In this document: one piece after another, positions 1 through 64,000 of the stretch | How positions within the stretch are numbered: the first letter of the stretch is position 1 | How the letters are laid out: each line of letters begins with the position of its first letter | Assembly: GCA_017432305.1 (NCBI GenBank) | Contig: JAFRJK010000008.1 | Location: 78,866-142,865 of the forward strand | From: Candidatus Saccharimonadota bacterium | Lineage (GTDB): Bacteria > Patescibacteriota > Saccharimonadia > Saccharimonadales > Saccharimonadaceae | Length of the DNA stretch: 64,000 nucleotides | Reading direction: 5' to 3' | Made by a program: the position numbers and the translations under genes | The notes under the pieces: model-generated | What the model saw: the letters and a program-made list of their open reading frames with translations, nothing else | Databases searched by the model: none | What the model was told of the DNA's origin: nothing

Positions 1-77
1 ATCACTTTTCATGAGTAGTCCTTCTACTATCATTATACCACAAAATACTGAAAAATGCAAGTTTCAAGGGGTGGTTT

Positions 78-1094
78 TTAGCTCTGCTTTTCAAGATGTC
101 TCCTTGCTTTTTCAGTTACAACGCGCCCTCTCGGCGTTTTTTCGATAAAACCAAGTTGAATTAAGAATGGCTCGTAATAATCTTCGATTGTTGTCACTTC
201 GTCACCCGTTAAAGCCGCAATGGTCGTTAATCCCACCGGTCGATTCCCGTAACTTTCAAGCATTAAATTCATCATGTTTCGATCTGCCGGATCAAGCCCA
301 AGCGAGTCGATTTCCATGAGTTCCAAAGCTTCTTTTGCGATTTTTTCATCGATAATCCCATCACCGTTCACATCGGCATAATCGCGCACACGTTTCGTTA
401 AGCGGTTTGCAATCCTAGGAGTTAAGCGCGAACGAGTTGCAAGAATTGAAGTTGCTTCTGGCTTTATCGGCGTGTTTAAAATCTTCGCAGTTCGTTCAAT
501 AATTTTTTCAATTTCTGGGACTTTATAATATTCGAGACGGTGTGTGATGCCGAAACGGTCTCTAAGTGGGCCGGCTAGGGAACCGGTTCTCGTCGTTGCT
601 CCGATTACCGTAAAATGTGGAAGGTCGAGCCGAACGCTTCTCGCCGCTGGACCTTTCCCAATCACGATATCGAGTTTATAATCTTCCATTGCGGAATACA
701 AAATTTCTTCTACGGCGCGCCTAAGTCGGTGAATTTCATCGATAAATAAAACATCGCCTTCTTGGAGATTTGTCAAAATCGAAGCGAGGTCTCCGGCGCG
801 CTCAATCGCCGGCCCACTCGTCACTCGAAAGTTTGCTCCAATTTCATGCGCAATCACGTTCGCCATTGTCGTTTTTCCAAGCCCAGGTGGACCATATAAT
901 AAAACGTGGTCGAGCGCCGTTCCATCATCGCGTTTTTTCACTGCATCAATCGCGAGTTTCAGATTTTTCTTTAATCGTTCCTGGCCGATATACTCAGAAA
1001 AAGTCGTCGGGCGCAAACTTTGCTCGATTACTTGTTCTTCCGCATCTTCTTCGTGTGTCGTATTGTCTATAACTCTTTCAATTCCCACTGTCAC
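78..1094 (-). CDS. ruvB: Holliday junction branch-migration helicase RuvB
   Basis: 338-aa ORF with Walker [10 protein letters not shown] and a DEIHRL box. The layout is RuvB-family along the full length. Confidence 0.95.
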
Positions 1095-1141
1095 CTCCGA
1101 AATATCTGTTATAATGATTATATCACGAAATGGAGAGAAAT

Positions 1142-1678
1142 ATGGATTTTAAAGAGAGTAGAACTTATAAAAACCTACAAACTGCTTTTGCTGGCGAGAG
1201 CCAAGCTCGCGTAAAATATCAGTTCTTTGCTTCCCGTGCTAAAAAAGACGGTTACGAACAAATCGCTGAAATTTTTACCGAAACTTCTGATAACGAAAAA
1301 GAGCACGCGAAAATTTGGTATAAATTGATGAACGACGGCGTTGGTGATACAAAAGAAAATCTTCAACTTGCAATCGAGGGCGAGGATTACGAATATACCG
1401 AGATGTATAAGGAATTTGCGAAAGTCGCTCGTGAAGAGGGCTTCGAGGAAATTGCCACAAAGTTCGAACAAGTCGGGAATATCGAGAAAGAACATGAAGA
1501 TCGTTATAAAAAACTTTTGAAAAATATCGACGAAGATGTTGTCTTTAAAGGCGACGAAGTTACAGTTTGGAAATGCCGCAACTGTGGTTATATTACCGTC
1601 GGCGACAAAGCTCCAGAAGTCTGTCCAGTCTGTGACCATCCACAAAGTTTCTTTGAGAAGAGAATTGTCAACTTCTAA
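1142..1678 (+). CDS. rbr: Rubrerythrin
   Basis: Ferritin-like diiron ExxH motifs ([16 protein letters not shown]) plus a C-terminal rubredoxin-type CRNCGY...CPVCDHP. GGAG lies 6 nt upstream of the ATG at 1142. The ORF-track start at 1130 is also possible. Confidence 0.85.
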
Positions 1679-1700
1679 AATATCTGTTATAATAACGAGC

Positions 1701-1786
1701 GGAAGGGTGGCCGAGTGGTTGATGGCACTGGTCTTGAAAACCAGCAGGTTAACGCCTCGCAGGTTCGAATCCTGTCCCTTCCGCCA
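1701..1786 (+). tRNA. tRNA-Ser (anticodon TGA), CCA encoded
   Basis: Acceptor GGAAGGG/CCCTTCC, anticodon loop CTTGAAA, long variable arm, T-loop GGTTCGAATCC. A TATAAT box lies about 12 nt upstream. Confidence 0.9.
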
Positions 1787-1787
1787 A

Positions 1788-1822
1788 GCATAAAAATAGG
1801 CCAAATGGCCTAATTTTTATGC
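1788..1822 (+). terminator. Long hairpin / intrinsic terminator after tRNA-Ser
   Basis: GCATAAAAATAGGCCA-aa-TGGCCTAATTTTTATGC is a near-perfect inverted repeat containing a T-run. Confidence 0.6.
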
Positions 1823-1861
1823 ATGAAAAAGACCCACTAGATTTAGCGAGTCTTTTGGAGG

Positions 1862-2065
1862 TTACTTGTTAGATAAATATTCCTCGAAGGGCAGACCTTC
1901 TTTCGTGATTTTCTCGGCAACGGAACGTTCGCCGATATATCTGAAGTGCCAAGGCTCATAATTATAGCCTGTGACGTTTTCCTTACCTTCGGGATACCTG
2001 AGAATGAAACCATATTTTGCGAGTTTCGAGTGGACTTTTGCGAAGATTTCTCGTTCTGCAATCAT
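1862..2065 (-). pseudogene. C-terminal remnant of a VanY/M15B D-Ala-D-Ala carboxypeptidase
   Basis: 67-aa ORF containing KYGFILRYPEGKENVTGYNYEPWHFRYIG, which is only the last ~65 residues of the family. Its start overlaps the stop of the upstream ORF (ATGA). Confidence 0.5.
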
Positions 2066-2622
2066 AAAGTTTTTCCGTAGACATCGCCCATCTTGTAAAA
2101 AAGGTTCCCTGGATGATGCATATCATTTAACATCCTACTATACCAATCCGGGATTTCTCTACAAAATCTTCCGCCCCAAAGGGGATAATAGAAGATGCCA
2201 CCTCGGCAATTCAACCAAATTTCCCATATTATGGTTTCAATATCATAACGATCTTTGCTCCCATATATGAAAGGCGCCGCTATAGCGGGAGGAATCCTAA
2301 CGCTGAGAATGTTGTTATAAACCTCAGCCTCCTCGAAGAAAAAATACTCAGATACCTCAATGCCTTCTCCAAAATAAGGAAGACCGCCACTGGCGATAAC
2401 TATTATCCCAAAGCCGTCTTCAGGATCCAACAGCCGAATAGGTAACCGATCTCCTTCCGATATAGAATATCTACTTAACGGAGCATATGTGTCCAGCTCA
2501 TTCGAGCTATTGACTTCGAGTTTTTTAGGCTCATATTTCCTTTTTCTCCCGAGCCCGACCGGCAGCCAAAGCTCATCCGTAGAGTAGTTATACTCTCCGT
2601 TCACAAAATTGTAAAACATCAT
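2062..2622 (-). CDS. Hypothetical protein (186 aa)
   Basis: Long ORF in a coding-dense context with no motif I recognise. Confidence 0.45.
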   Translation of the reverse strand: MMFYNFVNGEYNYSTDELWLPVGLGRKRKYEPKKLEVNSSNELDTYAPLSRYSISEGDRLPIRLLDPEDGFGIIVIASGGLPYFGEGIEVSEYFFFEEAEVYNNILSVRIPPAIAAPFIYGSKDRYDIETIIWEIWLNCRGGIFYYPLWGGRFCREIPDWYSRMLNDMHHPGNLFYKMGDVYGKTL

Positions 2623-2731
2623 AACTATGCCCTCCTTATACTAAGTGTGCGTTTTTGACAACAAAAATACCTACTTCTGTCCTTATTATAACACAAATTA
2701 GCCAAAAAGTCAATATAAGCTTAAGCGAGAA

Positions 2732-4045
2732 CTATTCTTCTTTTTCTATCGGCGGTAAATCTGCCGCCCAATCTCCTGGGCTTGTATCGGAATAAATAAT
2801 CGAATCCTGACCCATCTGTTCTTTCGTTCGAATTAGGCTTTCTTTCGGATTATTTTTTGCAATCGCAACTTGTTTTCGGATCCCCATTTTATCGAGTTGT
2901 TCTGCATAGTGTCGGCGTAATTTTTCGGCCGTCTTCGGGCTTAATTTATCAAGAACATTCGCGAATTTATTTACAACCGTAAGTGATGCCGCGCCGATTT
3001 TTCCTTCCTCATTCATTTTTCGGAGTGTCGAAACAGTCTCTTTAGGCAATCTTGTCCAAAGATATCCTGTCTGCTTTCCATAGCCATCAGCATGGTCTTT
3101 AACGTCGGTTGAGTTTGAGAAGAAAAGTTCAACGCCCGGAATTTTTACTGCAAACTCTTTATCCGCTGGCTCACCCAAAGATTTTTCTGCAATATTGTAA
3201 GAAATAATTGGCGCAATTCCACCGTTTAAAATCTTCGAATTTTCTGGGAAAGCTTCGTGGACGGATTTTAGAATACTAGGAGAAAGCGTTGCGAAAATCG
3301 CCGTATCGGTTAAACCTCGTTCTTCGAGAAGATTTCTAATATTTTCGAGTAGCTCATCGTGACTTTCTTCCGATGCCCCAAGCTCCTTAATTTCAAGCAC
3401 AACTTTATGATTTTCGTTATCTTCCTGATATTTTTTAAAAATATCAAGCCCATCTTCAAGTGACAACCTTTGTCCAGTTTTCTCAACTTCCTCGCTTGTC
3501 ATCTCATGAATATGCTTCGAAAATAGAAATCTTGCGCCCGCACGCGGTGAATGTGAAATCCAAGGCTTCCCATCCTTATCAAAACGAATATCAAGTTCCG
3601 GAATACTCGAGCCACTTTGAAGTTCCTGTTCTAAGGCTTCTTTTGTATTAATTTGTTTATGATTAACGATGTTATAATCGATTTGGTTTTCGAGCGATCG
3701 GTCGACATCTCCAAGTGCCGCTTCAAGTTGTTTTATCAATGCATCCGCTTGAGTCTCTTCCGGACTCTTTAAAGTTTCAACATACTCAACTGGCATTTCC
3801 GATTTTTCAGTCTCGCCATTTTCAAATTCATCTAACGCCATCAAAGCAAGCGAAACTTTTCCGAAATTCTTATAAAGCGCTGCTCGGTCAAGCAGCTTTT
3901 CTTTATCATCACTTAAAGAATCTACACCATCATTTTCCGAATCCTCAAATGGGTTTTCTAGTCCATCGGTAATATTATCCCATTCCGTGACTTTTTCACT
4001 AGCTTCTATCTCGTCGTTGTTTATATTTTTCGGATAGTCTTCCAT
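2732..4045 (-). CDS. Hypothetical protein with an acidic N-terminus and a weak GDPD/PI-PLC-like motif
   Basis: 437-aa ORF. ELDIRFDKDGKPWISHSP loosely resembles the E.D...KDG..V.HD motif of glycerophosphodiester phosphodiesterases. The start is leaderless (TATAAT rc at 4052-4057, 6 nt from the ATG). Confidence 0.5.
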   Translation of the reverse strand: MEDYPKNINNDEIEASEKVTEWDNITDGLENPFEDSENDGVDSLSDDKEKLLDRAALYKNFGKVSLALMALDEFENGETEKSEMPVEYVETLKSPEETQADALIKQLEAALGDVDRSLENQIDYNIVNHKQINTKEALEQELQSGSSIPELDIRFDKDGKPWISHSPRAGARFLFSKHIHEMTSEEVEKTGQRLSLEDGLDIFKKYQEDNENHKVVLEIKELGASEESHDELLENIRNLLEERGLTDTAIFATLSPSILKSVHEAFPENSKILNGGIAPIISYNIAEKSLGEPADKEFAVKIPGVELFFSNSTDVKDHADGYGKQTGYLWTRLPKETVSTLRKMNEEGKIGAASLTVVNKFANVLDKLSPKTAEKLRRHYAEQLDKMGIRKQVAIAKNNPKESLIRTKEQMGQDSIIYSDTSPGDWAADLPPIEKEE

Positions 4046-4080
4046 ACCCTAATTATATCATAGGCGGGGAGTGCAATTTA

Positions 4081-4111
4081 AAAGAAAAAACCCGGGAAAA
4101 CTTCTCCCAGG
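4081..4111 (-). terminator. Intrinsic terminator downstream of the 315-aa gene and mini-ORF
   Basis: The minus strand reads CCTGGGA-gaagttt-TCCCGGG followed by TTTTTTCTTT. Confidence 0.7.
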
Positions 4112-4127
4112 TTTAATCTAGATAAAA

Positions 4128-4141
4128 GGATCACCTCCTTA
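4128..4141 (-). promoter_or_regulatory. 14-nt perfect Shine-Dalgarno (TAAGGAGGTGATCC) with no downstream start codon
   Basis: The plus strand reads GGATCACCTCCTTA, identical to the canonical 3' end of 16S rRNA. On the minus-strand transcript this is a 14-nt anti-SD complement, and no ATG/GTG/TTG follows within 15 nt. Confidence 0.5.
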
Positions 4142-4186
4142 AGCTGACTTAGAAAGTTTCTGTTTAAGCTCTAAAAACATAAACAT
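4139..4186 (-). CDS. Candidate 15-codon mini-ORF (MFMFLELKQKLSKSA)
   Basis: AAAGGAGG (rc of 4193-4200) lies 6 nt upstream of the ATG at 4186. The stop TAA is the first three bases of the 14-nt super-SD. Confidence 0.25.
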   Translation of the reverse strand: MFMFLELKQKLSKSA

Positions 4187-4211
4187 CACCCACCTCCTTT
4201 AAATGAGTTTA

Positions 4212-5159
4212 TTAGCTTTCTGAAACGTCGAACTTCGAATTCTGCCAAGCTCGATCAAAACTTGACCAATCGAGGACTTTACCTTTTCTCGTGGCGATAT
4301 GTTTCTTTCCGATATCCATGAGATAACCGTCCCAAGTATGTTCAGGTGCACAAGTTTCGAACACGCTCCCCTCGTCCGAATTTACCCAACATGCTCCGAA
4401 TAACATTGGCACGGGTGCAAGCATCTTACTTTCCGGTGCAAACATCAAAATCTGTAACTGCCGGTTGTCCGCCTTCGTCATATCAATCGAAAAAGCCGCA
4501 TAAGCCACTCTGTCCTCAAGCAGACCTTGATAATTTGCATCTTCAATGAGATTATGATAAGCCCTCTCCGCTATTGCGCTGTCGTTCTCCCATAAATCGT
4601 CGGTATAGACCGAATCAGCATCGATTCTTGCAACTCCTACACTGACGAATTCTTCGCAGATTTCACTCCGTGCGACATTATGTTTTCTGAAAGGAAGAAT
4701 CGTATAATTATCAATTATCTCGCGACAATCAATAAAAATAATCGCCTTTTTCTCGCCTTCCGGTCCGTTATAATGGATCTTCAACTTTTCCGAAGCCAGC
4801 CGAATATTCATGCCAAGACTCTCCGCAATGATATCGACAAATGTGCTATTTGCCACCGGAAATTCTCTCGGCTGTCCGCGCACAATTAAATCGTCGCCGT
4901 CATAACTGTACTTTTTCAAAGGACCTTTTTTCCGGCTCGACACAATCAATTCTCGCGTGAGCCGTCCGACATGAACGCTGTATAACCCATCTCCGCTGTC
5001 CGTTATTTCTTCTCCGTTTCCAATCTTCAAGTTCTGGGCCCTTTGGTCCTTTCCTCGATCAATCGTCAGGGAATAATAACTCGGGTGGATAAATATTTCG
5101 TCCGGTTTCTCCGGCTCCTTTGCGGTCGGTTCCGCCACAGTTCTTTTTCTTTCGAGCAT
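4212..5159 (-). CDS. Hypothetical protein (315 aa)
   Basis: Long ORF with no recognisable motif. Confidence 0.45.
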   Translation of the reverse strand: MLERKRTVAEPTAKEPEKPDEIFIHPSYYSLTIDRGKDQRAQNLKIGNGEEITDSGDGLYSVHVGRLTRELIVSSRKKGPLKKYSYDGDDLIVRGQPREFPVANSTFVDIIAESLGMNIRLASEKLKIHYNGPEGEKKAIIFIDCREIIDNYTILPFRKHNVARSEICEEFVSVGVARIDADSVYTDDLWENDSAIAERAYHNLIEDANYQGLLEDRVAYAAFSIDMTKADNRQLQILMFAPESKMLAPVPMLFGACWVNSDEGSVFETCAPEHTWDGYLMDIGKKHIATRKGKVLDWSSFDRAWQNSKFDVSES

Positions 5160-5281
5160 TTAAAGCCCCCCTTTCTCTCTAATTCAACCTTAATGTTCTT
5201 CATCCCACCAATAACTATTTTATTATATCATAAAATGCCGATTTTTCAACTTTCAAAGCGTTTTTGTGGTATAATATCTCT

Positions 5282-6232
5282 ATGATTTGGAACGAATTAC
5301 CGAAGCATTTTACCGCTCTCGCACCTATGGAAGGTGTGACCGATTCAGTTTTTCGTGCCGTAATAGAAAAAGCCGGTCGCCCAGATTTATTCTTCACTGA
5401 ATTTACGAACGTCTCGAGCTTCGCTTCTGAAAAAGGTCGTCACGATGCTCTTGATCGTTTAACCGTGACCGAAACCGATGCGCCGATTATCGCTCAAATT
5501 TGGGGAAAGAATCCGGAACATTTTGCACTTCTAGCATCTAAACTTGAAGAACTCGGATTTTCTGGACTTGATTTAAACATGGGTTGTCCGGATCGTCACG
5601 TAAATAAAGCCGGTGGTGGTGCCGCAATGATAAAAACCCCAGAGCTTGCGTCCGAGTGTATTAAAAAAGCTCGCGAAAACACGAATCTTCCAGTTTCGGT
5701 AAAAACTCGTCTTGGATTTTCCTTTATCGATGAATATAAAACTTGGCTTCCGTTTTTACTGAATCATCATCTCGCCGCCTTAACCGTCCATCTTCGAACG
5801 AGGAAAGAAATGTCGAAAGTCGAAGCACACTATGAGCTAATCCCGGAAATTCTAAAAATGCGCGACGAAATCTCGCCAGAAACAAAACTGATTATTAATG
5901 GCGATATTCGTGATAAAAAACACGTTGAAGAACTCGCGAAAAAATATCCCGAAATTGATGGTTTTATGATTGGTCGTGGAGTTTTTGGAAATCCATTTTG
6001 TTTCACAGACCACACTCCAACAAACGAAGAATTAATTAATCTTTTCCTCTACCATCTTGATCTTTATGATGAAAAAGCAAAAAAGGCTCGATATCCTTTC
6101 GAACCTCTAAAACATTTTTATAAAGTCTATATTAATTCTTTCGACGGCGCTTCGGATTTGCGTGTGAAATTAATGGAATGTAAAACCACCGACGAGCTCC
6201 GAAAAGTTTTAGCTGATTTTCAAAACGCCTAA
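5282..6232 (+). CDS. tRNA-dihydrouridine synthase (Dus family)
   Basis: LAPMEGVTDSVFR and NMGCP...KAGGGAAM motifs. The start is leaderless: TGgTATAAT at 5270-5275, then 6 nt, then the ATG at 5282. Confidence 0.85.
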   Translation: MIWNELPKHFTALAPMEGVTDSVFRAVIEKAGRPDLFFTEFTNVSSFASEKGRHDALDRLTVTETDAPIIAQIWGKNPEHFALLASKLEELGFSGLDLNMGCPDRHVNKAGGGAAMIKTPELASECIKKARENTNLPVSVKTRLGFSFIDEYKTWLPFLLNHHLAALTVHLRTRKEMSKVEAHYELIPEILKMRDEISPETKLIINGDIRDKKHVEELAKKYPEIDGFMIGRGVFGNPFCFTDHTPTNEELINLFLYHLDLYDEKAKKARYPFEPLKHFYKVYINSFDGASDLRVKLMECKTTDELRKVLADFQNA

Positions 6233-6289
6233 GTTTGTTTATTGTGCTTTGTTGTGTTATAATAACAGGGTATTAAACTCAATATATAT

Positions 6290-6366
6290 GGCAACGTAGC
6301 TCAGTTGGTTAGAGCGTGGGACTCATAAGCCCAAGGTCACTGGTTCGATCCCAGTCGTTGCTACCA
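6290..6366 (+). tRNA. tRNA with CAT anticodon (elongator Met or lysidine-modified Ile2), CCA encoded
   Basis: GGCAACG/CGTTGCT acceptor stem (G1-U72), loop CTCATAA, T-arm GGTTCGATCC. Met and Ile2 cannot be distinguished by eye. Confidence 0.85.
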
Positions 6367-6374
6367 TAAAATCC

Positions 6375-6399
6375 AACTTGCCGAAGGCAAGTTATTTTA
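6375..6399 (+). terminator. Intrinsic terminator (possibly bidirectional)
   Basis: AACTTGCC-gaa-GGCAAGTT followed by ATTTTA. Confidence 0.7.
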
Positions 6400-6915
6400 C
6401 CTTCTATTTCGAATATAATCTAGCCCCTTATTATATCTATTTTCTCTTATCCAATCCGGCTTTTTATTCCCGCCTTTTCTTTCTTTTCCACTTCCGTTTT
6501 CCTTATTATTATATCCGCGAGTCTTAAATCCTTTTGTTTTATTACATCTCGAACAAGTTAGAACGAGATTTTTTGTTGCATTCGTTCCGCCGTAAAAAAG
6601 TGGCACAACATGATCGACATGAGTATAAGGTGTATTAAGCCCAATCAGTCTTTTACACCAAGCACATCTTTTCTTTTGGCAAATCCACTGCTCTCTCTTC
6701 CATTTTTTAAATCGCTCTGATTTTTTTAGTTCCTCAAACTCGTACCGTAATCTCCACCACCGCTCATATCGTGCCTTATTTTCCGCCTTAAAATCTCGAT
6801 ATGGTTTTCTTTCCCATTCTTTTTTTCGTTTCTGCCACTTTAAGAAACTAATTTTACTCATCACCGCGACAAGAAATAATATTACCACAAGAATAAAACA
6901 ACCCACCACTTCCAT
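6397..6915 (-). CDS. HNH endonuclease with an N-terminal transmembrane helix
   Basis: HVDHVVPLFYGGTNATKNLVLTCSRCNKTKG is an HNH motif. Cys pairs CQKKRCAWC are present. The N-terminus VVGCFILVVILFLVAVM is hydrophobic. Confidence 0.75.
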   Translation of the reverse strand: MEVVGCFILVVILFLVAVMSKISFLKWQKRKKEWERKPYRDFKAENKARYERWWRLRYEFEELKKSERFKKWKREQWICQKKRCAWCKRLIGLNTPYTHVDHVVPLFYGGTNATKNLVLTCSRCNKTKGFKTRGYNNKENGSGKERKGGNKKPDWIRENRYNKGLDYIRNRR

Positions 6916-6987
6916 AATTTAATCTTACCACTTTTTCCATGAGAACTCCCGAAAATCTGTGTGGTATAATATAAAAAGGAGAAAATT

Positions 6988-7383
6988 ATGAAAAAGAAAT
7001 CTGGTTTTACTATTATTGAACTTGCTGTTGTGATTGTGTTTGCAACACTTCTTGTTGTTTTATTCTTCATTCAAAAAGCGAACACTGAAGCTATGCACCG
7101 TGATGAACAAAGAAAAGAAGCGATAAATGCTATGTATTACGCTCTTGAAGAAGGATTTTTTATCGAAAATGGTTATTATCCAGAAGAAATTTCTGAGGAG
7201 AACTTAAAGGTGATGGACCCACAACTCTTCACCGATCCTTATGGGATTAATCTTGGAAAAGACGGTAGCACCTATTCCTATGAACCAGCAAATTGTGATA
7301 ATGGAAAATGTAAAGAATACACTCTCCGCGCAAAGCTTGAAAAAGAAGATGAATACGTTAAGAAAAATCGCGAGACAAAATAA
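6988..7383 (+). CDS. Type IV pilin / pseudopilin (prepilin-type N-terminal methylation motif)
   Basis: KKSG/FTIIELAVVIVFATLLVV is the classical G|FT(L/I)IE cleavage-methylation signal. AGGAG lies upstream. Confidence 0.75.
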   Translation: MKKKSGFTIIELAVVIVFATLLVVLFFIQKANTEAMHRDEQRKEAINAMYYALEEGFFIENGYYPEEISEENLKVMDPQLFTDPYGINLGKDGSTYSYEPANCDNGKCKEYTLRAKLEKEDEYVKKNRETK

Positions 7384-7961
7384 TGATTGCTCATATAAAG
7401 GGAACTATTGCTGAAAAATTTCTAAATTCCGTTATTGTCGACGTAAACGGTGTTGGTTATGAAATCGCTTTAACCGCGCTCGATTATGAAGCCGTAAATG
7501 TTGGTGAGGATCATAAATTCTATACTCATCACGCAATTCGCGAGAACGCCGAAGAACTTTATGGCTTTTCAAGTCTCGCTGCAAAAAAGTTATATGAGCT
7601 TTTAATTTCTGTTAATGGTGTTGGCCCGAAAGCTGGAATGGCAATTTTATCGCTCGCCGCTCCAGAAGAAGTTCGAAACGCCATCGCAAACGCTGATGTT
7701 GCTTTTGTCTCGAAAGCAAGTGGTGTAGGGAAGAAATCTGCTGAACGTGTTATTGTCGATTTACGCGATAAGGTTGGACTTCCATCTCATGTCGGTGCAA
7801 CTGAAATTGTAACGAGAACGGCAATAATGGAAAATGATGAAGCTCTTGATGCGCTCATCGCTCTTGGTTTCCCATTAAAGGAAGCGACTTCCGCGCTTGA
7901 AAAAATCGATAAATCTCTCCCGACCGAAGAGAGAATTAAATTGGCTTTAAAGAATAAATAA
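7383..7961 (+). CDS. ruvA: Holliday junction DNA helicase subunit RuvA
   Basis: MIAHIKGTI...VDVNGVGYEI, then HhH repeats (VNGVGPKAGMAIL, ASGVGKKSAERVI) and a C-terminal domain III. Confidence 0.9.
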   Translation: MIAHIKGTIAEKFLNSVIVDVNGVGYEIALTALDYEAVNVGEDHKFYTHHAIRENAEELYGFSSLAAKKLYELLISVNGVGPKAGMAILSLAAPEEVRNAIANADVAFVSKASGVGKKSAERVIVDLRDKVGLPSHVGATEIVTRTAIMENDEALDALIALGFPLKEATSALEKIDKSLPTEERIKLALKNK

Positions 7962-7992
7962 AAAGCCTCGAAACATTGTTCGAGGCCAAGGT

Positions 7993-8379
7993 TCAATTAT
8001 TACTAGTTTTTTCTGGGATTCTAATTGTTGTTATTGCAAAGGCTAAAATAAGTTTCGGTAAAAATCCAATGACTTTAAAACCGGGGATAATTCCTGACGC
8101 AATATAAACGGCAATTAAAACAGTAAGAAGCGCCGAGAAAAGTAATCCAACCCAGGTCGCTATTAACATCCACTTACTCGCGCCAATATCGGCCGCGGCA
8201 TAGAATGCTTTAATTGCAAAGAGCATAAGTATTAGAACCACAGGAATTGACACAGCGGAAATTAAAAGAGTTGTGAGAATAATTGCACCTATCCCACTAA
8301 CTTGAACTAAATCCGGGAAGAAATATGATGCTACCCAAATAACAATACTAGTAATAATAAAATTCACAACTTGTTTCAT
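7993..8379 (-). CDS. Small 4-TM membrane protein (phage holin family IV / YvlD-like)
   Basis: 128 aa with four hydrophobic segments. The N-terminus VNFIITSIVIWVASYFFPDLVQVSG resembles that family (from memory). Confidence 0.45.
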   Translation of the reverse strand: MKQVVNFIITSIVIWVASYFFPDLVQVSGIGAIILTTLLISAVSIPVVLILMLFAIKAFYAAADIGASKWMLIATWVGLLFSALLTVLIAVYIASGIIPGFKVIGFLPKLILAFAITTIRIPEKTSNN

Positions 8380-8530
8380 AACCCCACCTCCTTATTTTTT
8401 GAAACAATGTGTGCTGTTTATATTATAACATAATATGAAGATTACGCAACTAAAAACTAACAGGTTACAATAAGATAAAAATATGGTATAATATATGAAA
8501 GATTTAAAAACTTAATTTTTGAGGAACTAT

Positions 8531-9232
8531 ATGTCAGGACATAGTAAATGGGAAACGACAAAGCGCCAAAAAGCCGTTGTTGATGCAAAACGCGGCGCGC
8601 TTTTTACGAAAATTGGTAACCAAATCGCTATTGCTGCTCGTGCCGGCCAAGATCCAGCGATGAACCCGTCGCTTGCAATGGTACTTGAAAAGGCTCGTCA
8701 CGCAAACATGCCAAAAGCAAACATCGAACGTGCAATTGCTCGTGCTGCTGATAAAAACTCCGCAGCTCTTATTGAAGAAACTTATGAAGCTTATGGCCCT
8801 GCTGGCGTCGGAATTATTATTGAAGTTGCAACCGACAACAAAAACCGCACAATGCCTGAAGTCCGTCACACTCTCGATAAAAACGGTGGTCGTATGGCCG
8901 ATCCTGGTTCTGTCATGTTCCAATTTGAAAGAAAAGGTGTAATTTTCATTTCCGACAAAGGCGAAGACGCTCTAATGACTGCACTCGATGCTGGTGCTGA
9001 GGACGCGAGTGAAGAGGATGATGGAATTGAAATTATTACTGCCCCAACTGAACTCATGAAAGTTCGCCAAGCTCTTATTGACGCTGGCATGACTGTAACT
9101 TCAGCTGAACTTAAATATGTCCCAACTACAACTGTTCCAGTCGAAGGCGAAGATGAAGAAAAAGTTTCCAAACTTCTTGAAGCTGTCGACGATCTCGACG
9201 ATGTTGTAAACGTTTTCACAAACGCCGCATAG
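8531..9232 (+). CDS. yebC: YebC/PmpR family DNA-binding regulator
   Basis: MSGHSKWETTKRQK start with GAGGA upstream, and family-typical sequence throughout. Confidence 0.9.
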   Translation: MSGHSKWETTKRQKAVVDAKRGALFTKIGNQIAIAARAGQDPAMNPSLAMVLEKARHANMPKANIERAIARAADKNSAALIEETYEAYGPAGVGIIIEVATDNKNRTMPEVRHTLDKNGGRMADPGSVMFQFERKGVIFISDKGEDALMTALDAGAEDASEEDDGIEIITAPTELMKVRQALIDAGMTVTSAELKYVPTTTVPVEGEDEEKVSKLLEAVDDLDDVVNVFTNAA

Positions 9233-9257
9233 ATATTATTAAACTAACTCTACTCCG

Positions 9258-9467
9258 TTGGATTTTTGGAGGGGTGGGAGATATTCTCGTAGTGATGGCC
9301 AAATTGCCATGCGGATAGTGGACGGTAACAAATGGGAGAATAAGGCTTTTAGCTCCACTAACGCTTGGAATACACATATGAACCATGCAGCTGGTGGCAC
9401 TGCATCGGTATGGGTTGAAACGAATAATTTTAGAGGAGACGGGTATTTCATCCGTTGCGCAACGGAT
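9258..9467 (+). repeat. FWRGG-IRC cassette E1
   Basis: Head TTGGATTTTTGGAGGGGTGGG at 9258-9278. Tail ATCCGTTGCGCAACGGAT at 9450-9467, shared with E2. Reads LDFWRGGRYSRSDGQIAMRIVDGNKWENKAFSSTNAWNTHMNHAAGGTASVWVETNNFRGDGYFIRCATD. Begins at TTG, not ATG, and has no SD. Confidence 0.85.
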
Positions 9468-9662
9468 AGGAAACCCGAACCCCCGATAATCTGACCAGCC
9501 ATGGTGCACAAAGGTAGTGCTGCCACCAGTATGCAGACCTAGATTAGCGTCAGCTGCACGATCGGACCCAGTAGCACGGTTATACCAAATTCGCCCCCAA
9601 GTAGTACGTACATGTACTTGACCGTAAGAATAATAATATTCCCCACCCCTCCAAAAATCCAA
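9450..9662 (-). repeat. FWRGG-IRC cassette E2
   Basis: Head rc at 9642-9662. Reads LDFWRGGEYYYSYGQVHVRTTWGRIWYNRATGSDRAADANLGLHTGGSTTFVHHGWSDYRGFGFPIRCATD. Converges on E1 and shares its tail palindrome. Confidence 0.85.
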
Positions 9663-9666
9663 CGGA

Positions 9667-9868
9667 TACGCAACGGATATTATTCCCATTACCACGATAA
9701 GGAATACCTTCTACCCAGATGTTAGTAGTAGTGCCATCAAAGCCAGTAGATAGATTAGAGCCATGTGTTGCACTATAAGCGAGATAAGCCCACCAATACC
9801 CAATCTCTATGCGAGCAAAAGCACCACCACTAGTCCGATAATAATACCCACCCCTCCAAAAATCCAAG
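9667..9868 (-). repeat. FWRGG-IRC cassette E3 (tandem with E2)
   Basis: Head rc at 9848-9868. Tail ATCCGTTGCGTA (rc of 9667-9678) abuts the TCCGTTGG lead-in of E2. Reads LDFWRGGYYYRTSGGAFARIEIGYWWAYLAYSATHGSNLSTGFDGTTTNIWVEGIPYRGNGNNIRCVS. An in-frame ATG at 9930 sits behind GAGGAG (9935-9940). Confidence 0.85.
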
Positions 9869-10003
9869 TAGATAACCATTTGCATTTTGTAACGCTTACG
9901 GTTATAATGAAAATACAAGTCGAGGTCCATAAAGCTCCTCGCCGTCACAAAATTTGACGTACACTCTGTGGACGAGGCATAAAGCCGACGAGCCCTAACC
10001 CCT

Positions 10004-10450
10004 CTAATTTGGAGGGGCGCACTTTTTTCTAGGTTTTCCTCGATAATTTGGGTTCATCGGGTATTCTCGCACTTTATCGACGATGTTATAAAAAATCTTT
10101 TCGGAAACAAGTCCGATCGGCTCATTTAAGCGTTTCGCTGAGTAGCGTTCGATTTGATTTAATAACGCATAAGTAGTTTCTCCGTCAACAATCACTTCCT
10201 CGGTCCAATTTTCATTCCTCTGTCTAGTCCTCGTAAAAGGAATGCCATAAAATAAGTGACCATTTATCTTACTAAAAACAAGCACTGGCCGGCGGAAAAG
10301 CTCGCCCTTCCCATCTTGCTCCGAGCCAATATTCACTCCGACCGAACACCACCAAATCTCTCCGTTATGAAACATAAATTCATACTCGCCTGCATTTAAC
10401 TTTTTCTTTATCCGATTCCATCCATCAAAATCTTTCTGATAATTTTCCAT
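10004..10450 (-). CDS. PemK/MazF-family toxin-like protein
   Basis: 148 aa. DFDGWNRIKKKL...GEIWWCSVGVNIGSEQDGKGELFRRPVLVFSK matches the long MazF/PemK subfamily (from memory). No recognisable antitoxin is adjacent. Confidence 0.6.
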   Translation of the reverse strand: MENYQKDFDGWNRIKKKLNAGEYEFMFHNGEIWWCSVGVNIGSEQDGKGELFRRPVLVFSKINGHLFYGIPFTRTRQRNENWTEEVIVDGETTYALLNQIERYSAKRLNEPIGLVSEKIFYNIVDKVREYPMNPNYRGKPRKKCAPPN

Positions 10451-10472
10451 AAATTCCTTTCATAGTGCATCA

Positions 10473-10678
10473 CCCAACGGATGATCCATCCAAGACCTCT
10501 CGGGCTATCGGCACTACCCGGGTATACCGTGGTCGAATTATATTGGTTGCCGGCATATATGCTTAGATAATTGCTCCTGTCACTATGGGTTGAACGGCGA
10601 GTTTGCCAGCGACCATGGGTCACACGATAATAGATAGCCCCAGACGTTTCATAATTCCCACCCCTCCAAAAATCCATT
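10473..10678 (-). repeat. FWRGG-IRC cassette E4 (degenerate tail; the only copy starting with ATG)
   Basis: Head rc at 10658-10678 reads ATGGATTTTTGGAGGGGTGGG. Reads MDFWRGGNYETSGAIYYRVTHGRWQTRRSTHSDRSNYLSIYAGNQYNSTTVYPGSADSPRGLGWIIRWV. Tail is ATCCGTTGGGTG. Confidence 0.8.
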
Positions 10679-10692
10679 CAGAGCAATATTAC

Positions 10693-11844
10693 TTAGAAAT
10701 AATACTCGTCCTCAATCGGCTCGTTAATTGCGCGTTTGATTAAGTCATATCTAAACCCCTGCCGAAGCAGATGTTGAATCAGTTTTCTATCGTCGTAACC
10801 TCTTCGACGTTTTTTTGCAATCACTTTTTTAATTTCAATTTCATCATCTCGGGCTTTCTCGCCGTTTTCATCCTCGCCCATCACCTCTTTAATAATATCT
10901 TCTGAGACACCTTTAACCCTAAGTTCGAGCCAAAGTTTTTTCTCCGACGTTCCTTTAATCCGGTTTCTATTTTCGACAAAATATTTTGCAAACGCCTCAT
11001 CATCAATCACTTTCATATCGATTAGTTTTGCAATTACTGCATCGATATCTTCATCTTTAATTGGTGCTGCTGGCTTTCTTGGCAAATTTGTTCTTGCGAA
11101 ACCACGATATTCAAAGCGGTTATCCGCATATTCTGAATCACGATCCACTCCAGTTGATTTTGCAAAACTATCCGTCCCTAAATCCTTATTTGAATCTGGG
11201 TTTTTCTTTCGTCTTTGCTCACGTTTCTCTTTTAGCTGTTCGTTCTTATCATGCACTTTTTGTCTAATTTCGCGAACCTCTTGGCGATATTCCTCGTCAT
11301 TCTCCAGTCGTTTTAAGAAGTCGTCATACCTTTGTTGTTCAATTTTACGTTTAAATTGTTTTCGACGAAGATAATTCCGAATTTCTCTCTCGGAATGTGG
11401 GCGCGTAAAAGCATACTCAAGTGTTCTTTGAAAAAGTTTTCCAAAATCGGATGCCGATTGAAACTCATTAATTTGTTCTCTTGTATAGACTTTCCCAACT
11501 CGGATTCCAAAATCAGACACCTGATTGATCGTTAAGGAAAAAGCAAATCTCCCACCAAGGAAAACATTAACGCGGTTTTTATCCTTTACTCCCGGACGAA
11601 GATCAGTGACTTCACGTGGGTTCATTCTCCCTCTTGGTCTTTTCGGAAATTTTAGCCCAGCGGTTTTGTCAATAAAATCATCTTCAAAATCCTCAAAATC
11701 ATCCACCTCATCATTATCATCCCCCTCATCTTCGAACTTGCCGAGTTTTTTATCTCGGAGATTTATAATTTCCACCAATTTTCTCCAAATAAATTTTTGA
11801 TAATTCCATGGCAGTTTTCGCAACCCGTAACGGCTCTTTTGCAT
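10693..11844 (-). CDS. recX: RecX-like regulatory protein (unusually long, 383 aa)
   Basis: Lies downstream of recA. Contains RecX-type helical repeats (FTRPHSEREIRNYLRRKQ; LELRVKGVSEDIIKEVM; RRGYDDRKLIQHLLRQGFRYDLIKRAI). The predicted start overlaps the NUDIX gene by 95 nt, so the true start is uncertain. Confidence 0.55.
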   Translation of the reverse strand: MQKSRYGLRKLPWNYQKFIWRKLVEIINLRDKKLGKFEDEGDDNDEVDDFEDFEDDFIDKTAGLKFPKRPRGRMNPREVTDLRPGVKDKNRVNVFLGGRFAFSLTINQVSDFGIRVGKVYTREQINEFQSASDFGKLFQRTLEYAFTRPHSEREIRNYLRRKQFKRKIEQQRYDDFLKRLENDEEYRQEVREIRQKVHDKNEQLKEKREQRRKKNPDSNKDLGTDSFAKSTGVDRDSEYADNRFEYRGFARTNLPRKPAAPIKDEDIDAVIAKLIDMKVIDDEAFAKYFVENRNRIKGTSEKKLWLELRVKGVSEDIIKEVMGEDENGEKARDDEIEIKKVIAKKRRRGYDDRKLIQHLLRQGFRYDLIKRAINEPIEDEYYF

Positions 11845-12316
11845 TTTTATCTATGAACGATGTAAATTCAGAAAGTGGAACCCATTTTACTTCGGAAACT
11901 TCTCTATCATCAAAGTGAAAATCATCTCCTCGCCCCGTCCAATCACAGATAAAGTAATTATTAATAAGGCTTCTTTGCATCCCATAAAGCGAGAAAAGAT
12001 ATCTTAAATCACTCTCTTTTATCTCGATTCCGATTTCCTCGCGAGCTTCTCGGATTGCCGCCTCGGTAATTGTTTCGCCATAATTCATATGACCGGCTGC
12101 CGAAATGTCCCACTTATTGGCGTTATGTACGAACTCAGAGCGATGTTGGAATAAGACTTCAATCCCATTTTTAGTTCTTCTATAGAGCCAAACATCAACC
12201 GCCCCGACCGCAAAATCTGAGCCCATACTCGGATTATCGAGTGCCGAATCGTACCCACCGTCTTTTAGAGGAATGCCAGAAAGACTATAAGCTTGCCATA
12301 ACTCCCCTTTATGCAT
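11750..12316 (-). CDS. NUDIX hydrolase
   Basis: Nudix box GHMNYGETITEAAIREAREEIGIEI. Confidence 0.8.
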   Translation of the reverse strand: MHKGELWQAYSLSGIPLKDGGYDSALDNPSMGSDFAVGAVDVWLYRRTKNGIEVLFQHRSEFVHNANKWDISAAGHMNYGETITEAAIREAREEIGIEIKESDLRYLFSLYGMQRSLINNYFICDWTGRGDDFHFDDREVSEVKWVPLSEFTSFIDKNAKEPLRVAKTAMELSKIYLEKIGGNYKSPR

Positions 12317-13347
12317 TAGTCTTCTTCCTCAGCTTTTGCGCGAACTTTTTTCTCAATTTCCGCCATCAACTTTGGATTTTCTTTGAATAGTTTCTTTACT
12401 GTCTCACGGCCTTGGCCAATTGTCTCGCCATTATATTTAAGGAATGCACCAGCTTTTTCAACTACGCCATATTGTACCGCGAGGTCGAGAATATCGCCGG
12501 TCTTTGAAATACCTTCATTATACATAATGTCGAACTCAGCTGTCCTAAATGGTGCCGCAATCTTGTTCTTCACAACTTTAACTTTTGTCCTGTTTCCAGA
12601 AACATCATCGCCATCTTTAATCTGTCCGATTCTACGAATATCAAGACGAACCGACGCATAGAATTTAAGCGCATTACCACCAGTAGTTGTTTCTGGATTT
12701 CCGAACATCACGCCAATCTTCATACGAATCTGGTTAATGAAAATAACTGTTGCTTTTGATTTTGCAATAATACCAGTGAGTTTACGCATTGCTTGTGACA
12801 TTAAGCGTGCTTGAAGCCCCATTTGTGCGTCACCCATATCACCATCAATTTCAGCTTGCGGAACGAGCGCTGCGACCGAGTCAACAACGATTAAGTCAAC
12901 CGCACCTGAACGAACGAGCGTCTCACAAATCTCGAGTGCCGATTCGCCGTTATCTGGTTGCGAAATTAAAAGATTTTCTGTGTCAACTCCGATGCGTTTT
13001 GCGTAAGCTGGGTCAAGTGCATGCTCTGCATCAATGAACGCAGCTTGGCCTCCGCCTTTTTGGACTTCAGAAATTGCATGAAGCGCAAGTGTAGTTTTAC
13101 CGGAAGATTCCGGGCCGTAGATTTCGATAATACGACCTTTTGGATACCCACCACCAAGTGCTAAATCAAGCGATAAAGAACCGGAAGGAATTAATTCGAC
13201 ATCGATTTTTCTCGTTTCACCGAGTTTCATAATCGAGCCTTCGCCGAATTGCTTGGTAATTTGTGCCACCGCAAGTTTTAGAGCTTCGTTCTTCCCGTCA
13301 TTTTTTTCTGCCTTTGTAGCCTTTTCAGTTTGAGTGGACTTTGCCAT
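12316..13347 (-). CDS. recA: Recombinase RecA
   Basis: GPESSGKTT Walker A and full RecA-family sequence. AGGAGG lies 7 nt upstream of the ATG at 13347 (MAKSTQ...). The ORF-track start at 13389 is unlikely. Confidence 0.95.
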
Positions 13348-13555
13348 TTTATACCTCCTAAATGTTATGTCTATTATATCATTCTTCACCCCAAAAATGA
13401 AGACAGGCTCTCTGATTTCGGCTACGGCTCTTTTGAGTAGAGCGCGTTGGTCTTTAGAACTTTAAGGCAGAAACCCTAACCCTAACGTAACAAATATTTT
13501 TTTATCCTGCAAGCACAAGGATTATGGAGTTTTACTTTTATGTTATAATATCTAT

Positions 13556-13777
13556 ATGATAAAAATTTATACCACTGATACTTGCGTCTATTGCCATGCT
13601 CTCATGGAGTGGCTTGATGAACAGGGAATTAAATATGAAGAATGTGACGCGAATCTAGACCCAACTATTTCTGGAGTCCCAGTCACTCGTATTGAAATGG
13701 CCGACGGTTCAATCCGTGAAATTATTGGTTTCGACCGTCCAGCGATCAAGAAAGCTTTAAAGGAATTAGCCGCCTAA
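13556..13777 (+). CDS. Glutaredoxin-like protein (NrdH-like)
   Basis: 73 aa with the CVYC redox motif in a thioredoxin-fold context. Leaderless: TATAAT at 13544-13549, 6 nt, then ATG. Confidence 0.7.
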   Translation: MIKIYTTDTCVYCHALMEWLDEQGIKYEECDANLDPTISGVPVTRIEMADGSIREIIGFDRPAIKKALKELAA

Positions 13778-13778
13778 A

Positions 13779-14516
13779 ATGAAAAAACCGAAGCTGCTCT
13801 TTGTTCATGGTTTCCGTGGGAATCATCTTGGCTTGAAAGAGACAAGAGATTATCTTGAAAATCTCGGTTATGATTGCTATGCTCCGGACATCCCACCAGC
13901 TTTTAATACTCAAGCCGAAAAAGTCCCAGAACTTGAAGGCTATACAGCCGACGCCTACGCAAAATGGATTGCTGATTATATTAAGATGCATAAACTAGAT
14001 CGCCCAATTTTAATTGGTCATTCGATGGGCTCGATTATCTCCGCTGCTACTGCCGAAAAATATCCAGATTTAATTAATGACAAAATTTTCTTACTTTCTC
14101 CGATTTGCGTCACCCCGCCGAAATTCATTTGTAATCTCGCTCCGCTTTCTGTCATCCTCCCGAATAAAATGATTGGTTATCTTACAACAAAATATCTTCT
14201 CATTAAAAAAGATAAAGAGACTCTAAAGAAAACCCTAGAACTTACCTATAAATGTACTGAGAAATTTACTTCAAAAAGAAACACTGGTCACGCTGCAAAA
14301 TTTAGTATTTCCTATGCCATCTCCGATTTTAATTTTAAAAAGAACTGCGTTTTTATCGCTGGCGATACTGATAAGTTAAATAGCAGAGATCAAGTAAAAT
14401 CCGTCGCAGAAAAATTTGGCACTGAACCGATTTTTATCGAAAAATCCGGCCATCTTATTAACTATGAAGAGCCAATAAAACTTGCTGAAATAATTGCCGA
14501 AAAATTAGAAGACTAA
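13779..14516 (+). CDS. Alpha/beta-fold hydrolase
   Basis: LFVHGFRGNH oxyanion region and the nucleophile elbow GHSMGS. Confidence 0.75.
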   Translation: MKKPKLLFVHGFRGNHLGLKETRDYLENLGYDCYAPDIPPAFNTQAEKVPELEGYTADAYAKWIADYIKMHKLDRPILIGHSMGSIISAATAEKYPDLINDKIFLLSPICVTPPKFICNLAPLSVILPNKMIGYLTTKYLLIKKDKETLKKTLELTYKCTEKFTSKRNTGHAAKFSISYAISDFNFKKNCVFIAGDTDKLNSRDQVKSVAEKFGTEPIFIEKSGHLINYEEPIKLAEIIAEKLED

Positions 14517-15058
14517 ATCCATTTAATAAGGCGCTTATATTCTTCAGAGTCTTTTTCGTATGAGTCAAGAATATCTTCGGTATAAGTTTTTCCGTTCGAG
14601 ATATTTAAAGTTTCAACTTCTGGGCAAGACGCAAGTAGTCTAATAATTGCCTCGTCAGTATCAATATTCGTCATTGATTTCCTTTTGTCAGTGGAGTGCG
14701 AATGAACGCGGAGTTCTTTATAAACGAACCTCTTGATTCCCGCTTGGAGACAATGTTTAAGACAATTCTCACAAGTTGCAATCATATTATAAAGCGTACA
14801 ACCAGTTAGATCCCTTCCTGCAAAAATTAGCGCGTTCATCTCCGAATGAATCGCAAAATAATATTTCATCGGGCGTTCTGAAAGCGTCATTTTTGATTCG
14901 TCCGCACCTTGGATTGTTCCGTTGTAACCGAAAGAAACTGGTCGCTTTTTTTCATCAACGATTACACACCCATTTTTTGAAGACGGATCCTTTGATTTCT
15001 TCGCAACCGTCTCTGCGATTTCCATGAAATATTCGTCCCAAGACATCTTTTTGTCCAT
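14513..15058 (-). CDS. Deoxycytidylate (dCMP) deaminase / ComEB family
   Basis: HSEMNAL ... CENCLKHCLQAGIKRFVY is the zinc-binding CDA motif (H-x-E, C-x2-C). Confidence 0.8.
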   Translation of the reverse strand: MDKKMSWDEYFMEIAETVAKKSKDPSSKNGCVIVDEKKRPVSFGYNGTIQGADESKMTLSERPMKYYFAIHSEMNALIFAGRDLTGCTLYNMIATCENCLKHCLQAGIKRFVYKELRVHSHSTDKRKSMTNIDTDEAIIRLLASCPEVETLNISNGKTYTEDILDSYEKDSEEYKRLIKWI

Positions 15059-15203
15059 CTTAAAAACCTCTTATTTTCTTTAGTATATCACAAAATAAAA
15101 AACTAGCGCCCCTTAAAACGCTCATGCTTGTCATGTTAAAAAATCTTTGTTAGTATGGGGAAGGCTTAAGAGACTAGAATTAAATATTTAACGAGGAGTA
15201 TTT

Positions 15204-16910
15204 ATGAGGTCTCTTTTTAAAATCTCTCTATTATTTTCTATCCCAATTTTAATTTTCATATCTAGTACTAACGTTAGTTCGAAGGAAGCTGAATCTTGCT
15301 CTGATTTTGAATTCATCTTCGCGCGCGGTTCCGGTCAAAATCTAAACGACACCGACTTTAAAGCGTTTAAATCTGCAATTTCCACGAAATTGAGTGGCTA
15401 TTCGTTCAATATCTATGAACTTGGTCAAGATGGAACTAGTGAAAGTTACCCAGCGATTAGTGTCGCTAATTTTAAAGCGATTAGCGTCTTCCTCTCGGCT
15501 GGAAAATCTTATGAGTTTAGTGAGTCGGTCGAGAAAGGTGTGAAAGAATTAAAATCCCGTATCGTCTCCGAATTGAAAAGATGTAAAAATAAAAAATTCA
15601 TTCTCGCTGGCTATTCCCAGGGTGCGTTAGTAATAAACTATACTCTCCCAGATATTGACGCAAATAAAATCGTCTATGCCGCAACTTTTGGCGATCCAAA
15701 GCTCTACCTCCCAGAGGGGAAGAACCCAAAAAGCACCGCTTGTAAGAATATCGGTCTTTCAAACTATCGCATCTATGTCCCAGATTGCTATGTTGAGGAA
15801 GGTATTCTTACTGCCTTGAAACCTTATCAACAGCCCGAATATCTCGATAAACTTGGAGCCTTTTGTAATATCAATGACTTTATGTGTGGCTCGAATCTTA
15901 ATATTTTAAACCCGATGGAAGGCCACACAGCTTATAATTCTAAGAATGGTTACGAAAAATTTGCGGAGATTATTCTTGAGAAAATTAAATTAACAAGTGG
16001 TGAAAGTCCTAAGAACAAGACCGATATTTCTTTAGAAACAACCTCTACCTATTCCGCCTCCCGCCCGAAAGATATTGTTGTGCTTTTTGATTGTACGCAA
16101 TATGTTCTCGGTTCGGAATTGCTAAAAGAACAAAAGGCAATCGTCGACAGCCTAAGGGATAAGCTTGTTGGCTACGCCGAACATGGCGCAAGAGTCGCCG
16201 TCGCTAATGCTTGTTCCGTCTCGAATAAATTTGATGGTTACAGTTACTCGAACTTCGATATATGGGTTCCGTTCACAAGTAATAGTCTTTGCGCAAGAAT
16301 CGACGAATTTAACCTCCATCATTTCCAAAACGTTTTCCGCTATCAACTAAATAATAATTACAATAATATCTATTCTGCAATTCGCCAAGCCATAAAACTT
16401 GATACCTGGCGTAACGGTGCAGATAAACATATTATCGTCATCACACATACTAATTATTCATCCGCGAAAAGTGCCGATGGGACTGGTGCTAACACGGTAA
16501 TTGAATCCGCGAAAGATGCCGGGGTAAAAATTTCATTTGTCACTAGCAACACTTTAAAAAATGATCCAAATTATCTCAATATTATTAGCGAAACTAGTGG
16601 AATAAATATTGGTGATGATTTTTCAAAGATTAAATTTTCGAGGAACGCTATTTCGGAAGAAAAAACGAAACTTTTCATGAAAGAAATTAGCTTGAACCAA
16701 AGTTCCGAATATAGTGTCATTGTCGTAAACGATGTTGTCTATGGCTATTCGCGTGAGAAAACTTTGAAGATTATCGGACTCGATGCCTCACGAAAAAACG
16801 TAATAAAAGTTATTGGATATAACGCCGCCGGTGAAAGAATTTCCGATAAAACTTATAATATTAATCCTGAAAATATTGGCGCCCCAGATTGTGGCACTGC
16901 TTTAGACTAG
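15204..16910 (+). CDS. Secreted cutinase-like serine esterase fused to a vWA-like domain
   Basis: Signal peptide. CSDFEFIFARGSGQ and GYSQGA are cutinase-family hallmarks. The C-terminal half (IVVLFDCT...IIVITHTN) looks vWA-like. Confidence 0.55.
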   Translation: MRSLFKISLLFSIPILIFISSTNVSSKEAESCSDFEFIFARGSGQNLNDTDFKAFKSAISTKLSGYSFNIYELGQDGTSESYPAISVANFKAISVFLSAGKSYEFSESVEKGVKELKSRIVSELKRCKNKKFILAGYSQGALVINYTLPDIDANKIVYAATFGDPKLYLPEGKNPKSTACKNIGLSNYRIYVPDCYVEEGILTALKPYQQPEYLDKLGAFCNINDFMCGSNLNILNPMEGHTAYNSKNGYEKFAEIILEKIKLTSGESPKNKTDISLETTSTYSASRPKDIVVLFDCTQYVLGSELLKEQKAIVDSLRDKLVGYAEHGARVAVANACSVSNKFDGYSYSNFDIWVPFTSNSLCARIDEFNLHHFQNVFRYQLNNNYNNIYSAIRQAIKLDTWRNGADKHIIVITHTNYSSAKSADGTGANTVIESAKDAGVKISFVTSNTLKNDPNYLNIISETSGINIGDDFSKIKFSRNAISEEKTKLFMKEISLNQSSEYSVIVVNDVVYGYSREKTLKIIGLDASRKNVIKVIGYNAAGERISDKTYNINPENIGAPDCGTALD

Positions 16911-17107
16911 TTTTTCTTTGAAGAAAGATGATAGTGATCGCCGTACTCGCACTTATAAACTGAAAGTTCTGGCGCATCATGATCGTATTGCGCTACCTTT
17001 GCCGCTACTTCCGCCTCTTCGCGGGTATCATAAGAAATCTTCTGTGTCTCTCCAACCCAGCATTTCTTCGGCTCGTACACCCCTAAATTCTGGTTCACTT
17101 TTCTCAT
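16907..17107 (-). CDS. Small hypothetical protein (66 aa)
   Basis: ORF with a TATAAT about 21 nt upstream on the minus strand. No family recognised. Confidence 0.35.
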   Translation of the reverse strand: MRKVNQNLGVYEPKKCWVGETQKISYDTREEAEVAAKVAQYDHDAPELSVYKCEYGDHYHLSSKKN

Positions 17108-17198
17108 AACTTATCTAGAAAAACATTATATCCCACATCTCAAAAATTATAAAGTGCTATAATAATGGCGGAATAATATAAGATAAAAAGAGGGAAAA

Positions 17199-17768
17199 AT
17201 GAGAAAACACGGGTGCAATTCTGTTTATTTTGGTAGCGAAAAGAAAATTTTAAAAGCTTTTTCGAAAGTTCTAGTAGAGACGCGCTCTGTTAATGTAAAA
17301 ACTCGCCAGATTTCGAAAGCCGCTGGTATTGCGAATTCGTCATTTTATATTCACTACCACTCCCTCACAGATTTAATCGAGAAAAATGAAGAGAAAATTC
17401 TTGATGGCCTCAACCTTGAGGTTCGAAAAATGGCTAGAAAGGATTGTTCGCTCGAGCAAGCTTATCGGAATATTCTTCTTTATCTCTATAAACACCGTGA
17501 TTTTTTAGATATTATTATGAAAATTAAAAATGTTGAAACACCAATGAAAATTCTCCGTTATATTAAGCCACTTATTGATGAGAATTGGGAACGTTTTGGT
17601 GATAAAGTCAGCGAATATATCTTCTTACAATTCTCCTTTACTGCGATGGTAGAATTTTTAACCTGGCAAAGCGAACGTTATTCGCTTGAAAAAATCGGGA
17701 AGCACGCACATAACCTCGCTAACCTCACCATCTCCGCTCCGAGTTATTTCGGAAAACTTTATTACTAA
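17199..17768 (+). CDS. TetR-like transcriptional regulator
   Basis: N-terminal HTH-like TRQISKAAGIANSSFYIHYHSLTDLI and typical TetR size. Confidence 0.5.
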   Translation: MRKHGCNSVYFGSEKKILKAFSKVLVETRSVNVKTRQISKAAGIANSSFYIHYHSLTDLIEKNEEKILDGLNLEVRKMARKDCSLEQAYRNILLYLYKHRDFLDIIMKIKNVETPMKILRYIKPLIDENWERFGDKVSEYIFLQFSFTAMVEFLTWQSERYSLEKIGKHAHNLANLTISAPSYFGKLYY

Positions 17769-17907
17769 CCACCATAAATAGTGTTTGAGCCTAGTCTAAA
17801 AACGCTAAATATCGGGGTTGACTTTTAAATTTTTCATTTTGTACTACCTCTGAACGACGCTAGAAAAAATGTAGTAAATATTACAACAAAATATAAGCAT
17901 TTTCATA

Positions 17908-17960
17908 TTGACACCACACATATAGTGCCATAAAATAGAAACAGACACTAGATATAGCGT
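17908..17960 (+). promoter_or_regulatory. nrdD promoter (TTGACA-17-TAAAAT) with two candidate NrdR boxes
   Basis: TTGACA at 17908-17913 and TAAAAT at 17931-17936. Box 1 ACCACACATATAGTGC at 17913-17928 and box 2 ACACTAGATATAGCGT at 17945-17960, 32 bp centre to centre, compared with the consensus acaCwAtATaTwGtgt. Confidence 0.45.
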
Positions 17961-18054
17961 CGGAAGGTTACAGGAAAATATTCCAAACAACAATTAATAA
18001 TAAATAAAAACCACAAAAAATATAATTTGGACACGAAACTAGGAGGTAATTTTT

Positions 18055-20412
18055 ATGTTCAAAAAAATCCAGAAGCGAGACGGGAAAATCGTCAACTTCA
18101 ACCCCGAAAAAATCGTTGATGCTATCGCTGCGGCCGGTAGTGCAACGGAGGAATTTAAATATGATCGCGCGAAACAACTTGCTGAAAAAGTTGTAAAAGT
18201 TGCGGAAGATGAAATTAAAGTCCGTACCCCGAAGGTCGAGCAAATCCAAGATATTGTTGAACAAGTCTTAATGGAATCGAGTTTCAAACGTACCGCAAAG
18301 GCCTACATTACTTATCGTCAAGAGCGAAACCGCACTCGCGATGCAAAATCTAACCTTATGGAAGCTTACAAAAAGATTTCGCTCGCTGATGCTTCGGAAG
18401 ATTCCGACATTAAACGCTCAAACGCAAACGTTGATGGAAACTCTGCTATGGGTAAAATGCTTCAATTCGGGGCTGAGGGCTCGAAGGAATTTGCAAAAAC
18501 CGTATTAATGGACCCGCGCTTTGCCGCTGCTCATGATAACGGTGACATCCACATTCATGATCTCGACTTTTATGCCACCGGAACCCTAACCTGTTGCCAA
18601 ACCGACCCACTTATTCTCTTTGCCGACGGCGGTTTTAATACCGGCCACGGTCACCTACGCACTCCAAATTCGATTGGTTCCTATGCTGCGCTCGCCGCAA
18701 TTATCCTCCAAGCGAACCAAAACGAACAACACGGTGGCCAATCTATCCCTAACTTTGACTACGCAATGGCTCCAGGTGTTGATAAAACCTTTAAGAAATC
18801 CTTAAGACGTAATCTTGAAAAATATACCGAATTCACCGGAAAGAAACTTAAAATTAAAATCCCTGAAGACATCAAATTCGGTGAAGACGAGCGTTTAAAG
18901 AAACTTAAAGTTCCTGAAAGTGTGATTAAAACCTCAAGCGAAGATACTGAAAAACAAACTCTCCAAGCTATGGAAGGTTTTATCCACAATCTTAACACAA
19001 TGCACTCTCGCGCTGGTGCACAAGTGCCATTCACTTCAATTAACTTCGGTACTGACACTTCCGATTCCGGCCGTCTTGTCTCGAAATACTTACTCGAGGC
19101 AACTATGAATGGTCTTGGAAAAGGTGAAACCCCAATCTTCCCAATCTCGATTTTCAAGGTTAAAGAAGGTGTAAACTATAATCCAGAAGATCCAAACTAC
19201 GACCTCTTCAAACGTTCAATGGAAGTCTCCGCAAAACGTCTTTTCCCGAACTTTACCTTTATCGACGCTCCATTCAACCTTCAATATTATAAGAAGGGCG
19301 ACTATCGTACTGAAATCGCGACGATGGGCTGTCGTACTCGCGTCTTTGGCTCCTGCTTCCCAGAATCCGACGGTATCGTCACTGGCCGCGGTAATTGTTC
19401 CTTCACTACGATTAACCTCGTCCGTCTCGGTATTAAACATGGAATTTGTTTGAAAGAACGCAAAGAAGCTGATTGGTCTGGTTTCTATAAAAACCTTGAC
19501 GAAATGATGGACCTCGTTAAAGACCAACTTCTTGAACGTTTCGAATTCCAAGCAAACCAACATGTTCGCAATTTCCCATTCCTCATGGGGCAAGGGAACT
19601 GGTTCGGTTCCGAGAAACTTGGTTGGAACGATACTCTTCGTGACGTAATTAAACACGGAACCCTCTCGATTGGCTTTATTGGTCTCGCTGAGTGTCTCGT
19701 TGCTATGACTGGAAAACACCACGGCGAATCTGATGAATGTCAGGAACTCGGTCTCGACATTATCACTCACATGCGTGAACGTTGTGATGATTATACGAAG
19801 AAATATAAATTAAATTTCTCGCTTCTCGCAACCCCGGCTGAAGGTCTTGCTGGTCGCTTCACAAAGATTGACCGTAAAGAATACGGAAAAATTAAAGGTG
19901 TTACCGACCGTGACTTCTATACAAACTCCTTCCACGTTCCAGTTTATTATCCAATTTCTGCCTTTGAGAAAATCGACAAAGAAGCTCCATATCATAATCT
20001 TTGTAACGCTGGTCACATTTCCTATATCGAGCTTGATGGCGATCCAAGCGACAACATCGAAGCCTTTGAAGCTGTGATTCGTCACATGCACGATACTGGT
20101 ATCGGCTATGGCTCCGTAAACCACCCAGTCGATCGCGACCCAGTTTGTGGTTTCGCCGGAATCATCAAAGGGAATCGTTGCCCAAGCTGTGGTCGTAAGG
20201 AAGATGATGTCCTCTTCGAGAGACTCCGCCGTATTACTGGTTACCTTGTCGGCTCACTCGAACGTTGGAACGATGGCAAGAAAGCTGAAGAGGCTGCCCG
20301 CGTTAAGCACGATGTCTGTCTATGTGACAAAGACGGTGTCTATTCGAAAGCTGAAAAAGCCGCTCGTGAAAAAGCAAAAAGAACTTCAAGGAAAGCTCTA
20401 GGAAAAGCATAA
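18055..20412 (+). CDS. nrdD: Anaerobic ribonucleoside-triphosphate reductase (class III), with ATP-cone
   Basis: 785 aa with an N-terminal ATP-cone, a CPSCG zinc site and the glycyl-radical motif RRITGYL. AGGAGG is the RBS. Confidence 0.95.
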   Translation: MFKKIQKRDGKIVNFNPEKIVDAIAAAGSATEEFKYDRAKQLAEKVVKVAEDEIKVRTPKVEQIQDIVEQVLMESSFKRTAKAYITYRQERNRTRDAKSNLMEAYKKISLADASEDSDIKRSNANVDGNSAMGKMLQFGAEGSKEFAKTVLMDPRFAAAHDNGDIHIHDLDFYATGTLTCCQTDPLILFADGGFNTGHGHLRTPNSIGSYAALAAIILQANQNEQHGGQSIPNFDYAMAPGVDKTFKKSLRRNLEKYTEFTGKKLKIKIPEDIKFGEDERLKKLKVPESVIKTSSEDTEKQTLQAMEGFIHNLNTMHSRAGAQVPFTSINFGTDTSDSGRLVSKYLLEATMNGLGKGETPIFPISIFKVKEGVNYNPEDPNYDLFKRSMEVSAKRLFPNFTFIDAPFNLQYYKKGDYRTEIATMGCRTRVFGSCFPESDGIVTGRGNCSFTTINLVRLGIKHGICLKERKEADWSGFYKNLDEMMDLVKDQLLERFEFQANQHVRNFPFLMGQGNWFGSEKLGWNDTLRDVIKHGTLSIGFIGLAECLVAMTGKHHGESDECQELGLDIITHMRERCDDYTKKYKLNFSLLATPAEGLAGRFTKIDRKEYGKIKGVTDRDFYTNSFHVPVYYPISAFEKIDKEAPYHNLCNAGHISYIELDGDPSDNIEAFEAVIRHMHDTGIGYGSVNHPVDRDPVCGFAGIIKGNRCPSCGRKEDDVLFERLRRITGYLVGSLERWNDGKKAEEAARVKHDVCLCDKDGVYSKAEKAAREKAKRTSRKALGKA

Positions 20413-20420
20413 AACTTAAG

Positions 20421-20449
20421 GTTTACCCCGCATAAAAAACGGGGTAAAC
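20421..20449 (+). terminator. 10-bp hairpin between nrdD and nrdG (attenuator or partial terminator)
   Basis: GTTTACCCCG-cataaaaaa-CGGGGTAAAC followed by TTATCTT. Confidence 0.5.
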
Positions 20450-20467
20450 TTATCTTAAAGGAAGAAA

Positions 20468-20992
20468 ATGCTAGATTTTAAATCTCCAGTTAAAGGTTCA
20501 AGTAAGACTAAAATTCGCCTTAGTGGCCCAATTGAACGGGATTCGATTGTTAATGGATATGGCCTTCGCGCTGTCGTTTGGACACAAGGATGTTTTATCC
20601 ATTGTAAAGGTTGCCAAAATCCCGAAACTTGGGATATGGAAGCTGGAGTTTTGGTTGACGTTGAAGATGTGAAAAAAGAACTTGCCAGCCTAAAAGGCCA
20701 AACCGGCTTAACTTTCTGTGGCGGCGAGCCATCCATCCAAGCCGAAGCTTGCATTGAAATCGCAAGATTTGTGAAAAAAGAGCTCGGGTGGAACGTCTGG
20801 AGTTTTTCTGGATTTACTTACGAGATGCTGAAACAACGCGGTGGTAAACAATGGGAATTTGTAAAAGAACTTGATGCTCTTATCGACGGCCCATTTATTC
20901 TTGCTGAACGCGACCTGACTTTGAAATTTAGGGGCTCTAGAAACCAGCGCCTGCTCCATCTAAAAAATGGCGAAATCACGAAAATTGAATAA
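20468..20992 (+). CDS. nrdG: Anaerobic RNR activating protein (radical SAM)
   Basis: VVWTQGCFIHCKGCQNPETW is the CxxxCxxC cluster motif typical of NrdG. Confidence 0.9.
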   Translation: MLDFKSPVKGSSKTKIRLSGPIERDSIVNGYGLRAVVWTQGCFIHCKGCQNPETWDMEAGVLVDVEDVKKELASLKGQTGLTFCGGEPSIQAEACIEIARFVKKELGWNVWSFSGFTYEMLKQRGGKQWEFVKELDALIDGPFILAERDLTLKFRGSRNQRLLHLKNGEITKIE

Positions 20993-20993
20993 A

Positions 20994-21869
20994 TTAAATT
21001 TTAAAATAATTTTTATGAATTGTTACTAATTTGTCGTTCGGCAGGTTAAATTTTTTCTCGGGTGCGTAATTTCGAATCGCAAAAAGAAAGTCATTTAGTT
21101 GCGGTCCGGTCAGCTTAATCTCATTTTTCTCAAGCGCGAAGCGTAAAATCTCAATTGAAACTTTATCATCCAAGTCCGAGAACCATTCACGTTTTAAAAC
21201 TCCATTTTCCGGCATCATCGAATCTAAAATTTCCTCGATTTCCGTGCGCTTTTTTTGTTGTGAAAAATACAACGTTTTTATCTTTTGATTAAGTTTAAAA
21301 TGCTTTTCCGGATCCATTGTTGAAACAATCTCGCGAATTCGATTCCGAAGATATTTGTCGGACGAATTCGTCGGGTCTTCGCGAAAAACGATTTTGTTTC
21401 GCGCCGCATAAACTAGAATATCTGCCTTACTTTCTGGCATTAAAACGTCATCCAATAAAAACGGACGGACGACATTTTCTGTCGAAAACGGTGTCAACCC
21501 GCGCCAAGAAGTTCCACGAATTAAATTAATAAAAACGCTTTCAACCAAATCATCTAGATGGTGTGCTGTGAAAATTTTTACCTCCTCGTTTGGAGATTGT
21601 TTTAAAACGTCTTCGCGAACTTTAAATAAAAATTTATATCTCGCTTCGCGCGCTTTTTCCTCCGAAACGTTTGGCCCGAGCTCCGATTTTCCGACTATGA
21701 TTTTAACTCCGAGTTCTTCGCAACGTTTTTGAACGAACGTTTCATCATTATCTGCCGATTTTCTCGTTCCATGGTTAAAATGTGCGACTAAAATATCCTC
21801 GTCGTCCTTAAATAAATCGAGGAGGACCATTGAGTCCACCCCACCAGAAACTGCCAAAATTTTTTTCAT
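20994..21869 (-). CDS. tilS: tRNA(Ile)-lysidine synthetase
   Basis: PP-loop AVSGGVDSMVL, and HHLDDLVES. Confidence 0.9.
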   Translation of the reverse strand: MKKILAVSGGVDSMVLLDLFKDDEDILVAHFNHGTRKSADNDETFVQKRCEELGVKIIVGKSELGPNVSEEKAREARYKFLFKVREDVLKQSPNEEVKIFTAHHLDDLVESVFINLIRGTSWRGLTPFSTENVVRPFLLDDVLMPESKADILVYAARNKIVFREDPTNSSDKYLRNRIREIVSTMDPEKHFKLNQKIKTLYFSQQKKRTEIEEILDSMMPENGVLKREWFSDLDDKVSIEILRFALEKNEIKLTGPQLNDFLFAIRNYAPEKKFNLPNDKLVTIHKNYFKI

Positions 21870-21895
21870 AAAACTTGTGTTATACTAATTATAGC

Positions 21896-22495
21896 ATGTT
21901 AATTACCGGTTCAAAATTGTTAAATTGCCCAGTTTTAAGTCTTCATGTTGGAGGCCAAATTGCTGAAGTTAAAAGTGATATTATCGACCCGAACGATTTA
22001 AAAATTGTTGCGTTAAATGTTAATGGCCCACAAACTGGCGATGGTGAACACGGCGATATTCTTGACACTCGCTCAGTCCGCGAATATTCGAGCCTTGGGC
22101 TTATTATTGATAGTATTGACGACCTCGTTTTAAGTGATGACGTAATAAAAATTAAAAAAATCTTGGAACTAAACTTCTCACTCATTGGGCTAAACGTAAA
22201 AACCAAAAAAGGCACAAAACTCGGAAAAGTTACTGATTATACTTTCGATACGGACACTTTCACAGTTATGCAAATTATCGTTAAACGTCCAATTTTAAAA
22301 TCAATTATTGATCCAGAATTAATTATTGGCCGTTCCGAAATTAAAGAAATTAACGACTATGAAATTGTCGTAAAAGATGAGGAAGAAAAAATCCGAAAGC
22401 AAGCCACGAAAAAAGATTTTGTTCCAAATTTTGTAAATCCTTTCCGTGAAGGCGTATTCACGCCGAACGAAAATTATATCGAGGATGAAGAATAA
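21896..22495 (+). CDS. PRC-barrel domain protein (two repeats)
   Basis: LITGSKLLNCPVLSLHVGGQIAEVKSDIIDPNDLKIVAL resembles YlmC/YmxH-type PRC barrels. The ATG at 21896 is preferred. Confidence 0.5.
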   Translation: MLITGSKLLNCPVLSLHVGGQIAEVKSDIIDPNDLKIVALNVNGPQTGDGEHGDILDTRSVREYSSLGLIIDSIDDLVLSDDVIKIKKILELNFSLIGLNVKTKKGTKLGKVTDYTFDTDTFTVMQIIVKRPILKSIIDPELIIGRSEIKEINDYEIVVKDEEEKIRKQATKKDFVPNFVNPFREGVFTPNENYIEDEE

Positions 22496-22911
22496 TGGAA
22501 AAACGCTTTAGCTCCGAAAAGGAGATGATAAAATTTGGCGAAGAAATTGGGAAAAATCTTTCTCTACCGTCCGTGATTGAGCTAATTGGCGATGTTGGAA
22601 CTGGAAAAACTACCATCACAAAAGGTATCGCGAAAGGTCTTGGTATAAAAGACGAAATAACAAGCCCGAGCTTCACAATCTCGAAACGTTACAATTTTGG
22701 TGATGATAAAAGCCTCGTCCACTACGATTTTTACCGCCTAAACGAACCGGGAATTATGAGCGAAGACTTAATAGAAAATATTTCAGACGAAAAAACCATT
22801 GTAGTCATTGAGTGGGGTGATTCAATTTCTAATCTTCTTCCAGAAAAACATTTGAAATTTTTGATTACTTTAAATGATGACGGAACTAGAACGGTAAAGG
22901 AGCTACTATGA
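22495..22911 (+). CDS. tsaE: tRNA t6A37 biosynthesis ATPase TsaE
   Basis: GDVGTGKTTITKGIAKGLGI...SPSFTI...HYDFYRL. Confidence 0.85.
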   Translation: MEKRFSSEKEMIKFGEEIGKNLSLPSVIELIGDVGTGKTTITKGIAKGLGIKDEITSPSFTISKRYNFGDDKSLVHYDFYRLNEPGIMSEDLIENISDEKTIVVIEWGDSISNLLPEKHLKFLITLNDDGTRTVKELL

Positions 22912-23240
22912 AATTATATTTAGACACCTCGACTTCGATGACGATTTTAAAATTAGATGAAAAAGAGTATAAAGAGGAACTCGGTCGAAATCTCGCCGAA
23001 AAGCTACACGTCTTCATCCATGAAAAATTAGTTGAAAATGGAAAAGATTGGAACGATATTTCTGAAATTACTTTTATGAGTGGCCCAGGTTCGTTTACTG
23101 GGCTTAGAATTGGCGCTGCCGTTGTGAACGCTCTAGCTTCCGAACTCGAAATCCCACTTTATAACCATCACGGCGAAAAGGTTCCGCTAATTCTTCCAGA
23201 ATACGATCGCCCAGCAAACATTTCTTCCCCGAAAAAATAA
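22908..23240 (+). CDS. tsaB: TsaB-like protein, short form (110 aa)
   Basis: MKLYLDTST...GPGSFTGLRIGAAVVNALA. Only the N-terminal half of a typical TsaB is present. Confidence 0.7.
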   Translation: MKLYLDTSTSMTILKLDEKEYKEELGRNLAEKLHVFIHEKLVENGKDWNDISEITFMSGPGSFTGLRIGAAVVNALASELEIPLYNHHGEKVPLILPEYDRPANISSPKK

Positions 23241-23305
23241 ACATAAATATCTTGCAAAATGCAAAATGCTTATGTTATAATTAGAGGAGTTATAAAGGGA
23301 ATAAA

Positions 23306-24364
23306 ATGAATCCAGAAGAAAATAATAGTAAGGCTGCTCCTACTACGGTCGGTGGTGTGACGTTTGGTGGCGGCTTTAATGGTTCGGCAGAAACGCCGGC
23401 TCCTAACACGCCACAATCTGCACCAGAACCAGTCGACCCAATCGTCGAATCTACTGGAGAAGAATTTGATGCAGTAATGAATGGAACTAACACTCCAGCT
23501 CCGGAGACTCCTAACGAAGCGCCGAGCGCTGGACAGTCTGTTGAACAACCAACTAGCGCCCCAGTTGCGCAAGATTTAGACCAAGCTCCAATCCCGAGCA
23601 ACCTTTCGGTCCCAGTTTCTTCGCCGACACATTTTGACGAACAAAATACCGTTCGCCCAATCGTCCAAGACCCAGGCACCCCGCTTGATGGTAGTAAAAA
23701 GAAAAAAGGTTTTAAAGCTCCGAAAGCTCCAGTTGATCCTGAAAAACAACTAAAAAAATTTAGCGCAATGTCGGTTATCTTTGGAATCCTTTCCGTTATC
23801 TTTATGGTTACGACTGTTGTCGCTCTCGTTTTATTCATGAATCGCGAAAGCGATCTCACCACCGCAAATTCAAAATTAAAAAATGCAAACACAATTATTT
23901 CGGCAATCGAAGAATCAACTGGCGTTTCGCCAATCACATCGGTCGCTGACCTTCCAGTCTATAAAGCTACAACCGGTTATATTTATCTTTCTGAATGGAA
24001 TATCAGAATTAAAATCCCGAACGATCTTGAAAATGTTTCATACATCTTAAACCAAAATCGTTATCACCCATCGATCTGCTTTAATGCAGTCCAAAAGAAC
24101 ATTCAATATTTCCCAGATTTTGCAAACATCGCGCTTAATCCAGGCCGAATGGGTTGTCTAACTCGCATCCCGGTATCTGATGGTAGCCTCGATGCAACGA
24201 CTGGAATTTCCTATGGCACTCAAGTCTTCACTTATAAAGACTACAATTACTTCTACACTGGCCCAATCGATTATAGCAAAGACGAAGCAAATCTAGGCCT
24301 TGAACACACCGCGCAACAAATCGTTAAAAACATGTTGACTGACAACATCGAACAATACGAATAG
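23306..24364 (+). CDS. Membrane-anchored hypothetical protein (Pro-rich N-terminus, one TM, extracytoplasmic domain)
   Basis: 352-aa ORF with GGAG upstream and TM segment MSVIFGILSVIFMVTTVVALVLF. Confidence 0.5.
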   Translation: MNPEENNSKAAPTTVGGVTFGGGFNGSAETPAPNTPQSAPEPVDPIVESTGEEFDAVMNGTNTPAPETPNEAPSAGQSVEQPTSAPVAQDLDQAPIPSNLSVPVSSPTHFDEQNTVRPIVQDPGTPLDGSKKKKGFKAPKAPVDPEKQLKKFSAMSVIFGILSVIFMVTTVVALVLFMNRESDLTTANSKLKNANTIISAIEESTGVSPITSVADLPVYKATTGYIYLSEWNIRIKIPNDLENVSYILNQNRYHPSICFNAVQKNIQYFPDFANIALNPGRMGCLTRIPVSDGSLDATTGISYGTQVFTYKDYNYFYTGPIDYSKDEANLGLEHTAQQIVKNMLTDNIEQYE

Positions 24365-24383
24365 TCTAAAAATTCACATTTTT

Positions 24384-24415
24384 CCCCTGTATATGATATA
24401 ATATCTATACGGGGG
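24384..24415 (+). terminator. Hairpin terminator
   Basis: CCCCTGTATA-12 nt-TATACGGGGG followed by ATTTTAATTT. Confidence 0.6.
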
Positions 24416-24507
24416 ATTTTAATTTATAACTAAACTTTGTTAAATTTTGATAATTCCGCTGGTACAAGGAAAGTATTAGCAAAAATTTGAGAAATAGAAA
24501 GAGGAGT

Positions 24508-26025
24508 ATGGAGATAATTTTTCCAATTATCGCCGCCATTGTTGGTCTAGCAGGCGGTGCAGGTGCCGTTTTTGCATACAACAAGAAAAATGAAAAAGGC
24601 GGCAAAAATAAAGCCGACGATTTAATTCGAAAAGCTAAAAATGAAGCTTCCGACATCGTCTCGAAAGCCCGAAAAGAAGCTGCGGATATCGCCGAAAAAA
24701 CTAAATCTGAAGAAGATGAACACCGAAAAGAATGGCGAAAAACTGAAAATCGCCTTTCTGAACGAGAAACCCTTCTTGACGGAAAACTCGATCAACTTGA
24801 GAAAAAATCTGAAAAACTCGTAAAACAAGAAAAAGAAATTGAAGATTTAAAAACTGAAATTCGCGACATTCGAACAAAGCAACAAGAAAAACTTGAAAAA
24901 ATTGCTGGACTTTCTAAAGCTGATGCTAAAGAAAAACTCATGGCTATGACCGAACGTGATATTAAAGACGATCTCGCGAATTTAATCACAAAAGAGCAAA
25001 AAGAAATCAAACGTGACATTGATGAAACTGCACAATCAATTCTCGTTACTGCGATGGAACGTATGTCTTCCGAAGTGACCGCTGACCGAACTATTACTGC
25101 ATTAAAACTTCCTGATGATGAAATGAAAGGCCGCATTATTGGTAAGGAAGGTAGAAATATCCAAGCATTACAACGTGCAACCGGCGTCGATATTATGGTC
25201 GACGATACTCCGGGCATGGTCGTTTTGTCTAGCTTCGATCCAATTCGTCGTCAAGTCGCAAGATATGCTCTTGAACGTCTTATGAAAGATGGTAGAATCA
25301 ACCCAACTTCAATCGAAGAAGCAGTTATGAAAGCCGAACGTGAAATCGAAAAAGAAGTTGTTCGTGCTGGTGAAGATGCTGTTCGTGAGGTCGGGCTTGT
25401 CGGAATTCCGGCGGAACTTATCCATCTTCTTGGTGAATGTAAATTCCGTACTTCCTATGGTCAAAACGTTCTTCTTCACTCTGTCGAAATGGCACATATT
25501 GCTGGTATGATTGCTGAAGAAATTGGCGCTGATAAACGCATTGCTAAAACTGCCGCTCTCATGCATGACATGGGTAAAGCCGTGACACATAAAATCGAAG
25601 GTAAGCACGCCGAAATCGGTGCTGAACTTGCAAAGAAATATGGTATGCCTGACGAAGTCGTTACTGCTATCGCCGCTCATCATGACGATATCGAGCCAAC
25701 CACTCCGGAAGCTATCATTGTTAAAATCTGTGACTCGCTTTCTGCAGCACGTCCTGGTGCAAGAAATATTTCTGCTGAAAACTTCGTAGAACGTATGAAA
25801 GACCTTGAAAACATCGCAACTTCTTTCTCAGGTATCGACAAGGCTTATGCAATTTCTGCCGGTCGCGAAGTTCGTGTTGTTGTCGAGCCAAAACAAGTCG
25901 ATGATTTAACGGCACTTAAACTTGCTCGCGATATTGCTGATAAAATCGAAGCGACAATGAGTTACCCTGGCATTATTAAAGTTAATGTCATCCGCGAAAC
26001 TCGCGCAATCGAATACGCAAAATAA
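24508..26025 (+). CDS. rny: Ribonuclease Y
   Basis: N-terminal TM and coiled coil, KH domain (GRIIGKEGRNIQALQRATGVD) and HD domain (HDMGKA). GAGGAG is the RBS before the ATG at 24508. Confidence 0.9.
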   Translation: MEIIFPIIAAIVGLAGGAGAVFAYNKKNEKGGKNKADDLIRKAKNEASDIVSKARKEAADIAEKTKSEEDEHRKEWRKTENRLSERETLLDGKLDQLEKKSEKLVKQEKEIEDLKTEIRDIRTKQQEKLEKIAGLSKADAKEKLMAMTERDIKDDLANLITKEQKEIKRDIDETAQSILVTAMERMSSEVTADRTITALKLPDDEMKGRIIGKEGRNIQALQRATGVDIMVDDTPGMVVLSSFDPIRRQVARYALERLMKDGRINPTSIEEAVMKAEREIEKEVVRAGEDAVREVGLVGIPAELIHLLGECKFRTSYGQNVLLHSVEMAHIAGMIAEEIGADKRIAKTAALMHDMGKAVTHKIEGKHAEIGAELAKKYGMPDEVVTAIAAHHDDIEPTTPEAIIVKICDSLSAARPGARNISAENFVERMKDLENIATSFSGIDKAYAISAGREVRVVVEPKQVDDLTALKLARDIADKIEATMSYPGIIKVNVIRETRAIEYAK

Positions 26026-26033
26026 ACTCGAAA

Positions 26034-26060
26034 AGGCGCCTCAAAAATGGGGCGCTTTTT
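26034..26060 (+). terminator. Intrinsic terminator after rny
   Basis: AGGCGCC-10 nt-GGCGCTT followed by TTT. Confidence 0.65.
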
Positions 26061-26090
26061 GCATGAATCTAAAAGTGCTATAATAAAAGT

Positions 26091-27254
26091 ATGAAGAAAG
26101 CTTCGGCTAAGAATAAAAAGACGAAAAAAGTTAAAAATATAAAAGCGCCTGTTGTAAAAATTATTGATAAATACCAAAATGACCGACGCTATCGAATTCG
26201 CTTTGCCTCAATTATTCTTATCGCCGCCGTTATTACAATAATTTCAGTTTTTGCAACGCTTTTTATTGCACGTGAACAAATTGCTGAAAATATCAGGGCT
26301 GCCCAAGAACAAAATAAAATTACAGATTATGGCGTGACGAGCGAAGTTTGTTATTTTAAAGACGAAGACGGTCCACAAATTGTTCTAAATGGCGATATCG
26401 AAATGACAATTACGGAAGGTGAAGAATACCTTGACGAAGGCGCGAAAGCTGTGGACATTTGCGATGGTGAAGTTGAAGTGAAAATCGAAGGCGAAGTCGA
26501 TCGAAATAAAGCCGGCTCGTACCAAGTTACTTATTTTGCGACCGATAAAGCGGGCAACACTTCTTCGGTTGTTCGCATCGTGAACGTAAAAGCTCGTCCA
26601 GTCGCCTCTACGGTAAACGTCCCGAACGGTCCAAAAATCATCTATCTAACTTTCGACGATGGTCCAGGTCCCGACACCGGGAGACTACTCGACGTTCTTA
26701 AAAAATATAATGTAAAAGCAACATTTTTCGTGACTTGTAACCGTGCCGAACACCGCGCAATGATTACACGAGCAGCAAACGAAGGGCATGCGATTGGTCT
26801 TCATACTTGCACACATAACTATGCTAGCGTCTATGCAAATGACACGGCCTACTTTAATGATTTAGGCTCAATCTCTGGGCTCGTAAAAGAGCTGACTGGA
26901 AAAGAATCGAAACTCGTGCGTTTTCCGGGTGGTTCTTCAAATACCGTTTCAGCAAGATATAGTAAAGGAATTATCTCGCGAGTGGCTACTGAACTTAATC
27001 GACGCGGGTATGTTTATTTCGATTGGAACGTTTCGAGTGGTGACGCAAGTAACGGGGTTAATAGCTCAGACCGAGTTTATAGTAATGTGATAAAGGGATT
27101 AAGAGGGGACTATTCTATCGTTCTTCAACACGATATAAAAAGTTTTTCGGTCGATGCGGTTGAAAGGATTATTAGTTACGGCCTTTCTAATGGCTTTACC
27201 TTTAAAGCTCTCGACACTGCTTCTCCAACCGCCCACCATCGAATTAGCAATTAA
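26091..27254 (+). CDS. Polysaccharide deacetylase (NodB homology) with TM anchor and Ig-like (DUF5011-like) domain
   Basis: IYLTFDDGPGPDT, KATFFV and HTCTH motifs. Leaderless: TATAAT at 26079-26084, 6 nt, then ATG. Confidence 0.85.
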   Translation: MKKASAKNKKTKKVKNIKAPVVKIIDKYQNDRRYRIRFASIILIAAVITIISVFATLFIAREQIAENIRAAQEQNKITDYGVTSEVCYFKDEDGPQIVLNGDIEMTITEGEEYLDEGAKAVDICDGEVEVKIEGEVDRNKAGSYQVTYFATDKAGNTSSVVRIVNVKARPVASTVNVPNGPKIIYLTFDDGPGPDTGRLLDVLKKYNVKATFFVTCNRAEHRAMITRAANEGHAIGLHTCTHNYASVYANDTAYFNDLGSISGLVKELTGKESKLVRFPGGSSNTVSARYSKGIISRVATELNRRGYVYFDWNVSSGDASNGVNSSDRVYSNVIKGLRGDYSIVLQHDIKSFSVDAVERIISYGLSNGFTFKALDTASPTAHHRISN

Positions 27255-27284
27255 AAAAACGCCTTTTTGGCGAAAGACATTTTA

Positions 27285-27360
27285 TGGAGCCGCTGGCAGG
27301 GCTTGAACCTGTGACCTGCTCGTTACGAATGAGCTGCTCTACCAACTGAGCTACAGCGGC
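27285..27360 (-). tRNA. tRNA-Thr (anticodon CGT), CCA encoded
   Basis: The rc reads GCCGCTGTAGCTCAGTTGGTAGAGCAGCTCATTCGTAACGAGCAGGTCACAGGTTCAAGCCCTGCCAGCGGCTCCA. Confidence 0.85.
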
Positions 27361-27404
27361 ACCTAGGGGTATTCTAACATATTTCTCAAGAAAAACAAAG
27401 CAAA

Positions 27405-27418
27405 CCCCAAAAATCCTA
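27405..27418 (-). repeat. Truncated cassette head remnant
   Basis: The rc reads TAGGATTTTTGGGG and is preceded by conserved spacer S1. The body is missing and tRNA-Thr lies 45 nt further on. Confidence 0.6.
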
Positions 27419-27465
27419 CAGAGCAATATTAGCTGTCTTTAATATTAAAGTTTAATTTTACTCCG
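27419..27465. repeat. Head-to-head junction spacer S1 (47 nt, AT-rich)
   Basis: Reverse complement of S2 (29050-29096) with one mismatch. Confidence 0.85.
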
Positions 27466-27674
27466 TTGGATTTTTGGAGGGGTGGGCAATATGATCGAAG
27501 CTCCGGTAAAGTCGGTGCTCGCCTTTCTCACTTTTGGTCATTTACGCGTTTTTACACATATAGCGAGCTTGGTCGAATATCAATTGTTGCTACTTGGATT
27601 GAAAACAGTACTGGTCTAATTACTTTTGGCACAATGTATGGCGGACATGGAGGTCGTATCCGTTGCGCACGGAT
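27466..27674 (+). repeat. FWRGG-IRC cassette E5
   Basis: Head at 27466-27486. Reads LDFWRGGQYDRSSGKVGARLSHFWSFTRFYTYSELGRISIVATWIENSTGLITFGTMYGGHGGRIRCARI. The 17-nt tail ATCCGTTGCGCACGGAT is shared with E6. Confidence 0.85.
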
Positions 27675-27863
27675 AGAAATCCCACGACCTTTATATTCAG
27701 AAGTACCAGCTACTATATAGCCAGCATTATTTACGATTGACAGTATGAGTAGTTCGCCTCTCTCAGTAATATAGTCCCTATAGATCTGATAATACCCGCC
27801 AATTGCACGGTTATTAACTCCACCCCACGAACGAGTATAGTCCCCACCCCTCCAAAAATCCAA
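27658..27863 (-). repeat. FWRGG-IRC cassette E6
   Basis: Head rc at 27843-27863. Reads LDFWRGGDYTRSWGGVNNRAIGGYYQIYRDYITERGELLILSIVNNAGYIVAGTSEYKGRGISIRAQRI. The Cys is lost through the 1-nt-short palindrome. Confidence 0.85.
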
Positions 27864-27892
27864 GAGAGTAGATTTAATGATATAATATATAT

Positions 27893-28804
27893 ATGTACGA
27901 TATTACGATTATTGGTGCAGGGATTGCCGGAATGACGGCAGCAATTTATGCCCGTCGCGCGAACAAAAAAGTCCTCGTTCTCGAAGGAAAAACTTATGGT
28001 GGACAAATTGTTGAAACTGAAAAAATTGAAAACTATCCTGCAGCCCCTGGTATTGCTGGACCGGAACTCGCAAAAAAAGTTTATGATCAAATGATGAAAT
28101 TTAACCCAGATTTTAAATATGAGAAAGTTTTAGGGATTTCTAAAAATGACGACGGTTTTAAAATAACGACTGACGAAAGCGAATACTCATCAAAAACAGT
28201 TGTCATTGCGACCGGAACGAATTATAAAAAAGCTGGGCTTGAAAATGAAGCTGAGTTGACTGGAAGAGGGGTTTCATATTGTGCAACTTGTGATGGCTCG
28301 CTTTATAGAGATAAAGAAATTGCAGTGTTCGGAGGTGGAAATTCCGCGCTCTACTCCGTACTTTATCTCTCAGATTTAGCCTCAAAAGTCACGGTCATTC
28401 ATCGTCGAAATGAATTTCGTGGAGATGACGCCTTAGTTAAGAAAATCAAAACAAAAGAGAATGTCGACTATAAACTCGGAAAAGTTGTAAGTGAATTAAA
28501 GTCTGAGGACGGAAAGCTTTCGAGTATCGTTTTGAAAAACGTCAAAAATGGCGAAACCGAAGAGTTGAAAGTTGCAGCGCTTTTTGTTGAAATTGGACGT
28601 GAACCGGACAATTCGATTTTTAAAGATTTAGTCGAGCTAGACGAAAAAGGCTATATTAAGGCAGACGAAGACGGGAAAACTTCAGCTTCCGGATTTTTTG
28701 CAGCTGGCGATTGTCGAGCGAAAACTTTAAGACAAATCGTTACGGCAAGCTCAGACGGTGCAGCGGCAGCCTCGAGCGCAATTGAATATTTAAATTCAAA
28801 GTAA
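27893..28804 (+). CDS. trxB: Thioredoxin-disulfide reductase
   Basis: GAGIAGMTAA FAD motif, CATCDG redox centre and GGGNSA NADPH motif. Leaderless: TATAAT at 27881-27886, 6 nt, then ATG. Confidence 0.9.
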   Translation: MYDITIIGAGIAGMTAAIYARRANKKVLVLEGKTYGGQIVETEKIENYPAAPGIAGPELAKKVYDQMMKFNPDFKYEKVLGISKNDDGFKITTDESEYSSKTVVIATGTNYKKAGLENEAELTGRGVSYCATCDGSLYRDKEIAVFGGGNSALYSVLYLSDLASKVTVIHRRNEFRGDDALVKKIKTKENVDYKLGKVVSELKSEDGKLSSIVLKNVKNGETEELKVAALFVEIGREPDNSIFKDLVELDEKGYIKADEDGKTSASGFFAAGDCRAKTLRQIVTASSDGAAAASSAIEYLNSK

Positions 28805-28814
28805 TTATATCCAG

Positions 28815-28860
28815 TTGGATGTTTGGTAGGCATGGCAGTCGCATCCGTTGCACAACGGAG
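28815..28860 (+). repeat. Collapsed cassette Ec (degenerate head fused to tail)
   Basis: TTGGATGTTTGGTAGGCATGG (head-like) plus 7 nt plus ATCCGTTGCACAACGGAG (tail shared with E7). The interior is deleted. Confidence 0.6.
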
Positions 28861-29049
28861 AGGACCGCCATAACCTCGATAATAATAACTCGTAACCCAA
28901 ACACTAGCAAAGCTAGAAGTAACATCTGCGTACAAGCGGGAACTATATTCGGCGTTTATAGCTCGGCGCGACCACCACTGGAAATATCTCCCGCGATTAC
29001 AAACATTCCCGCTAACAGGACAATACAACCCACCCCTCCAAAAATCCAA
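28843..29049 (-). repeat. FWRGG-IRC cassette E7
   Basis: Head rc at 29029-29049. Reads LDFWRGGLYCPVSGNVCNRGRYFQWWSRRAINAEYSSRLYADVTSSFASVWVTSYYYRGYGGPLRCATD. Confidence 0.85.
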
Positions 29050-29096
29050 CGGAGTAAAATTAAACTTTAATATTAAAGAAAGCTAATATTGCTCTG
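29050..29096. repeat. Head-to-head junction spacer S2
   Basis: CGGAGTAAAATTAAACTTTAATATTAAAGAAAGCTAATATTGCTCTG. It is the inverted copy of S1 and is homologous to S3 and S4. Confidence 0.85.
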
Positions 29097-29303
29097 TAGT
29101 ATTTTTAGAGGGGTGGGTATTATGCACGGTCTAGCGGTAGCGTTACTAGTCGCGCCCGTAATAGTTATGGGTGGACTAATAGAGCAGGTAGTGCTACTTC
29201 TTCGTTCGGCCTAATCATGCATCCGCATAATGATCAAGGATTTATAGAATCATCTGCCAATTTCAACCGTGGCCATGGATGGTTTCTCCGTTGCGCAACG
29301 GAT
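29097..29303 (+). repeat. FWRGG-IRC cassette E8 (two TAG stops in the head)
   Basis: Head is TAGTATTTTTAGAGGGGTGGG. The remainder is open: RGGYYARSSGSVTSRARNSYGWTNRAGSATSSFGLIMHPHNDQGFIESSANFNRGHGWFLRCATD. Confidence 0.85.
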
Positions 29304-29492
29304 AGAATTCCCCCACGCTCTTTTGTTATTAGCTTGAGGCCAAACATAGGGGTCATCATCATTTATACCAGTGTCTAAAAGATTATGATGAGTACTTGCT
29401 GTAGCCGTACGGTACGTCATATATCCTCCAGTTGTGCGACCTCGAGGTCTGCCATAGCTACTACTATAACCCCCACCCCTCCAAAAATCCAA
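29286..29492 (-). repeat. FWRGG-IRC cassette E9
   Basis: Head rc at 29472-29492. Reads LDFWRGGGYSSSYGRPRGRTTGGYMTYRTATASTHHNLLDTGINDDDPYVWPQANNKRAWGNSIRCATE. Shares its tail with E8. Confidence 0.85.
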
Positions 29493-29648
29493 CGGAGCAA
29501 GAAGCTGATAAAAAGTAAGTTTACTTACTTTTTAGAAGCGACGCAGGTCCGTCTATAGCGAAGCTAGACGGAGCAAGAAGCTGTCTAAAGCTAAGTTAGA
29601 CGAGGCACTTTTAGACATAACGAGAAAAATATTGTATAATAAACATTA

Positions 29649-31517
29649 ATGAATACCGAAAAAATCCGAAATTTTTGTATTATTGCACATATTGACCACG
29701 GCAAGTCCACTCTTGCCGATCGGATGATGGAAATTACAAACACTGTCGAAAAACGTGAGATGAAGTCCCAGCTCCTGGACAGTATGGAGCTCGAACGCGA
29801 AAAGGGAATTACAATTAAACTCGCTCCAGTTCAAATGGATTATAAAGGCTACGAGCTAAATCTTATTGATACTCCGGGCCATGTTGATTTCTCTTATGAA
29901 GTTTCACGTAGCCTCCAAGCCGTTGAATCCGCAATTCTTGTTGTCGATGCGACACAAGGTATTCAGGCCCAAACTCTCGCAAACGTTTACCTTGCGCTCG
30001 AACAAGATTTAACAATCATCCCAGTGATAAACAAAATCGATCTCCCGGCCGCAAATGTTGAAAAAGTCACAAATGAAATTGTCAATCTCCTCGGCTGTAA
30101 ACCCGAAGAAATCATCCCAGTCTCCGCCAAAACCGGCCTAAACGTCGAAAAAGTACTAGACGCAATTATAGAACGCGGATCATCACCAAGTTTTTGGGAG
30201 TTGCCGGACGCAGCTAAGGAGGCTGAGGAGTCGAGCCCTGTGGAGACAGGCGCGAGGACTCCGTCTCCAGAAAACTTGCGTGATGAACGCGCTAAAACTC
30301 GTGCTCTAATCTTCGATTCTTATTTTGATGACTATCGCGGTGTGGTCCTTTATGTCCGCATCGTGAATGGGAAAATTGAAAAGAACGCAAACATTCACAT
30401 GATGGAAAACCGTACTAATGGCATCGCGCTTGAAGTTGGCGTTTTAAAACCAAAAATGGTTCCGAAGGATGAACTAAAAGAAGGTGAAGTTGGTTATATC
30501 GTTACAAACCTAAAAACTACTCGTGAAGCAAAAGTTGGTGATACAGTAACATTACAAAAACAGCCCGCGACCACTCCACTCCCAGGTTATAAAAACGTTT
30601 TGCCATTTGTTTATGCTGGCTTTTTCCCAGTGTCGAATGATCAATATAAGGACTTAAAAGAAGCAGTTGAAAAACTCGCACTTTCCGATTCAGCCCTGCG
30701 TTTTGAGCCAGAAAATTCACCAGTTCTAGGCTTTGGACTTCGTATTGGTTTCCTTGGGCTTCTTCATATGGATATTATCCGCGAGCGCCTAGAGCGTGAA
30801 TTTGATCTCGATCTCGTCGTGACTAATCCGTCGACAAATTATGAAGTGAAATTAAATAACGGTGAAGAAATCGAAATAAAATCTGCGGCTGATTTGCCGG
30901 ACATGAGTGAAGTTCTAGAAATTCGTGAACCGTGGGTAAAAGGCGAAATTATCCTTCCAGTTTCAATGATTGGGAACGTCCTAAATCTTATAGTTGAAAA
31001 ACGCGGACTTCATAAAGATATTTCGTATATGGAAGATCGCGCACTAATTAATTTCGAAGCCCCAATGGCAAATCTCTTAACCGATTTTTATGACCAATTA
31101 AAATCTCTAACTTCCGGTTATGCATCGTTTAATTATGAAATTTCGGATTATAGGACTGAAGACTTAGTCCGTGTTGATTTTCTTGTCGGCGGAAATAAAA
31201 TCGACGCTTTAGCGATTATGTGCCACCGTTCAGAATCCGACGCCATTGGCCGCGACATCACGAAAAAATTAAAACAAGTCATTCCACGTCAAAATTATGA
31301 AGTTGCACTCCAAGCTGCAATTGGCGCCCGTATTATCGCTCGCGAAACGATTGGCGCATATCGAAAAGATGTGACCGTGAAAATCCATACTGGTGACCGT
31401 GATCGTAAAGCAAAACTTCTCGAAAAACAAAAACGCGGTAAAGCTAGAATGAAACGCTTCGGAAAAATTGACATCCCATCAGAGGCCTTCACCGTTATGT
31501 TAAAACGAGACGACTAA
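29649..31517 (+). CDS. lepA: Elongation factor 4 (LepA), with a ~25-aa GC-rich insertion
   Basis: IIAHIDHGKST, DTPGHVDF and NKID GTPase motifs and a LepA C-terminal domain. The insertion lies at about 30177-30299. Confidence 0.95.
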   Translation: MNTEKIRNFCIIAHIDHGKSTLADRMMEITNTVEKREMKSQLLDSMELEREKGITIKLAPVQMDYKGYELNLIDTPGHVDFSYEVSRSLQAVESAILVVDATQGIQAQTLANVYLALEQDLTIIPVINKIDLPAANVEKVTNEIVNLLGCKPEEIIPVSAKTGLNVEKVLDAIIERGSSPSFWELPDAAKEAEESSPVETGARTPSPENLRDERAKTRALIFDSYFDDYRGVVLYVRIVNGKIEKNANIHMMENRTNGIALEVGVLKPKMVPKDELKEGEVGYIVTNLKTTREAKVGDTVTLQKQPATTPLPGYKNVLPFVYAGFFPVSNDQYKDLKEAVEKLALSDSALRFEPENSPVLGFGLRIGFLGLLHMDIIRERLEREFDLDLVVTNPSTNYEVKLNNGEEIEIKSAADLPDMSEVLEIREPWVKGEIILPVSMIGNVLNLIVEKRGLHKDISYMEDRALINFEAPMANLLTDFYDQLKSLTSGYASFNYEISDYRTEDLVRVDFLVGGNKIDALAIMCHRSESDAIGRDITKKLKQVIPRQNYEVALQAAIGARIIARETIGAYRKDVTVKIHTGDRDRKAKLLEKQKRGKARMKRFGKIDIPSEAFTVMLKRDD

Positions 31518-31541
31518 ATAGTCTAATTTAATACTGCTCTC

Positions 31542-31748
31542 TTGGATTTTTGGAGGGGTGGGAGATATAAATACAATTCCGGCATAATAGAAAGCCGCCT
31601 CGGACTTAGTGAGTGGTGGGAATTAGTTGCATATTCAGATAACGGCGGGTATTATTTTGATACTTACGATGGCCCCGAAACGTCGTCAGTATGGACTCCG
31701 GGAAGATATAGAAGAGGCCTAGGGCTATTTCTCCGTTGCACAACGGAG
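31542..31748 (+). repeat. FWRGG-IRC cassette E10 (solo)
   Basis: Head at 31542-31562. Reads LDFWRGGRYKYNSGIIESRLGLSEWWELVAYSDNGGYYFDTYDGPETSSVWTPGRYRRGLGLFLRCTTE. Tail is CTCCGTTGCACAACGGAG. Confidence 0.85.
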
Positions 31749-31754
31749 CAATAA

Positions 31755-31781
31755 CTAGCACTCTTGACCTTTAAGTGCTAA
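31755..31781 (+). promoter_or_regulatory. CIRCE operator overlapping the hrcA promoter
   Basis: cTAGCACTC-ttgaccttt-aAGTGCTAA compared with the consensus TTAGCACTC-N9-GAGTGCTAA. TTGACC (31764-31769), 17 nt, TATAAT (31787-31792), 6 nt, then ATG. Confidence 0.8.
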
Positions 31782-31798
31782 AGCGCTATAATGTACTC

Positions 31799-32539
31799 AT
31801 GAATATTACCGAGCGTCAAAAACAAATTCTCTTCGCAATTATCGAGGAATATGCCGAGGTTGCTGCCCCTGTTGGGAGTGTTACACTCGCTAAACTTTTT
31901 GATGTCTCCTCCGCAACAATTCGTGCCGAAATGAGTCGTCTCGAAGAGGCTGGCTTAATCGCTCAACCACATACTTCCGCTGGTCGTATTCCGACCGACG
32001 CTGGCTATCGTTTTTATGTAAATTCTTTGACTGAACAACCTGAAAAATCTGAATTCGAACCAACAAAAATGCTCGGTGCCGGTACAACTCCAAACCGAAA
32101 TGTTCACGCTCTCGAAGTTCGTATCTCATCTCAAGAACGCACCGATTATGCAATCCGTAGCGCGGTCGATATGCTCGCCGAATTAACCGGGAATCTTGGT
32201 CTTGGAACGATTGGCGACCAACTTTATCTTTCCGGAATTTCTCGTCTTTTCGCCCAACCGGAATTTCTCGACAACTCTCGCATCCAGGGCGTTGCAAAAC
32301 TCCTCGATAATCTCGAACCATGGTTAAAAGAAGCTCGTCCGGGCGAACCGCTAAATATTTTCATCGGCTCGGAAAACCCAATCGGAAAAACTTCCGGTGT
32401 TAGCTTAATTATTTCAAAATTTAGAAGTCCGTATTCTGATAATTCCTACATCGGCGTCCTTGGCCCAACCCGCCAAAATTATGCTGAAACGATGCGCCTA
32501 GTCCGCCATGCTGGGAACATTCTTGAAAACAGCTTATAA
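31799..32539 (+). CDS. hrcA: Heat-inducible repressor HrcA
   Basis: MNITERQKQILFAIIEEY...VGS..LA and full-length family resemblance. The ORF-track start at 31775 lies inside the promoter/CIRCE and is rejected. Confidence 0.9.
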   Translation: MNITERQKQILFAIIEEYAEVAAPVGSVTLAKLFDVSSATIRAEMSRLEEAGLIAQPHTSAGRIPTDAGYRFYVNSLTEQPEKSEFEPTKMLGAGTTPNRNVHALEVRISSQERTDYAIRSAVDMLAELTGNLGLGTIGDQLYLSGISRLFAQPEFLDNSRIQGVAKLLDNLEPWLKEARPGEPLNIFIGSENPIGKTSGVSLIISKFRSPYSDNSYIGVLGPTRQNYAETMRLVRHAGNILENSL

Positions 32540-32549
32540 GGAGATAAAA

Positions 32550-33008
32550 ATGGAATTAAAACCGAAAAAATCAGTTAAAGAAAGTGCTGAAGTTGCAAAA
32601 CTCGAAGCCGAAAAAACCGAACTCTTAAACGATCTGCAAAGAACTCGGGCTGATTTTGAGAACTTCCGAAAACAAGTCGATCTCCAAAAGTCTCAAGCGA
32701 AAAAACTCGCCGAAGATTCGACGGTTATGAAGATTTTACCGTTAATCGACGATATGTCGCGCGCAATTTCTGCAAATCCGGAAGCTCTTTCTCCAATTTC
32801 AAAAACGTTAGAAAAAACAATGAGTGAACTTGGACTTTCTAAAATCGAGACATCCTCCGGAACTGATTTTAATCCAGATCTTCACGATGCCATTTCGATG
32901 GAAGAAAGTGATGGCGAAAAAGAAGTTATCGCCGAAGAACTCCGCCCGGGATATCTTTATAATGGTGAAGTCCTCCGCCCAGCCATGGTGCGTGTGAAAC
33001 GGATTTAA
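32550..33008 (+). CDS. grpE: Nucleotide exchange factor GrpE
   Basis: RTRADFENFRKQ motif and C-terminal beta domain ...GYLYNGEVLRPAMVRV. AAGGAG lies before the ATG at 32550. Confidence 0.9.
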   Translation: MELKPKKSVKESAEVAKLEAEKTELLNDLQRTRADFENFRKQVDLQKSQAKKLAEDSTVMKILPLIDDMSRAISANPEALSPISKTLEKTMSELGLSKIETSSGTDFNPDLHDAISMEESDGEKEVIAEELRPGYLYNGEVLRPAMVRVKRI

Positions 33009-33209
33009 TACGCAACGGATATTCATCCCAAATCCCCTATTGTTTCCACCTGAGTTCCAAATACTAGCTTTACCACCGCTAGCAATAGTATTCATATGGG
33101 AACCTTGATAATTAGTGGTTGCATTATTGCCCCACCAAACGCCTGCATGTATGCGCCCGAAAATATTCGCAGAGCCATAAGCTTGACTCCCACCCCTCCA
33201 AAAATCCAA
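33009..33209 (-). repeat. FWRGG-IRC cassette E11
   Basis: Head rc at 33189-33209. Reads LDFWRGGSQAYGSANIFGRIHAGVWWGNNATTNYQGSHMNTIASGGKASIWNSGGNNRGFGMNIRCV. The tail starts on the base after the grpE stop. Confidence 0.85.
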
Positions 33210-33251
33210 TCGGAACAATATTACTATAATACTAAAACTAATTATGCTCTG
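33210..33251. repeat. Head-to-head junction spacer S3
   Basis: TCGGAACAATATTACTATAATACTAAAACTAATTATGCTCTG. It contains a TATAAT. Confidence 0.8.
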
Positions 33252-33466
33252 TAGTATTTTTGGAGGGGTGGGTATTACGATCGCGAAGGTGTTGGTCGCA
33301 TTTCAAATCGCATTTCCTATAGCGCCTTTCTAACAAATTACCAATTTGAAGTTGGGCCGAACAATGGCGCCGCTCTCGTTTCTCGAATTGGTGATGGAAC
33401 TACCGTAACGTGGGTGCCAGGGATTTCTAACAAGGCGTTTGGGTTTTCTATCCGTACGCAACGGAT
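33252..33466 (+). repeat. FWRGG-IRC cassette E12 (TAG at the first head codon)
   Basis: Head is TAGTATTTTTGGAGGGGTGGG. Reads YFWRGGYYDREGVGRISNRISYSAFLTNYQFEVGPNNGAALVSRIGDGTTVTWVPGISNKAFGFSIRTQR. Confidence 0.85.
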
Positions 33467-33652
33467 AGCAATTCCATAACTTCTGTTGCTAGTAGAATAA
33501 AAGAAATGAGCAGTGCCGTTCGTATCATATTTCGAGTTTAGATAGTATGCCGTTGTAGCTCCAGCAGCAACTTTCATCCATGACCTACCGCCTTCAAGTC
33601 GTCCCACAACAGCACCATTAACACCATACTGACCACCCCTCCAAAAATCCAA
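33450..33652 (-). repeat. FWRGG-IRC cassette E13
   Basis: Head rc at 33632-33652. Reads LDFWRGGQYGVNGAVVGRLEGGRSWMKVAAGATTAYYLNSKYDTNGTAHFFYSTSNRSYGIAIRCVRI. Confidence 0.85.
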
Positions 33653-33697
33653 TCGGAACAATATTACTATAATATTAAAAGAACTAATTATGCTCTA
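33653..33697. repeat. Head-to-head junction spacer S4
   Basis: TCGGAACAATATTACTATAATATTAAAAGAACTAATTATGCTCTA. About 90% identical to S3 by eye. Confidence 0.8.
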
Positions 33698-33897
33698 TTA
33701 GATTTTTGGAGGGGTGGGTACTATACTAGGTCATTTGGCGCTGCTAGTAGCCGTAACGCGAGTGGATTTTGGTGGGCGGGTTATGCTCTTGGTGGATCTA
33801 GCCGTGTACTAAATACTGGCATCACCGATGGGGGATATACTGGACCGCAAAGTGAATACCATGCTGGTGGAGGACTCTATATCCGTGCGCAACGGAT
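33698..33897 (+). repeat. FWRGG-IRC cassette E14 (TTA at the first codon)
   Basis: Reads LDFWRGGYYTRSFGAASSRNASGFWWAGYALGGSSRVLNTGITDGGYTGPQSEYHAGGGLYIRAQR. There is no start codon in frame. Confidence 0.85.
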
Positions 33898-34089
33898 GAA
33901 GAACCCCCAGGTCCTGCGGTTGTTTGCCGGCACATAAACACTAACTTTTGAACCTTCGTTTTGAATATCAGAAGCTAGATACCAAGCTTTTTCTTCCGAA
34001 CCAGCAACACTAGTCCACCAGTTCCCCCATGTTGTACGGTCACGGATAATGATATTAGACCAATAAGTCCCACCCCTCCAAAAATCCAA
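33881..34089 (-). repeat. FWRGG-IRC cassette E15
   Basis: Head rc at 34069-34089. Reads LDFWRGGTYWSNIIIRDRTTWGNWWTSVAGSEEKAWYLASDIQNEGSKVSVYVPANNRRTWGFFIRCARI. Confidence 0.85.
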
Positions 34090-34128
34090 TGAGAATACGA
34101 ATATGTTATAATCTTAAAAAGGACTTTT

Positions 34129-34734
34129 ATGGATGAGAGAGTAGAAAAAATCAAAGCTTGGCTTGGGACTGGCAGTATCAACATTTTTGGACTTCCAATG
34201 AGCGGAAAAGACACCGTCGGTCTCCGCCTTGCGAAAATGTTAGGCGCCGAATTTTTATCTTCCGGCGAAATAATCCGCGAATATGAAGATAAACAAAACG
34301 ACCACATGACCGAAAACGGAAAGCTGATCCCGACCGATAAATTCTACGACATTGTTCTTCCATATTTTCACAATGAAGATTTAAAAGATAAGCCTCTAGT
34401 TTTAAGTTCAATCGGCCGTTGGGAAGGCGAAGAGGATGAGGTAATTGAAAACGCAAAACGAGCTAACCACGAAATAAAAGCCGTTATTCATCTCGATTTG
34501 GCTGAAGAAGATGTTAGAGAGCGCTGGAAGGCAGCGAAAGAACTCGGCGATCGTGGAATTCGTGGTGACGATGCTGACCCGAAAGTTTTTGAAACGAGAA
34601 TCAAAGAGTTCCACGAAAAAACTATCCCGGTTTTAAATCACTACTATGAACTCGGAGCTCTAATTGAAGTCGATGCAAGCGGTACTCGTGACGAAGTCTT
34701 TGAAAATGTCTTAAACGCCTTAAGTGTGCTATAA
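34129..34734 (+). CDS. Adenylate/nucleoside-monophosphate kinase-like protein
   Basis: P-loop FGLPMSGKDTVG, then SSGEIIRE and a LID-like RGDD. Divergent from canonical Adk. Confidence 0.55.
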   Translation: MDERVEKIKAWLGTGSINIFGLPMSGKDTVGLRLAKMLGAEFLSSGEIIREYEDKQNDHMTENGKLIPTDKFYDIVLPYFHNEDLKDKPLVLSSIGRWEGEEDEVIENAKRANHEIKAVIHLDLAEEDVRERWKAAKELGDRGIRGDDADPKVFETRIKEFHEKTIPVLNHYYELGALIEVDASGTRDEVFENVLNALSVL

Positions 34735-34744
34735 TGGACTTATT

Positions 34745-35761
34745 ATGTACGGGTCCGGTTTTTCAAAAGAAAAGATAAAAAAGAAAATTCGTGCTGCGAA
34801 CTATATTACCGTTGCACAGATTTTCCTAAAAGACAATTTTTTACTAGATCGCCAGCTTATTAGCGATGATATCAAGCCGAGGTTACTCGGCCACTGGGGA
34901 ACTTGTCCTGGTGTGAATATCGCTTATAACTGTTTAAAATCCTACTTTGATGATGAGAACTTTTCATTTATTTTAGGACCTGGCCACGGTTTTCCTGCAC
35001 TTCAGGCTAACTTATTTATTGAAGGTGAAATTGAAAAAGTTGATAAAAAAGCGACAAGAAATCGCTCCGGTCTTGAATATATTTGCAAAAACTTTTCCTG
35101 GCCTGGTGGTTTTCCATCCCACTGTACTCCAGTTACTCCTGGCGTAATTTGTGAAGGTGGTGAACTTGGCTACGCTTTTGCGATGGCTTACGGCTACGTT
35201 CTCGGACATCCTGAAAAAACTACTGCCGTCCTAATTGGCGATGGCGAATTTGAAACTGCAACCGCGCTCGCTTCGATGAACTTGAACAAAATGTTAAGTG
35301 GAAAAAATAATGGTAGTGTTCTTCCGATTCTTCATCTTAACGGTTATAAAATTTCCGCGCCGACGATTGCTGGGCGAAAATCTGAGAGGGAATTAAATGA
35401 ATTAGTCCGTGGCTTTGGATTCACTCCGATTCTTGTTCGTGGTGATAACGAGGATGCGGAAGCGGCGATTGACTACATCATCGATGATTTTGAAAATGCT
35501 TTGAAAGAAGCTGATGAAATCTTTAGAGCAATTAAACGTGGTGAGAAGAAAAACCCACCATTTATTATTATGAAAACCGACAAAGGCTTAACCGGCCCAG
35601 AAGAATTAAATGGCGAAAAACTCCGTGGGAACTTTAAGTCGCATCAAGTTCCTTTACCCAATGCTAAAACTGATAAAAACGAACGTGAAATCCTTGAAAA
35701 ATGGCTATCTTCATATCGCTTTATTGAACTTTTCGATGAAGAGAAAGGGTTTGTAATATAA
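34745..35761 (+). CDS. xfp: Phosphoketolase, N-terminal part (split gene)
   Basis: RLLGHWGTCPG, GPGHG, EGGELGY, GDGE and PILHLNGYKI motifs. It ends with the stop/start overlap TAATG. Confidence 0.8.
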   Translation: MYGSGFSKEKIKKKIRAANYITVAQIFLKDNFLLDRQLISDDIKPRLLGHWGTCPGVNIAYNCLKSYFDDENFSFILGPGHGFPALQANLFIEGEIEKVDKKATRNRSGLEYICKNFSWPGGFPSHCTPVTPGVICEGGELGYAFAMAYGYVLGHPEKTTAVLIGDGEFETATALASMNLNKMLSGKNNGSVLPILHLNGYKISAPTIAGRKSERELNELVRGFGFTPILVRGDNEDAEAAIDYIIDDFENALKEADEIFRAIKRGEKKNPPFIIMKTDKGLTGPEELNGEKLRGNFKSHQVPLPNAKTDKNEREILEKWLSSYRFIELFDEEKGFVI

Positions 35762-36945
35762 TGACTGAGAAAAAATCTACTGCAAGAACTTTTGGTGAAA
35801 TGCTAAAAAACGAGGTGAAAAATAATGAGAAATTTTATTTCTTCTCCCCGGACGAAACAACAAGTAATCGCCTCGACGCAATCTACGATGAAACGACTCG
35901 CGCTTGGTCGAATTTAAATATTGAACCACAAGATCTTCCGGAGGGTGACGGTGGACACATTATCGAGCTTCTCTCCGAGAATACACTTTTCTCGGTCATG
36001 ATTGGCCACATTATGGCTGGCGAACCGGCAATGATGGCGAGCTACGAAAGCTTCTTCACGATTATCGTTAGTCAAATTCTCCAACAACTAAAGTTCTTTG
36101 AACAAAGCGAAACTGTTAGCTTCCGTCCGGATTATCCGGCAGTAAATCTTTTAAGTACTAGCACTTGTTGGCGCCAAGATCATAACGGCTTTTCACACCA
36201 ATCTCCGATGCTTGTCTCGGCACTTCTCGAACGCCCTGGCAATAAAGTAAACTGTCTTTTCCCAGTTGATAGTGAATCTGCGAAAGAAACTTTTAAATTC
36301 ATGATGAATAGTGAAAATGTTGTAAATCTTACAACATTCAACAAAACCGAAGAGCCACAATACATTAATCCTGAACACGCTAAATACCAATTTGAAAATG
36401 GCGCGAGTGTCTTCAACCTTAATAATAAACGCGGTGAATTTGTTGACCCTGGAAAAGAAGGTCTCGGCGAAGCGGATATTGTTTTCGCGACTGCTGGTGA
36501 CATTGCAACTCGTGAAGCTATCGAAGCAATCAAATCTCTAAAAGAAGATTTTCCAAAAGCAAACTTCAGACTTATTAACATCCTTGCGCTTTCGCACGAT
36601 AAAATCGGTACAACCGAAAACCAAATGGATAAAAATACCTTTGATAAAATGTTTGGCAAAGTTGCTCCAATTATTACGAATTTCCATGGCTATGCTGACG
36701 CACTTAAAAATATCATCGGAAACTATACTGACGAAACTCGCGTGATTGCACATGGTTTTGAGGAACACGGTTCGACAACCACTCCGTTTGATATGCTTGC
36801 ACTAAACCACGCAAGTAGATACGACCTTGCGCTTGATGTTGCAAAAGAAATGCATCGCCCTGATCTTGTTGAAAAATATGAAGATCTTATCGCCCAGAAT
36901 TCCGGCCACGCCCGCGAGTTCGGCGAAGACTTGGTTGAGCTTTAG
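35761..36945 (+). CDS. xfp: Phosphoketolase, C-terminal part (split gene)
   Basis: FSPDETTSNRL and WRQDHNGFSHQSP motifs typical of the middle and C-terminal XFP domains. Confidence 0.8.
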   Translation: MTEKKSTARTFGEMLKNEVKNNEKFYFFSPDETTSNRLDAIYDETTRAWSNLNIEPQDLPEGDGGHIIELLSENTLFSVMIGHIMAGEPAMMASYESFFTIIVSQILQQLKFFEQSETVSFRPDYPAVNLLSTSTCWRQDHNGFSHQSPMLVSALLERPGNKVNCLFPVDSESAKETFKFMMNSENVVNLTTFNKTEEPQYINPEHAKYQFENGASVFNLNNKRGEFVDPGKEGLGEADIVFATAGDIATREAIEAIKSLKEDFPKANFRLINILALSHDKIGTTENQMDKNTFDKMFGKVAPIITNFHGYADALKNIIGNYTDETRVIAHGFEEHGSTTTPFDMLALNHASRYDLALDVAKEMHRPDLVEKYEDLIAQNSGHAREFGEDLVEL

Positions 36946-37669
36946 AAACTCTCGAAACTTTTTTGGAGACAACTCCAGTTTTTCCACTATTTTTGATTTT
37001 TGCAAACACCATCCGTCCAGAATTTGTTTGAATGAATTTCTCAAAAATTGCTTCAATCTCATTACCGACTTTTTTTGACGCATTATCGACAACTACCATT
37101 GTTCCTTCAGGAAGATAGCCAATGCCTTGTTTTGGGTTTGAACCAACCGCTACGATTTTAATTTTAAAACTATCTCCCGGGACGAATTCCGAGCGCAACT
37201 CATTCGCGAGTTCATTTGGGTTTAGAACGTCGATTTTTTCCGTTTCTGCTACTTTTTGGAGATTATAATCGCAGGTATAAATTAAGCCTTTATTTTCTTT
37301 TGCAAGTTCTATCAATCTCTCGTCAACTGGCGTTCGATCGAGCGCATCTTCTAAAATTTCCGTATCACAAAACACTACGCGTTCAAGTTCATTTGCGACG
37401 TCCATCCCAAATCTTGCACGACTACGTTTTTCGGAATCTTTTCCGTCTGCGAGAAGTTGTAATTCGCGAATTGCCGAACGTGGAATAATTAAGTTATCGC
37501 CTAAAAATCCAGTCTTCGCAATATGCAAAATCCTTCCATCCATCAGTCCGGAAGTATCAACGTAAATTTTTCGTTTGTTGCTGTTTGATTTTGTTTTCTT
37601 GAAGCTTTTTAAAACTAGAAAAGTTGTTTCAAGAAGAATCAAAACAGACAAAATAATTAATAATGTCAT
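36887..37669 (-). CDS. PIN/TRAM domain protein (YacL-like), membrane-anchored
   Basis: YVDTSGLMDGRILHIAKTGFLGDNLIIPRSAIRELQLLAD. N-terminal TM and a C-terminal TRAM-like beta region. Confidence 0.7.
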   Translation of the reverse strand: MTLLIILSVLILLETTFLVLKSFKKTKSNSNKRKIYVDTSGLMDGRILHIAKTGFLGDNLIIPRSAIRELQLLADGKDSEKRSRARFGMDVANELERVVFCDTEILEDALDRTPVDERLIELAKENKGLIYTCDYNLQKVAETEKIDVLNPNELANELRSEFVPGDSFKIKIVAVGSNPKQGIGYLPEGTMVVVDNASKKVGNEIEAIFEKFIQTNSGRMVFAKIKNSGKTGVVSKKVSRVSKAQPSLRRTRGRGRNSGR

Positions 37670-37776
37670 CCAATATATTTTACCATAAAAACTAAAAAAC
37701 TCAACCTCGCTGAAACGTTGGAAATATCCCCTAAACGTGCTATACTAGAAAGAGTTATAAAATAAGTAGAGGTGGT

Positions 37777-40563
37777 ATGGAGAAGAAAAAAGGAAAGACT
37801 GCAAATAAAAAAGCAGCTAAGTCCACTACGGGCGGTTTTAAAAGCTTTTCGAACAAAGCCAAAACCGCTGTTTCTAGTGGCTCAAGTAAGATAAAGACTG
37901 GCGCTGGTGGCCTTAAGAAAGCAATCTTCAAAAAAGGTGGAAAGGATATGAATGTCTATTCCAGCCTTAGCTATCGTCATAAAGCTAAAAAAGAGGCAAA
38001 AGCCAGAAAAGACGCCGAAGAACTTTCGCGCTTACCAAAAAACCCGGTAAAACGTTTCTTCGCGAAACTCCATCCAAAGCGCGTCGCGAAGTTTGTCTTC
38101 AGTAAACGCGGACTTTTCTTCTTCCTCAAAACCATTGCAGCCGTTATTCTCCTCGGCATTATCACAATTGGCGGTCTTTTCCTCTATTATAAAAAGGATC
38201 TTGAATCAATCCACCTCGATGAAATGAAAGTTTCTGAATCGGTTAACACCTACCTCGACCGAAACGGAAACGTCCTCTGGGAAGATAAAGGCGATGGCGA
38301 TTATCGTCTCGTGGTTGATGGTGAAAACATTTCGCGTTACATGCGTGAAGCAACTGTTGCGATTGAGGATAGAAACTTCTACAACCACAAAGGTATCGAT
38401 TTCGTTGGTATCACCCGTGCTGCTTGGTCAATTTTAACTGGCCAAGGCGTTCAAGGTGGTTCTACTTTAACTCAGCAGCTTATTAAACAAGTTTACTTCT
38501 CCGATGAAGCTGCTTCCGCGAACCGTGGTGGTCTCGCTCGTAAGGTTAAAGAGATGATTCTCGCAATCGAAGTCGAGAAAATGTATTCTAAGGAACAAAT
38601 CATCACCTTCTATCTTAATGAATCTCCTTATGGTGGTCGTCGTAATGGTGTCGAATCTGCAGCTCAAGCCTACTTTGGTAAAAGCGCAAAAGATTTAACC
38701 CTCGCCGAGGCTTCGCTCCTAGCTGCCATTCCGAATAACCCTGCAGTCTTAAACCCATATAACACCTATGGCAATGAGGCTCTCATCGCTCGTCAGAGAA
38801 AAACTCTCGATGTGATGTGCGAGATGGGCTATATCACTGAACAAGAACGTGATGAAGCAAAAGCTGTAAATATTCTCGACACAATCCGTCCTGAAACTGG
38901 TCAATACGAAAACATTAAAGCTCCACATTTCGTTCTCGAAGTTAAAAAACAACTCGAGGAAAAATATGGGATGAAAACGATGCGTGCTGGTGGTTTCACA
39001 ATTAAAACCACTCTCGATATTCGTGCTCAAGGAATGGCTGAAGCTGCAGTCGCTGAAGGCGCAAAATACACTTACATGAATAAATCTGACAACCTCGCAC
39101 TTTCTTCTGTTGATGTTGAAACTGGCCAAGTTATCGCAATGGTAGGCTCCATCGATTGGAATCGTGATGTTTATGGTGAGCTCAACGCCGCAACTTCCGA
39201 CCTCGAACCAGGTTCGACAATCAAGCCTATTCTCGACTATGGCCCACTCTTTATGCAACGTGATGGCCAAAACTATGGTCCAGGCTCGATTTTGAAAGAT
39301 GAAAACATCGATAAACTTTATTGTGGCGGTTACTCTGGTTCTTGTATGCTTCGTAACGCTTCAAACAAGTTTAATGGGAATATCACAATCCGAAAATCGC
39401 TTGGTAACTCCCTCAACATTCCAGCCGTAAAAGCACTCTACATTAACGGTATTGAGAATTCGCTCGAAATCGCACATAAACTTGGCGACGTTTCGTATTG
39501 TGCAAACTCTGAAAACTATGGTCTTGCAATCGGTATCGGTTCCGGTTGTACTGTCAAACCAATCGAACATGCAAACGCTTTCGCTTCAATCTCCCGTGGT
39601 GGTGTTTATAAACCACTCGCTTACGTCCTCGAAATGAAGAACTCAAGTGGCGATATTATTGAAAAATGGGAAGACACTGAAGGTGAACGCGTCTATGACG
39701 CACAAGTTGCTTATATGCTCGAAAGCATTCTTTCCGACGCTTCCGCTCGTACAATTACCTTCGGCTCGCAAGCAACTAGCTTCGGTTTCAACGTTAACGG
39801 CGTTGTTACTGGTTCGAAAACTGGTACGACTACTACCTCGAACGCAAACGTGACAAAAGACTCTTGGATGGCAAGTTTCTCGACCGCTATCGCAACAACC
39901 GTTTGGAATGGTAACCACGATGGTTCCGGCCTTTCTTCCTCGTCTAACTATGTTGTGAGAAAAGTTGTCTCTGCTTATATGGAACCAGTCCATAAAGAGC
40001 TTTACGCAAGTGAAGGCAAATGGAAATCTGGTGATACCTGGGACAAACCTTCTGGTATCCAAAACCTAACCGTAAATGGTCAAAAGGATATTTGGCCAAG
40101 CTGGTACAATTCGAAAACTTCTGGCGTGACGAAAGAAACTCTCGTCTTTAACTCTGTGAATAAGAAGAAAGCAACTGCTTGTACTCCGGAATCACTTAAA
40201 GAATCAATCGAAGTTTCAGTCATGACCGACCCAGTTTCCGAGTCGAAGATTTATAGTGGCCTCCCGGATGGTTATGATGAAAAGGCTGATGACGATTGTG
40301 CCTACGTCATCCCAACTGTTGCTATCTCTGGTTATAGTGGCGGGAAGCTCGTCTTTGGCGCCGTAAAAGGTAGCGCAGGACTAAACTCCTATATTGTCTA
40401 TAAGAAGACTGGCAACGAGGCTGAAAAACAAGTTAAATCTGGTACTGTTAAAGAAGGAACGAATACCGTCGAAGGAATCGAAGCTTCAGCTGGCGACACC
40501 CTTCGCGTGATGGTGACTGATGTAAATGGCACTTCCGACTCCGCGACCTATAAAGTAAAATAA
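37777..40563 (+). CDS. Class A penicillin-binding protein (glycosyltransferase + transpeptidase)
   Basis: EDRNFYNHKGID and GGSTLTQQL (GT51). STIKP and SGT/KTG-type motifs (TP). Confidence 0.9.
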   Translation: MEKKKGKTANKKAAKSTTGGFKSFSNKAKTAVSSGSSKIKTGAGGLKKAIFKKGGKDMNVYSSLSYRHKAKKEAKARKDAEELSRLPKNPVKRFFAKLHPKRVAKFVFSKRGLFFFLKTIAAVILLGIITIGGLFLYYKKDLESIHLDEMKVSESVNTYLDRNGNVLWEDKGDGDYRLVVDGENISRYMREATVAIEDRNFYNHKGIDFVGITRAAWSILTGQGVQGGSTLTQQLIKQVYFSDEAASANRGGLARKVKEMILAIEVEKMYSKEQIITFYLNESPYGGRRNGVESAAQAYFGKSAKDLTLAEASLLAAIPNNPAVLNPYNTYGNEALIARQRKTLDVMCEMGYITEQERDEAKAVNILDTIRPETGQYENIKAPHFVLEVKKQLEEKYGMKTMRAGGFTIKTTLDIRAQGMAEAAVAEGAKYTYMNKSDNLALSSVDVETGQVIAMVGSIDWNRDVYGELNAATSDLEPGSTIKPILDYGPLFMQRDGQNYGPGSILKDENIDKLYCGGYSGSCMLRNASNKFNGNITIRKSLGNSLNIPAVKALYINGIENSLEIAHKLGDVSYCANSENYGLAIGIGSGCTVKPIEHANAFASISRGGVYKPLAYVLEMKNSSGDIIEKWEDTEGERVYDAQVAYMLESILSDASARTITFGSQATSFGFNVNGVVTGSKTGTTTTSNANVTKDSWMASFSTAIATTVWNGNHDGSGLSSSSNYVVRKVVSAYMEPVHKELYASEGKWKSGDTWDKPSGIQNLTVNGQKDIWPSWYNSKTSGVTKETLVFNSVNKKKATACTPESLKESIEVSVMTDPVSESKIYSGLPDGYDEKADDDCAYVIPTVAISGYSGGKLVFGAVKGSAGLNSYIVYKKTGNEAEKQVKSGTVKEGTNTVEGIEASAGDTLRVMVTDVNGTSDSATYKVK

Positions 40564-40582
40564 ACAAGTTTAAAATCCTTTA

Positions 40583-40610
40583 AAGTGCGCTCTAAAATTG
40601 GGGCGCACTT
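40583..40610 (+). terminator. Hairpin after the PBP gene
   Basis: AAGTGCGC-12 nt-GCGCACTT with a weak T-tract. Confidence 0.5.
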
Positions 40611-40640
40611 ATCTGTTATTTATGATATAATTAAACTATT

Positions 40641-41939
40641 ATGAAGTTATCAGAAGAGCTAATTTGGCGTGGATTTCAAGCTGAAACCACGATTAAAGAT
40701 CCATCAACTTTAGATACTAGAGAAAACAAGCAGTTCTATTGGGGTGCAGATCCAAGTGCCGATAGTTTAACTATTGGTAACCTCGCCGCCTTAATGATGT
40801 GCGCTTGTTTTGTCCGCCATGGTTATAAACCATATCTTCTCGTTGGTGGCGCAACTGGCCAAATCGGCGATCCAAAAGAAAATGGCGAACGTGATTTGAA
40901 ATCTATTGAAGAAATTGAACATAATAAGGAATGCATCAAAAAACAAATCGAGTCGATTATTTCTCCTGATAGCGCTGCAAATACAAAAGATGACGGCGAC
41001 GCTGAAAATGATGGTTGGGAAGTCACGATGGTCGACAACTACGATTGGTTTAAAGATATGAACTATCTTGAATTCCTCCGTTCTGTTGGTAAGGCTTTCT
41101 CGATGACTCAGCTTCTCGACCGTAAATTCATTCAAAACCGTATCGGCGAAGGTGGTTCTGGAATCTCATACGCAGAATTTAGCTACACTCTTATTCAGGG
41201 CTATGATTTCTGGCATCTCTACAAAGAATATGGCATTGATCTTCAGATTTGTGGTGCCGATCAATATGGAAATGCGTCTTCCGGCATCCATCTCATTAAC
41301 AAGTTTGAAAATACTGAGGCTAATGTTTGGTCAACTCCGCTTGTTATCGACCCAGCGACTGGTCGTAAATTCGGAAAATCCGAAGGGAACGCTATTTGGC
41401 TCGCTCCAACCGACAACGGGCAAGGAAACTACACTTCCGTCTTCGACTTCTACCAATTCTGGCTCAACCAACCTGATGAATCTGTTGAATATCTTCTTAA
41501 AATCTATACCATTTTAGGAAAAGAAGAAATCGAATTAATTCTCGCCGAACATAGAACATCTCCAGAAAAACGCATCGCCCAAAAAGCCTTAGCAAAAGGT
41601 GCAACCGAAGTTGTTCATGGTAAAACTAGTGCTGAAGCGGCGATAAACTTAACAGAAATTCTTTTTGGCGATAGAAAACTTGGCCTTCTTTCTGAATCTG
41701 AAATCGAGGGAATTGCAATGCTCCTCCCGACGATTAAACTTAGCGAAGATCGCGCTCAAATCAATATTGTCGACGCTCTTGTCGAGACTGAACTTGTCTC
41801 TTCGAAAGGCGAGGCAAGAAAAATGATTACAGCAGGCGCAATTTCAGCTAATGGCGAAAAAATTTCTGATGATAACTTTATGATTATGTCACTTTCGATT
41901 TTAAAACGTGGGAAAAATAAGTTTGCATTAGTAAAATAA
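40641..41939 (+). CDS. tyrS: Tyrosine--tRNA ligase
   Basis: Class I HIGH-like region, KFGKSEGNAIWL (KMSKS) and a C-terminal S4 domain. Confidence 0.95.
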   Translation: MKLSEELIWRGFQAETTIKDPSTLDTRENKQFYWGADPSADSLTIGNLAALMMCACFVRHGYKPYLLVGGATGQIGDPKENGERDLKSIEEIEHNKECIKKQIESIISPDSAANTKDDGDAENDGWEVTMVDNYDWFKDMNYLEFLRSVGKAFSMTQLLDRKFIQNRIGEGGSGISYAEFSYTLIQGYDFWHLYKEYGIDLQICGADQYGNASSGIHLINKFENTEANVWSTPLVIDPATGRKFGKSEGNAIWLAPTDNGQGNYTSVFDFYQFWLNQPDESVEYLLKIYTILGKEEIELILAEHRTSPEKRIAQKALAKGATEVVHGKTSAEAAINLTEILFGDRKLGLLSESEIEGIAMLLPTIKLSEDRAQINIVDALVETELVSSKGEARKMITAGAISANGEKISDDNFMIMSLSILKRGKNKFALVK

Positions 41940-41959
41940 TTAGAAACTTAGGAGGTAAA

Positions 41960-42748
41960 ATGAAAAAAGTTCTATCTTTCGATATCGATCAAACTTTAAA
42001 TGTTGCAAAAACTCCAATCACGGAAGAAATTGCCGAACTTTTAACAAAATGTCTAAATCATTTTGAGATTTGTCCAATTTCCGGCCAAAAATTCGACCAA
42101 TTTCTAATCCAAATCGTGAACCCGATGTTAGATTACGCAAACGTAACCGAAGAACAACTCTCTCACCTTCATCTTTTCGTCGCCCAAGGAACGCAATATT
42201 ATAAATATAATCCCTCAGGAGCTGGTTACGATGAAAAAAATTGGGAAAGAGTTTATAATTACCCATTAACCGACGAACAAGTTGAAAAAATCACGAAAGC
42301 AATTGAAGAATCGGCGAAAGAACTTGGCTTCTGGGAAGAAGATAAATTAAAACCTGGTGACGAAATTATTGAAAATCGCCTCTCTCAAGTTACTTTTTCG
42401 GCCCTCGGGCAAAAAGCTGGCACTGAAGAAAAATATGCCTGGGACCCAGATTGTAAGAAACGTGAAAAAATCGTCGCATTATGTAAGGAAAAGGCTCCAG
42501 AATTCCAATACGAAATCGGCGGAACGACTTCAATTAACGCAATCACCCCAGGGATGAATAAAGAATTTGGCATGACAAAACTCCTCGAATATTTGAAAGT
42601 TAAAAAAGAGGATGTTCTCTATTTTGGCGACATGACGCAACCTGGCGGGAACGATTATCCAGTCGTGAAAATGGGCTTTGATACTATTACGGTCCGCTCC
42701 CACGAAGACACTGCCTTTGCACTCCGTGGCATATTAAATGTTTTATAA
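41960..42748 (+). CDS. HAD-IIB family hydrolase (phosphomannomutase-like)
   Basis: FDIDQTL motif I, then ...GDMTQPGGNDYP motif IV. Confidence 0.65.
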   Translation: MKKVLSFDIDQTLNVAKTPITEEIAELLTKCLNHFEICPISGQKFDQFLIQIVNPMLDYANVTEEQLSHLHLFVAQGTQYYKYNPSGAGYDEKNWERVYNYPLTDEQVEKITKAIEESAKELGFWEEDKLKPGDEIIENRLSQVTFSALGQKAGTEEKYAWDPDCKKREKIVALCKEKAPEFQYEIGGTTSINAITPGMNKEFGMTKLLEYLKVKKEDVLYFGDMTQPGGNDYPVVKMGFDTITVRSHEDTAFALRGILNVL

Positions 42749-42769
42749 CGCTTATGGTATAATAGAACT

Positions 42770-43546
42770 ATGAAAACGTATATTGTGGGCAACTGGAAGA
42801 TGAACCTTTCTGTGGGCGAATCTTCAATCTATCTTCAAAAACTTTTAAAACGTATTAAATTAGCAAAGGGCTTAGAAGTCGCGATTGCGCCGAGCACGAT
42901 TGCGCTCCAATCTTTAAGTGTCCAACTTGAACGCAGTAAGTCGAAAATTAAACTCTGTGCGCAGAATTTTTATCAAAAAGATTATGGTGCTTATACTGGC
43001 GAAGTTTCCGTGATGCAACTCCGCGGGATTGTTAATTATTCGATTGTCGGGCATAGCGAGCGCCGCTATATCTTTGGCGAAACGAATAAAGACTTAAGAC
43101 AAAAAGTTGCTGCTGCAATTCGAAATAATATCACTCCAATTCTCTGCGTTGGTGAGACTGAAAATGAGAGAAGCTATGGCGAAACGAAGGATGTACTTCG
43201 TGACGAAATTTTTGGCGCACTTTCAGAAATTGATGCTGATGATGTAAAAAAAGTGATTATCGCCTACGAGCCAGTTTGGGCAATTTCTAGTACAAAAGAC
43301 GCGAAAATTGCTTCTCCAGACGATATTGCAGATAGCGTAAAACTAATTCGAAGTGAATTAAAAGAAATTTACGGGAAAGAAGTCTCGGAAGAAGTCCCAA
43401 TTTTATATGGCGGTTCGGTCAACCCGAACAACGCCGGCGCCTATCTTACAATTCCTGGTGTGAACGGACTTTTAATCGGCGGAAGCAGTTTGATTTCGGA
43501 TCATTTCGTCGATATTATCGAGATTGCAAAGCGTGTAAAGAGCTAA
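42770..43546 (+). CDS. tpiA: Triose-phosphate isomerase
   Basis: GNWKMN, GHSERR, AYEPVWAI and GGS motifs. Leaderless: TATAAT at 42758-42763, 6 nt, then ATG. Confidence 0.95.
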   Translation: MKTYIVGNWKMNLSVGESSIYLQKLLKRIKLAKGLEVAIAPSTIALQSLSVQLERSKSKIKLCAQNFYQKDYGAYTGEVSVMQLRGIVNYSIVGHSERRYIFGETNKDLRQKVAAAIRNNITPILCVGETENERSYGETKDVLRDEIFGALSEIDADDVKKVIIAYEPVWAISSTKDAKIASPDDIADSVKLIRSELKEIYGKEVSEEVPILYGGSVNPNNAGAYLTIPGVNGLLIGGSSLISDHFVDIIEIAKRVKS

Positions 43547-43594
43547 CTTTTTTGCATTTTTTCACGAAATACTATACAATAAAAAAAGATACAA

Positions 43595-44689
43595 ATGAAC
43601 GACAAAGATATGTTTGAAACTGAGGAAAAACCAGCAAACCGCCCACATAAGCGAATGATTGATTTTGTGCCACGCGCTGCTGCTGGCTCTAGTTCGCATA
43701 CTCCTAGAGATACTGGCCTGCTTTCTGAGGCGGAGAAACGCCGCCATGAAATCGCGAAAAAAGAAGTCCAGCGTCGTGAAGAAATCCACCGTCAAATTGA
43801 AGTCCAAAAAGAACACGATATTATTATGCGTCGCCGCGAAATCGCTGCTCGTCAGGATTTAGCGCGCCGTATTGAGATGGAGAAGAAAGAGAACGAAGAA
43901 GCTCTTGCTGCACACGAAAGAGAATTGATGGCTGCTCGTGAAAGGGAAGAAATCGCGCGAAAACGCGCCCTTATCGAACGTCTTGCAAGGTTTGAACGCC
44001 AAAGAGCTATCGCTGAGCGTCGCGCAAAACAAGCTCGTGCAGAACTTGCTCGCCGTCGTGAAATGGAAATTAAGCCTCGTGTAGAGGTTAAAGATAGCAC
44101 TCCTGAAAATATTCCTGAGAAAGAAGCCGGTGTCGAAAGAAGGCTTGGCTCGGTTGAAGATTTTGAAGCAGAATTAAACGACCTTGAAACCGCTGCAGAG
44201 CTAATTGAGGCTGAAGAAAACGAAAATGTCGAGGCGATGATGAAAGATAATCGCCCGAATAATTTCCTTGAAGATATCGGGAATGTCTCAGTAAAGAAAG
44301 AAAAGGCGAAAAAGAAACCTGAAAATAAGATTGAAGAAGAGGATTCTTCAAAGAATAATGATCGCTATGTTCTTGGTGGCTACTCGCCGTTTATTAACAC
44401 CGAAGTTGAGAAACGCCCGCTTTCTGGCGGAACGAAGACCTTAGAATCGACTGCCCACGCTACAAGAAAACCAGCAGGCCGTTATGTCCCTTATGAAGAA
44501 CCAATCCCACATAAAAATATTTACGAACGCTCGCTTGCAAAAGAGAAGAAAAATGGGAAAGATGTCCCGACGATGGTGGTTGGAGAAGCTTCGAAAGGTT
44601 CGAAAGTTTCGCTTATTATTGCGATTGCTTTAACAATTATTCTTGGCGCTACAGTCGGTGCGATTGCTTATCTTGCGATTTTCCAATAG
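43595..44689 (+). CDS. Hypothetical E/R-rich coiled-coil protein with a C-terminal TM anchor
   Basis: 364-aa ORF with a long charged repeat-like region and a C-terminal SLIIAIALTIILGATVGAIAYLAIF. Confidence 0.5.
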   Translation: MNDKDMFETEEKPANRPHKRMIDFVPRAAAGSSSHTPRDTGLLSEAEKRRHEIAKKEVQRREEIHRQIEVQKEHDIIMRRREIAARQDLARRIEMEKKENEEALAAHERELMAAREREEIARKRALIERLARFERQRAIAERRAKQARAELARRREMEIKPRVEVKDSTPENIPEKEAGVERRLGSVEDFEAELNDLETAAELIEAEENENVEAMMKDNRPNNFLEDIGNVSVKKEKAKKKPENKIEEEDSSKNNDRYVLGGYSPFINTEVEKRPLSGGTKTLESTAHATRKPAGRYVPYEEPIPHKNIYERSLAKEKKNGKDVPTMVVGEASKGSKVSLIIAIALTIILGATVGAIAYLAIFQ

Positions 44690-44698
44690 GTGGTAAAA

Positions 44699-45139
44699 AT
44701 GAATGGTTCTACTCCCGGCGACAATAAACTTGTCCGAAAATTTGTGATGAAAGGCGATAAAAAGGAGGATTTTTTCCATACCTCTGGTTACGCTGACGCC
44801 CAAAATGCGGATCATATCGGATCCGCCTCGACTGGAATGACGATGGAAGAGCGAAAGGCAATCGAGGAAAAGCGCAAATTCGTCCAAAAATACAATAATT
44901 CAAAGATTTTCCAAAGTAATACAAATTTAAATCACGCAAAAAAGTATACTCCGCGAACCGAGGGTGGCGCGAACGCACTTTTTGGTTCGAGAAATCGAAT
45001 TGACACCGTTGGCGACGCAAACGGGAATATTAGAGTTGGCTACGGTCGCACGGCTGGCGGAACGGCGAACGACGCAAAGGGAATTGGAAGTGTCGGCGGA
45101 AACGTCCGTGGTATTGGTCAAACTGCTGTAAAACCATAA
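44699..45139 (+). CDS. Hypothetical protein (146 aa)
   Basis: ORF with AGGTGG before the ATG at 44699. No motif recognised. Confidence 0.4.
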   Translation: MNGSTPGDNKLVRKFVMKGDKKEDFFHTSGYADAQNADHIGSASTGMTMEERKAIEEKRKFVQKYNNSKIFQSNTNLNHAKKYTPRTEGGANALFGSRNRIDTVGDANGNIRVGYGRTAGGTANDAKGIGSVGGNVRGIGQTAVKP

Positions 45140-45150
45140 TTATCACTCTG

Positions 45151-45361
45151 CTACGCAACGGATTGAAAGACCACTTCCCCGCCGGTCGCCATCTCCTGTA
45201 TTACTCATAGAAATATTAGTTGTTCCAGCGTCTTGTCCGGTTACGAGACAAGCTGCGGAGTCATTAGAAAAGGTATATTTTCCTCTGTAGCGCCCATTAG
45301 ATAAGCGCCCCCAAATACCACCCATGCTACGACCATAAGCCCCACCCCTCCAAAAATCCAA
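45151..45361 (-). repeat. FWRGG-IRC cassette E16
   Basis: Head rc at 45341-45361. Reads LDFWRGGAYGRSMGGIWGRLSNGRYRGKYTFSNDSAACLVTGQDAGTTNISMSNTGDGDRRGSGLSIRCVAE, then a stop. Confidence 0.85.
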
Positions 45362-45433
45362 TGGAGCAAGAAGCCTCTAAAGAGGTTAGAGGGGTTGTTT
45401 TTTTTAGATTTTTTAGTATAATAATAAAGACTT

Positions 45434-45511
45434 GGTGGGATTAGCTCAGATGGTTAGAGCGTCTGATTGTGGTCCAGAAGGTCGTCGGTTCGATCCCGAT
45501 ATCCCACCCCA
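45434..45511 (+). tRNA. tRNA-His (anticodon GTG) with encoded G-1 and CCA
   Basis: G-1 plus GTGGGAT/ATCCCAC acceptor, C73, loop TTGTGGT, T-arm GGTTCGATCC. Confidence 0.85.
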
Positions 45512-45550
45512 GTAAGAACCGAGCAAACGAGAAAGTTCATTTTCTCACTT

Positions 45551-45625
45551 GCGAGTGTAGTACAGCGGTTAGTATGCAAGTTTTCCAAACTTGAGATGAG
45601 GTTTCGACTACCTCCACTCGCACCA
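45551..45625 (+). tRNA. tRNA-Gly (anticodon TCC), CCA encoded
   Basis: GCGAGTG/CACTCGC acceptor, anticodon arm CAAGT-TTTCCAA-ACTTG, T-arm GAGGT-TTCGACT-ACCTC. Confidence 0.9.
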
Positions 45626-45627
45626 AA

Positions 45628-45650
45628 AACCCTTCGGGGTTATTTTTGTT
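45628..45650 (+). terminator. Intrinsic terminator (UUCG loop) after the tRNA pair
   Basis: AACCC-ttcg-GGGTT followed by ATTTTTGTT. It ends 7 nt before the E17 head. Confidence 0.7.
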
Positions 45651-45656
45651 GTTCTC

Positions 45657-45864
45657 TTGGATTTTTGGAGGGGTGGGTATTATTCTAGTTCGAACGGTGG
45701 TATTTGGGGTCGCATTATAGCAAAATTCATGCGGACGAAGGTGACCGTAGACGGCGATCGTAGTGGCGACATTAATACTGGTGTGATGAGTGGCGAGACT
45801 ACCACTTTCGTAGCTTCATCTTGGGCAGACCCTCGAGGTGCGGGGTATTTTATCCGTTGCGTAG
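45657..45864 (+). repeat. FWRGG-IRC cassette E17
   Basis: Head at 45657-45677. Reads LDFWRGGYYSSSNGGIWGRIIAKFMRTKVTVDGDRSGDINTGVMSGETTTFVASSWADPRGAGYFIRCVA, then a stop. Confidence 0.85.
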
Positions 45865-45918
45865 CTTAAACTCTGCAACAGATACGAAATCCATGTTATA
45901 ATCTTAAAAAGGAGTCTT

Positions 45919-46464
45919 ATGAATATTTATGATTTTGAACTTAAAAACCGAGACGGGAAAAGCGTAAAAATGTCCGATTTTAAGGGGAAAGTTCTCATCA
46001 TCGTCAACACTGCGACTGGCTGTGGCTTCACTCCCCAATACGAAGGCCTTGAAAATCTCTATAAAAAATACCACGAAAAAGGTCTTGAAATCCTCGATTT
46101 TCCTTGTGATCAATTCGGCCACCAAGCCCCTGGAACTGACGACGAAATCCATAACTTCTGTGTCTTAAAATACAACACGACTTTTGACCAACTCGCTAAA
46201 ACAGAGGTAAATGGCGATAAGACCGAGCCGCTCTGGACTTTTCTTAAGGAAAAAATCGAAGACGATGAGATAAAAGGCGCGAAAAATAAACTCGCAATGG
46301 TCGCAATCTCGAAACTAGCGAAAAAAACTGGCGAAAAAGGTTTTATTAAGTGGAATTTCACGAAATTTCTCGTCGATAAAGAGGGAAATGTCATCGGCCG
46401 TTTCTCTCCGACGATGAAACCTGAAGAATTTGAAGATAAAATTATTTCGGCACTCGACCTCTAA
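45919..46464 (+). CDS. Glutathione peroxidase family protein (Cys type)
   Basis: LIIVNTATGCGFTPQYEGLENLY and WNFTKFLVDKEG motifs. Confidence 0.9.
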   Translation: MNIYDFELKNRDGKSVKMSDFKGKVLIIVNTATGCGFTPQYEGLENLYKKYHEKGLEILDFPCDQFGHQAPGTDDEIHNFCVLKYNTTFDQLAKTEVNGDKTEPLWTFLKEKIEDDEIKGAKNKLAMVAISKLAKKTGEKGFIKWNFTKFLVDKEGNVIGRFSPTMKPEEFEDKIISALDL

Positions 46465-46473
46465 TTTAAGAAA

Positions 46474-46701
46474 ATGCGCTGCGCTGTATCTGTTAAACCT
46501 GGTTCAAAAGCGGAAAAACTCGAGATTTCGGGCGATAAAATTTTGATTCGCACTCCGAAACGCGCCCACGACGGCGAGGCAAACGACGCCGTCATAAAAA
46601 TCCTCTCGAAACATTTTCATGTCGCGAAGGGGAATATTACGATTCTTCGCGGGAAAACCTCTCGAGAAAAGCTAGTCGAAATCATCGGAAAACCCGCCTA
46701 A
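46474..46701 (+). CDS. DUF167 (YggU-like) small protein
   Basis: VKPGSKAEKLEI...DGEANDAVIKILSKHFHVAKGNITILRGKTSREK. Confidence 0.65.
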   Translation: MRCAVSVKPGSKAEKLEISGDKILIRTPKRAHDGEANDAVIKILSKHFHVAKGNITILRGKTSREKLVEIIGKPA

Positions 46702-46748
46702 AATTCCCGAAAATCTCTAGCCGAAGCCTGTCTACTGTGTTCTAATAC

Positions 46749-46777
46749 TTGACAATAATAAGCATATGTGCTATAAT
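46749..46777 (+). promoter_or_regulatory. Consensus sigma-70 promoter TTGACA-17-TGcTATAAT
   Basis: TTGACA at 46749-46754 and TATAAT at 46772-46777 with an extended -10 TG. A leader of about 125 nt follows. Confidence 0.7.
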
Positions 46778-46906
46778 GAGGGTATCCTGGTTGAAAGGGC
46801 CAGTCATTCTAATTACCCTTTTGAACCCTGAAAAATTGGTGAGATGTAACTATTGACACACTTTTTTCTCCCCTAGGGGGGACACACAAAATAGGAGGAA
46901 AAAAAT

Positions 46907-47689
46907 ATGTTTGATCAGTTAACAAAAGACCTCATGGCGGAACATGAGGCGATGAAAAATATCCTGGCGGGTAAGGATAAGAATAAACCCGCAAAGCCGA
47001 TCGTAAAGGCCGACGGCACCCCTGTCAAGTCCGAACCCACAAAGGCGGACGAAGATAAGAAGGATGCCGATAAGGCAGAACCTAAGAGGACCGTCAAGAA
47101 AGTTGTCCAGAAGGACGACAAGAAGGATGAACCGAAGGATTCCGGTAAGCCTGACTCTGAGAAGGCTGACAAGGCAGACCCTAAGGATACTCCGAAGAAA
47201 GGCGATTCGAAGCCGATTAAGAATTCGGCACTCGAGGCCATAACTGAGGCGTTCCAGTATGCGAAGACCGACTCCTTGAATAAGGATGTCCAGGCCGCTA
47301 TACAGGGAGAGCCGATAACGGATAACCTCCGTAAGACGCTCGAAGTCCTCGTGGACAACGAGAAGTTCTGTCAGTTTCTCCTCTCTCAGTGCGAAGTCGC
47401 GAAGAGTAGGGAAAGAGACAGGCAGTATACGCTATCTCATAAGTACGTCGACATCGACGGAGACGGAATACCGGATGTAGCAATCGAGGCTCTCGGTAAC
47501 CGAGATCTCGGGTTATACAACATCGAGATTAAGGTTATACGCACTGACAAGGACGGCAAGGAAATCGGCGAAGCCACAGCGGCTGAAGCCGAGAAGTATC
47601 TTAAGGAACTCAACAAGGCAAAGGACACCCCGAAGGGTGGCGATAAGGGTGGTTCTGAGCCCAATCCGGAGGCCGACGAGGCCGAATAA
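46907..47689 (+). CDS. Hypothetical Lys/Asp-rich protein (260 aa), higher-GC island
   Basis: AGGAGG is the RBS. The N-terminal half is low-complexity K/D/P-rich. Codon usage (AAG, GAC, CCG) differs from the surrounding genes. Confidence 0.5.
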   Translation: MFDQLTKDLMAEHEAMKNILAGKDKNKPAKPIVKADGTPVKSEPTKADEDKKDADKAEPKRTVKKVVQKDDKKDEPKDSGKPDSEKADKADPKDTPKKGDSKPIKNSALEAITEAFQYAKTDSLNKDVQAAIQGEPITDNLRKTLEVLVDNEKFCQFLLSQCEVAKSRERDRQYTLSHKYVDIDGDGIPDVAIEALGNRDLGLYNIEIKVIRTDKDGKEIGEATAAEAEKYLKELNKAKDTPKGGDKGGSEPNPEADEAE

Positions 47690-47858
47690 AAATCTCACCA
47701 ATCTTACGGGAAGGTCGCTAGTCTAGCGGCCTTTTCTCATCTTAAGAAATCTTTAAAGATCGCCCAAAAACCCTATTTAACCATAAAAACTTTAGAAAAT
47801 CAAGACTTTTCCACCCCTCACCCCTGTTTTTAGCCATAAGCGAAATATGTTATAACTA

Positions 47859-47887
47859 TTGACTTTTACGCTTATGTATGCTATAAT
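47859..47887 (+). promoter_or_regulatory. Consensus promoter TTGACT-17-TGcTATAAT
   Basis: TTGACT at 47859-47864 and TATAAT at 47882-47887. The ATGT(A/G)TGCTATAATG block is shared with the 46749 promoter. Confidence 0.7.
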
Positions 47888-47893
47888 GTAAGT

Positions 47894-48168
47894 AGTCAGT
47901 GGGAGTGGGCTCCGGGCCCATAAAGATACGTGAAAACGTCTTTAGGAAACCGGCTTAAAATCACCTCATCGACGACCATTAAAAACCGAATCATCTCAGG
48001 TACAAATGTACCTGTTTATATATGTGGCATGTCTGGTTTCATGCCACGTCCCGCTCGCGGGATTTCCGGTTCGCCGGAAAGGAGTCGAGAGGGGCGTGGT
48101 GAACCCCTCTCGGCTTTCTTGCACACGAAAATATACATTTTTTGGCGGATAGCCACGGAGGTAGAAAT
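47894..48168 (+). ncRNA. ~275-nt highly structured leader / candidate cis-regulatory RNA or sRNA
   Basis: Six consecutive hairpins. Five are strong: CAGGTACA/TGTACCTG, GTGGCATG/CATGCCAC, TCCCG-ctcg-CGGGA, CCGG-ttcg-CCGG and CGAGAGGGG/CCCCTCTCG. The first (TGGGC/GCCCA) is weak. No ORF with an RBS is present. Confidence 0.4.
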
Positions 48169-48798
48169 ATGAAACTAGTTATAGGTTTAGTTATCGCGAT
48201 TTTAATCGCACGACAATTTACATTAGCAATAGAAGCAGGCAGTATAGATGATGACGGAACAGTAACGTTTACTCCGAAGCCTACGACAAAACTTTGTTTC
48301 GTAGGAATCGCTGGAATCGTTATGTACATTTTCTATATGCTTGGCCTTTCGAACCCGAAGGCAGTCCTTTGGTTCACGGCCGTTGCTTCTTTCGCTTTAT
48401 TGCTATGGTACAACCGAGTGTCTTACAATATTCCGGAAATGTTCGCCCCGATACTACTCAGTTTCGTTGGGCTGACTTTCGCGTCACTTGCGAACGGAAT
48501 AATGAAGGTAAACAATGTGGCGCCTTGGATTTTTATAATCGTTGAGGCGCTCCTCGCCGTTCTTGTGATTTTCATAGGAATTCGGCACACATCCGAAGAG
48601 TCGAAAGAGTTGTCGGATGACGCCGATGACCCCTCTTCGCCCAAGCTACGGGATATCTGGAAGGAAATCCCTCTGAAGGATTACCTTGGACTCGTGGACT
48701 GGAAAGCAGTTTTCGTTTTTATAGCAAAATCTGCTGTAATCGTAGGCTTAGTTGCTGGCTTGGTTTATTTACAAATCAGCCGTAACTTCTTCTTTTGA
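48169..48798 (+). CDS. Polytopic membrane protein (209 aa), island gene
   Basis: GGAGG lies 7 nt before the ATG at 48169. Five to six hydrophobic segments. Confidence 0.55.
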   Translation: MKLVIGLVIAILIARQFTLAIEAGSIDDDGTVTFTPKPTTKLCFVGIAGIVMYIFYMLGLSNPKAVLWFTAVASFALLLWYNRVSYNIPEMFAPILLSFVGLTFASLANGIMKVNNVAPWIFIIVEALLAVLVIFIGIRHTSEESKELSDDADDPSSPKLRDIWKEIPLKDYLGLVDWKAVFVFIAKSAVIVGLVAGLVYLQISRNFFF

Positions 48799-48816
48799 GA
48801 AAAGGGGGACAAAACT

Positions 48817-50508
48817 ATGAAAAAAATAGGAATCTTTGGCTGGCTTGTAATCATAATCATAGCCGGCGCAGGTTTAACTTGGGTAGTTGGGCACGGTTTC
48901 AACTATCTTAAGAACTGGAAAGCAGAAATGGCGCAATATGACGACAATATCGACGGTTTAACGAGCGCCGATGGAACTGTCGCGAATACTAGCGAGAACA
49001 AGGTTTCCGTGAACGAAGTTACGCCCGACGTTGGAGAAGATGAATGGGCAAAAGCCGAAGCTGAGGCTAAGGCAGAACTCGCGGCGGAAGCCGAAGCGGA
49101 GAATGAGGGTTTAGACCCGACCGACCCGCTTTACGACCTGAAGCTCAGTCTTCTTGTTAATATCGACGAAGAAACTCTCGCGAAATTAGAGAGTTTTCCG
49201 CTCGATTTCGATGACAGCTCAATGCCGAATCGGAATGAAGAGCGAACCCTCGCCGCTTCTAAAGTTGGCTGGGGAACGGAAGGAAAGCGTATGTATGATG
49301 CAGTTGCTTTTCCTTACGCGAACGTCGAGAAAGACAAGAAGTACACGAAGGAAGATGCTGAAGCGATGGATCGTGAACAGCGCGCGAGAAACATCCAGAA
49401 CCTTGTGGTTCAAAAGATGATTCTCGATGCCTGGGCTTACATCACAATCCAGGATGGCACTTCGGTTGCGGGAGTCAACAAAGAGTGGGTAGATATATAC
49501 AACGATTACTACAAACAGTATGGACTTGGTGCGTTCGTAACGTACCATACGAAATACTGGGAGAAGTACGGAATAGAATTACCCCACGACGGTGAGAGTA
49601 AGAAGGAATGGTATAAAAACCATCCTGACGCTCCTCCAATCACAAAAGAGCTTAAGGAAATCGTCTTAAACAACGACGGCTCGAAAAAGCTTTTCGTATC
49701 CGCTTATTCCGAGAAAATCGGAAAGCGAATTAACGCGTGGTTAGACCGCTGTACGCTCGAAGGTGTCGAGAAGTATTCGACTTGGAATTATTGGTACTTG
49801 AACGACCAACTCAATGCGAATTGGGTTGAGGCGCTTCATAACACCGATAAGGATAAGGTCGAGACTTTACTCGCAAATATGTATGCCGTTTACGTTAAAT
49901 ACGATAACGGCAAAGAGCGTGTCATCCTCGTAGGTTTTAATATCTACGACGGGCGAATCATCATCGTTGAGCCGAAGGCTAAGCCGGCAACGGCGAAGCC
50001 GAGTTCAAATACCGGGAAGAAGCCTTCGGGGAAATCACCAACCCCGCAAAGCATAACATCTGTAATTCCGGTTAACCCAACTCCTACCCCGACAGGCACT
50101 CCAACGCCTACGCCTACGCCAGTTCCGTCACCTACACCCGTACCGGATCCGGAGAAAAATCCTCTGGATGACCCTGTCCATAAGGGTAATGCGGATACTG
50201 GCGGAAAGGATAATGTTCCCGGTCAATCTGATCCTGGCGCGCCTAGCGAAGATCATTCGAAGGATGACATGCAGGACGCTGGCGGTGGCTCCGATAACAA
50301 CGGAGGCCACTCTGATCCCGTCACAGTCACTCCTGAAACTCCTGGCGGAGGCGACTCCGGCGGAAGTGGCGGTTCCGGTGGCTCCGGTGGCGGAGACGAC
50401 GAAAACAAACAAAATTATGGCGATGACGGTGGGTCTGGCTCTAATAATGGTGGAGACGACGGCAGCGCTGGAAACGGCGGCGAAGAAATTACATTACCAC
50501 CAACCTAA
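48817..50508 (+). CDS. Membrane-anchored or secreted protein with a PT-rich linker and Gly/Asp-rich tail (563 aa)
   Basis: N-terminal TM segment, then PTPTPTGTPTPTPTPVPSPTPVP and a GGSGGSGGSGGG tail. No catalytic motif recognised. Confidence 0.55.
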   Translation: MKKIGIFGWLVIIIIAGAGLTWVVGHGFNYLKNWKAEMAQYDDNIDGLTSADGTVANTSENKVSVNEVTPDVGEDEWAKAEAEAKAELAAEAEAENEGLDPTDPLYDLKLSLLVNIDEETLAKLESFPLDFDDSSMPNRNEERTLAASKVGWGTEGKRMYDAVAFPYANVEKDKKYTKEDAEAMDREQRARNIQNLVVQKMILDAWAYITIQDGTSVAGVNKEWVDIYNDYYKQYGLGAFVTYHTKYWEKYGIELPHDGESKKEWYKNHPDAPPITKELKEIVLNNDGSKKLFVSAYSEKIGKRINAWLDRCTLEGVEKYSTWNYWYLNDQLNANWVEALHNTDKDKVETLLANMYAVYVKYDNGKERVILVGFNIYDGRIIIVEPKAKPATAKPSSNTGKKPSGKSPTPQSITSVIPVNPTPTPTGTPTPTPTPVPSPTPVPDPEKNPLDDPVHKGNADTGGKDNVPGQSDPGAPSEDHSKDDMQDAGGGSDNNGGHSDPVTVTPETPGGGDSGGSGGSGGSGGGDDENKQNYGDDGGSGSNNGGDDGSAGNGGEEITLPPT

Positions 50509-50560
50509 TTCATCCCAATCATTCGGGGAACGACAAACCACATATGATGTACCTTATACT

Positions 50561-50584
50561 TGGGGGAGCTCATTTGCTCCCCCA
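50561..50584 (+). terminator. 9-bp GC-rich hairpin at the island end
   Basis: TGGGGGAGC-tcattt-GCTCCCCCA with no clear T-tract. Confidence 0.45.
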
Positions 50585-50728
50585 GTATCCAAAAATTTGT
50601 ATTTGAGACGATTCGGTTTTATATGGTTAAGACGAAAATTAACAATTCGGCTAGCAAACCATTTATAAAACCATCTTTTATATTAACTTTAATTTTTTTA
50701 TTTCTACTTAAATTAAGAAAGGAGCTTT

Positions 50729-52186
50729 ATGAAAAAAGCTATTAAAATCGCTGCGATTACTGCTGCTGTCGTTGCTGCTGGTGCAGTTACAACCGCTGTA
50801 GTTTCCGCTTGGGGTGATAACACCGGCGGTCGTAGAACCTATACTGTCGACGAGATCAACAAAGGTGCTCTTGGCGACAAAATCGTCTTTAACTCAATTA
50901 AAGACGACACTCTTCCAAAAGATAATATCCACGATGAACGTAACTTCGTTGGCGCTCGTGACGCTACCGTCGCTAACAATGGTTGGAACGGTAATGATAT
51001 CGAAGTTGAAGAAGGTAAAACTTATTATGTTCGCCTTTACGTCCACAACAATAACCCTAAAGGTACAAAAGCTGTAGCAAAGGACGTTACTGTTAACTTT
51101 AGCCTCCCAACCGTCGTTTCTACTGAACAACGTGTTGATGGTTATATTAACGCTTCGAACGCAACTCCTTCTAAATATTGGGATGACGTTGTGTTCAAAT
51201 CAAAAGATGGTCGTAAATTCTACCTCGATTATATCGAAGGTTCCGCACTTCTCGAAAACAACAGCGTCGGTAAAAAACCTGGCCTAACCCTTTCGGATAG
51301 TGTTGTTACTTCCGGTACAAAAATCGGTTATGATGCTTTAAATGGTGAAGTTCCTGGCTGTTACCAATATGCTAACTACATCACAATTAAAGTTAAACCA
51401 GTTTTCGAATCTTCTGAGATTCAAAAGACTGTTCGTAAACTTACTGATGAAAAGTTTAGTGAGAGCGTAACTGCTAAAATTGGTGAAACTGTCGAGTATC
51501 AAATTCTTTATAAGAACTTAAACAACTCGGAAGTTAAAGATGTCACCCTTCGTGACTCTCTCCCAACCAACATGGAATATATTAAGGGTTCAACAATCCT
51601 TTACAACTCTAACAACCCTAAAGGCTTAACTTATAACACTAACGATAAACTCACAACTGAGGGTATTAATATCGGTGGTTATAAAGTTGGTGGTAACGCA
51701 TACATTCGTTTCCGCGCAACTGTTAAAGATGCAAGCCTCGTTTGTGGCAATAACCGCCTTATTAACTGGGCAAAAGCTGTGAACCGCGTTGGTACTTCGA
51801 CAAATGTCGACTACTTCGCAGTCCAAGATTCTGCAATTGTCCTCGTCGATAAAGAATGTGAAAAGCCAGAAATTGTTAAATGTACAATTAAAGATGGTAA
51901 ATACTATGGCAAGGCAGGCAACGTTGTCGATGAAGCAACTTACAAGGAAGAATGTGAAAAGCCAGATGATCCAGAGACTACAAAATGTGCAGTCAAGGAT
52001 GGCAAATATTATGGTAAGGATGGCGCAATCGTAGACGAAGCTACCTACAAGAGAGAATGTGAAAGCCCAGAAGATAAGAAACTCCCAGATACTGGTGCAT
52101 CAGCAATCGCTGCTGGCGCAGTTGGTCTTGGTGGTACCGTTTCCGCTGCTGGTTACTACATCGCTAGCCGCAAACAATTACGCTAA
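50729..52186 (+). CDS. LPXTG cell-wall-anchored surface protein (DUF11/TIGR01451-like repeat domain plus Cys-bracketed tandem repeats)
   Basis: Signal peptide. GETVEYQILYKNLNNSEVKDVTLRDSLPTNMEYIKGS. A C-terminal LPDTG, hydrophobic stretch and RKQLR sorting signal. Confidence 0.8.
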   Translation: MKKAIKIAAITAAVVAAGAVTTAVVSAWGDNTGGRRTYTVDEINKGALGDKIVFNSIKDDTLPKDNIHDERNFVGARDATVANNGWNGNDIEVEEGKTYYVRLYVHNNNPKGTKAVAKDVTVNFSLPTVVSTEQRVDGYINASNATPSKYWDDVVFKSKDGRKFYLDYIEGSALLENNSVGKKPGLTLSDSVVTSGTKIGYDALNGEVPGCYQYANYITIKVKPVFESSEIQKTVRKLTDEKFSESVTAKIGETVEYQILYKNLNNSEVKDVTLRDSLPTNMEYIKGSTILYNSNNPKGLTYNTNDKLTTEGINIGGYKVGGNAYIRFRATVKDASLVCGNNRLINWAKAVNRVGTSTNVDYFAVQDSAIVLVDKECEKPEIVKCTIKDGKYYGKAGNVVDEATYKEECEKPDDPETTKCAVKDGKYYGKDGAIVDEATYKRECESPEDKKLPDTGASAIAAGAVGLGGTVSAAGYYIASRKQLR

Positions 52187-52241
52187 TTAAAGGCCGCTCT
52201 AAGTATAAAACTTAGGCGCTAGCACGAGTTAGCGCACGAAG

Positions 52242-52277
52242 ATCCCCCAACTCGAAAGACGCGGGGGATTTTTGTTG
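52242..52277 (+). terminator. Intrinsic terminator
   Basis: ATCCCCC-14 nt-GGGGGAT followed by TTTTGTTG. Confidence 0.65.
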
Positions 52278-52346
52278 TAAAAACCTCGCTGTCCGCCGGA
52301 AAGTATGTTGACCTTATCAATATGCTTATGGTATAATTTACCCGTG

Positions 52347-55300
52347 ATGGGTCAACACAAAAAACTCCTAACTCCTCTTAAAGTTGCTTGTCTTGTTTTT
52401 TCATTTTTCGCCCTCACTTTTATCATTAACACAATCTCGACCAATTCTGTTCACGCGGCGGAAACTAAATGTCTCCAATTCAGCTATAAATTCAATGGAA
52501 AAAGCGGCTATAAATCCGCTCCGGTTTGTTTCCCAGTCGAAAATGGGAAGATAACTAAAGCTTCTGAATTTACCGTGAACGGGGGGAATCATTACGGCGA
52601 TACTGCCGCTTGGGATGTCTGCGATAGTGCAACTGGTCTTTGTACGATTGCTAACAATAATAATGGGGTCTACATCGGTTTTGGTCTTAAAAACGGCGCG
52701 AATGATACTGGTTATGGCGACCCTACAGCAGTTTGTAGCTCATCAGGCTTTAAAGTGTATGGCTGTTCGAGTAATGGCGGTTATAAACCAGTAAAAGATG
52801 GAGACGATTGGGAAGCGACTGTAACGGCGTTTAATAATTTCTATAAAGATTACCTCGCTAAGGGCCAGCTCAGTTACATCGATCCAGTAACCGGTGAATC
52901 AGTTGATATTAATGTCGAGTACGAAGGCAATGCATCTAGTAAAGCTAGTAAAGAAAATGAAGTCGACCCAGGCACCGGTGATGTAATAATTAACCCAGGC
53001 ACCGGCGACATTATTACGGAGGAACCGACCGAGGACGATGATGGCGAAATCGATAGCCGTGAAGCAGGTTGTTATCAGGAATCAGGCTCGATGGGCTGGA
53101 TTATTTGTCCAATGATTTTTGGTATGAGAGACGTTGCGACCGGTATTTATGATGGAATTGAAGGTTTTCTCCAAATTAGCGACAGTATCGTCGGAAGCAT
53201 TACTGAAGGCACATCGGGTAGCGGCTCAATCTTTAATGCTTGGACACTATTTAGGAATATCGCAAACATTCTCTTCGTAATCTTCTTCCTCTTTGTTATT
53301 TTCTCTCAACTCACTGGTTACGGAATTGATAACTACGGGATTAAGAAAATGCTCCCGAAACTCATTATTACTGCGATTCTTGTTAACCTTAGCTTTATTA
53401 TTTGTGCTATCGCAGTTGATATTTCGAATATCCTAGGACACACATTAAATAACTTCTTCTCCACTCTTTCAGTAAACGCTTCAATAAACGGTGCCGCTAT
53501 CGATGCTGCAAACCCTGCCGCAACAATTAGACAAATCATTGCTTATGTAGTCGATACTGCATTAGTGGTTGGCGCTACTGGCGGTATTTTAGCAGCCAGT
53601 ATCGCGCTCGGTGGTTGGTCGCTCGTGCTTCCAATCCTTCTCTTCCTCCTCACTTTTGTTATCTCGGTTGTCTTCGCCTTTGTTGCACTTGGTCTTCGTC
53701 AGGCTGCTGTCGTTGTCTTAATTGCAATCGCTCCAGTCGCATTCGCTCTTAATATCCTGCCGAATACGGAGAAATACTTTAAGAAGTGGATCGATGCGTT
53801 TAAGGGCGTTCTTGTAGTTTATCCAATTATCGGCGCTCTTGTCGGTGGTGGCAACTTTGCTGGCCGCGTCTTAATTGGAACTGGCGGCGATTTCTTAATG
53901 GTTCTTGTGGCGGGGCTTCTCTTCGTTGTTCCATTCTTCCTAATTCCATCCTTAACTCGTAAATCACTTGACGGTATCGGGAATCTCGGTAGTCGTCTCC
54001 AAGGCCTCCGCCGTGGTGCAACTGGCAGTGCTCGAAACGCTATAAATGGCACTCAAGCTGCAAAGAACTTCCGTTCTGACATGAACGAACGTCAGGCTCA
54101 AGCTCGTGCTCAAAGATACTTAAACTCTCGTCGCGGCCGAAGAACTAGAGAAGCTCTTGAACGTGGAGACAATGTCAGTATAAGACAAGCACGTAGATTC
54201 TCTCGTGCTCAAGAATTGGCACAAACTGGAACCAAAGCCAATCTTGCTGCTTATGACACTACACTTAGTGCAACCGAAACAGGAAATAAACTCACTCGTA
54301 TGCAAAATGAAGGTTTTGCTGCACGTGAGGCTGGTATTAGAAACAAAGCTCTCGAAGATGCGATTACTGACCAAATGGCACTTTATGAAGATGACGGCAC
54401 ATTTAGCAACCTCAGTAAATTCCAAACCGAGGTCGAAAATGCCGCCGCAAATAACGACAGTGCAAAACTCGAAGCTTTAATGCGTACTGCTGCAAAAGGT
54501 AATGACCATCAACGCGAGCATCTCATTCTCGGTATGAACAACGCATTCCGAAGTGGCAACGTCAGTGAAGAGATGGCCGCGAGATATGCTGGGCATATCC
54601 AAAGTAATGGTATCTATAAAACACAAGATCGCTCTGCAAACGACCAAGCTGACCATATCATGAGATTGATTAACGGTGAAATAAATGGGCAGACTTATGC
54701 TAGCGCTAATGGCGCAGATCTCATTTCGGATAACTTCGCTGGTAGAGGTATTATTAATGGTAAACAGACTGGCGCTATGGCCTTTAACTTTGATGACGGC
54801 GAATTTAATACGCTTGTTAGAGGCATGAACAATTTGTCTAGTGATGATAGAAAAAAGATTTCCGAAACGATGGGGAACGCGCTTTATCTAAAACAAAACG
54901 ATCCAACTGGGCAATATAATAATGTTAAGCCTGAAACTCTTGACCAAATCCGAAAAGTTATTGCTGCGGCAAACGGTATGGATGTTAATAATGCATCTCA
55001 GGAAGCAATAAACGCCTTTGTTAATAATGGCGACTATATCCACCAACCAGAAAGTGTCCTAAATGTCGACCATAGCAATAGTGGGAATCAAGGCCAACAA
55101 TACTTCGATAATGACGGGAACCCTACCTGGGATGCTGGTGGTAGTAATCCGGCTCCGACTCAACCTACTCCGCCGACACCTACGCAGCCCGCTCCAACTA
55201 CTCCACGTCCAACTTCACAAGCTCAAAGTTATTTCGACGATAATGGCAACGCTACCTGGGATGCTGGAACTCCAGCTCCGGTCCAACCGGTTTCGGCGCC

Positions 55301-55571
55301 TGTTACTCCAACCACTCAGCCAGCTTCAACTCCATCGCAATTAGTCCAACCAACACAAGCTCCAGCTTCACAATCAGCACCAACAATCGATACTAGCCTT
55401 ATGTCGAGCAATCCTGATGTTGCCGCTGCTGAACAAGCTGCGCTTGACGTCATGAATAGAGAACGGAACGAAGCAAATCTCCGAAATGCTGTTGATGCAA
55501 ATGGAAACCCGCTTTTTGGAAATAATAATAACAACAATAATAACGGTGACTCTGGCATAATCTTACCGTAA
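52347..55571 (+). CDS. Very large polytopic membrane protein (about 1075 aa), tentatively VirB6/TrbL-like
   Basis: Promoter TTGACC-18-TATAAT lies 9 nt before the ATG at 52347. The protein has a signal/TM segment, a Cys-containing ectodomain, at least 6 TM helices (residues about 300-560), a long charged tail, P/T/Q repeats and poly-Asn. The VirB6-like call rests on architecture only. Confidence 0.55.
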   Translation: MGQHKKLLTPLKVACLVFSFFALTFIINTISTNSVHAAETKCLQFSYKFNGKSGYKSAPVCFPVENGKITKASEFTVNGGNHYGDTAAWDVCDSATGLCTIANNNNGVYIGFGLKNGANDTGYGDPTAVCSSSGFKVYGCSSNGGYKPVKDGDDWEATVTAFNNFYKDYLAKGQLSYIDPVTGESVDINVEYEGNASSKASKENEVDPGTGDVIINPGTGDIITEEPTEDDDGEIDSREAGCYQESGSMGWIICPMIFGMRDVATGIYDGIEGFLQISDSIVGSITEGTSGSGSIFNAWTLFRNIANILFVIFFLFVIFSQLTGYGIDNYGIKKMLPKLIITAILVNLSFIICAIAVDISNILGHTLNNFFSTLSVNASINGAAIDAANPAATIRQIIAYVVDTALVVGATGGILAASIALGGWSLVLPILLFLLTFVISVVFAFVALGLRQAAVVVLIAIAPVAFALNILPNTEKYFKKWIDAFKGVLVVYPIIGALVGGGNFAGRVLIGTGGDFLMVLVAGLLFVVPFFLIPSLTRKSLDGIGNLGSRLQGLRRGATGSARNAINGTQAAKNFRSDMNERQAQARAQRYLNSRRGRRTREALERGDNVSIRQARRFSRAQELAQTGTKANLAAYDTTLSATETGNKLTRMQNEGFAAREAGIRNKALEDAITDQMALYEDDGTFSNLSKFQTEVENAAANNDSAKLEALMRTAAKGNDHQREHLILGMNNAFRSGNVSEEMAARYAGHIQSNGIYKTQDRSANDQADHIMRLINGEINGQTYASANGADLISDNFAGRGIINGKQTGAMAFNFDDGEFNTLVRGMNNLSSDDRKKISETMGNALYLKQNDPTGQYNNVKPETLDQIRKVIAAANGMDVNNASQEAINAFVNNGDYIHQPESVLNVDHSNSGNQGQQYFDNDGNPTWDAGGSNPAPTQPTPPTPTQPAPTTPRPTSQAQSYFDDNGNATWDAGTPAPVQPVSAPVTPTTQPASTPSQLVQPTQAPASQSAPTIDTSLMSSNPDVAAAEQAALDVMNRERNEANLRNAVDANGNPLFGNNNNNNNNGDSGIILP

Positions 55572-55583
55572 AAACCACTAAAG

Positions 55584-55608
55584 AACGCGCCTAAAAAGCG
55601 CGTTTTTT
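55584..55608. terminator. Bidirectional intrinsic terminator
   Basis: AACGCGC-ctaaaaa-GCGCGTT followed by TTTT, between convergent genes. Confidence 0.75.
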
Positions 55609-55619
55609 AATCTCAAATT

Positions 55620-56447
55620 TTAATTATTTTCGCAGGATTTTAAGACGTCTTCAAAAAGGACTGAAACTGTAAGCGGGCCGACTCCGCCAACTTTCGGCGT
55701 GATTGCAGAAAGATCGGTTCTTTCGCGAATCTCGTCCGAGATATCTCCAACGAGCATTCCGTCTTCGCTCGCCGTTCCGGCATCAACAACCACCGTTCCC
55801 GGTCTAACCATTTCGTTTAAAATCAAATGCGGATTTCCAGTTGCCGTGACAATTACGTCAAATTTTTTAAGCCCAGAAAAATCTGAACCACGATGAAAGA
55901 CTTCCACGCTGAATCCCGAATTCGTCCACATCCGAATTAATGGCGCTCCGACGAGTTTTCCTCGCCCAACAATCGCGATTTTTTTATCAAAAAGTTCAAT
56001 ATTATGTCCAGCCAGTAGCCAATTTATCGCCGTTGCTGTCGCCGAATCGAAAACTCGCTTTTCTTCGCGTCCATCGTAATTCGCGAGCCCATCAACATCT
56101 TTTTCTGGCACAATTTCATTAACAACTTCCTCGGTCCAATCGGGATTTGTAAGTGGAAGTTGGACGATAATCCCGGAAACTGATATATCATCGCTCGCTT
56201 CCTTAACTGCCGATTTTAATTTTTCTAAGCTCGGCTCTTTAACAAATAAATCAACAACCTCAACACCAATGTCCTCGCCATAATGTTTTTTTAGCTCGAC
56301 ATATTTCGTAATGACCGGGTTATCAGAGTCGCGGATAATGACAAGTTTCGGAAACTTTTTTAAAGAACGTAAAGCCTTAACCTGGTGTGCTTGACGTTCT
56401 TTAATAAACCCAGCGAGTTCTCGCCCGTCTAAAATCTTCGTTGCCAT
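55620..56447 (-). CDS. folD: Bifunctional methylenetetrahydrofolate dehydrogenase/cyclohydrolase
   Basis: ILDGRELA start, GIIVQLPL, and VVGRGKLVGAPL; GGVGPLT. Confidence 0.95.
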   Translation of the reverse strand: MATKILDGRELAGFIKERQAHQVKALRSLKKFPKLVIIRDSDNPVITKYVELKKHYGEDIGVEVVDLFVKEPSLEKLKSAVKEASDDISVSGIIVQLPLTNPDWTEEVVNEIVPEKDVDGLANYDGREEKRVFDSATATAINWLLAGHNIELFDKKIAIVGRGKLVGAPLIRMWTNSGFSVEVFHRGSDFSGLKKFDVIVTATGNPHLILNEMVRPGTVVVDAGTASEDGMLVGDISDEIRERTDLSAITPKVGGVGPLTVSVLFEDVLKSCENN

Positions 56448-57448
56448 TATTTTTGCTCCAACCCGATTACATTTGGTTCTTGCTCGAGAGAAAAACCGAA
56501 TTTTTCTTCGACAGCCTTTGAAATTTCTTCGACTGCTTTTTCTAAATCGCTATAACTCGTCGCCGATTCGTTAATAAGAACTAGCGCCGCCTTGTCGGAA
56601 ACTTTAAATCCATAAAAATCTTTACCTTTTAACCCCGCATTCTCAATTAGCCATCCCGTATTAACCTTTGTGCCATGGTGTGGGATCCCACGCTCGTCGA
56701 GTTCTGCGACCTTATCTTCCGAAACATAAACATTCTTAAAGAAACTGCCCGAACTTGCCTCTTCTTCCGGTTTTGGAAGTTTGCTGTCGCGAATTTTTCG
56801 GACTGCCTCGGCGATAATTTTTGGATCTCGCGAGGAAATTCCATTTTCGTCTAAATATCTTTGGAGCGAATTATAAAGTTCGCCTTCAACCTCACCTTTT
56901 TTAAGCTTGAAGTTAACACTTAAAATAAAATATCGTCCACGCTCATTAGAATTAAAAATTGAATGTCGGTATGAAAAGTCACATTCTGCTTTTTCTAAAG
57001 TCTTAAACTTGCCCGTCTTAAAATCAAACACCTCGACACTTAAAATCGTGTCTTTCACTTCCTGCCCGTAGGCTCCGATATTTTGGACTGGTGCCGCTCC
57101 GACTGTTCCCGGAATTCCCGCGAGACATTCGACTCCCGAATACCCACGCTCGACTATAAATGAAACGAAATCATCCCATTTTTCTCCGCCAGAAACATTA
57201 AACTCTCCGTCTGGAATTTCCGTAATTCCTAAAATCTTATTTAAGATAATTGCGCCACTAAATCCTTCATCTGTCCCGAAAGTATTCGCACCTGCGCCTA
57301 GAAAATAAAAGGGAAGATTTTTCTCTCGAACAAAATTAAACGCCTTAACAATATCGTCTTTTGTATGAATCTCAATTACATATTTCGAAATCCCGCCAAT
57401 TTGCATTGTTGAAAGGCTCGAAATTGGGATATTTTCTTCTATTTTCAC
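56447..57448 (-). CDS. murB: UDP-N-acetylenolpyruvoylglucosamine reductase
   Basis: FAD-binding PCMH region (LGAGANTF..., GIPGTVGAAPVQNIGAYG) and a C-terminal MurB domain. Confidence 0.9.
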   Translation of the reverse strand: MKIEENIPISSLSTMQIGGISKYVIEIHTKDDIVKAFNFVREKNLPFYFLGAGANTFGTDEGFSGAIILNKILGITEIPDGEFNVSGGEKWDDFVSFIVERGYSGVECLAGIPGTVGAAPVQNIGAYGQEVKDTILSVEVFDFKTGKFKTLEKAECDFSYRHSIFNSNERGRYFILSVNFKLKKGEVEGELYNSLQRYLDENGISSRDPKIIAEAVRKIRDSKLPKPEEEASSGSFFKNVYVSEDKVAELDERGIPHHGTKVNTGWLIENAGLKGKDFYGFKVSDKAALVLINESATSYSDLEKAVEEISKAVEEKFGFSLEQEPNVIGLEQK

Positions 57449-57507
57449 CCTTTAATTTTATCATAATCCACTCGACTTTTCCATGCTCTTAAGATATAAT
57501 CATAAGT

Positions 57508-57882
57508 ATGATGACAAAAGGTCTGATTTTCTGGTGGTATGGTGACGGCTATAGACTTTTTGCTAAAAAAATTCTTACAAAGCTTGGCGATACGGTCGAT
57601 TTTTTCTCGATTGGATCGCTCTTAAAAACGCTTTTTGCGCCTTATCGCCAAATTTCCGCAAATGCATCCGGCGTTTCCGTCGACGGGAAAATTTTAGCGT
57701 TTATTGATCGCCTCGTTTCGCGTCTTGTCGGTGGTGTCGCGAGAATCGGTATTGTTCTCGCTGGAATAGTCGTAATTGCTCTCCAGCTTATATTCTCGAT
57801 TATCTCCTTTATTTTCTGGCCACTTCTTCCGCTCATGCCAATAATTTCTATTGTTTTATGGGTTATGGGAGTTGCACTATGA
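57508..57882 (+). CDS. Small membrane protein (124 aa)
   Basis: Two C-terminal TM segments. TATAAT lies 7 nt upstream of the ATG. The stop overlaps the next start (ATGA). Confidence 0.45.
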   Translation: MMTKGLIFWWYGDGYRLFAKKILTKLGDTVDFFSIGSLLKTLFAPYRQISANASGVSVDGKILAFIDRLVSRLVGGVARIGIVLAGIVVIALQLIFSIISFIFWPLLPLMPIISIVLWVMGVAL

Positions 57883-60281
57883 ACGATTTAAATAAATTTA
57901 ACTATAACTCGACTCGTGCAAAATATGCTCGCCTCGGCCATAAATTAAATTCCGTTATTATTAATATAATTCTAAACATTTTTGCCTTTTCAATGTTAAT
58001 TTTTGGCATTATTCTTATTGTAACTGGTAATTCGATTGGCTGGCTTCTCATTGGTATTTCTAGTATTTTTTTCATTTTTATCATCGTGACGGAAATGCTC
58101 CTCGTAAAAGTTCCGCTTGGTAAAACCGAAGACATTAACGACCTTTTGTCTAGTAACTCACTGGCTCTAATGGATAAAAATCCAACTCCGAAAAAAATAG
58201 CTGATAAACTCATAAGAACTCGTTCTGGACGTTTTCTTGCGCTTCGTTTTGGGATTATTCCAAGACTCCTCGAGGGGATTGCGAACGACCTTCCGGACGA
58301 TATAACTCCAATTTTTGAAATCTCTAGGAAGATTATGAAAAAAATCGGTGCAACTCAAATTTCTGGTGGAATTCTCGCAGTTGCAATTATTGAGTCTCAC
58401 GAAAATCACGAAGAAATTCTTGCTCGAATGCGTTTAAGTCTCGATGATCTTTATGAGGGGGTTACGTGGTATAACTACCTCCATGGTCTCGTTAAAGATT
58501 CGAAGAAAAAACGCCGTGATGGTGGGATTGCGCGCGACTTTACTTTTGGCTTTACTCCAATGCTTTCTCGTTTTGGTCAAAATATCTCCGCGATTCGAAA
58601 CGCTAATATGAAAACCCAAATCTTCCGCACGACAAACAAAGAAGCAATCGCCCAAATGATTGAAATCTTTAGTGGTGGTGGTCGTCAAAATGTTGCTTTA
58701 ATTGGCCCAGAAGGTTGTGGTCGCTCGACGATTGTTAACGCTTTCTCGGAAGAATTGCTTGACGCAAATTCAAAGATTAAAAATAATCTAAAATTCCGCC
58801 AAATCTTTAAACTTGATGCTTCCGCTTTGATGAGTGGTACTGATGGCCAGGGCGATATTGAACGTCTCGTTACGATGTTATTAAACGAGGCCTATTCCGC
58901 GAAAAATATTATTATTTATCTTGATAACGCTCATCTTTTCTTCGAGGCTGGTGTTGGCTCGGTTGATATTTCGAACCTTCTCCTCCCGATTCTCGAAGCT
59001 GGAAAACTCCGAACAATTCTTTCGTTTGATGAACAAAGATTCCTTGAAATCTCCGCAAAAAATCCGGCCCTAACTAATGCCCTAAATAAAATCATTGTCA
59101 CTCCAGCGGATGAAAATGAAACGATGAAAATTATGGAAAACCAAGTCCCATACCTTGAATATCGCCATAAAGTCACTTATACTTATTGGGCTTTAAAGGA
59201 GGCTTATCGACTTGGCGAAAGATATGTTAAAGACCTCGCGATGCCAGGGCGAGCAATTCGTGTTCTTGAAGATTCCGCACGCTATTCTAAAGACGGTTTA
59301 GTTTTTGGCGAATCCGTTTCTGAAGCAATTGAAAAATCCGAGGGCGTAAAACTCCAAACCTCAACCGACACTGTCGAGAAAAAAGATAGACTCTTAAATC
59401 TTGAATCTCTAATTCACGAACGAATGATTGATCAAGAGCAAGCAGTTCACGCCGTTTCCGACGCGCTTCGCCGCGCCGCTGCTGGAGTCCGAAACGAAAA
59501 TAAACCAATCGGGACTTATCTCTTCCTCGGTCCGACTGGTGTCGGTAAAACTGAACTTGCAAAAGCATTATCGGAAGTTTACTTTAATGGTGAATCCGAG
59601 ATTATCCGTATTGATATGAACGAATATGTCGAAAGCTCCGATGTAAATCGTCTTATCGCCGAGGGAGCAACCGATGCAATGTCTCTTACCGCGCAAGTCC
59701 AAAAACATCCATTTTCCGTTGTTCTTCTTGATGAAATCGAAAAGGCTGCTCCAGAAGTTTTGACAACGCTTCTCCAAATGCTTGATGAAGGTATTCTTCG
59801 TGACACGAAAAACCGCGAAATTTCGTTTAGGGATGCAATTGTAATTTGTACTTCGAATGCTGGCGCTGATTTAATTCGTGAGAAAATAAAAAACGGTGAA
59901 GGATATGACAGCTTAAAAGATGAATTAGTAAATCATCTAATTGAGTCGCGTGAATTTAAGCCAGAATTCTTGAACCGTTTTGATGAAATTTGTATCTTTA
60001 AACCACTCGAAAAAGACGATTTAATGAAGATTTGTGACATTTTAATTAAGAACGTGAATAAAACTCTTGCTCCGCAAAAAATTTCCGTTTCTCTCGACGA
60101 TGACGCAAAAGCGCTATTGATCGAAAAAGGCTATGATCCAATGCTTGGTGCTCGTCCAATGAGGAGAATTGTTAGCAAAACCGTCGAAAATATCGTCGCG
60201 AAAAAGAGTCTTGGCGGCGAAATTGGAAGTGGCTCGAACGTGATAATAACTAAAGCTGAAATAGAAAGGGAACTAGAATGA
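57879..60281 (+). CDS. Membrane-anchored two-domain AAA+ ATPase of the Clp/Hsp100 family
   Basis: N-terminal TM helices replace the Clp N-domain. NBD1 is GPEGCGRST and NBD2 is LFLGPTGVGKTELAKAL. The sensor/arginine region GARPMRR is present. Confidence 0.8.
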   Translation: MNDLNKFNYNSTRAKYARLGHKLNSVIINIILNIFAFSMLIFGIILIVTGNSIGWLLIGISSIFFIFIIVTEMLLVKVPLGKTEDINDLLSSNSLALMDKNPTPKKIADKLIRTRSGRFLALRFGIIPRLLEGIANDLPDDITPIFEISRKIMKKIGATQISGGILAVAIIESHENHEEILARMRLSLDDLYEGVTWYNYLHGLVKDSKKKRRDGGIARDFTFGFTPMLSRFGQNISAIRNANMKTQIFRTTNKEAIAQMIEIFSGGGRQNVALIGPEGCGRSTIVNAFSEELLDANSKIKNNLKFRQIFKLDASALMSGTDGQGDIERLVTMLLNEAYSAKNIIIYLDNAHLFFEAGVGSVDISNLLLPILEAGKLRTILSFDEQRFLEISAKNPALTNALNKIIVTPADENETMKIMENQVPYLEYRHKVTYTYWALKEAYRLGERYVKDLAMPGRAIRVLEDSARYSKDGLVFGESVSEAIEKSEGVKLQTSTDTVEKKDRLLNLESLIHERMIDQEQAVHAVSDALRRAAAGVRNENKPIGTYLFLGPTGVGKTELAKALSEVYFNGESEIIRIDMNEYVESSDVNRLIAEGATDAMSLTAQVQKHPFSVVLLDEIEKAAPEVLTTLLQMLDEGILRDTKNREISFRDAIVICTSNAGADLIREKIKNGEGYDSLKDELVNHLIESREFKPEFLNRFDEICIFKPLEKDDLMKICDILIKNVNKTLAPQKISVSLDDDAKALLIEKGYDPMLGARPMRRIVSKTVENIVAKKSLGGEIGSGSNVIITKAEIERELE

Positions 60282-60886
60282 GTCTCAGCCTCGAAAAACT
60301 AAAAAATAAAAAACGCATAATTATTTCGATGTTTGTTTTTTGGCTAGTTTTTCTCGCGATTTTATTTGTTCATGTCGCAACTGGTACTGCACGCCTTCGC
60401 ACCGACTTTTCGATTTCGAAATATGTCGGACTTAGCTTCCCATCTGCAATCGCTTTTCTTATTACTAATATTTTCGTTTCTGTCGCAATTTGGTGTCATG
60501 TTCGCGGGACTGTGAAGAATAATACCGTCCGGATGCTTCTGAAAATTATTATTGTAATGTTGATCGGATTATCACTTTTCCCAATCGGGCTCTTTGATAA
60601 TATTATCCCAGAGCCAGTCCTTTTTGGCCGCACTCCAATTTCGCTTCTCCACGTTTTAACCTCGCGCACTATGTTTATCGTTATGGCAGCGCTTGCAGTT
60701 TATATTTTCTTTGTCGAACGAAAAACTGAATTTACAATGCGTTCGAAAGTCGCGATTATTTTTGCGATTTACGCCATGATTTGTTTAGCACTCTTCATCT
60801 TCTTCCCGCAAGTTTTTTGGGGATTAAACATCTTAATCGAATCACTCTACATTGCGATTTTCTTCGCTTTTGTCTATGTTTTATAG
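60278..60886 (+). CDS. Polytopic membrane protein (202 aa)
   Basis: Six hydrophobic segments. Translationally coupled (ATGA) to the AAA+ gene. Confidence 0.45.
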   Translation: MSLSLEKLKNKKRIIISMFVFWLVFLAILFVHVATGTARLRTDFSISKYVGLSFPSAIAFLITNIFVSVAIWCHVRGTVKNNTVRMLLKIIIVMLIGLSLFPIGLFDNIIPEPVLFGRTPISLLHVLTSRTMFIVMAALAVYIFFVERKTEFTMRSKVAIIFAIYAMICLALFIFFPQVFWGLNILIESLYIAIFFAFVYVL

Positions 60887-60949
60887 ATAGTTTTTCAGTT
60901 TCATTTCAGCTTTGGCTCCGATAATGTATAATATAAAAAGGAGCATTCT

Positions 60950-61609
60950 ATGAGAGTATTATACGTTGAAGATGAACAATTTCTTGCCGAAGCCGTAAAA
61001 CACAACCTTGAAAAAGACGGTATTTCAGTTGACCTTGCAAATGATGGAAAAGAAGGTCTTGAAAAGGCTTTGCAATCGATTTATGATTGTGTGATTTTAG
61101 ACATCATGCTTCCGAAGCTTTCTGGAACCGACATTTTAAAACGCATGCGCGAGAAAAAAGTTGGAACTCCGGTGATTATGCTCTCCGCTCTTTCTGAAGT
61201 CGAATCGAAAATCAGTCACTTAAACCATGGTGCAGACGATTACCTTTCAAAACCGTTTAAAACTGCAGAGCTCGTCGCGCGGATAAAAGCACTTCTCCGT
61301 CGTCCAAATATTATAAACATCACGAAATTAAAATACAGTAATCTCGTTCTTGATAAATCGACAATGAGTCTAAATGGCGAGCAACTTACTGCAAAAGAAA
61401 GCGAAATCATTGCCGAATTCATTCAATCCCCAGAAAAATTAATCAATAAAGAATATCTTCTTGCGAAAGTTTGGGGCGAGGAAGGCGTTGGCGAAGATAA
61501 TTATATTGAATCCTACATTTCTCGAATCCGAAAACTTTTAAAGAAAGTTAAAAGTAAAGCGAAAATTATAACAATTCGAAATCTCGGATATAAATTAACG
61601 GATAAATAA
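60950..61609 (+). CDS. OmpR-family response regulator
   Basis: Receiver domain (DLANDG...ILDIMLPKLSG...KPF) plus a winged-helix C-terminus (IRNLGYKL). Confidence 0.9.
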   Translation: MRVLYVEDEQFLAEAVKHNLEKDGISVDLANDGKEGLEKALQSIYDCVILDIMLPKLSGTDILKRMREKKVGTPVIMLSALSEVESKISHLNHGADDYLSKPFKTAELVARIKALLRRPNIINITKLKYSNLVLDKSTMSLNGEQLTAKESEIIAEFIQSPEKLINKEYLLAKVWGEEGVGEDNYIESYISRIRKLLKKVKSKAKIITIRNLGYKLTDK

Positions 61610-61610
61610 A

Positions 61611-62549
61611 ATGTTTAAGAAACTTCGAAATAAAATTATTATCATCACAATGACGATTACGACCGCCGTCTTACTTTTAGCCGGTGGCAGTATCATGTTC
61701 TTCACTTCGACTATTCGCCCAGAGCCAAAACCTTTTATGAATCCAATTAATTTTGACTCTCCTTTCACTCCACAAGAAGTTAAAGAATATATTAAAAACG
61801 ACCGAAAAGAAGGTGATACTCAGCTTCTCGGGACCCTTCTTACTGTCGGCATTTCGATTGAGCTAATCGTTTTCCTAATATCGTATTATCTTTCGAAAAA
61901 AATTGTTGAGCCAGTAAAAGATTCTTACGAGAAACAAAAGTTATTTATCGCGAACGCTTCACATGAGCTTAAAACCCCACTTGCCGTAATCGAAGCGAAT
62001 ATTGAAGCACTCGATGTCAAAAAAGAAAATAAAAAGTGGAAAGATAATATTGAAAATGAAATTAATCATGCAAATAAACTTGTTCTTGATCTTTTAAAGC
62101 TCGCAAAAATGGACGCTGGAAATATTGAAAAATCTCCAATTTCTAAAGTTGATTTGGAGAAAGAATTAAAAAATCGCATTGAAATTTTCAAACCAAAGTT
62201 TTCCGGAAAAATTAACTTTAAATCGGGCGAGAAAATGACTAGCTATTCTCTCCCGAAACAGGATTTTCTCGAAGCTCTAGATATTCTGCTTGATAACGCG
62301 ACAAAATATGGAGAAAAGAAAATTACTGTTTCGCTCGATAAAAATAATATTTCCGTTGAAAATGATGGCGCAACAATTAAGAAAAATGATCTCGAAAAAG
62401 TTTTTGATCGTTTTTATCAAACTGATAAAACAAAGGAGGGTTCCGGTCTTGGGCTCGCAATTCTAAAAGCAATTTGCGAAATAAACGGTTGGAATGTTTC
62501 CTGCGAAAGTAAAAATAAAAAGACAAAATTTATAATTTCTCTACACTAA
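61611..62549 (+). CDS. Sensor histidine kinase
   Basis: Two TM segments, H-box ANASHELKTPL, N-box LLDNATKY and G-box GSGLGLAI. Confidence 0.85.
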   Translation: MFKKLRNKIIIITMTITTAVLLLAGGSIMFFTSTIRPEPKPFMNPINFDSPFTPQEVKEYIKNDRKEGDTQLLGTLLTVGISIELIVFLISYYLSKKIVEPVKDSYEKQKLFIANASHELKTPLAVIEANIEALDVKKENKKWKDNIENEINHANKLVLDLLKLAKMDAGNIEKSPISKVDLEKELKNRIEIFKPKFSGKINFKSGEKMTSYSLPKQDFLEALDILLDNATKYGEKKITVSLDKNNISVENDGATIKKNDLEKVFDRFYQTDKTKEGSGLGLAILKAICEINGWNVSCESKNKKTKFIISLH

Positions 62550-62607
62550 TTTTCAGTTTCGTTTAAGAAACGACATTTATACTAGCCTTAATAACGAAAG
62601 GAAAACT

Positions 62608-64000
62608 ATGTTTATATTTAAAAATGCGCTAGTTTCCATTACCAGAAATAAAGGTAGAAATATTTTAATTGCACTAATTATTATGGTGATTGCAGCGGCT
62701 TGTGCTGTTACACTCGCAATTCGTGAAAGTGCAGAAAAAATTATCGGAAGCTATGAAGAGCAAAATAAAATCGAAGCAACGATTAGCTTAGATAGAAATA
62801 ATTTAATGAGCGAGTTTAAAGATGGAGAAAAATCTCCAGAAGAAATGATTAATTCATTTAATAATATTGAAAGTGTTTCAGAAGATGAGATAAAAACTTA
62901 TGGTGAAAGTGAATACCTAAGCGGCTATTATTATACCTATGACCTTTCTGTAAACGCAAAAGATATTCAAGAAGCGACCGATAGTCTAGTTAAAGAAACG
63001 ACCACGACCGAAACTGAAAGCACGACGAAAACTGAAAAATTTGGGAACTTTAGCGGTGATATGGGTATGCCTCCAATGGGTGGCGGTTCGAGCGGATCTT
63101 CCGGCTCGAGAACTACAATCGATCGAAAAACTACAACAAAGAAAACCGAAAAAATCTTCAACGAAAAAGCTGAATCCGGCGCTTTCACTTTAACCGGCTA
63201 TAATAGCTACGACGACATGAAAGACTTCGTTAACGGAAATTATACAATTACAAGTGGCGAGGTTAGCGGTGATTTTGATAGCGATACCTGCGTGATTAGT
63301 GAAGAGCTTGCAACATTAAATAATCTTGAAGTTGGGAGTAAAATCACTATCGTCGATCCAAAAGATGAATCGAAGACCTACGAACTCGAAATCACGGGGA
63401 TTTATAAAGAAAATACCGACTCTTCGAGCGACATGGGAAAAATGTTCACGAATTCCGCAAATAAAATTATTACGAACGCAAATTTCGTGAAAAAAGTCCT
63501 CGCCGGGAATAGCAACCTAAAGGCAACCTTAACTCCAACTTTCATAGTCAAGGATAGTGAAAGTGTCGAAAAGTTTTCCGAAGAAGTAAAAGAAAAAGGT
63601 CTTTCAACTCGCTATGAGGTTACCTCGAACGTTGAAGAGATTAAAAACGCAACCGAGTCAGTTAAAAATGTCCGAGTTTTCGCAACTACTTTCCTAATCA
63701 TTACACTCGTAATTGGTGGTGTTGTCCTAATTGTGATTAATATGATTAATATCCGTGAAAGACGCTATGAAATCGGAGTTCTTAGAACAATCGGAATGAA
63801 GAAAAGTAAAGTCGCAGCCCAATTTATTATTGAACTTCTCATCGTTTGTATTGGCTCTTTATCACTCGGTGCAGTTGCTGGTTCGTTCGCTAGTGTTCCA
63901 GTTGCAAATTCGCTTCTTGAAAGTGAAATTAAAAACGCAAATAGTAAATATGAAAATATTAGTAATAACTTTGGTGGTGGACCGTCTATGTCTCCAATGG
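62608..64000 (+). CDS. FtsX/MacB-like ABC transporter permease (3' end outside the window)
   Basis: Open frame from the ATG at 62608 (AAAGGA upstream) to the window end, checked by manual translation. It reads MFIFKNALVSITRNKGRNILIALIIMVIAAA... then a large ectodomain, then ...INIRERRYEIGVLRTIGMKKSKVAAQFIIELLIV. Confidence 0.8.
   Translation, partial: MFIFKNALVSITRNKGRNILIALIIMVIAAACAVTLAIRESAEKIIGSYEEQNKIEATISLDRNNLMSEFKDGEKSPEEMINSFNNIESVSEDEIKTYGESEYLSGYYYTYDLSVNAKDIQEATDSLVKETTTTETESTTKTEKFGNFSGDMGMPPMGGGSSGSSGSRTTIDRKTTTKKTEKIFNEKAESGAFTLTGYNSYDDMKDFVNGNYTITSGEVSGDFDSDTCVISEELATLNNLEVGSKITIVDPKDESKTYELEITGIYKENTDSSSDMGKMFTNSANKIITNANFVKKVLAGNSNLKATLTPTFIVKDSESVEKFSEEVKEKGLSTRYEVTSNVEEIKNATESVKNVRVFATTFLIITLVIGGVVLIVINMINIRERRYEIGVLRTIGMKKSKVAAQFIIELLIVCIGSLSLGAVAGSFASVPVANSLLESEIKNANSKYENISNNFGGGPSMSPM

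What the first reader, a model, noticed from the sequence alone, without database searches (positions are those of the whole stretch)
9258..45864. Dispersed family of start-less ~207-nt FWRGG...IRC coding cassettes (17 full, 2 degenerate): candidate silent C-terminal cassette repertoire
Seen directly: there are 17 intergenic elements of tightly constrained length (200-215 nt; E7, E8, E9 and E10 are each exactly 207). Each begins with a near-invariant 21-nt head, TTGGATTTTTGGAGGGGTGGG, which reads L-D-F-W-R-G-G, and each ends with ATCCGTTGCG.., which reads I-R-C. Between head and tail the nucleotide sequences are very diverged. The head frame nevertheless stays open in every copy apart from three TAG codons in the heads of E8 and E12. 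The copies also keep a protein-like pattern: FWRGG-x-Y, a Gly and an Arg within about 12 residues, an aromatic/Trp cluster, a (S/T)(S/T)x(V/I/F)(W/Y/F)V strand, and then (R/K)GxGxx(I/L)RC. Short blocks are shared mosaically between copies: GGIWGR in E16 and E17, TTFV..W.D.RG.G in E2 and E17, and GYFIRC in E1 and E17. None has a Shine-Dalgarno site, although real genes here carry AGGAGG-type sites or TATAAT-N6-ATG leaderless starts. Sixteen of the 17 begin at TTG, TTA or TAG rather than ATG. E8 has two TAG codons in its head and E12 has one. E17 sits 7 nt after an intrinsic terminator. Together the copies occupy about 3.7 kb, or 6% of the window, in three zones (9.2-10.7, 27.4-34.1 and 45.1-45.9 kb). 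From memory of the families, the peptide pattern resembles the C-terminal half of the Fibrobacter-succinogenes-major-paralogous domain (TIGR02145/PF09603) and DUF1566, which have a C-type-lectin-like fold ending ..G.S(V/I)RC... No N-terminal half, signal peptide or full-length paralogue is in the window. Inference: an organisation of conserved junctions around a variable core, without start or promoter, is what silent donor cassettes look like. Examples are Neisseria pilS, Borrelia vls, Anaplasma msp2 pseudogenes, orphan cdiA-CT/rhs-CT modules and shufflon segments. This may therefore be a recombinational variation system for the ligand-binding end of a surface lectin in a reduced-genome bacterium. 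The G-run in the head (GGAGGGGTGGG) could also matter as a recombination signal, but that is pure speculation.
Basis: partly seen in the sequence, partly recalled or inferred. Interest (0 to 1): 0.92.

Follow-up and report, generated by a model that had tools for sequence, protein, structure and literature searches.

The report
Silent lectin-tip cassettes feeding a DGR target
A gut Saccharibacterium keeps at least 17 start-less spare copies of the variable tip of one surface lectin, and related strains show such spares pasted into the full-length gene, whose tip is also mutated by a diversity-generating retroelement (DGR).

Summary
There are 17 cassettes of about 200 nt, each with a near-invariant 21-nt head, an ..IRC tail, saturated interiors (median 51% nt identity) and no stop in 1015 in-frame codons.

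The cassettes are 5'-truncated copies of the last 68 codons of a 564-aa FISUMP (TIGR02145) surface protein. That gene lies on another contig of what is very likely the same Candidatus Saccharibacteria MAG. This 68-codon stretch is also the variable region (VR) of a DGR. VR/template-repeat (TR) homology starts inside the head, and the tail is the start of the IMH.

The window's cassettes are not current DGR targets. They match the TR at only 50-66% of non-A positions, and E3 and E7 are identical on 27 and 25 contigs. They are under purifying selection (pooled pN/pS 0.30).

Alleles of the full-length gene exist whose VR interior is replaced exactly between head and tail. One is a 100% nucleotide chimera of two orphan cassettes seen in other samples. 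Another equals an orphan cassette over 72 aa.

Transfer is faithful, with no adenine mutagenesis, so it is DNA recombination and not retrohoming. None of the 17 has itself been seen at the expression site. The tail-to-tail pairing is unexplained.

The parts
9258..9458 (+). Cassette E1 (head to Cys codon), tail to tail with E2
9459..9662 (-). Cassette E2. An 89% nt orthologue sits in another genome with different neighbours (L068).
9670..9867 (-). Cassette E3, in tandem with E2. Its ORF product is identical on 27 contigs.
10474..10677 (-). Cassette E4, the only ATG head, ending IRW, next to a MazF-like gene. Three clustered variants lie at its head and leader in another sample.
27405..27418 (-). 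Degenerate head remnant (CCCCAAAAATCCTA) followed by a 47-nt spacer (27419-27465) before E5
27466..27666 (+). Cassette E5, tail to tail with E6 (17-nt palindrome)
27666..27863 (-). Cassette E6 (ends IRA)
28815..28851 (+). Truncated partner remnant abutting the tail of E7 (palindrome CCGTTGTGCAACGG at 28845). Coordinates are approximate.
28852..29049 (-). Cassette E7. An ORF through it is identical on 25 contigs.
29050..29096 (.). Head-to-head spacer E7|E8 (47 nt). One end has TTG, the other TAG.
29097..29294 (+). Cassette E8 (head TAGTATTTTTAGAGGGGTGGG)
29295..29492 (-). Cassette E9, tail to tail with E8
31542..31739 (+). Cassette E10, between lepA and hrcA. The closest GTDB species has two full-length FISUMP genes at this position. 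A tail palindrome remnant follows.
33012..33209 (-). Cassette E11
33210..33251 (.). Head-to-head spacer E11|E12 (42 nt). It is in the opposite orientation in strain L007.
33252..33458 (+). Cassette E12 (TAG head, ends IRT). The L007 orthologue is 93% identical, with 9 synonymous and 3 nonsynonymous changes.
33458..33652 (-). Cassette E13 (L007 orthologue 98.8% identical)
33653..33697 (.). Head-to-head spacer E13|E14 (45 nt)
33698..33889 (+). Cassette E14 (TTA head, ends IRA). In L007 a different cassette occupies this position.
33889..34089 (-). Cassette E15
45155..45361 (-). Cassette E16 (solo, ends IRCVAE*). It shares GGIWGR with the DGR template.
45657..45860 (+). Cassette E17 (solo, ends IRCVA*). 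Its first 50 nt or so after the head resemble the template repeat.

Best explanation
The 17 elements are silent, 5'-truncated donor copies of the C-terminal variable module of one surface protein. The module is the last 68 codons, about the last 40% of a FISUMP/C-type-lectin-like domain.

The expressed gene lies elsewhere in the genome. It encodes 564 aa: an N-terminal membrane anchor, an Ig-like domain and a FISUMP domain. Its last 68 codons are the variable region of a DGR, with a 331-aa accessory ORF, a reverse transcriptase and a template repeat nearby.

Each cassette shares only two stretches with the expression site. The first is the head plus 7 nt (TGCTCCG-TTGGATTTTTGGAGGGGTGGG), which contains the GC-rich 5' limit of TR/VR homology. 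The second is the tail (ATCCGTTGCG), which is the start of the IMH.

Faithful DNA recombination across these two short homologies, or across internal microhomologies such as TTTGGTGG, replaces all or part of the expressed VR with cassette sequence. This is gene conversion, possibly segmental. It gives the lectin tip scaffolds that adenine mutagenesis from the single TR cannot reach. Where the IMH stays intact, the DGR can later overwrite the VR with TR-type sequence.

Shown:
- homology of the cassettes to the VR
- the DGR itself
- exact breakpoints at head and tail
- a chimeric expression allele identical to two orphans
- absence of A-mutagenesis in the transferred tracts
- purifying selection on the orphans, and their stability across samples

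Inferred:
- direction of transfer (orphan to expression site)
- the enzymes involved (general recombination; recA, recX and ruvAB are present in the window)
- silence of the orphans
- that the 17 window copies, and not only their relatives, act as donors
For: Coding signal: 0 stops in 1015 codons in frame against 30-101 in the other frames. Pooled pN/pS is 0.30, with a synonymous excess at p=0.0014, for E2, E12 and E13 against their orthologues.

Head conservation: the head is identical at synonymous sites while interiors sit at 51% identity.

Expression gene: the full-length protein P0131 has ..APLDFWRGG..IRCVARQ*. Its locus, L060, holds the target gene, a 331-aa ORF, an RT and an inverted TR. 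The RT's best PDB match is 8ub7 at 4e-24.

DGR signature: VR and TR are identical at 118 of 118 non-A positions and differ at 17 of 51 A positions. Homology starts at TTTGGAGGGGTGGG, and IMH differs from IMH*.

Same genome: the DGR proteins are MBQ6486328-391, and the AspRS adjacent to the window is MBQ6486732, in one NCBI series. Both sets are on 23-29 contigs of one study. Tetranucleotide correlation between L060 and the window is r=0.967.

Allelic series: 13 alleles of the target fall in one 90%-identity cluster. Ten of them share the same N-terminus. Nine are TR-type and vary at Asn codons. P0278 has an unrelated VR on that same N-terminus. P0281 and P0277 also have unrelated VRs, but come from related strains with slightly different N-termini.

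Breakpoints: L069 and L060 are 99.8-99.99% identical over 21.7 kb, except for the interior between GGGGTGGG and CGTTGCG.

Donors: the L069 VR equals orphan L074 over its 5' 72 nt plus orphan L071 over its 3' 135 nt or so. Both matches are 100% and keep every A, and they join at TTTGGTGG. The VR of P0281 equals orphan P0149 over 72 of 72 aa. P0149 has the orphan leader MVILFR, which is GTAATATTGTTCCGA as at E11 and E13.

Stability and strain breakpoints: the orphans are static, with E3 on 27 contigs and E7 on 25. Homology between strains breaks at the heads.
Against: None of the 17 window cassettes has been seen at the expression site. The observed donors are sibling cassettes from other samples.

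Donor and recipient were never seen together in one assembled genome, so the direction of transfer and its non-reciprocity are inferred.

The tail homology is only about 10 nt, which is short for RecA-type exchange.

Assignment of the DGR contig and the window to the same genome rests on accession series, co-occurrence and composition, not on a closed genome.

The tail-to-tail palindromic packing and the TTG/TAG asymmetry of the spacers are not explained by a donor role.

A metagenome assembler could in principle join an orphan interior to expression-site flanks through the shared head and tail. Against that, P0278 is on 5 contigs of up to 203 kb, and its allele is a chimera of two orphans.
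Confidence: 0.75

Rival explanations
1. The cassettes are non-functional relics. Repeated duplication of the 3' end of the DGR target gene left orphan VRs that are simply decaying, and the few matches to expression-site alleles come from occasional accidental recombination.
For: A recent orphan of this kind exists. L060:547-750 is a truncated 3' copy with about 60 nt of upstream coding sequence and an intact IMH, and the DGR still hits it. The sequence upstream of the window's heads looks like decayed coding sequence. Three cassettes have lost the Cys codon, and three lack a start or carry TAG.
Against: There are 0 stops in 1015 codons at about 50% divergence. pN/pS is 0.30. Head and tail are kept at 100% while everything around them has decayed. 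The same cassette is conserved at 89% between genomes in which its neighbours differ.
Confidence: 0.12
2. Each cassette is an independently expressed small protein of about 70-140 aa, made from a leaderless TTG or ATG start.
For: Gene callers call several of them (P0001, P0003, P0126, P0129). E4 has ATG with a TAATAT box 8 nt upstream. Purifying selection is compatible with translation.
Against: E8, E12 and E14 have TAG or TTA in place of a start. No full sigma-70-type promoter is found in the spacers, whereas lepA and hrcA have one. Beyond ..IRC the reading frame runs 3-80 residues with no conserved stop. In the AF2 model the 68 aa form six strands packed against the N-terminal half of the domain. 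Head conservation at synonymous sites is a DNA-level constraint, not a protein-level one.
Confidence: 0.05
3. This is a shufflon- or inverton-type system. A site-specific recombinase inverts DNA between oppositely oriented heads and so switches which cassette is joined to a start or promoter.
For: The cassettes alternate in orientation, with heads as 21-nt inverted repeats. Every head-to-head spacer has one TTG end and one TAG end. The E11|E12 spacer is inverted in strain L007.
Against: No tyrosine or serine recombinase was found among 40 window ORFs scanned or at the DGR locus. The expression gene is on another contig. The observed allele change replaces the interior with both flanks unchanged, so it is not an inversion. 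Gene calls around the arrays were alike in all 20 contigs carrying lepA, of which 18 were collapsed as similar places. The spacers (29-47 nt) are too short to invert alone.
Confidence: 0.04
4. The cassettes are remote variable regions currently diversified by the DGR, or cDNA insertions made by it.
For: Head and tail coincide with the limits of the DGR's information transfer. One orphan VR in L060/L069 is an active target.
Against: The cassettes match the TR at only 50-66% of non-A positions, against 100% for true VRs. E3 and E7 are invariant across 25-27 contigs, while the true VR has many alleles. The cassettes carry the VR-type 5' flank, which is absent from the TR. They lack the IMH GC stretch and hairpin.
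Confidence: 0.02
5. The elements are a MITE/REP-like mobile element or a structured non-coding RNA family.
For: They are dispersed in intergenic regions and paired in inverted orientation, with a palindromic centre and conserved ends.
Against: There is a strong coding signature. The elements are homologous to a protein domain. No Rfam family matches. No transposase is present and no target-site duplications were seen.
Confidence: 0.02

Closest known systems
Gene-conversion antigenic variation with silent donors (Neisseria pilE/pilS; Borrelia vlsE and vls cassettes; Anaplasma msp2 functional pseudogenes; Treponema tprK)
   Same: There is one expression site. There are many promoter-less, 5'-truncated donors with conserved flanks around a variable core, dispersed or clustered in both orientations. 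Expression-site alleles are mosaics of donor segments joined at microhomologies, and the donors are stable.
   Different: The host is a CPR/Patescibacteria epibiont. The module is the tip of a C-type-lectin-like FISUMP domain. The flanking homologies are very short (28 and about 10 nt). The same segment is also the variable region of a DGR. Cassettes are packed tail to tail at a perfect palindrome. Frequency, RecA or RuvAB dependence and any initiating structure are unknown.
Diversity-generating retroelements (Bordetella phage BPP-1 Mtd; Treponema TvpA; CPR DGRs) with multiple or remote targets
   Same: The expression gene is a bona fide DGR target. TR/VR mismatches are adenine-specific, IMH and IMH* are present, there is a GC hairpin downstream and the VR is a C-terminal CLec-type module. 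A truncated orphan VR is also diversified.
   Different: The 17 cassettes are not TR-matched and not hypervariable. Their transfer into the VR keeps every adenine, so it is not retrohoming. I found no report of a stock of non-TR-like VR scaffolds in the DGR surveys I could search.
R64-type shufflons and Mycoplasma vsa/vpma inversion systems
   Same: C-terminal or body segments of a surface protein are kept as alternating-orientation silent segments bounded by a short conserved site inside the coding sequence.
   Different: No recombinase was found, the expression site is not adjacent, and the event seen is replacement rather than inversion.

Membership tests
FISUMP / Fib_succ_major domain (TIGR02145, PF09603) | Profile HMM hit at or above the curated cut-off | tested here: inconclusive
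   The 17 cassette peptides alone give no hit at E<=10. Full-length relatives do hit. L010:6339-7811 scores 48.3 bits against 41.65. P0131 scores 41.4, just under, over profile positions 38-174 of 176. Most of the 120 listed homologues carry a precomputed PF09603 hit. The cassette is only the C-terminal 40% or so of the domain.
FISUMP / Fib_succ_major domain (TIGR02145, PF09603) | Complete domain, including the N-terminal half with the ..CPxGWRLP.. motif | tested here: not met
   The cassettes start at ..LDFWRGG. There is no N-terminal half in the window (tblastn). It is present in P0131 (..ICPKGWQLP..).
DGR variable region (current target) | Differs from a cognate TR only at TR adenines | tested here: not met
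   The cassettes are 50-66% identical to the TR at non-A positions. The true VR and the orphan L060:547-750 match at 118 of 118.
DGR variable region (current target) | Hypervariable within populations | tested here: not met
   The E3 product is identical on 27 contigs and E7 on 25. The target protein has 13 alleles.
DGR (the locus on L060/L069, not in the window) | RT, TR/VR pair with A-specific mismatches, and IMH/IMH* | tested here: met
   The 331-aa accessory ORF has no recognisable Avd match.
Silent-cassette gene-conversion system | A single full-length expression gene sharing the cassette junction sequences | tested here: met
   L060:10001-11695 carries TGCTCCGTTGGATTTTTGGAGGGGTGGG...ATCCGTTGCG. 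Assignment to the same MAG is inferred from the accession series.
Silent-cassette gene-conversion system | Expression-site variants made of segments identical to the donors | tested here: met
   The L069 VR equals L074 (5') plus L071 (3') at 100% nt. The VR of P0281 equals orphan P0149 over 72 of 72 aa. The donors are from other samples, not from among the 17.
Silent-cassette gene-conversion system | Donors left unchanged by the transfer (non-reciprocal); dependence on RecA or RuvAB | not testable with these tools
   This needs one genome sampled before and after, or mutants. recA, recX, ruvA and ruvB are present in the window.
Shufflon / invertible-DNA system | A dedicated site-specific recombinase, and inversion between inverted sites | tested here: not met
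   There is no Phage_integrase or Resolvase hit in 40 ORFs. The allele change is a replacement. Only one spacer orientation difference between strains was seen.

The most novel reading that the evidence does not exclude
A two-tier programmed diversification system acts on one lectin tip. A DGR explores adenine-encoded positions around one scaffold. A genomic archive of at least 17 selected, silent scaffolds can be swapped in, whole or in segments, by faithful recombination. That recombination uses the DGR's own cis boundaries (the GC-rich 5' limit and the IMH start) as anchors. The DGR can later overwrite the VR, or be locked out by conversion of IMH to IMH*, as in L070. The tail-to-tail palindromes may be part of the mechanism, for example cruciform or break initiation.
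Probability: 0.4. Interest if true: 0.9.

Novelty: new variant of a known kind. Interest (0 to 1): 0.85.

Why it matters
Saccharibacteria are obligate epibionts that must attach to host bacteria, and how they vary their adhesins is largely unknown.

The data point to the first cassette-type, pilS/vls-like variation system in the Candidate Phyla Radiation. It acts on the same 68 codons as a DGR. That would show that the two classic routes to targeted protein hypervariation, templated mutagenesis and donor-cassette conversion, can be stacked on one ligand-binding module.

It would also explain about 3.5 kb of 'intergenic' DNA in a streamlined genome.

It gives a practical warning as well. Such cassettes are almost invisible to gene callers and HMM libraries: only 5 proteins were found in a word-indexed search of 5.8 billion, and there was no Pfam hit.

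Tried and rejected
- Direct hmmscan of the cassettes against Pfam and NCBIfam gave nothing.
- A profile search of PDB sequences gave only a spurious fucose-lectin repeat.
- An exact scan for the 20-mer head found 0 hits in 185,579 GTDB species genomes. It found 6 chance-like hits in JGI metagenomes and 2 hits in viral contigs whose context I could not read, because the script failed.
- Rfam and tRNA scans found only 5 tRNAs.
- I first read the TAAT boxes upstream of the heads as -10 elements of leaderless genes, and the spacers as invertible promoters. I dropped this when the full-length gene showed the same bases are codons L-N-G-A-P and the promoter scan found none there.
- A search for a recombinase, transposase or RT in 40 window ORFs found none. 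About 15 ORFs were not scanned.
- I tested the DGR-target hypothesis for the cassettes and rejected it.
- Foldseek with the full-length AF2 model was dominated by the N-terminal Ig/pilin-like domain and said nothing about the lectin domain.
- One contig look-up was wasted on a wrong start codon.
- Looking for structural variants of the arrays among 20 contigs carrying lepA returned none at gene-call level.
- Literature searches found no prior description.

Full report
**Observation**

The 21-nt head TTGGATTTTTGGAGGGGTGGG occurs 17 times with at most 3 mismatches. Eleven copies are exact, and no match appeared in 100 shuffles. Each head opens a frame of 64-69 codons ending (I/L)R(C/A/T/W). After the heads there is no stop in 1015 in-frame codons. 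The other two forward frames have 37 and 101 stops, and the reverse frames have 30-74.

Interiors are at a median of 51% nucleotide identity. The heads are identical even at third codon positions. An nhmmer profile finds exactly these 17 copies.

- Five pairs abut tail to tail at the palindrome ATCCGTTGCG|CAACGGAT. The palindrome is 17 nt rather than 18 in three pairs, so one partner ends IRA or IRT.
- Three pairs are head to head across 42-47-nt AT-rich spacers.
- Seven bases upstream of every head (TGCTCYG) are also conserved.

**Organism and context**

The surrounding genes are housekeeping: yebC, a mazF-like gene, recX, recA, trxB, lepA, hrcA, grpE, adk, tyrS, tpiA and ruvAB. GrpE relatives place the window in gut or rumen Candidatus Saccharibacteria. 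No recombinase, transposase or reverse transcriptase was found among 40 ORFs scanned. ENA contigs 100% identical to window 1-19930 exist, and the species is present in more than 20 samples of one study.

**Family**

The peptides alone hit no Pfam or NCBIfam model. A six-frame search with their profile hit the C-terminus of a 490-aa ORF in the closest GTDB species. That ORF lies between lepA and hrcA, where the window has only E10, and it scores 48.3 bits on TIGR02145 (FISUMP) against a cut-off of 41.65. A homology search starting from that ORF found hundreds of full-length Saccharibacteria relatives ending ..PLNFxLxGxY....KGxGFSVRCVAI*. The N-terminal half is absent from the window.

**The expression gene and its DGR**

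An exhaustive profile search found many small ORFs that start at the head. It also found full-length proteins, notably P0131 (564 aa..NWLNGAPLDFWRGG...GFYIRCVARQ*).

On its contig, the gene is followed by a 331-aa ORF and a reverse transcriptase. The RT's best PDB match is 8ub7 at 4e-24. An inverted 268-nt repeat follows.

This repeat and the gene's 3' end form a classic TR/VR pair:
- 118 of 118 non-A positions are identical, and 17 of 51 adenines differ.
- Homology begins at TTTGGAGGGGTGGG, inside the head.
- The VR tail ATCCGTTGCGTAGCGCGCCAG differs from the TR's ATTCGTTGTGTGGCGAGGCAG. These are IMH and IMH*.
- A GC hairpin follows.

In the gene, the head plus the 7 upstream bases read G-A-P-L-D-F-W-R-G-G. 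The decayed TAAT..TGCTCYG upstream of the cassettes corresponds to ..CTTAATGGTGCTCCG. These bases are therefore remnants of coding sequence, not promoters.

The DGR proteins carry NCBI accessions MBQ6486328-391 (locus tags IJI76_). The AspRS just outside the window is MBQ6486732. Both sets occur on 23-29 contigs of the same study, and tetranucleotide correlation is 0.967. I conclude that the DGR locus and the window very likely belong to one MAG.

**The window's cassettes are not DGR targets**

They match the TR at only 50-66% of non-A positions. The E3 and E7 products are identical on 27 and 25 contigs.

By contrast, a truncated orphan VR 10 kb upstream of the target gene (L060:547-750) matches the TR at every non-A position. 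It also holds all 24 differences between two samples across 11.5 kb.

**Evidence for donor function**

The 90%-identity cluster of the target protein has 13 members. Nine are full-length TR-type alleles that vary at Asn codons, and one is a truncated TR-type fragment. P0278 (5 contigs, up to 203 kb) has an unrelated VR on the same N-terminus. P0281 and P0277 also have unrelated VRs, but come from related strains with slightly different N-termini.

At the DNA level, L069 (the P0278 allele) and L060 are 99.8-99.99% identical over 21.7 kb. The exception is the interior between ...GGGGTGGG and CGTTGCG..., which is completely different.

That interior is a chimera:
- Its first 72 nt are 100% identical to an orphan cassette on L074. 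This orphan has a B-type leader and is preceded by an antisense head.
- The remaining 135 nt or so are 100% identical to an orphan on L071.
- The two parts join at TTTGGTGG.
- Every adenine is retained.

The VR of P0281 is identical over 72 aa to orphan P0149. P0149's N-terminus, MVILFR, is the translated orphan leader GTAATATTGTTCCGA, as found at E11 and E13.

Orthologous cassettes evolve under purifying selection. Changes are 16.5 synonymous and 15.5 nonsynonymous, pN/pS is 0.30 and p=0.0014.

Between strains, homology breaks exactly at the heads. The E12-E13 pair and the adjacent spacer are about 97% identical between the window and L007, while the flanking cassettes are unrelated. An E2 orthologue (89% nt) sits among different neighbours in another genome. 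Three clustered changes at the head and leader of E4 account for nearly all the differences in 10.4 kb between two samples.

**Mechanism**

Because adenines are preserved, transfer is DNA recombination and not mutagenic retrohoming. The anchors are the 17-28-nt head and the tail of about 10 nt, or internal microhomology.

Direction (orphan to expression site) is the parsimonious reading of a chimera of two separately existing orphans, but it is inferred. The enzymes are unknown, although recA, recX and ruvAB are present.

In L069 the IMH is intact, so the DGR could overwrite the VR. In L070 the same VR is followed by an IMH*-type sequence, which might block the DGR. This last point is speculative.

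An AF2 model of P0131 places residues 497-564 as six confident beta-strands of the C-terminal domain. That argues against a stand-alone fold.

**Unexplained**

- Why cassettes abut tail to tail exactly at the end of the transferable unit.
- Why each head-to-head spacer has one TTG end and one TAG, TGA or TTA end.
- The isolated IMH copy between the RT and the TR.

**Verdict**

The unexpected addition is that the recipient is a DGR variable region. I found no prior description.

Noticed in passing
window 34724-36945: The phosphoketolase (XFP) is encoded as two abutting ORFs: XFP_N at 34724-35761, and XFP plus XFP_C at 35761-36945. The same split is called in the ENA contig, so this is either a split gene or a conserved frameshift.
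   Followed up: no
window 10004-10677: The MazF/PemK-like toxin gene has no recognisable antitoxin. Cassette E4 (ATG start, 89-aa ORF overlapping the toxin start) occupies the position where an antitoxin would be.
   Followed up: no
window 29493-29580 and 45362-45375: The pre-head leader AGCTTCTTGCTCCG occurs twice upstream of E9, 75 nt apart, the first time without a head. A similar GGCTTCTTGCTCCA precedes E16.
   Followed up: no
L060:13938-14018 (-): An isolated cassette tail with IMH and GC hairpin, 98% identical to the VR's downstream flank, has no variable region in front of it. It lies between the RT gene and the TR.
   Followed up: partly
L070:7190-7408: In one sample the cassette-type VR at the expression site is followed by the TR-type IMH* (CGTTGTGTGGCGAGGCAG) but by the VR-type distal flank. 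This is either a possible lock against retrohoming or an assembly artefact.
   Followed up: partly
L060/L069:547-750: A 5'-truncated orphan copy of the target gene's 3' end lies between rplU and the H+-PPase gene. It is an active DGR target: all 24 differences between two samples in 11.5 kb lie inside it, and it matches the TR at all 118 non-A positions.
   Followed up: yes
window 6397-6915 (-): A stand-alone HNH endonuclease ORF lies next to tRNA-Met.
   Followed up: no
P0135, P0136, P0163, P0173: Giant proteins of 1.6-6 kaa from unknown organisms contain 4-12 tandem stretches matching the cassette profile. The module may therefore also exist as an internal repeat elsewhere.
   Followed up: no
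L060:12773-14540: The TR lies on the strand opposite to the RT and the target gene (convergent with the RT). I believe this layout is unusual for DGRs, but I did not check it against the surveys.
   Followed up: no

Follow-up and report, generated by a model that had tools for sequence, protein, structure and literature searches.

Several bacterial systems diversify a surface protein through dispersed silent partial copies that donate segments to its gene, among them Neisseria pilE/pilS, Mycoplasma genitalium MgPar, Treponema pallidum tprK and Anaplasma msp2, and conserved flanks and internal blocks guide the crossovers in these systems. To our knowledge, none of them is coupled to a retroelement, and we know of none with a blunt tail-to-tail dyad that reads the same C-terminal motif on both strands. 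In the R64 shufflon, which depends on the Rci recombinase, the alternative C-terminal segments of pilV lie in convergent pairs (A/A', B/B') with inverted conserved head repeats. The vls system of Borrelia consists of one expression site and many promoter-less partial copies, between which random segmental gene conversion produces mosaics; its cassettes end in short conserved repeats (17 bp in strain B31), RuvAB is involved, and conversion is believed to be helped by a cruciform of inverted repeats (PMC11499132, PMC2779866). Among diversity-generating retroelements (DGRs), CLec2 (DUF1566 / Fib_succ_major) variable repeats (VRs) constitute "category d" of Wu et al. 2018 (PMC5758913), and the domain to which the cassettes described here belong appears to be of the same class.

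The stretch of DNA analysed here (64,000 nucleotides, referred to as the window) probably contains a portion of an archive of dispersed silent donor cassettes that feeds the target gene of a DGR by segmental gene conversion, a reading to which we assign a probability of roughly 0.7. As in Borrelia vls, there is an expression site, there are promoter-less partial copies and mosaics, and the cassette ends are short and conserved; unlike vls, the cassettes, at about 210 nt, are dispersed in housekeeping intergenic gaps rather than gathered in one array beside the expression site, their packing is tail-to-tail and head-to-head, a DGR acts on the recipient as well, and the host, a Saccharibacteria bacterium, is a CPR episymbiont. 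Dispersed silent copies and conserved blocks are likewise shared with the pilS, MgPar, tprK and msp2 systems, from which the present one differs in a recipient served by a retroelement and in its blunt tail-to-tail dyad. The tail-to-tail pairs of C-terminal segments with inverted conserved heads resemble the R64 shufflon, but no Rci-like recombinase was found, the cassettes are not beside the gene, and one product is a mosaic made by a double crossover. Compared with CLec2-type DGRs such as that of Legionella LdtA (PMC5758913), the VR1, TR, IMH, RT and accessory gene of the target locus fit the canonical pattern, whereas the window cassettes have the same limits as a VR but carry no IMH and are not derived from the TR. 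Three hallmarks of a silent-cassette system were found in the form of a full-length expression site, promoter-less truncated copies, and mosaic variants with unchanged flanks. The system may thus be described as segmental conversion of the vls/pilS/MgPar type grafted onto a CLec2-class DGR target, a combination without description in the literature searched, which also contained no cassette archive feeding a DGR target and no link of DGRs or Saccharibacteria to silent cassettes.

Cassettes of the window and their junctions

The head TCCGTTGGATTTTTGGAGGGGTGG was used as a query, and the six-frame translation was searched with a profile; combined, these searches identified 17 cassettes and one stub in the window. 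Each cassette spans about 210 nt and represents the last ~70 codons of a coding sequence (LDFWRGG...IRC), without a start and without a promoter. The cassettes fill eight intergenic gaps among housekeeping genes, spread over 36 kb and in both orientations, and the neighbours of these gaps are yebC, a mazF-like gene and recX; tRNA-Thr/trxB; trxB/lepA; lepA/hrcA; grpE/adk; and either side of tRNA-His and tRNA-Gly. The features are given below by window position; those listed without a strand are unstranded.

9258-9467, plus strand: silent cassette E1 (LDFWRGG...IRCATD), paired with E2; identical in related strain L144
9450-9467: 18-nt palindrome ATCCGTTGCGCAACGGAT, the I-R-C codons of E1 and E2
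9450-9662, minus strand: silent cassette E2
9661-9867, minus strand: silent cassette E3; its tail ATCCGTTGCGTA lies directly against the E2 head, one frame off
10465-10677, minus strand: silent cassette E4, tail IRW, beginning right after the recX stop codon
27404-27461: degenerate head remnant (minus strand) and AT-rich spacer, upstream of E5
27409-27486 and 29029-29106: 78-bp inverted repeat that includes part of the remnant and spacer upstream of E5 and brackets trxB
27466-27675, plus strand: silent cassette E5 (IRCARI)
27658-27674: 17-nt junction ATCCGTTGCGCACGGAT of E5 and E6; the same class occurs in L073 and L142
27657-27863, minus strand: silent cassette E6 (IRAQRI, Cys lost)
28811-28860, plus strand: Ec, a cassette stub of head and tail only, interior deleted
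28843-28860: 18-nt junction ATCCGTTGCACAACGGAG of Ec and E7
28843-29049, minus strand: silent cassette E7
29054-29096: AT-rich spacer between E7 and E8, head-to-head
29097-29303, plus strand: silent cassette E8, head with TAG instead of TGG
29286-29303: 18-nt junction CTCCGTTGCGCAACGGAT of E8 and E9
29286-29492, minus strand: silent cassette E9
31542-31748, plus strand: silent cassette E10, unpaired, with a complete dyad CTCCGTTGCACAACGGAG at 31731-31748; probably the relic of a lost partner
33003-33209, minus strand: silent cassette E11, tail adjoining the stop codon of grpE
33214-33247: AT-rich spacer (AATATTACTATAATA...) between E11 and E12; the L071 counterpart is shorter and in opposite orientation
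33252-33467, plus strand: silent cassette E12, with an in-frame TAG just before the head and the tail IRTQRI
33450-33466: 17-nt junction ATCCGTACGCAACGGAT of E12 and E13; the L071 ortholog has 18 nt
33449-33652, minus strand: silent cassette E13
33657-33693: AT-rich spacer between E13 and E14
33698-33898, plus strand: silent cassette E14 (IRAQRM)
33881-33897: 17-nt junction ATCCGTGCGCAACGGAT of E14 and E15
33880-34089, minus strand: silent cassette E15
45146-45361, minus strand: silent cassette E16; its tail ATCCGTTGCGTAGC is the expressed-gene tail
45657-45869, plus strand: silent cassette E17; tail ATCCGTTGCGTAGC followed by a stop; first 58 nt 83% identical to VR1

Across the family, the sense frame (LDFWRGG...G.G..IRC) contains 4 stops in 1185 codons, compared with 32-101 in each of the other five frames. 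The head (18-24 nt) and the tail (10 nt) are near-invariant, synonymous sites included, and the interiors are only 46-66% identical. An in-frame stop lies just 5' of many cassettes, several heads have TAG or TTA in place of a TTG start, no RBS or SD sequence precedes any cassette head, and a scan of 27.2-34.4 kb yielded no promoter-like site upstream of the heads. An NNY codon bias, considered as a fossil DGR signature, was rejected as such, being indistinguishable in the cassettes from the codon usage of the genome itself. A scan of 596 Gb of genome contigs with head 17/18-mers gave matches at about the level of chance (~70 estimated for the 17-mer); none of the matches in genome and metagenome contigs encodes a cassette, and the metagenome ones include an unrelated repeat in Ga0209679.

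Comparison of orthologous silent cassettes yielded 16 synonymous and 6 non-synonymous interior codon changes (24.5% synonymous expected; p = 3.5e-6). E1 has no mismatch to its L144 counterpart over 210 nt, and the adjacent yebC has 25 over 714 nt. Judged from these substitutions, a coding constraint is seen in the silent copies, which appear to be under purifying selection. Three copies of the window region, from three samples, were available as DNA; these are identical, with no sign among them of ongoing shuffling at the silent loci.

A check of the sequence confirmed that the 18 nt at 9450-9467 form a perfect palindrome built from the convergent I-R-C codons of E1 and E2. The sequence-only reading had described an overlap of exactly 18 nt between these two cassettes; the palindrome is indeed shared, but the cassettes truly abut, each ending exactly after its Cys codon (TGC/GCA). 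As the reverse complement of ATC-CGT-TGC is GCA-ACG-GAT, ATD follows IRC on each strand, and a palindrome arises automatically wherever two cassettes are abutted after their Cys codons. The palindrome is therefore two back-to-back cassettes joined at this point, an arrangement that lets I-R-C persist on both strands. Translation bore out the peptides proposed earlier for two of the 18-nt junctions, with IRCATD on both strands for E1/E2 and LRCATD and IRCATE for E8/E9; at the third, E7 reads LRCATD and faces the stub Ec. The description of the 17-nt junctions (27658-27674, 33450-33466 and 33881-33897) held as well, with one partner reading IRC and the other IRAQR or IRTQR without the Cys. So did that of the remaining tails, in that the half site ATCCGTTGCGTA is seen in E3, E11, E16 and E17, and E10 is unpaired yet has both arms. 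The dyad of E10, along with a partial right arm in L072, looks like a leftover of a deleted partner.

With up to 2 mismatches allowed, the core CCGTTGCGCAACGG has four matches in the window (9452, 28845, 29288 and 31733) against 0.09 expected, in all four cases at a cassette 3' end, and ATCCGTTGCGCAACGGAT with its 18- and 17-nt relatives is confined in the window to the 3' ends of the ~210-nt cassettes. Related contigs totalling 68 kb contributed eight further dyad copies of the 18-nt or 17-nt class, all eight at cassette tails, seven of them where two tails meet in an unchanged register; in 830 kb of unrelated DNA there were 4 dyad matches. In the window and the 68 kb of related contigs the palindrome is thus specific to cassettes and not a generic REP-like element, and the position of joining is constant rather than variable, with an identical register in 13 pairs over several strains. 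A REP- or MITE-type intergenic palindromic repeat was excluded on the location of all dyad copies at cassette tails and on the purifying selection acting on the frame. Readings of the dyad as an integron attC or dif-like site were also dropped, as the core misfits GTTRRRY, the cassettes are not co-oriented, and no integrase was found among the scanned ORFs. Searches of the window and of the DGR locus against Rfam returned tRNAs only or nothing. As single-stranded DNA, the E1/E2 dyad folds into the anticipated 7-bp stem and 4-nt loop (-10.1 kcal/mol with flanks, z = -3.9).

Two further proposals of the sequence-only reading concerned how the units are bounded and joined. The heptamer TCCGTTG is enriched, with 27 occurrences against 8.9 expected and 21 of them in cassettes (16 in tails, 5 in heads). 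Its proposed role as a bounding direct repeat is weak, because it is exact before only 5 of the 17 heads and because it copies codons of the expressed gene at both ends, namely Pro-Leu codons in the head and Ile-Arg-Cys codons in the tail. A site-specific or hairpin-templated joining event is hypothetical: the fixed register and the use of the tail as an exchange boundary agree with it, but the partners are unrelated and no site-specific recombinase was found among the scanned ORFs. A recent inverted duplication of the partners was rejected, as similarity within pairs is no higher than between other cassettes; with partners no closer to each other than to non-partners (46-66% interior identity), it is unlikely that the pairs arose recently by fold-back or hairpin-templated duplication.

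The expressed gene and its DGR

The full-length counterpart of the cassettes is the gene of P0008, a surface protein of 564 aa with an N-terminal membrane anchor, a probable C-terminal Fib_succ_major / C-type-lectin-like domain, and the C-terminus PLDFWRGG...IRCVARQ. This gene is absent from the window; contigs L138 and L139 carry it. The sample that yielded L139 also yielded L076, itself 100% identical to window positions 27308-41517, and the window and the DGR locus are linked in this way by shared samples and identical heads, not by one contig. A member of the P0008 cluster is annotated as Candidatus Saccharibacteria. Between the P0008 DNA and the cassette heads the match reaches up to 28 nt, and the P0008 tail ATCCGTTGCGTAGC is common to E16 and E17.

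Downstream of P0008 lie a 331-aa ORF (the accessory gene), a reverse transcriptase (RT) with the motifs IGNLTSQ and YVDD, and a template repeat (TR) on the opposite strand. VR1 comprises the last 70 codons of P0008, and VR2 is an orphan copy in an intergenic gap, without a gene. Both match the TR at 96-97% of non-A sites and at 66-68% of A sites, and all 15 TR Asn codons are variable among nine natural protein variants. A GC-rich hairpin follows VR1 at its 3' side and is disrupted in the TR. Judged by its RT, TR, IMH and adenine-specific differences, the P0008 locus is a canonical and active DGR, by which the orphan VR2 is also diversified. In VR2, the transfer of TR markers ends on the 3' side at a point no more than about 3 nt from the dyad centre.

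The window cassettes do not show this pattern. With VR1 and VR2 as positive controls, the identity of E1-E17 to the TR is 33-55% for A sites and 42-57% for non-A sites; neither the IMH nor the 3' element has a match in the window with up to 6 mismatches allowed, tblastn detected no RT in the window, and no two window cassettes stand in a TR/VR relationship. With identity of about 50% at both A and non-A sites and no IMH, the cassettes were rejected as products of the known TR. Their heads and tails mark the same 5' and 3' ends as the homology between TR and VR.

Single cassettes gave no match in Pfam, and a PDB profile search with cassettes returned weak lectin-repeat noise only. A cassette profile matches the C-terminal end of Fib_succ_major (PF09603 / TIGR02145) in full-length proteins, and the cassette alignment covers the last ~65 of the 187 PF09603 profile positions (~120-187). 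On this alignment, a cassette appears to correspond to no more than the final third of a C-type-lectin-like domain, with the partner of its Cys located in the constant region. P0126 and others reach the Pfam cut-off of 33.9, P0008 scores 27.3 bits, and a P0008-cluster member is labelled as TIGR02145 family by JGI. A prediction for P0008 with AlphaFold2 without an alignment (pLDDT 35) was unusable.

Exchange boundaries and expression-site variants

Differences between strains break at the heads and tails. Homology between the window and L071 begins in the E12 head and ends in the E14 head, the neighbouring cassettes differ, and the left spacer of L071 is in the opposite orientation relative to the window. 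In L144, E1 is kept along with an identical palindrome, and E2 and E3 (9469-9841) are replaced by one unrelated cassette, with breakpoints at the palindrome and the E3 head. One cassette interior was found in three contexts: in L071 with a paired, palindromic tail, in L143 with the tail GCGTAG and no partner, and in L140 as part of the expressed gene; the three sequences diverge within 1-2 bases of the dyad centre, after CGTTGCG. From these alignments, the heads and tails are the boundaries of exchange, and the dyad marks a recombination boundary as the last homology block shared with the expressed gene.

The P0008 cluster (90% identity) has 13 members, whose constant part is near-identical over ~495 residues in the full-length ones, with 1-2 substitutions in P0152 and P0156. 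Most members carry the DGR-diversified TR scaffold, and three have a wholly different sequence between LDFWRGG and IRC. One of these variant loci, that of P0153 on contig L140, has flanks 99.8-99.99% identical to those of L138 and an unchanged TR; only the VR1 interior differs. This interior is a perfect mosaic of two orphan cassettes, in which the 5' part, from the head to TTTTGGTGG, is identical to the L142 orphan and the 3' part, from TTTGGTGG to ATTCGTTGCGTAG, is identical to the L143 orphan, with the crossover in TTTGGTGG. Both donors were found in other samples. The mosaic is not an assembly artefact, because its junctions of 8-14 nt are far too short, and the P0153 protein is present on 5 contigs. 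Another member, P0156, carries the cassette of the orphan P0032; on its contig, L146, the constant region is joined via the 28-nt head to the orphan together with the orphan's rpsJ flank. The L146 junction may be a chimera of the assembly; if it is instead a reciprocal rearrangement, it would speak for inversion as the mechanism. In related strains, then, cassettes of this family appear to have been pasted into the expressed gene. None of E1-E17 was seen in the expressed gene among the 13 cluster members, which hold the TR scaffold or cassettes from outside the window.

Proposed mechanism and alternative explanations

On the proposed reading, the variable tip of P0008 is varied by two routes. 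The DGR directly downstream rewrites it by adenine mutagenesis, and segments of silent cassettes would be copied into the P0008 gene by homology-guided gene conversion, with crossovers in short conserved stretches, of which the head (TTGGATTTTTGGAGGGGTGGG) encodes LDFWRGG, an internal one Trp-Trp and the tail (ATCCGTTGCG) IRC. Transfer would run from silent to expressed copies, the 17 cassettes of the window would themselves act as donors, and the enzymes would probably be those of RecA/RuvAB-type recombination. Since all members share with the expressed gene no stretches other than the head, the Trp-Trp block and the tail, a homology-guided exchange must resolve there, and resolution in the last homology block gives fixed breakpoints without a dedicated enzyme. 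The dyad being the final homology block with the expressed gene, exchanges would resolve at it, and it might also act as a DNA structure, for example a cruciform or a binding site. The tail homology of only 10-14 nt is short for RecA. Genes for ruvB, ruvA, recX and recA are encoded in the window right beside the first cassette loci, which so far is only a positional coincidence. No site-specific recombinase (integrase or invertase) was found among the scanned window ORFs, a set that did not include every small ORF, or among the genes around L138. A stronger version would be a programmed two-tier system in an ultrasmall episymbiont, in which probably dozens of silent VR-sized cassettes supply scaffolds to a receptor-binding protein, the DGR fine-tunes or overwrites these scaffolds and varies at least one silent copy, VR2, off-line, and the dyad is either an active signal (a cruciform or protein-binding site processed by the neighbouring RuvAB, RecA and RecX) or, given how close to its centre TR marker transfer ends in VR2, a DGR priming footprint. 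We regard this version as rather unlikely; if the dyad were a priming footprint, the archive itself would have been built by retroelement-mediated copying.

The inverted 24-nt heads that flank the convergent cassette pairs could also serve a shufflon-like system, in which a site-specific recombinase acting at the heads, and maybe at the dyad, joins the constant part to alternative C-terminal cassettes by inversion. The tail-to-tail pairs would then be equivalent to the A/A' and B/B' segments of R64, L146 would represent a single head crossover that brought in the orphan's own downstream flank, and both the head-to-head spacer inverted between L071 and the window and the 78-bp inverted repeats that bracket trxB would be in keeping with it. 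Such a system is nonetheless improbable here, given that the scanned window ORFs and the surroundings of the DGR locus yielded no integrase or invertase, that cassettes extending over 36 kb in both orientations have essential genes between them, and that the internal mosaic junction of L140 requires a double crossover, which is beyond inversion; the L146 contig, in turn, is possibly an assembly chimera. Non-functional debris, whether fragments of the target gene's 3' end in decay or MITE-like repeats derived from it, with a palindrome left by a duplication accident, would account for the missing start codons and the lack of promoter-like sites in the scanned region, for the stop in the E8 head, the Ec stub and the Cys lost from one partner in three pairs, and for the MITE-like terminal inverted repeats of the pairs. 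A frame kept in 17 of 17 copies, purifying selection in silent copies, the stronger conservation of E1 than of its neighbour yebC, and the presence of orphan sequence in the expressed gene make debris very improbable.

Each cassette might instead be a remote DGR target, a variable repeat rewritten by the retroelement, with the dyad as a hairpin or cruciform that marks the target. The coincidence of head and tail with the limits of TR-VR homology fits this, as do the GC-rich hairpin present after VR1 and not after the TR, and VR2, which lacks a gene and is indeed DGR-diversified. Similarity to the TR of about 50% at A and non-A sites alike, the lack of an IMH, 3' element and RT in the window, and the lack of any TR/VR cassette pair leave this explanation with very little probability. 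Least plausible of all is that the cassettes are independent small genes, with translation starting at a TTG or ATG in the head and the dyad acting as a bidirectional terminator for both partners. Gene callers do call such ORFs in many metagenomes, and a relative, P0006, has an SD sequence, an ATG and a 31-aa extension; but the window heads have no SD before them and in several cases TAG or TTA for TTG, the peptide would be the last third of a domain whose partner Cys is in the constant region, and no T-run follows the dyad on its 3' side.

DGRs and silent-cassette conversion are the two main routes of surface hypervariation in bacteria and have so far been regarded as inventions independent of each other; in the present case, a single gene appears to be subject to both, over an identical set of 70 codons. 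Under the donor-archive reading, a DGR target would not be confined to the sequence space around a single template. That ~6% of the 64-kb window is taken up by the archive despite a reduced genome suggests that, in this obligate episymbiont, a binding protein facing the host or phages is under strong selection. As these cassettes either escape gene callers or are annotated as orphan ORFs of ~60-170 aa, similar archives may hide in other genomes.

Repeats and spacers at cassette heads

Window 27409-27486 and 29029-29106, inverted repeats of 78 bp (head, spacer, head)
Window 33214-33247, 33657-33693 and 29054-29096, spacers of head-to-head cassettes

The inverted repeats are 97% identical to each other and enclose a 1.5-kb segment comprising cassettes E5 and E6, trxB, the stub Ec and cassette E7, and this segment could undergo inversion. 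The head-to-head spacers are conserved and polar: the head on one side is of the TTGG type, the one on the other side is of the TAG type and carries an in-frame stop. Inside them lies an AT-rich dyad, AATATTA-N3-TAATATT with TATAAT, which may serve as a binding site or bidirectional promoter. In the related contig L146, when compared with L138 (the contig of target gene P0008 and the DGR) and L145, a 28-nt head (L146:2258-2285) connects the target gene's constant region with an orphan cassette and its rpsJ flank; this junction is either a true reciprocal rearrangement or an assembly chimera. The head 18-mer GATTTTTGGAGGGGTGGG is also contained in an unrelated dispersed repeat of one JGI metagenome (L078-L137, e.g. 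Ga0209679 contigs), where it is surrounded by ...TTATGAACGGATTTTGATG-head-GCGTGGCCCAAAG... and followed by no cassette.

Genes and promoters beside the cassettes

Window 78-1094 (-), ruvB
Window 7383-7961 (+), ruvA
Window 10693-11844 (-), recX
Window 12316-13389 (-), recA
Window 6397-6915 (-), small HNH endonuclease ORF adjoining tRNA-Met
Window 10004-10450 (-), PemK/MazF-like toxin ORF between E3 and E4
Window 31757-31792, CIRCE-like inverted repeat AGCACTC-N9-AGTGCTAA

None of the four recombination genes lies more than 13 kb from the first cassette loci, and the recX stop codon directly precedes the start of cassette E4. Other gene-conversion variation systems employ RuvAB and RecA/RecX; the closeness observed here may be due to chance. 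No antitoxin was identified for the toxin ORF. hrcA has a strong sigma-70-like promoter that overlaps the CIRCE-like repeat, and the repeat starts 9 nt beyond the end of the dyad of the unpaired cassette E10.

A silent variable repeat at the DGR locus

L138:514-820, orphan VR2, a copy of the end of the target gene, truncated at the 5' side
L138:13935-14018 (-), VR 3'-end remnant (tail, IMH and 3' element) just past the RT gene
L138 ~14075-14230 and ~14625-14780, two related ~150-nt elements on either side of TR

TR is on the strand opposite to RT, and neither the remnant nor either TR-flanking element had an Rfam match. VR2, which comprises VR, IMH and 3' element as well as 55 nt of the constant region, resides in an intergenic gap without a gene, yet it is adenine-mutagenised, with a different pattern in each of the two samples (L138 and its near-identical counterpart L140). 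The DGR therefore diversifies a silent copy.

Follow-up and report, generated by a model that had tools for sequence, protein, structure and literature searches.

A 1.5-kb segment with the thioredoxin reductase gene trxB is bracketed by a long and nearly perfect inverted repeat in the genome of a Candidatus Saccharimonadota bacterium. The questions raised by this locus are what the repeat consists of, and whether it serves to invert the gene. The window analyzed here is a stretch of 64,000 nucleotides of contig JAFRJK010000008.1. The sequence at 27416-27486, which the initial annotation had quoted as one arm of a 71-nt repeat, is present as given, and a repeat search extended the pair to 78 nt with 76 of 78 positions (97%) complementary and 1542 nt between the arms (Table 1). 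Among the repeats of the 64-kb window, the arms rank first in length and conservation, in agreement with the ranking first proposed for them, and the second-best repeat is a pair of junctions of the same kind (33190-33274 and 33633-33720; 89 nt, 92%), each composed of a head, a spacer and another head. The content described for the enclosed segment (E5, E6, trxB, Ec, and E7) was also verified. The gene trxB is no part of the cassette system described below and is merely enclosed by the repeat.

The head had been recognized earlier as a component of the repeat, while its nature as coding sequence and as the boundary of the variable repeat (VR) of a diversity-generating retroelement (DGR) was overlooked. 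It encodes L-D-F-W-R-G-G and opens a module of ~66 aa, designated here as a cassette, which is present 17 times in the window. The 19-nt head GGATTTTTGGAGGGGTGGG has 17 occurrences at no more than 3 mismatches, while 0 are expected from 100 shuffles. The cassettes reside in intergenic DNA, mostly as tail-to-tail pairs fused exactly after a Cys codon; single and tandem copies are also seen. Comparison with the family identified the module as the last third, at the C-terminal end, of a FISUMP lectin domain. Pfam and NCBIfam searches with single cassettes gave no match, and the cassette profile gave only noise against PDB sequences. An AlphaFold model built from the alignment of the 17 sequences was poor (pLDDT 54) and was not used. 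The known RNA families detected in the window are tRNAs only, and no recombinase, transposase, or RT was found among its ORFs of at least 150 aa. Pair partners were considered as diverged inverted duplicates, and this was rejected, as partners are no more alike than non-partners. The spacer was likewise rejected as a remnant of the target coding sequence, to which it is similar only over ~15 nt upstream of the head.

With this anatomy the arms can be read. The left arm had been taken for spacer plus head, which is incorrect: it starts with the truncated head of a lost cassette (27407-27426), followed by a spacer and the head of E5. This order mirrors that of the right arm, with the E7 head, a spacer, and the E8 head. 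Both arms are probably copied from a junction at which two promoterless, truncated cassettes meet head to head, as part of the explanation favored below.

Table 1. Cassettes and associated features in the window (coordinates are those of the 64-kb stretch).
Feature	Position	Strand	Remarks
Cassette, paired with 9662-	9258..9458	+	
Cassette	9459..9662	-	
Tandem cassette	9670..9867	-	Tail runs straight into head of 9662-
Cassette	10474..10677	-	ATG head, degenerate tail IRW
Truncated head remnant (CCAAAAATCCTACAGAGCAA)	27407..27426	-	From lost TAG-type cassette; adjoins tRNA-Thr
Left arm, junction J1	27409..27486	.	Truncated B-type head remnant, spacer, E5 head; repeat search
Cassette E5 (LDFWRGGQYDRSS...GRIRC)	27466..27666	+	VR-type module
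Cassette E6	27666..27863	-	Tail-to-tail with E5; 1-nt tail deletion, reads IRAQR
trxB (thioredoxin reductase)	27893..28804	+	Inside the repeat; TATAAT 6 nt before ATG
Ec, collapsed cassette	28814..28860	+	Degenerate head directly fused to tail palindrome
Cassette E7	28852..29049	-	98-100% conserved in L077 and L078
Right arm, junction J2	29029..29106	.	E7 head, spacer, start of E8 head; repeat search
Cassette E8	29097..29294	+	TAG-type head (TAG TAT TTT TAG); open from RGG to RC
Cassette E9	29295..29492	-	In L077, body replaced exactly between head and tail by TR-like body (E9')
Solo copy of cassette upstream flank (ACGGAGCAAGAAGCTG)	29568..29583	-	Site of spacer-E8-E9' block in L077
Single cassette	31542..31739	+	Between lepA and hrcA; palindromic tail
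Five-cassette cluster	33012..34089	.	Between grpE and adk: 33209-, 33252+/33652-, 33698+/34089-; junctions J3, J4
Cassette	45155..45361	-	Head towards tRNA-His and tRNA-Gly
Cassette	45657..45860	+	Head towards tRNA-His and tRNA-Gly from opposite side

The cassettes are under coding constraint. Their bodies are mutually saturated (~49% nucleotide identity), and their frames are open with codon periodicity: frame 0 contains 0 stops in 935 body codons, whereas each of the other five frames contains 29-101 (P about 1e-26). Conserved residues of the bodies are each encoded by 3-5 synonymous codons. Codons of the head and tail are nearly invariant (GAT 15/15, TTT 17/17, AGG 17/17, GGT 17/17, CGT 17/17). 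The NNY codon footprint of DGR mutagenesis is seen in the cassettes as a weak excess only (65% vs 60%).

The same module was found at the end of a 564-aa surface protein from the same metagenomic population, the gene of which adjoins a reverse transcriptase (RT) and a template repeat (TR). At this locus (contig L081), all 19 body mismatches between VR and TR are at TR adenines, and so are all 16 in VR2, a second target which is not adjacent. Because all TR/VR body mismatches fall on template adenines, the DGR is active. The RT is encoded by a 375-aa ORF with RVT_1, and its nearest solved relative is a 328-aa RT (8ub7, E = 4e-24), presumably that of a Bordetella phage DGR. A 331-aa ORF between the target and the RT was looked at as a candidate for an Avd-type accessory protein and has no family match. 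Among 12 protein variants, residues 1-501 are invariant, and variation is confined to the last ~60 residues, at AAY-templated positions. The locus in L081 and L101 thus combines adenine-only TR/VR mismatches, an adjacent RT, and population hypervariation confined to the VR. The cassette head marks the 5' limit of the homology between TR and VR, and the palindromic tail corresponds to the IMH region. The cassettes contain an IMH-like ATCCGTTGCG; the GC-rich downstream region is absent from them, and a palindrome formed by the partner is in its place. As current VRs of this DGR the window cassettes were rejected: mismatch at non-A sites is 34-46% against the single TR available here, with a further TR elsewhere in the genome being possible, while the true VR has 3%. 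One genome probably contains both the DGR locus and the window. No single contig among those examined joins the two; contigs co-occur in shared samples (L082 and L004 in ERZ28654787, L102 and L002 in ERZ28019131, L105 and L006 in ERZ27256804).

The expressed module is also replaced by other means. When L101 and L081 were aligned over 13.7 kb, all 93 differing columns were located inside the VR, and the TR was identical. The new VR (allele P0391) shares an exact tract of 127 nt (138/139) with an orphan cassette, L105, while its 5' ~55 nt differ. This allele is a mosaic with no fewer than two sources, and its background is clonal. A second copy of the L105 cassette, a donor-like one for P0391, resides in L083, in the ortholog of the 33-34 kb cluster of the window. 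The tract shared with a free cassette in an otherwise identical background points to gene conversion, with a silent archive as its source. Transfer of a free cassette into the VR by RT-templated copying was tried as an explanation and rejected: none of the differences from the L083 copy is at a donor adenine, and mediation by the RT is thereby excluded for this transfer. Both flanks are kept in the P0391 switch, which indicates conversion rather than inversion. The transfer presumably ran from archive to expression site, the window cassettes themselves may serve as donors, and the recombination enzymology is inferred. A point against this model is that the tails are homologous over only ~10-18 nt, a short stretch for exchange of the RecA type. 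A second alternative allele, P0394 in L103, was considered as proof of a reciprocal crossover and was left ambiguous, since a hypervariable VR could make the assembler jump at the 24-28-nt head; it may be an assembly chimera at the head.

Recent duplication and ongoing recombination at the junctions, as had been suggested for this repeat, are supported by strain breakpoints. All breakpoints among the close strains compared are at heads. In L078, 29058-29500 is missing, with the junction inside a head, and the right arm beyond the head, including its spacer, is absent. L077 has new bodies in E6 (an unrelated one) and E9, and its spacer-E8-E9 block lies 76 nt away from the window site; the block follows ACGGAG at each of the two sites. 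In L006 and L083, a head-spacer-head junction is flipped relative to the cassette bodies (spacers of ~50 nt).

The explanation favored here, and held to be fairly probable, is a silent cassette archive with gene conversion into a DGR target, the arms around trxB being duplicated junctions. The cassettes would be promoterless truncated copies of the last ~66 codons of the gene for a FISUMP-lectin surface protein, the DGR target, which would be expressed elsewhere in the same genome population. Dispersed as they are, they may act as a silent archive, from which gene conversion at the DNA level into the expressed VR would be guided by the short homologies of head and tail and by internal motifs such as TGGTGG. 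After conversion, the DGR could overwrite the module once more through mutagenesis at adenines. Recombination of the short head and tail repeats with each other would account for the strain differences, namely indels, body swaps, and flipped spacers, and a recent duplication of the end with TAG-type head and spacer would have placed copies in opposite orientations on either side of trxB.

It is also conceivable, though rather unlikely, that the cassettes are functionless relics, that is, duplicated 3' fragments or old VRs scattered by illegitimate recombination, with the repeat as a by-product and the match to P0391 as a copy out of the expressed gene. Signs of decay are consistent with relics: E8 has the stop codon TAG within its head, three cassettes have 1-nt deletions in the tail (IRAQR/IRTQR tails), Ec is collapsed, and one head is truncated. 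Decay of this kind would be expected in silent archives no less than in junk. The cassettes are also unchanged across assemblies, none matches the current TR, and VR2 is a precedent for the duplication of the 3' end of the target as a free fragment. However, relics so diverged, at ~49% nucleotide identity, would not retain a stop-free frame, fold residues kept by synonymous variation, and heads and tails frozen in DNA, and this disfavors the neutral reading; moreover, the mosaic VR of P0391 in a clonal background is better explained if sequence was converted into the gene than if it was copied from it. Far less probable is it that each cassette is an independent small gene for a ~70-aa protein with a leaderless TTG start and a TAATAT-like -10 box in the spacer. 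The open frames with codon periodicity would suit such genes, as would TAAT(A/T)T 7-8 nt upstream of many heads, with the same spacing as between TATAAT and ATG of trxB. At the TTG position, however, four heads offer no codon from which translation could start (TAG in E8 and 33252+, TTA in 33698+, and the truncated remnant), and E8 is not translatable alone because of its TAG-type head. The poorly modeled module is merely the last third of a FISUMP domain and the C-terminus of a 564-aa protein; it has no signal peptide, and promoter prediction on the spacers found no full or consensus promoter.

Two further readings concern mobility of the DNA itself. The initial annotation had proposed that recombination between the arms would invert trxB together with its promoter, and had added that a single orientation, with relatives lacking one arm, would point to a one-off duplication. 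The latter is the situation in the contigs compared. The trxB segment has the orientation of the window in every inspected flank-spanning contig (L001-L004, counted as contigs with this TrxB and at least one flanking gene, with 17 similar contigs left out) and in the relatives L077 and L078, and L078 lacks the spacer of the right arm. In the distant relatives L079 and L080, trxB is found in other orientations, but these have no cassettes. The near-identical inverted arms, the spacers flipped in L006 and L083, and L103 as a possible reciprocal crossover at a head would accord with an active switch of the 1.5-kb segment; it is nevertheless very improbable, as no site-specific recombinase was seen among the ORFs searched and no evident consequence for regulation follows when a gene is flipped along with the promoter that it carries. 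Hardly more credible are MITE-like elements, in which the pairs of ~405 bp would have heads as terminal inverted repeats and be mobilized in trans by a transposase or the DGR RT. The inverted ends of the pairs, their intergenic positions near tRNA genes, and the E8-E9 block at two sites after ACGGAG resemble such elements. Unlike near-identical non-coding MITE copies, however, the bodies are all different and protein-constrained, no target-site duplication was seen, nor a transposase in the window ORFs searched, cassettes also occur singly and in tandem, and RT-mediated copying is excluded for the one testable transfer.

The archive with gene conversion has similarities to known systems. In shufflons and other multiple-inversion systems, such as R64 pilV/Rci, the G segment of phage Mu, and Min of p15B, alternative segments coding for C-termini likewise form convergent pairs, each segment opening with a short conserved inverted repeat that is itself part of the coding sequence, and flipped spacers between inverted repeats are seen here as well. 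In contrast to shufflons, no dedicated recombinase was seen in the vicinity, the cassettes are scattered among housekeeping genes and not contiguous with the expressed gene, and the documented P0391 switch keeps both flanks. Silent-cassette systems include Neisseria pilE/pilS, Borrelia vlsE/vls, Mycoplasma genitalium MgPar, and the functional pseudogenes of Anaplasma msp2. As in these, one full-length expression site, here of 564 aa, is accompanied by many truncated, promoterless copies without its N-terminal 500 aa. The variable core lies between short conserved sequences and is replaced by segmental mosaic transfers in a clonal background, with tracts matching a free cassette. Donors dispersed in a small genome are shared with MgPar and msp2. 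The differences are that the recipient segment is also a DGR VR, so that two mechanisms act on one module; that the donors are far more mutually diverged than vls/pilS copies (~35% aa identity); that the copies form inverted pairs sharing a palindromic end; and that the host is a non-pathogen epibiont (Saccharibacteria). Literature on such systems includes PMC2632889 and PMC3899283.

The closest DGRs are those with CLec2-type (DUF1566/Fib_succ_major) VRs, such as Legionella LdtA, and those with remote targets in Treponema denticola (Wu et al. 2018, PMC5758913). The L081 locus shares with CLec2-type DGRs the RT, the adenine-only TR/VR mismatches, the VR that forms the 3' end of the gene for a surface protein with a lectin fold, the IMH/IMH* difference, the GC-rich downstream hairpin region, and the second non-adjacent target; the head and tail of the cassettes are the boundaries of the VR. 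The 17 window cassettes differ from DGR VRs in that their departures from the TR are not confined to A-to-N changes (~40% non-A mismatch), and in that they have neither the downstream hairpin region nor the N-terminal part, and are paired tail-to-tail. The expressed VR here can moreover be replaced wholesale by non-TR sequence, for which no description was found in the DGR literature.

Thus, the same lectin tip appears to be varied in two ways, through silent cassettes and through retroelement hypermutation. DGRs are thought to be confined to the sequence space of one template, in which adenine positions vary and the scaffold is fixed. If a silent archive swaps the scaffold, the reachable diversity of the host-attachment lectin would increase by orders of magnitude. 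To our knowledge, gene conversion of the cassette type has not been linked to a retroelement before; the present case would be the first, and its host is an epibiotic CPR bacterium whose genome is tiny. A broader version is only tentatively put forward: a Saccharibacteria lineage may have two hypervariation engines on one 66-codon lectin module, where adenine-templated codons are rewritten by the DGR, and dozens of silent, highly diverged cassettes, archived across the genome, can replace the scaffold by segmental gene conversion via the DGR-homing head and IMH. The head would then be a dual-purpose site, because gene conversion would use the same head and IMH sequences as DGR homing. Through inverted heads scattered among essential genes, as at trxB, the chromosome would be liable to invert between one head and another, and L103 may be a first instance of this. 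The archive would also explain the share of repeat DNA in this housekeeping region (~6%), the breaks in assemblies of these genomes at cassette sites, and the failure of gene callers to detect cassettes or to call them correctly.

Relatives of the cassettes are not easily retrieved. A word-indexed protein search detected only 2 outside the window, and further ones were obtained through exhaustive search. A 19-mer scan of metagenome contigs gave 15 matches, none of which is a cassette by HMM. A 17-mer scan of genome contigs gave 70 single matches, approximately the number expected by chance, and among them only the match in L060 (Nanosyncoccus) resembles a real truncated head.

The 71-nt inverted repeat that the initial annotation placed around trxB was recovered, and extension by repeat search gave two arms of 78 nt, 97% complementary and 1542 nt apart. 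In a whole-window scan this pair was the longest and best conserved repeat, which confirms the observation. The order at trxB is tRNA-Thr(-), a truncated head (the 5' end of a cassette), spacer, the cassettes E5(+)/E6(-), trxB(+), the collapsed cassette Ec(+) with E7(-), spacer, E8(+)/E9(-), and lepA. Each arm has the same build: a "TAG-type" head (CTCTG TAG...), a spacer of ~37 nt, and then the following cassette's head, which is TTG-type. The 78-nt repeat is interpreted as a recently duplicated cassette junction inside a silent archive of variable repeat (VR) modules for a DGR-diversified lectin. The arms are nearly identical because the head is conserved at the DNA level and the "TAG-type head plus spacer" end is a young copy. 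The unrelated bodies flanking the arms are read as the expected look of an archive under diversifying selection.

Coordinates of features in the window and in the DGR contig L081
Feature	Sequence	Position	Remarks
HNH endonuclease gene	window	6397-6915	free-standing; adjoins tRNA-Met and ruvA; no cassette link found
Truncated head	window	27407-27426	
Inverted repeat arms J1/J2	window	27409-27486/29029-29106	
71-mer of the initial annotation	window	27416-27486	
trxB	window	27893-28804 (27844-28816 compared with L077 and L078)	
trxB TATAAT through ATG	window	27881-27895	TATAAT ends 6 nt before ATG
Runner-up repeat (junction pair)	window	33190-33274/33633-33720	89 nt, 92%
Phosphoketolase	window	34724-36945	two abutting ORFs (XFP_N, then XFP and XFP_C)
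tRNA-His and tRNA-Gly	window	45305-45713	second essential-gene case between inverted heads; two cassettes head-facing; 68-nt arms, 78% complementary
Consecutive large ORFs	window	48817-55571	563, 485 and 1088 aa; no family match except weak DUF11
H+-PPase	L081	939-3159	split in two, like the window phosphoketolase
Tail-only fragment	L081	13938-14018	between RT and TR; IMH and GC-rich hairpin region; 98-100% identical to the VR version, not the TR version
26-nt direct repeat, perfect	L081	14072-14097 and 14626-14651	AATAGACTAATGATTAAGTGGGTTTC; heads two similar ~150-nt segments (flanks 72%) either side of TR

The 19-nt head GGATTTTTGGAGGGGTGGG is present in 17 window copies on both strands, versus 0 expected. 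It codes for protein, (T)TG GAT TTT TGG AGG GGT GGG being read as L/M-D-F-W-R-G-G, and every copy starts a frame of 64-69 codons ending in G-x-x-I/L-R-C at a palindrome (the tail) with the consensus ATCCGTTGC|GCAACGGAT. Five tail-to-tail pairs, with the fusion directly after the Cys codon, account for ten of the cassettes, and the remaining ones are single or tandem. When the window was scanned with an HMM of all 17 cassettes, exactly those copies and one tail-only remnant (Ec) were recovered, and no larger gene containing the module. All cassette sites lie between housekeeping genes or beside tRNAs (yebC/recX, tRNA-Thr/trxB/lepA, lepA/hrcA, grpE/adk, and tRNA-His with tRNA-Gly). No recombinase, transposase or reverse transcriptase gene is encoded in the window. 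The position of the trxB TATAAT fits the leaderless transcript that the initial annotation suggested, and TAAT(A/T)T precedes many cassette heads at a spacing equal to that of the trxB TATAAT and ATG.

Among 935 body codons, frame 0 contains no stop, versus 29-101 in each of the other five frames (P about 1e-26), and third-position pyrimidines reach 65% in frame 0 versus 37-41% in the others. The bodies are mutually saturated (nucleotide identity 49 +/- 3%), pair partners being no more alike than non-partners, and fold-type residues are retained through 3-5 synonymous codons apiece. Head and tail residues use about one codon apiece (GAT 15/15, TTT 17/17, AGG 17/17, GGT 17/17, ATC 14/14, CGT 17/17). 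Thus, selection acts on the bodies at the protein level, while head and tail are constrained at the DNA level. The cassettes are constrained coding modules, not free-standing genes. In several heads, TAG or TTA stands in place of the TTG that would serve as start codon, and no consensus promoter was found in the spacers. Single cassettes as queries gave no curated family match, and the cassette structure model was too poor in quality for use.

An exhaustive profile search with the cassette module found 171 relatives. The module corresponds to the last third of the FISUMP/Fib_succ_major (Lcl_C-like) lectin domain, and a few relatives are full-length proteins with the module as C-terminus. P0131, a surface protein of 564 aa, has a hydrophobic N-terminal segment and the C-terminus ...NGAP-LDFWRGG...YIRCVARQ. 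The relatives of TrxB identify the source organism as Candidatus Saccharibacteria. In other organisms, P0139, P0152, P0156, P0157, P0159, P0160, and P0165 are ORFs through 2-4 tandem FISUMP C-terminal fragments, some with apparent translated tRNA sequence between fragments; cassette arrays of the window kind may exist in other lineages. P0133, P0147, and P0179 are Asn-rich short ORFs resembling translated template repeats (TRs) of related Saccharibacteria DGRs, and P0133 matches the VRs of P0272-P0276.

Downstream of the P0131 gene, in contigs L081 and L082, a 331-aa ORF is followed by a 375-aa reverse transcriptase (RT), which among solved structures is closest to the 8ub7 RT (E = 4e-24). Beyond the RT lies an inverted 90% copy of the last 268 nt of the P0131 gene and its downstream region. 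TR/VR homology starts at TTTGGAGGGGTGGG, within the head, and the IMH region is the tail ATCCGTTGCG. Every one of the 19 body mismatches between TR and VR coincides with an adenine of the template (7 changes to G, 6 to T and 6 to C), and the remaining differences are confined to the 5' edge and the tail, as an IMH/IMH* pair would predict. Across twelve protein variants (90% cluster), residues 1-501 do not vary, and all changes are at AAY-templated positions within the final ~60 residues. VR2, a truncated free-standing copy of the P0131 gene 3' end 9.5 kb off, differs from TR at adenines only (16/16). The DGR at the P0131 locus is active. A DGR contig and a window-identical contig occur together in the samples ERZ28654787 (L082, L004), ERZ28019131 (L102, L002), and ERZ27256804 (L105, L006). 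It is likely that the DGR locus and the window belong to one genome, with no one contig spanning both. The ~150-nt segments flanking the L081 TR may be structured RNA elements; they have no Rfam match.

The window cassettes are 100% identical in four independent assemblies. Their mismatch to the L081 TR at non-A sites is 34-46%, versus 3% for the true VR, which rules them out as current VRs of that TR. The exception is in the sister strain L077, where the TR-like E9' (15% non-A mismatch) substitutes E9 exactly between head and tail.

The evidence, including that for replacement and recombination, comes from assemblies throughout. The allele P0391 (five contigs, the longest of 203 kb) matches P0131 exactly at residues 1-501 and carries an unrelated C-terminal module. 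The 13.7-kb alignment of its contig L101 with L081, in which the TR is the same, has 93 differing columns, every one of them within the VR. A free-standing cassette in L105 has a 127-nt exact tract (138/139) in common with the L101 VR, while the first ~55 nt of that VR differ; the L101 VR is therefore a mosaic. A second copy of the L105-type cassette, in the L083 ortholog of the window 33-34 kb cluster, differs from the L101 VR at four sites, all ordinary transitions and none at donor adenines, which argues against RT-mediated copying of a free cassette into the VR. P0391 cannot credibly be explained as an assembly chimera, since donor and recipient have a common tail of only ~11-14 nt. In the allele P0394 (L103), the gene is joined at the head to the orphan P0149 and its rpsJ flank (L104), and this junction either arose by reciprocal crossover at the 24-28-nt head or is chimeric. 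The transfer probably proceeded from free cassette to expressed gene, and no window cassette was caught as a donor in the assemblies compared. The single mismatch in the 139-nt shared tract (L105:~1840) is T versus C in ATAT(T/C)CGTTG, with the TR-type (IMH*-like) base in the orphan; a difference between L081 and L082 falls at the corresponding tail position (11674 in VR1; 744 in VR2 close by). The literature already describes DGRs that have FISUMP-type VRs, remote targets, and tiny targets (PMC5758913), as well as CPR-restricted DGR clades (PMC8144416); no publication linking a DGR with silent donor cassettes was found.

The initial annotation had pointed to recent duplication, gene conversion or ongoing recombination at the junction, with an inversion of trxB if the two arms recombined. 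Duplication and recombination at the junctions are supported by changes in four contigs. L078 (TrxB 86%) is without 29058-29500, the junction being within the head, and the right arm's spacer is therefore absent. In L077 (96%), E6 and E9 carry new bodies, and the spacer-E8-E9' block follows a second ACGGAG, 76 nt away. Identity of L006 to the window is complete from the E5 head on, but the L006 spacer lies in reverse complement and bears J1's own diagnostic base. In L083, the orientation of junction J3 is inverted with respect to the 33252+ body. The identity profiles combine 100% blocks with 57-90% blocks in a mosaic, so the population recombines freely. The inversion switch is unsupported. 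Identical TrxB occurs on 23 contigs, 17 of them grouped as "similar"; among the others, which were inspected, every flank-spanning contig has the window orientation. L077 and L078 share it. L005 (27463-29058, 10 samples) breaks inside both arms, like a collapsed repeat. L079 and L080 carry trxB in other arrangements, but have no cassettes.

The three large ORFs at 48817-55571 may encode surface proteins, and the phosphoketolase split may reflect a frameshift, an error in sequencing or a gene that is truly split. The trxB gene itself varies as a mosaic among strains: identity to L077 is 100% from position 28318 on and 73-93% ahead of it, and the L078 trxB region is 98-100% identical at both ends and 57-88% in its mid-part, with the neighbouring lepA at ~96-97%.
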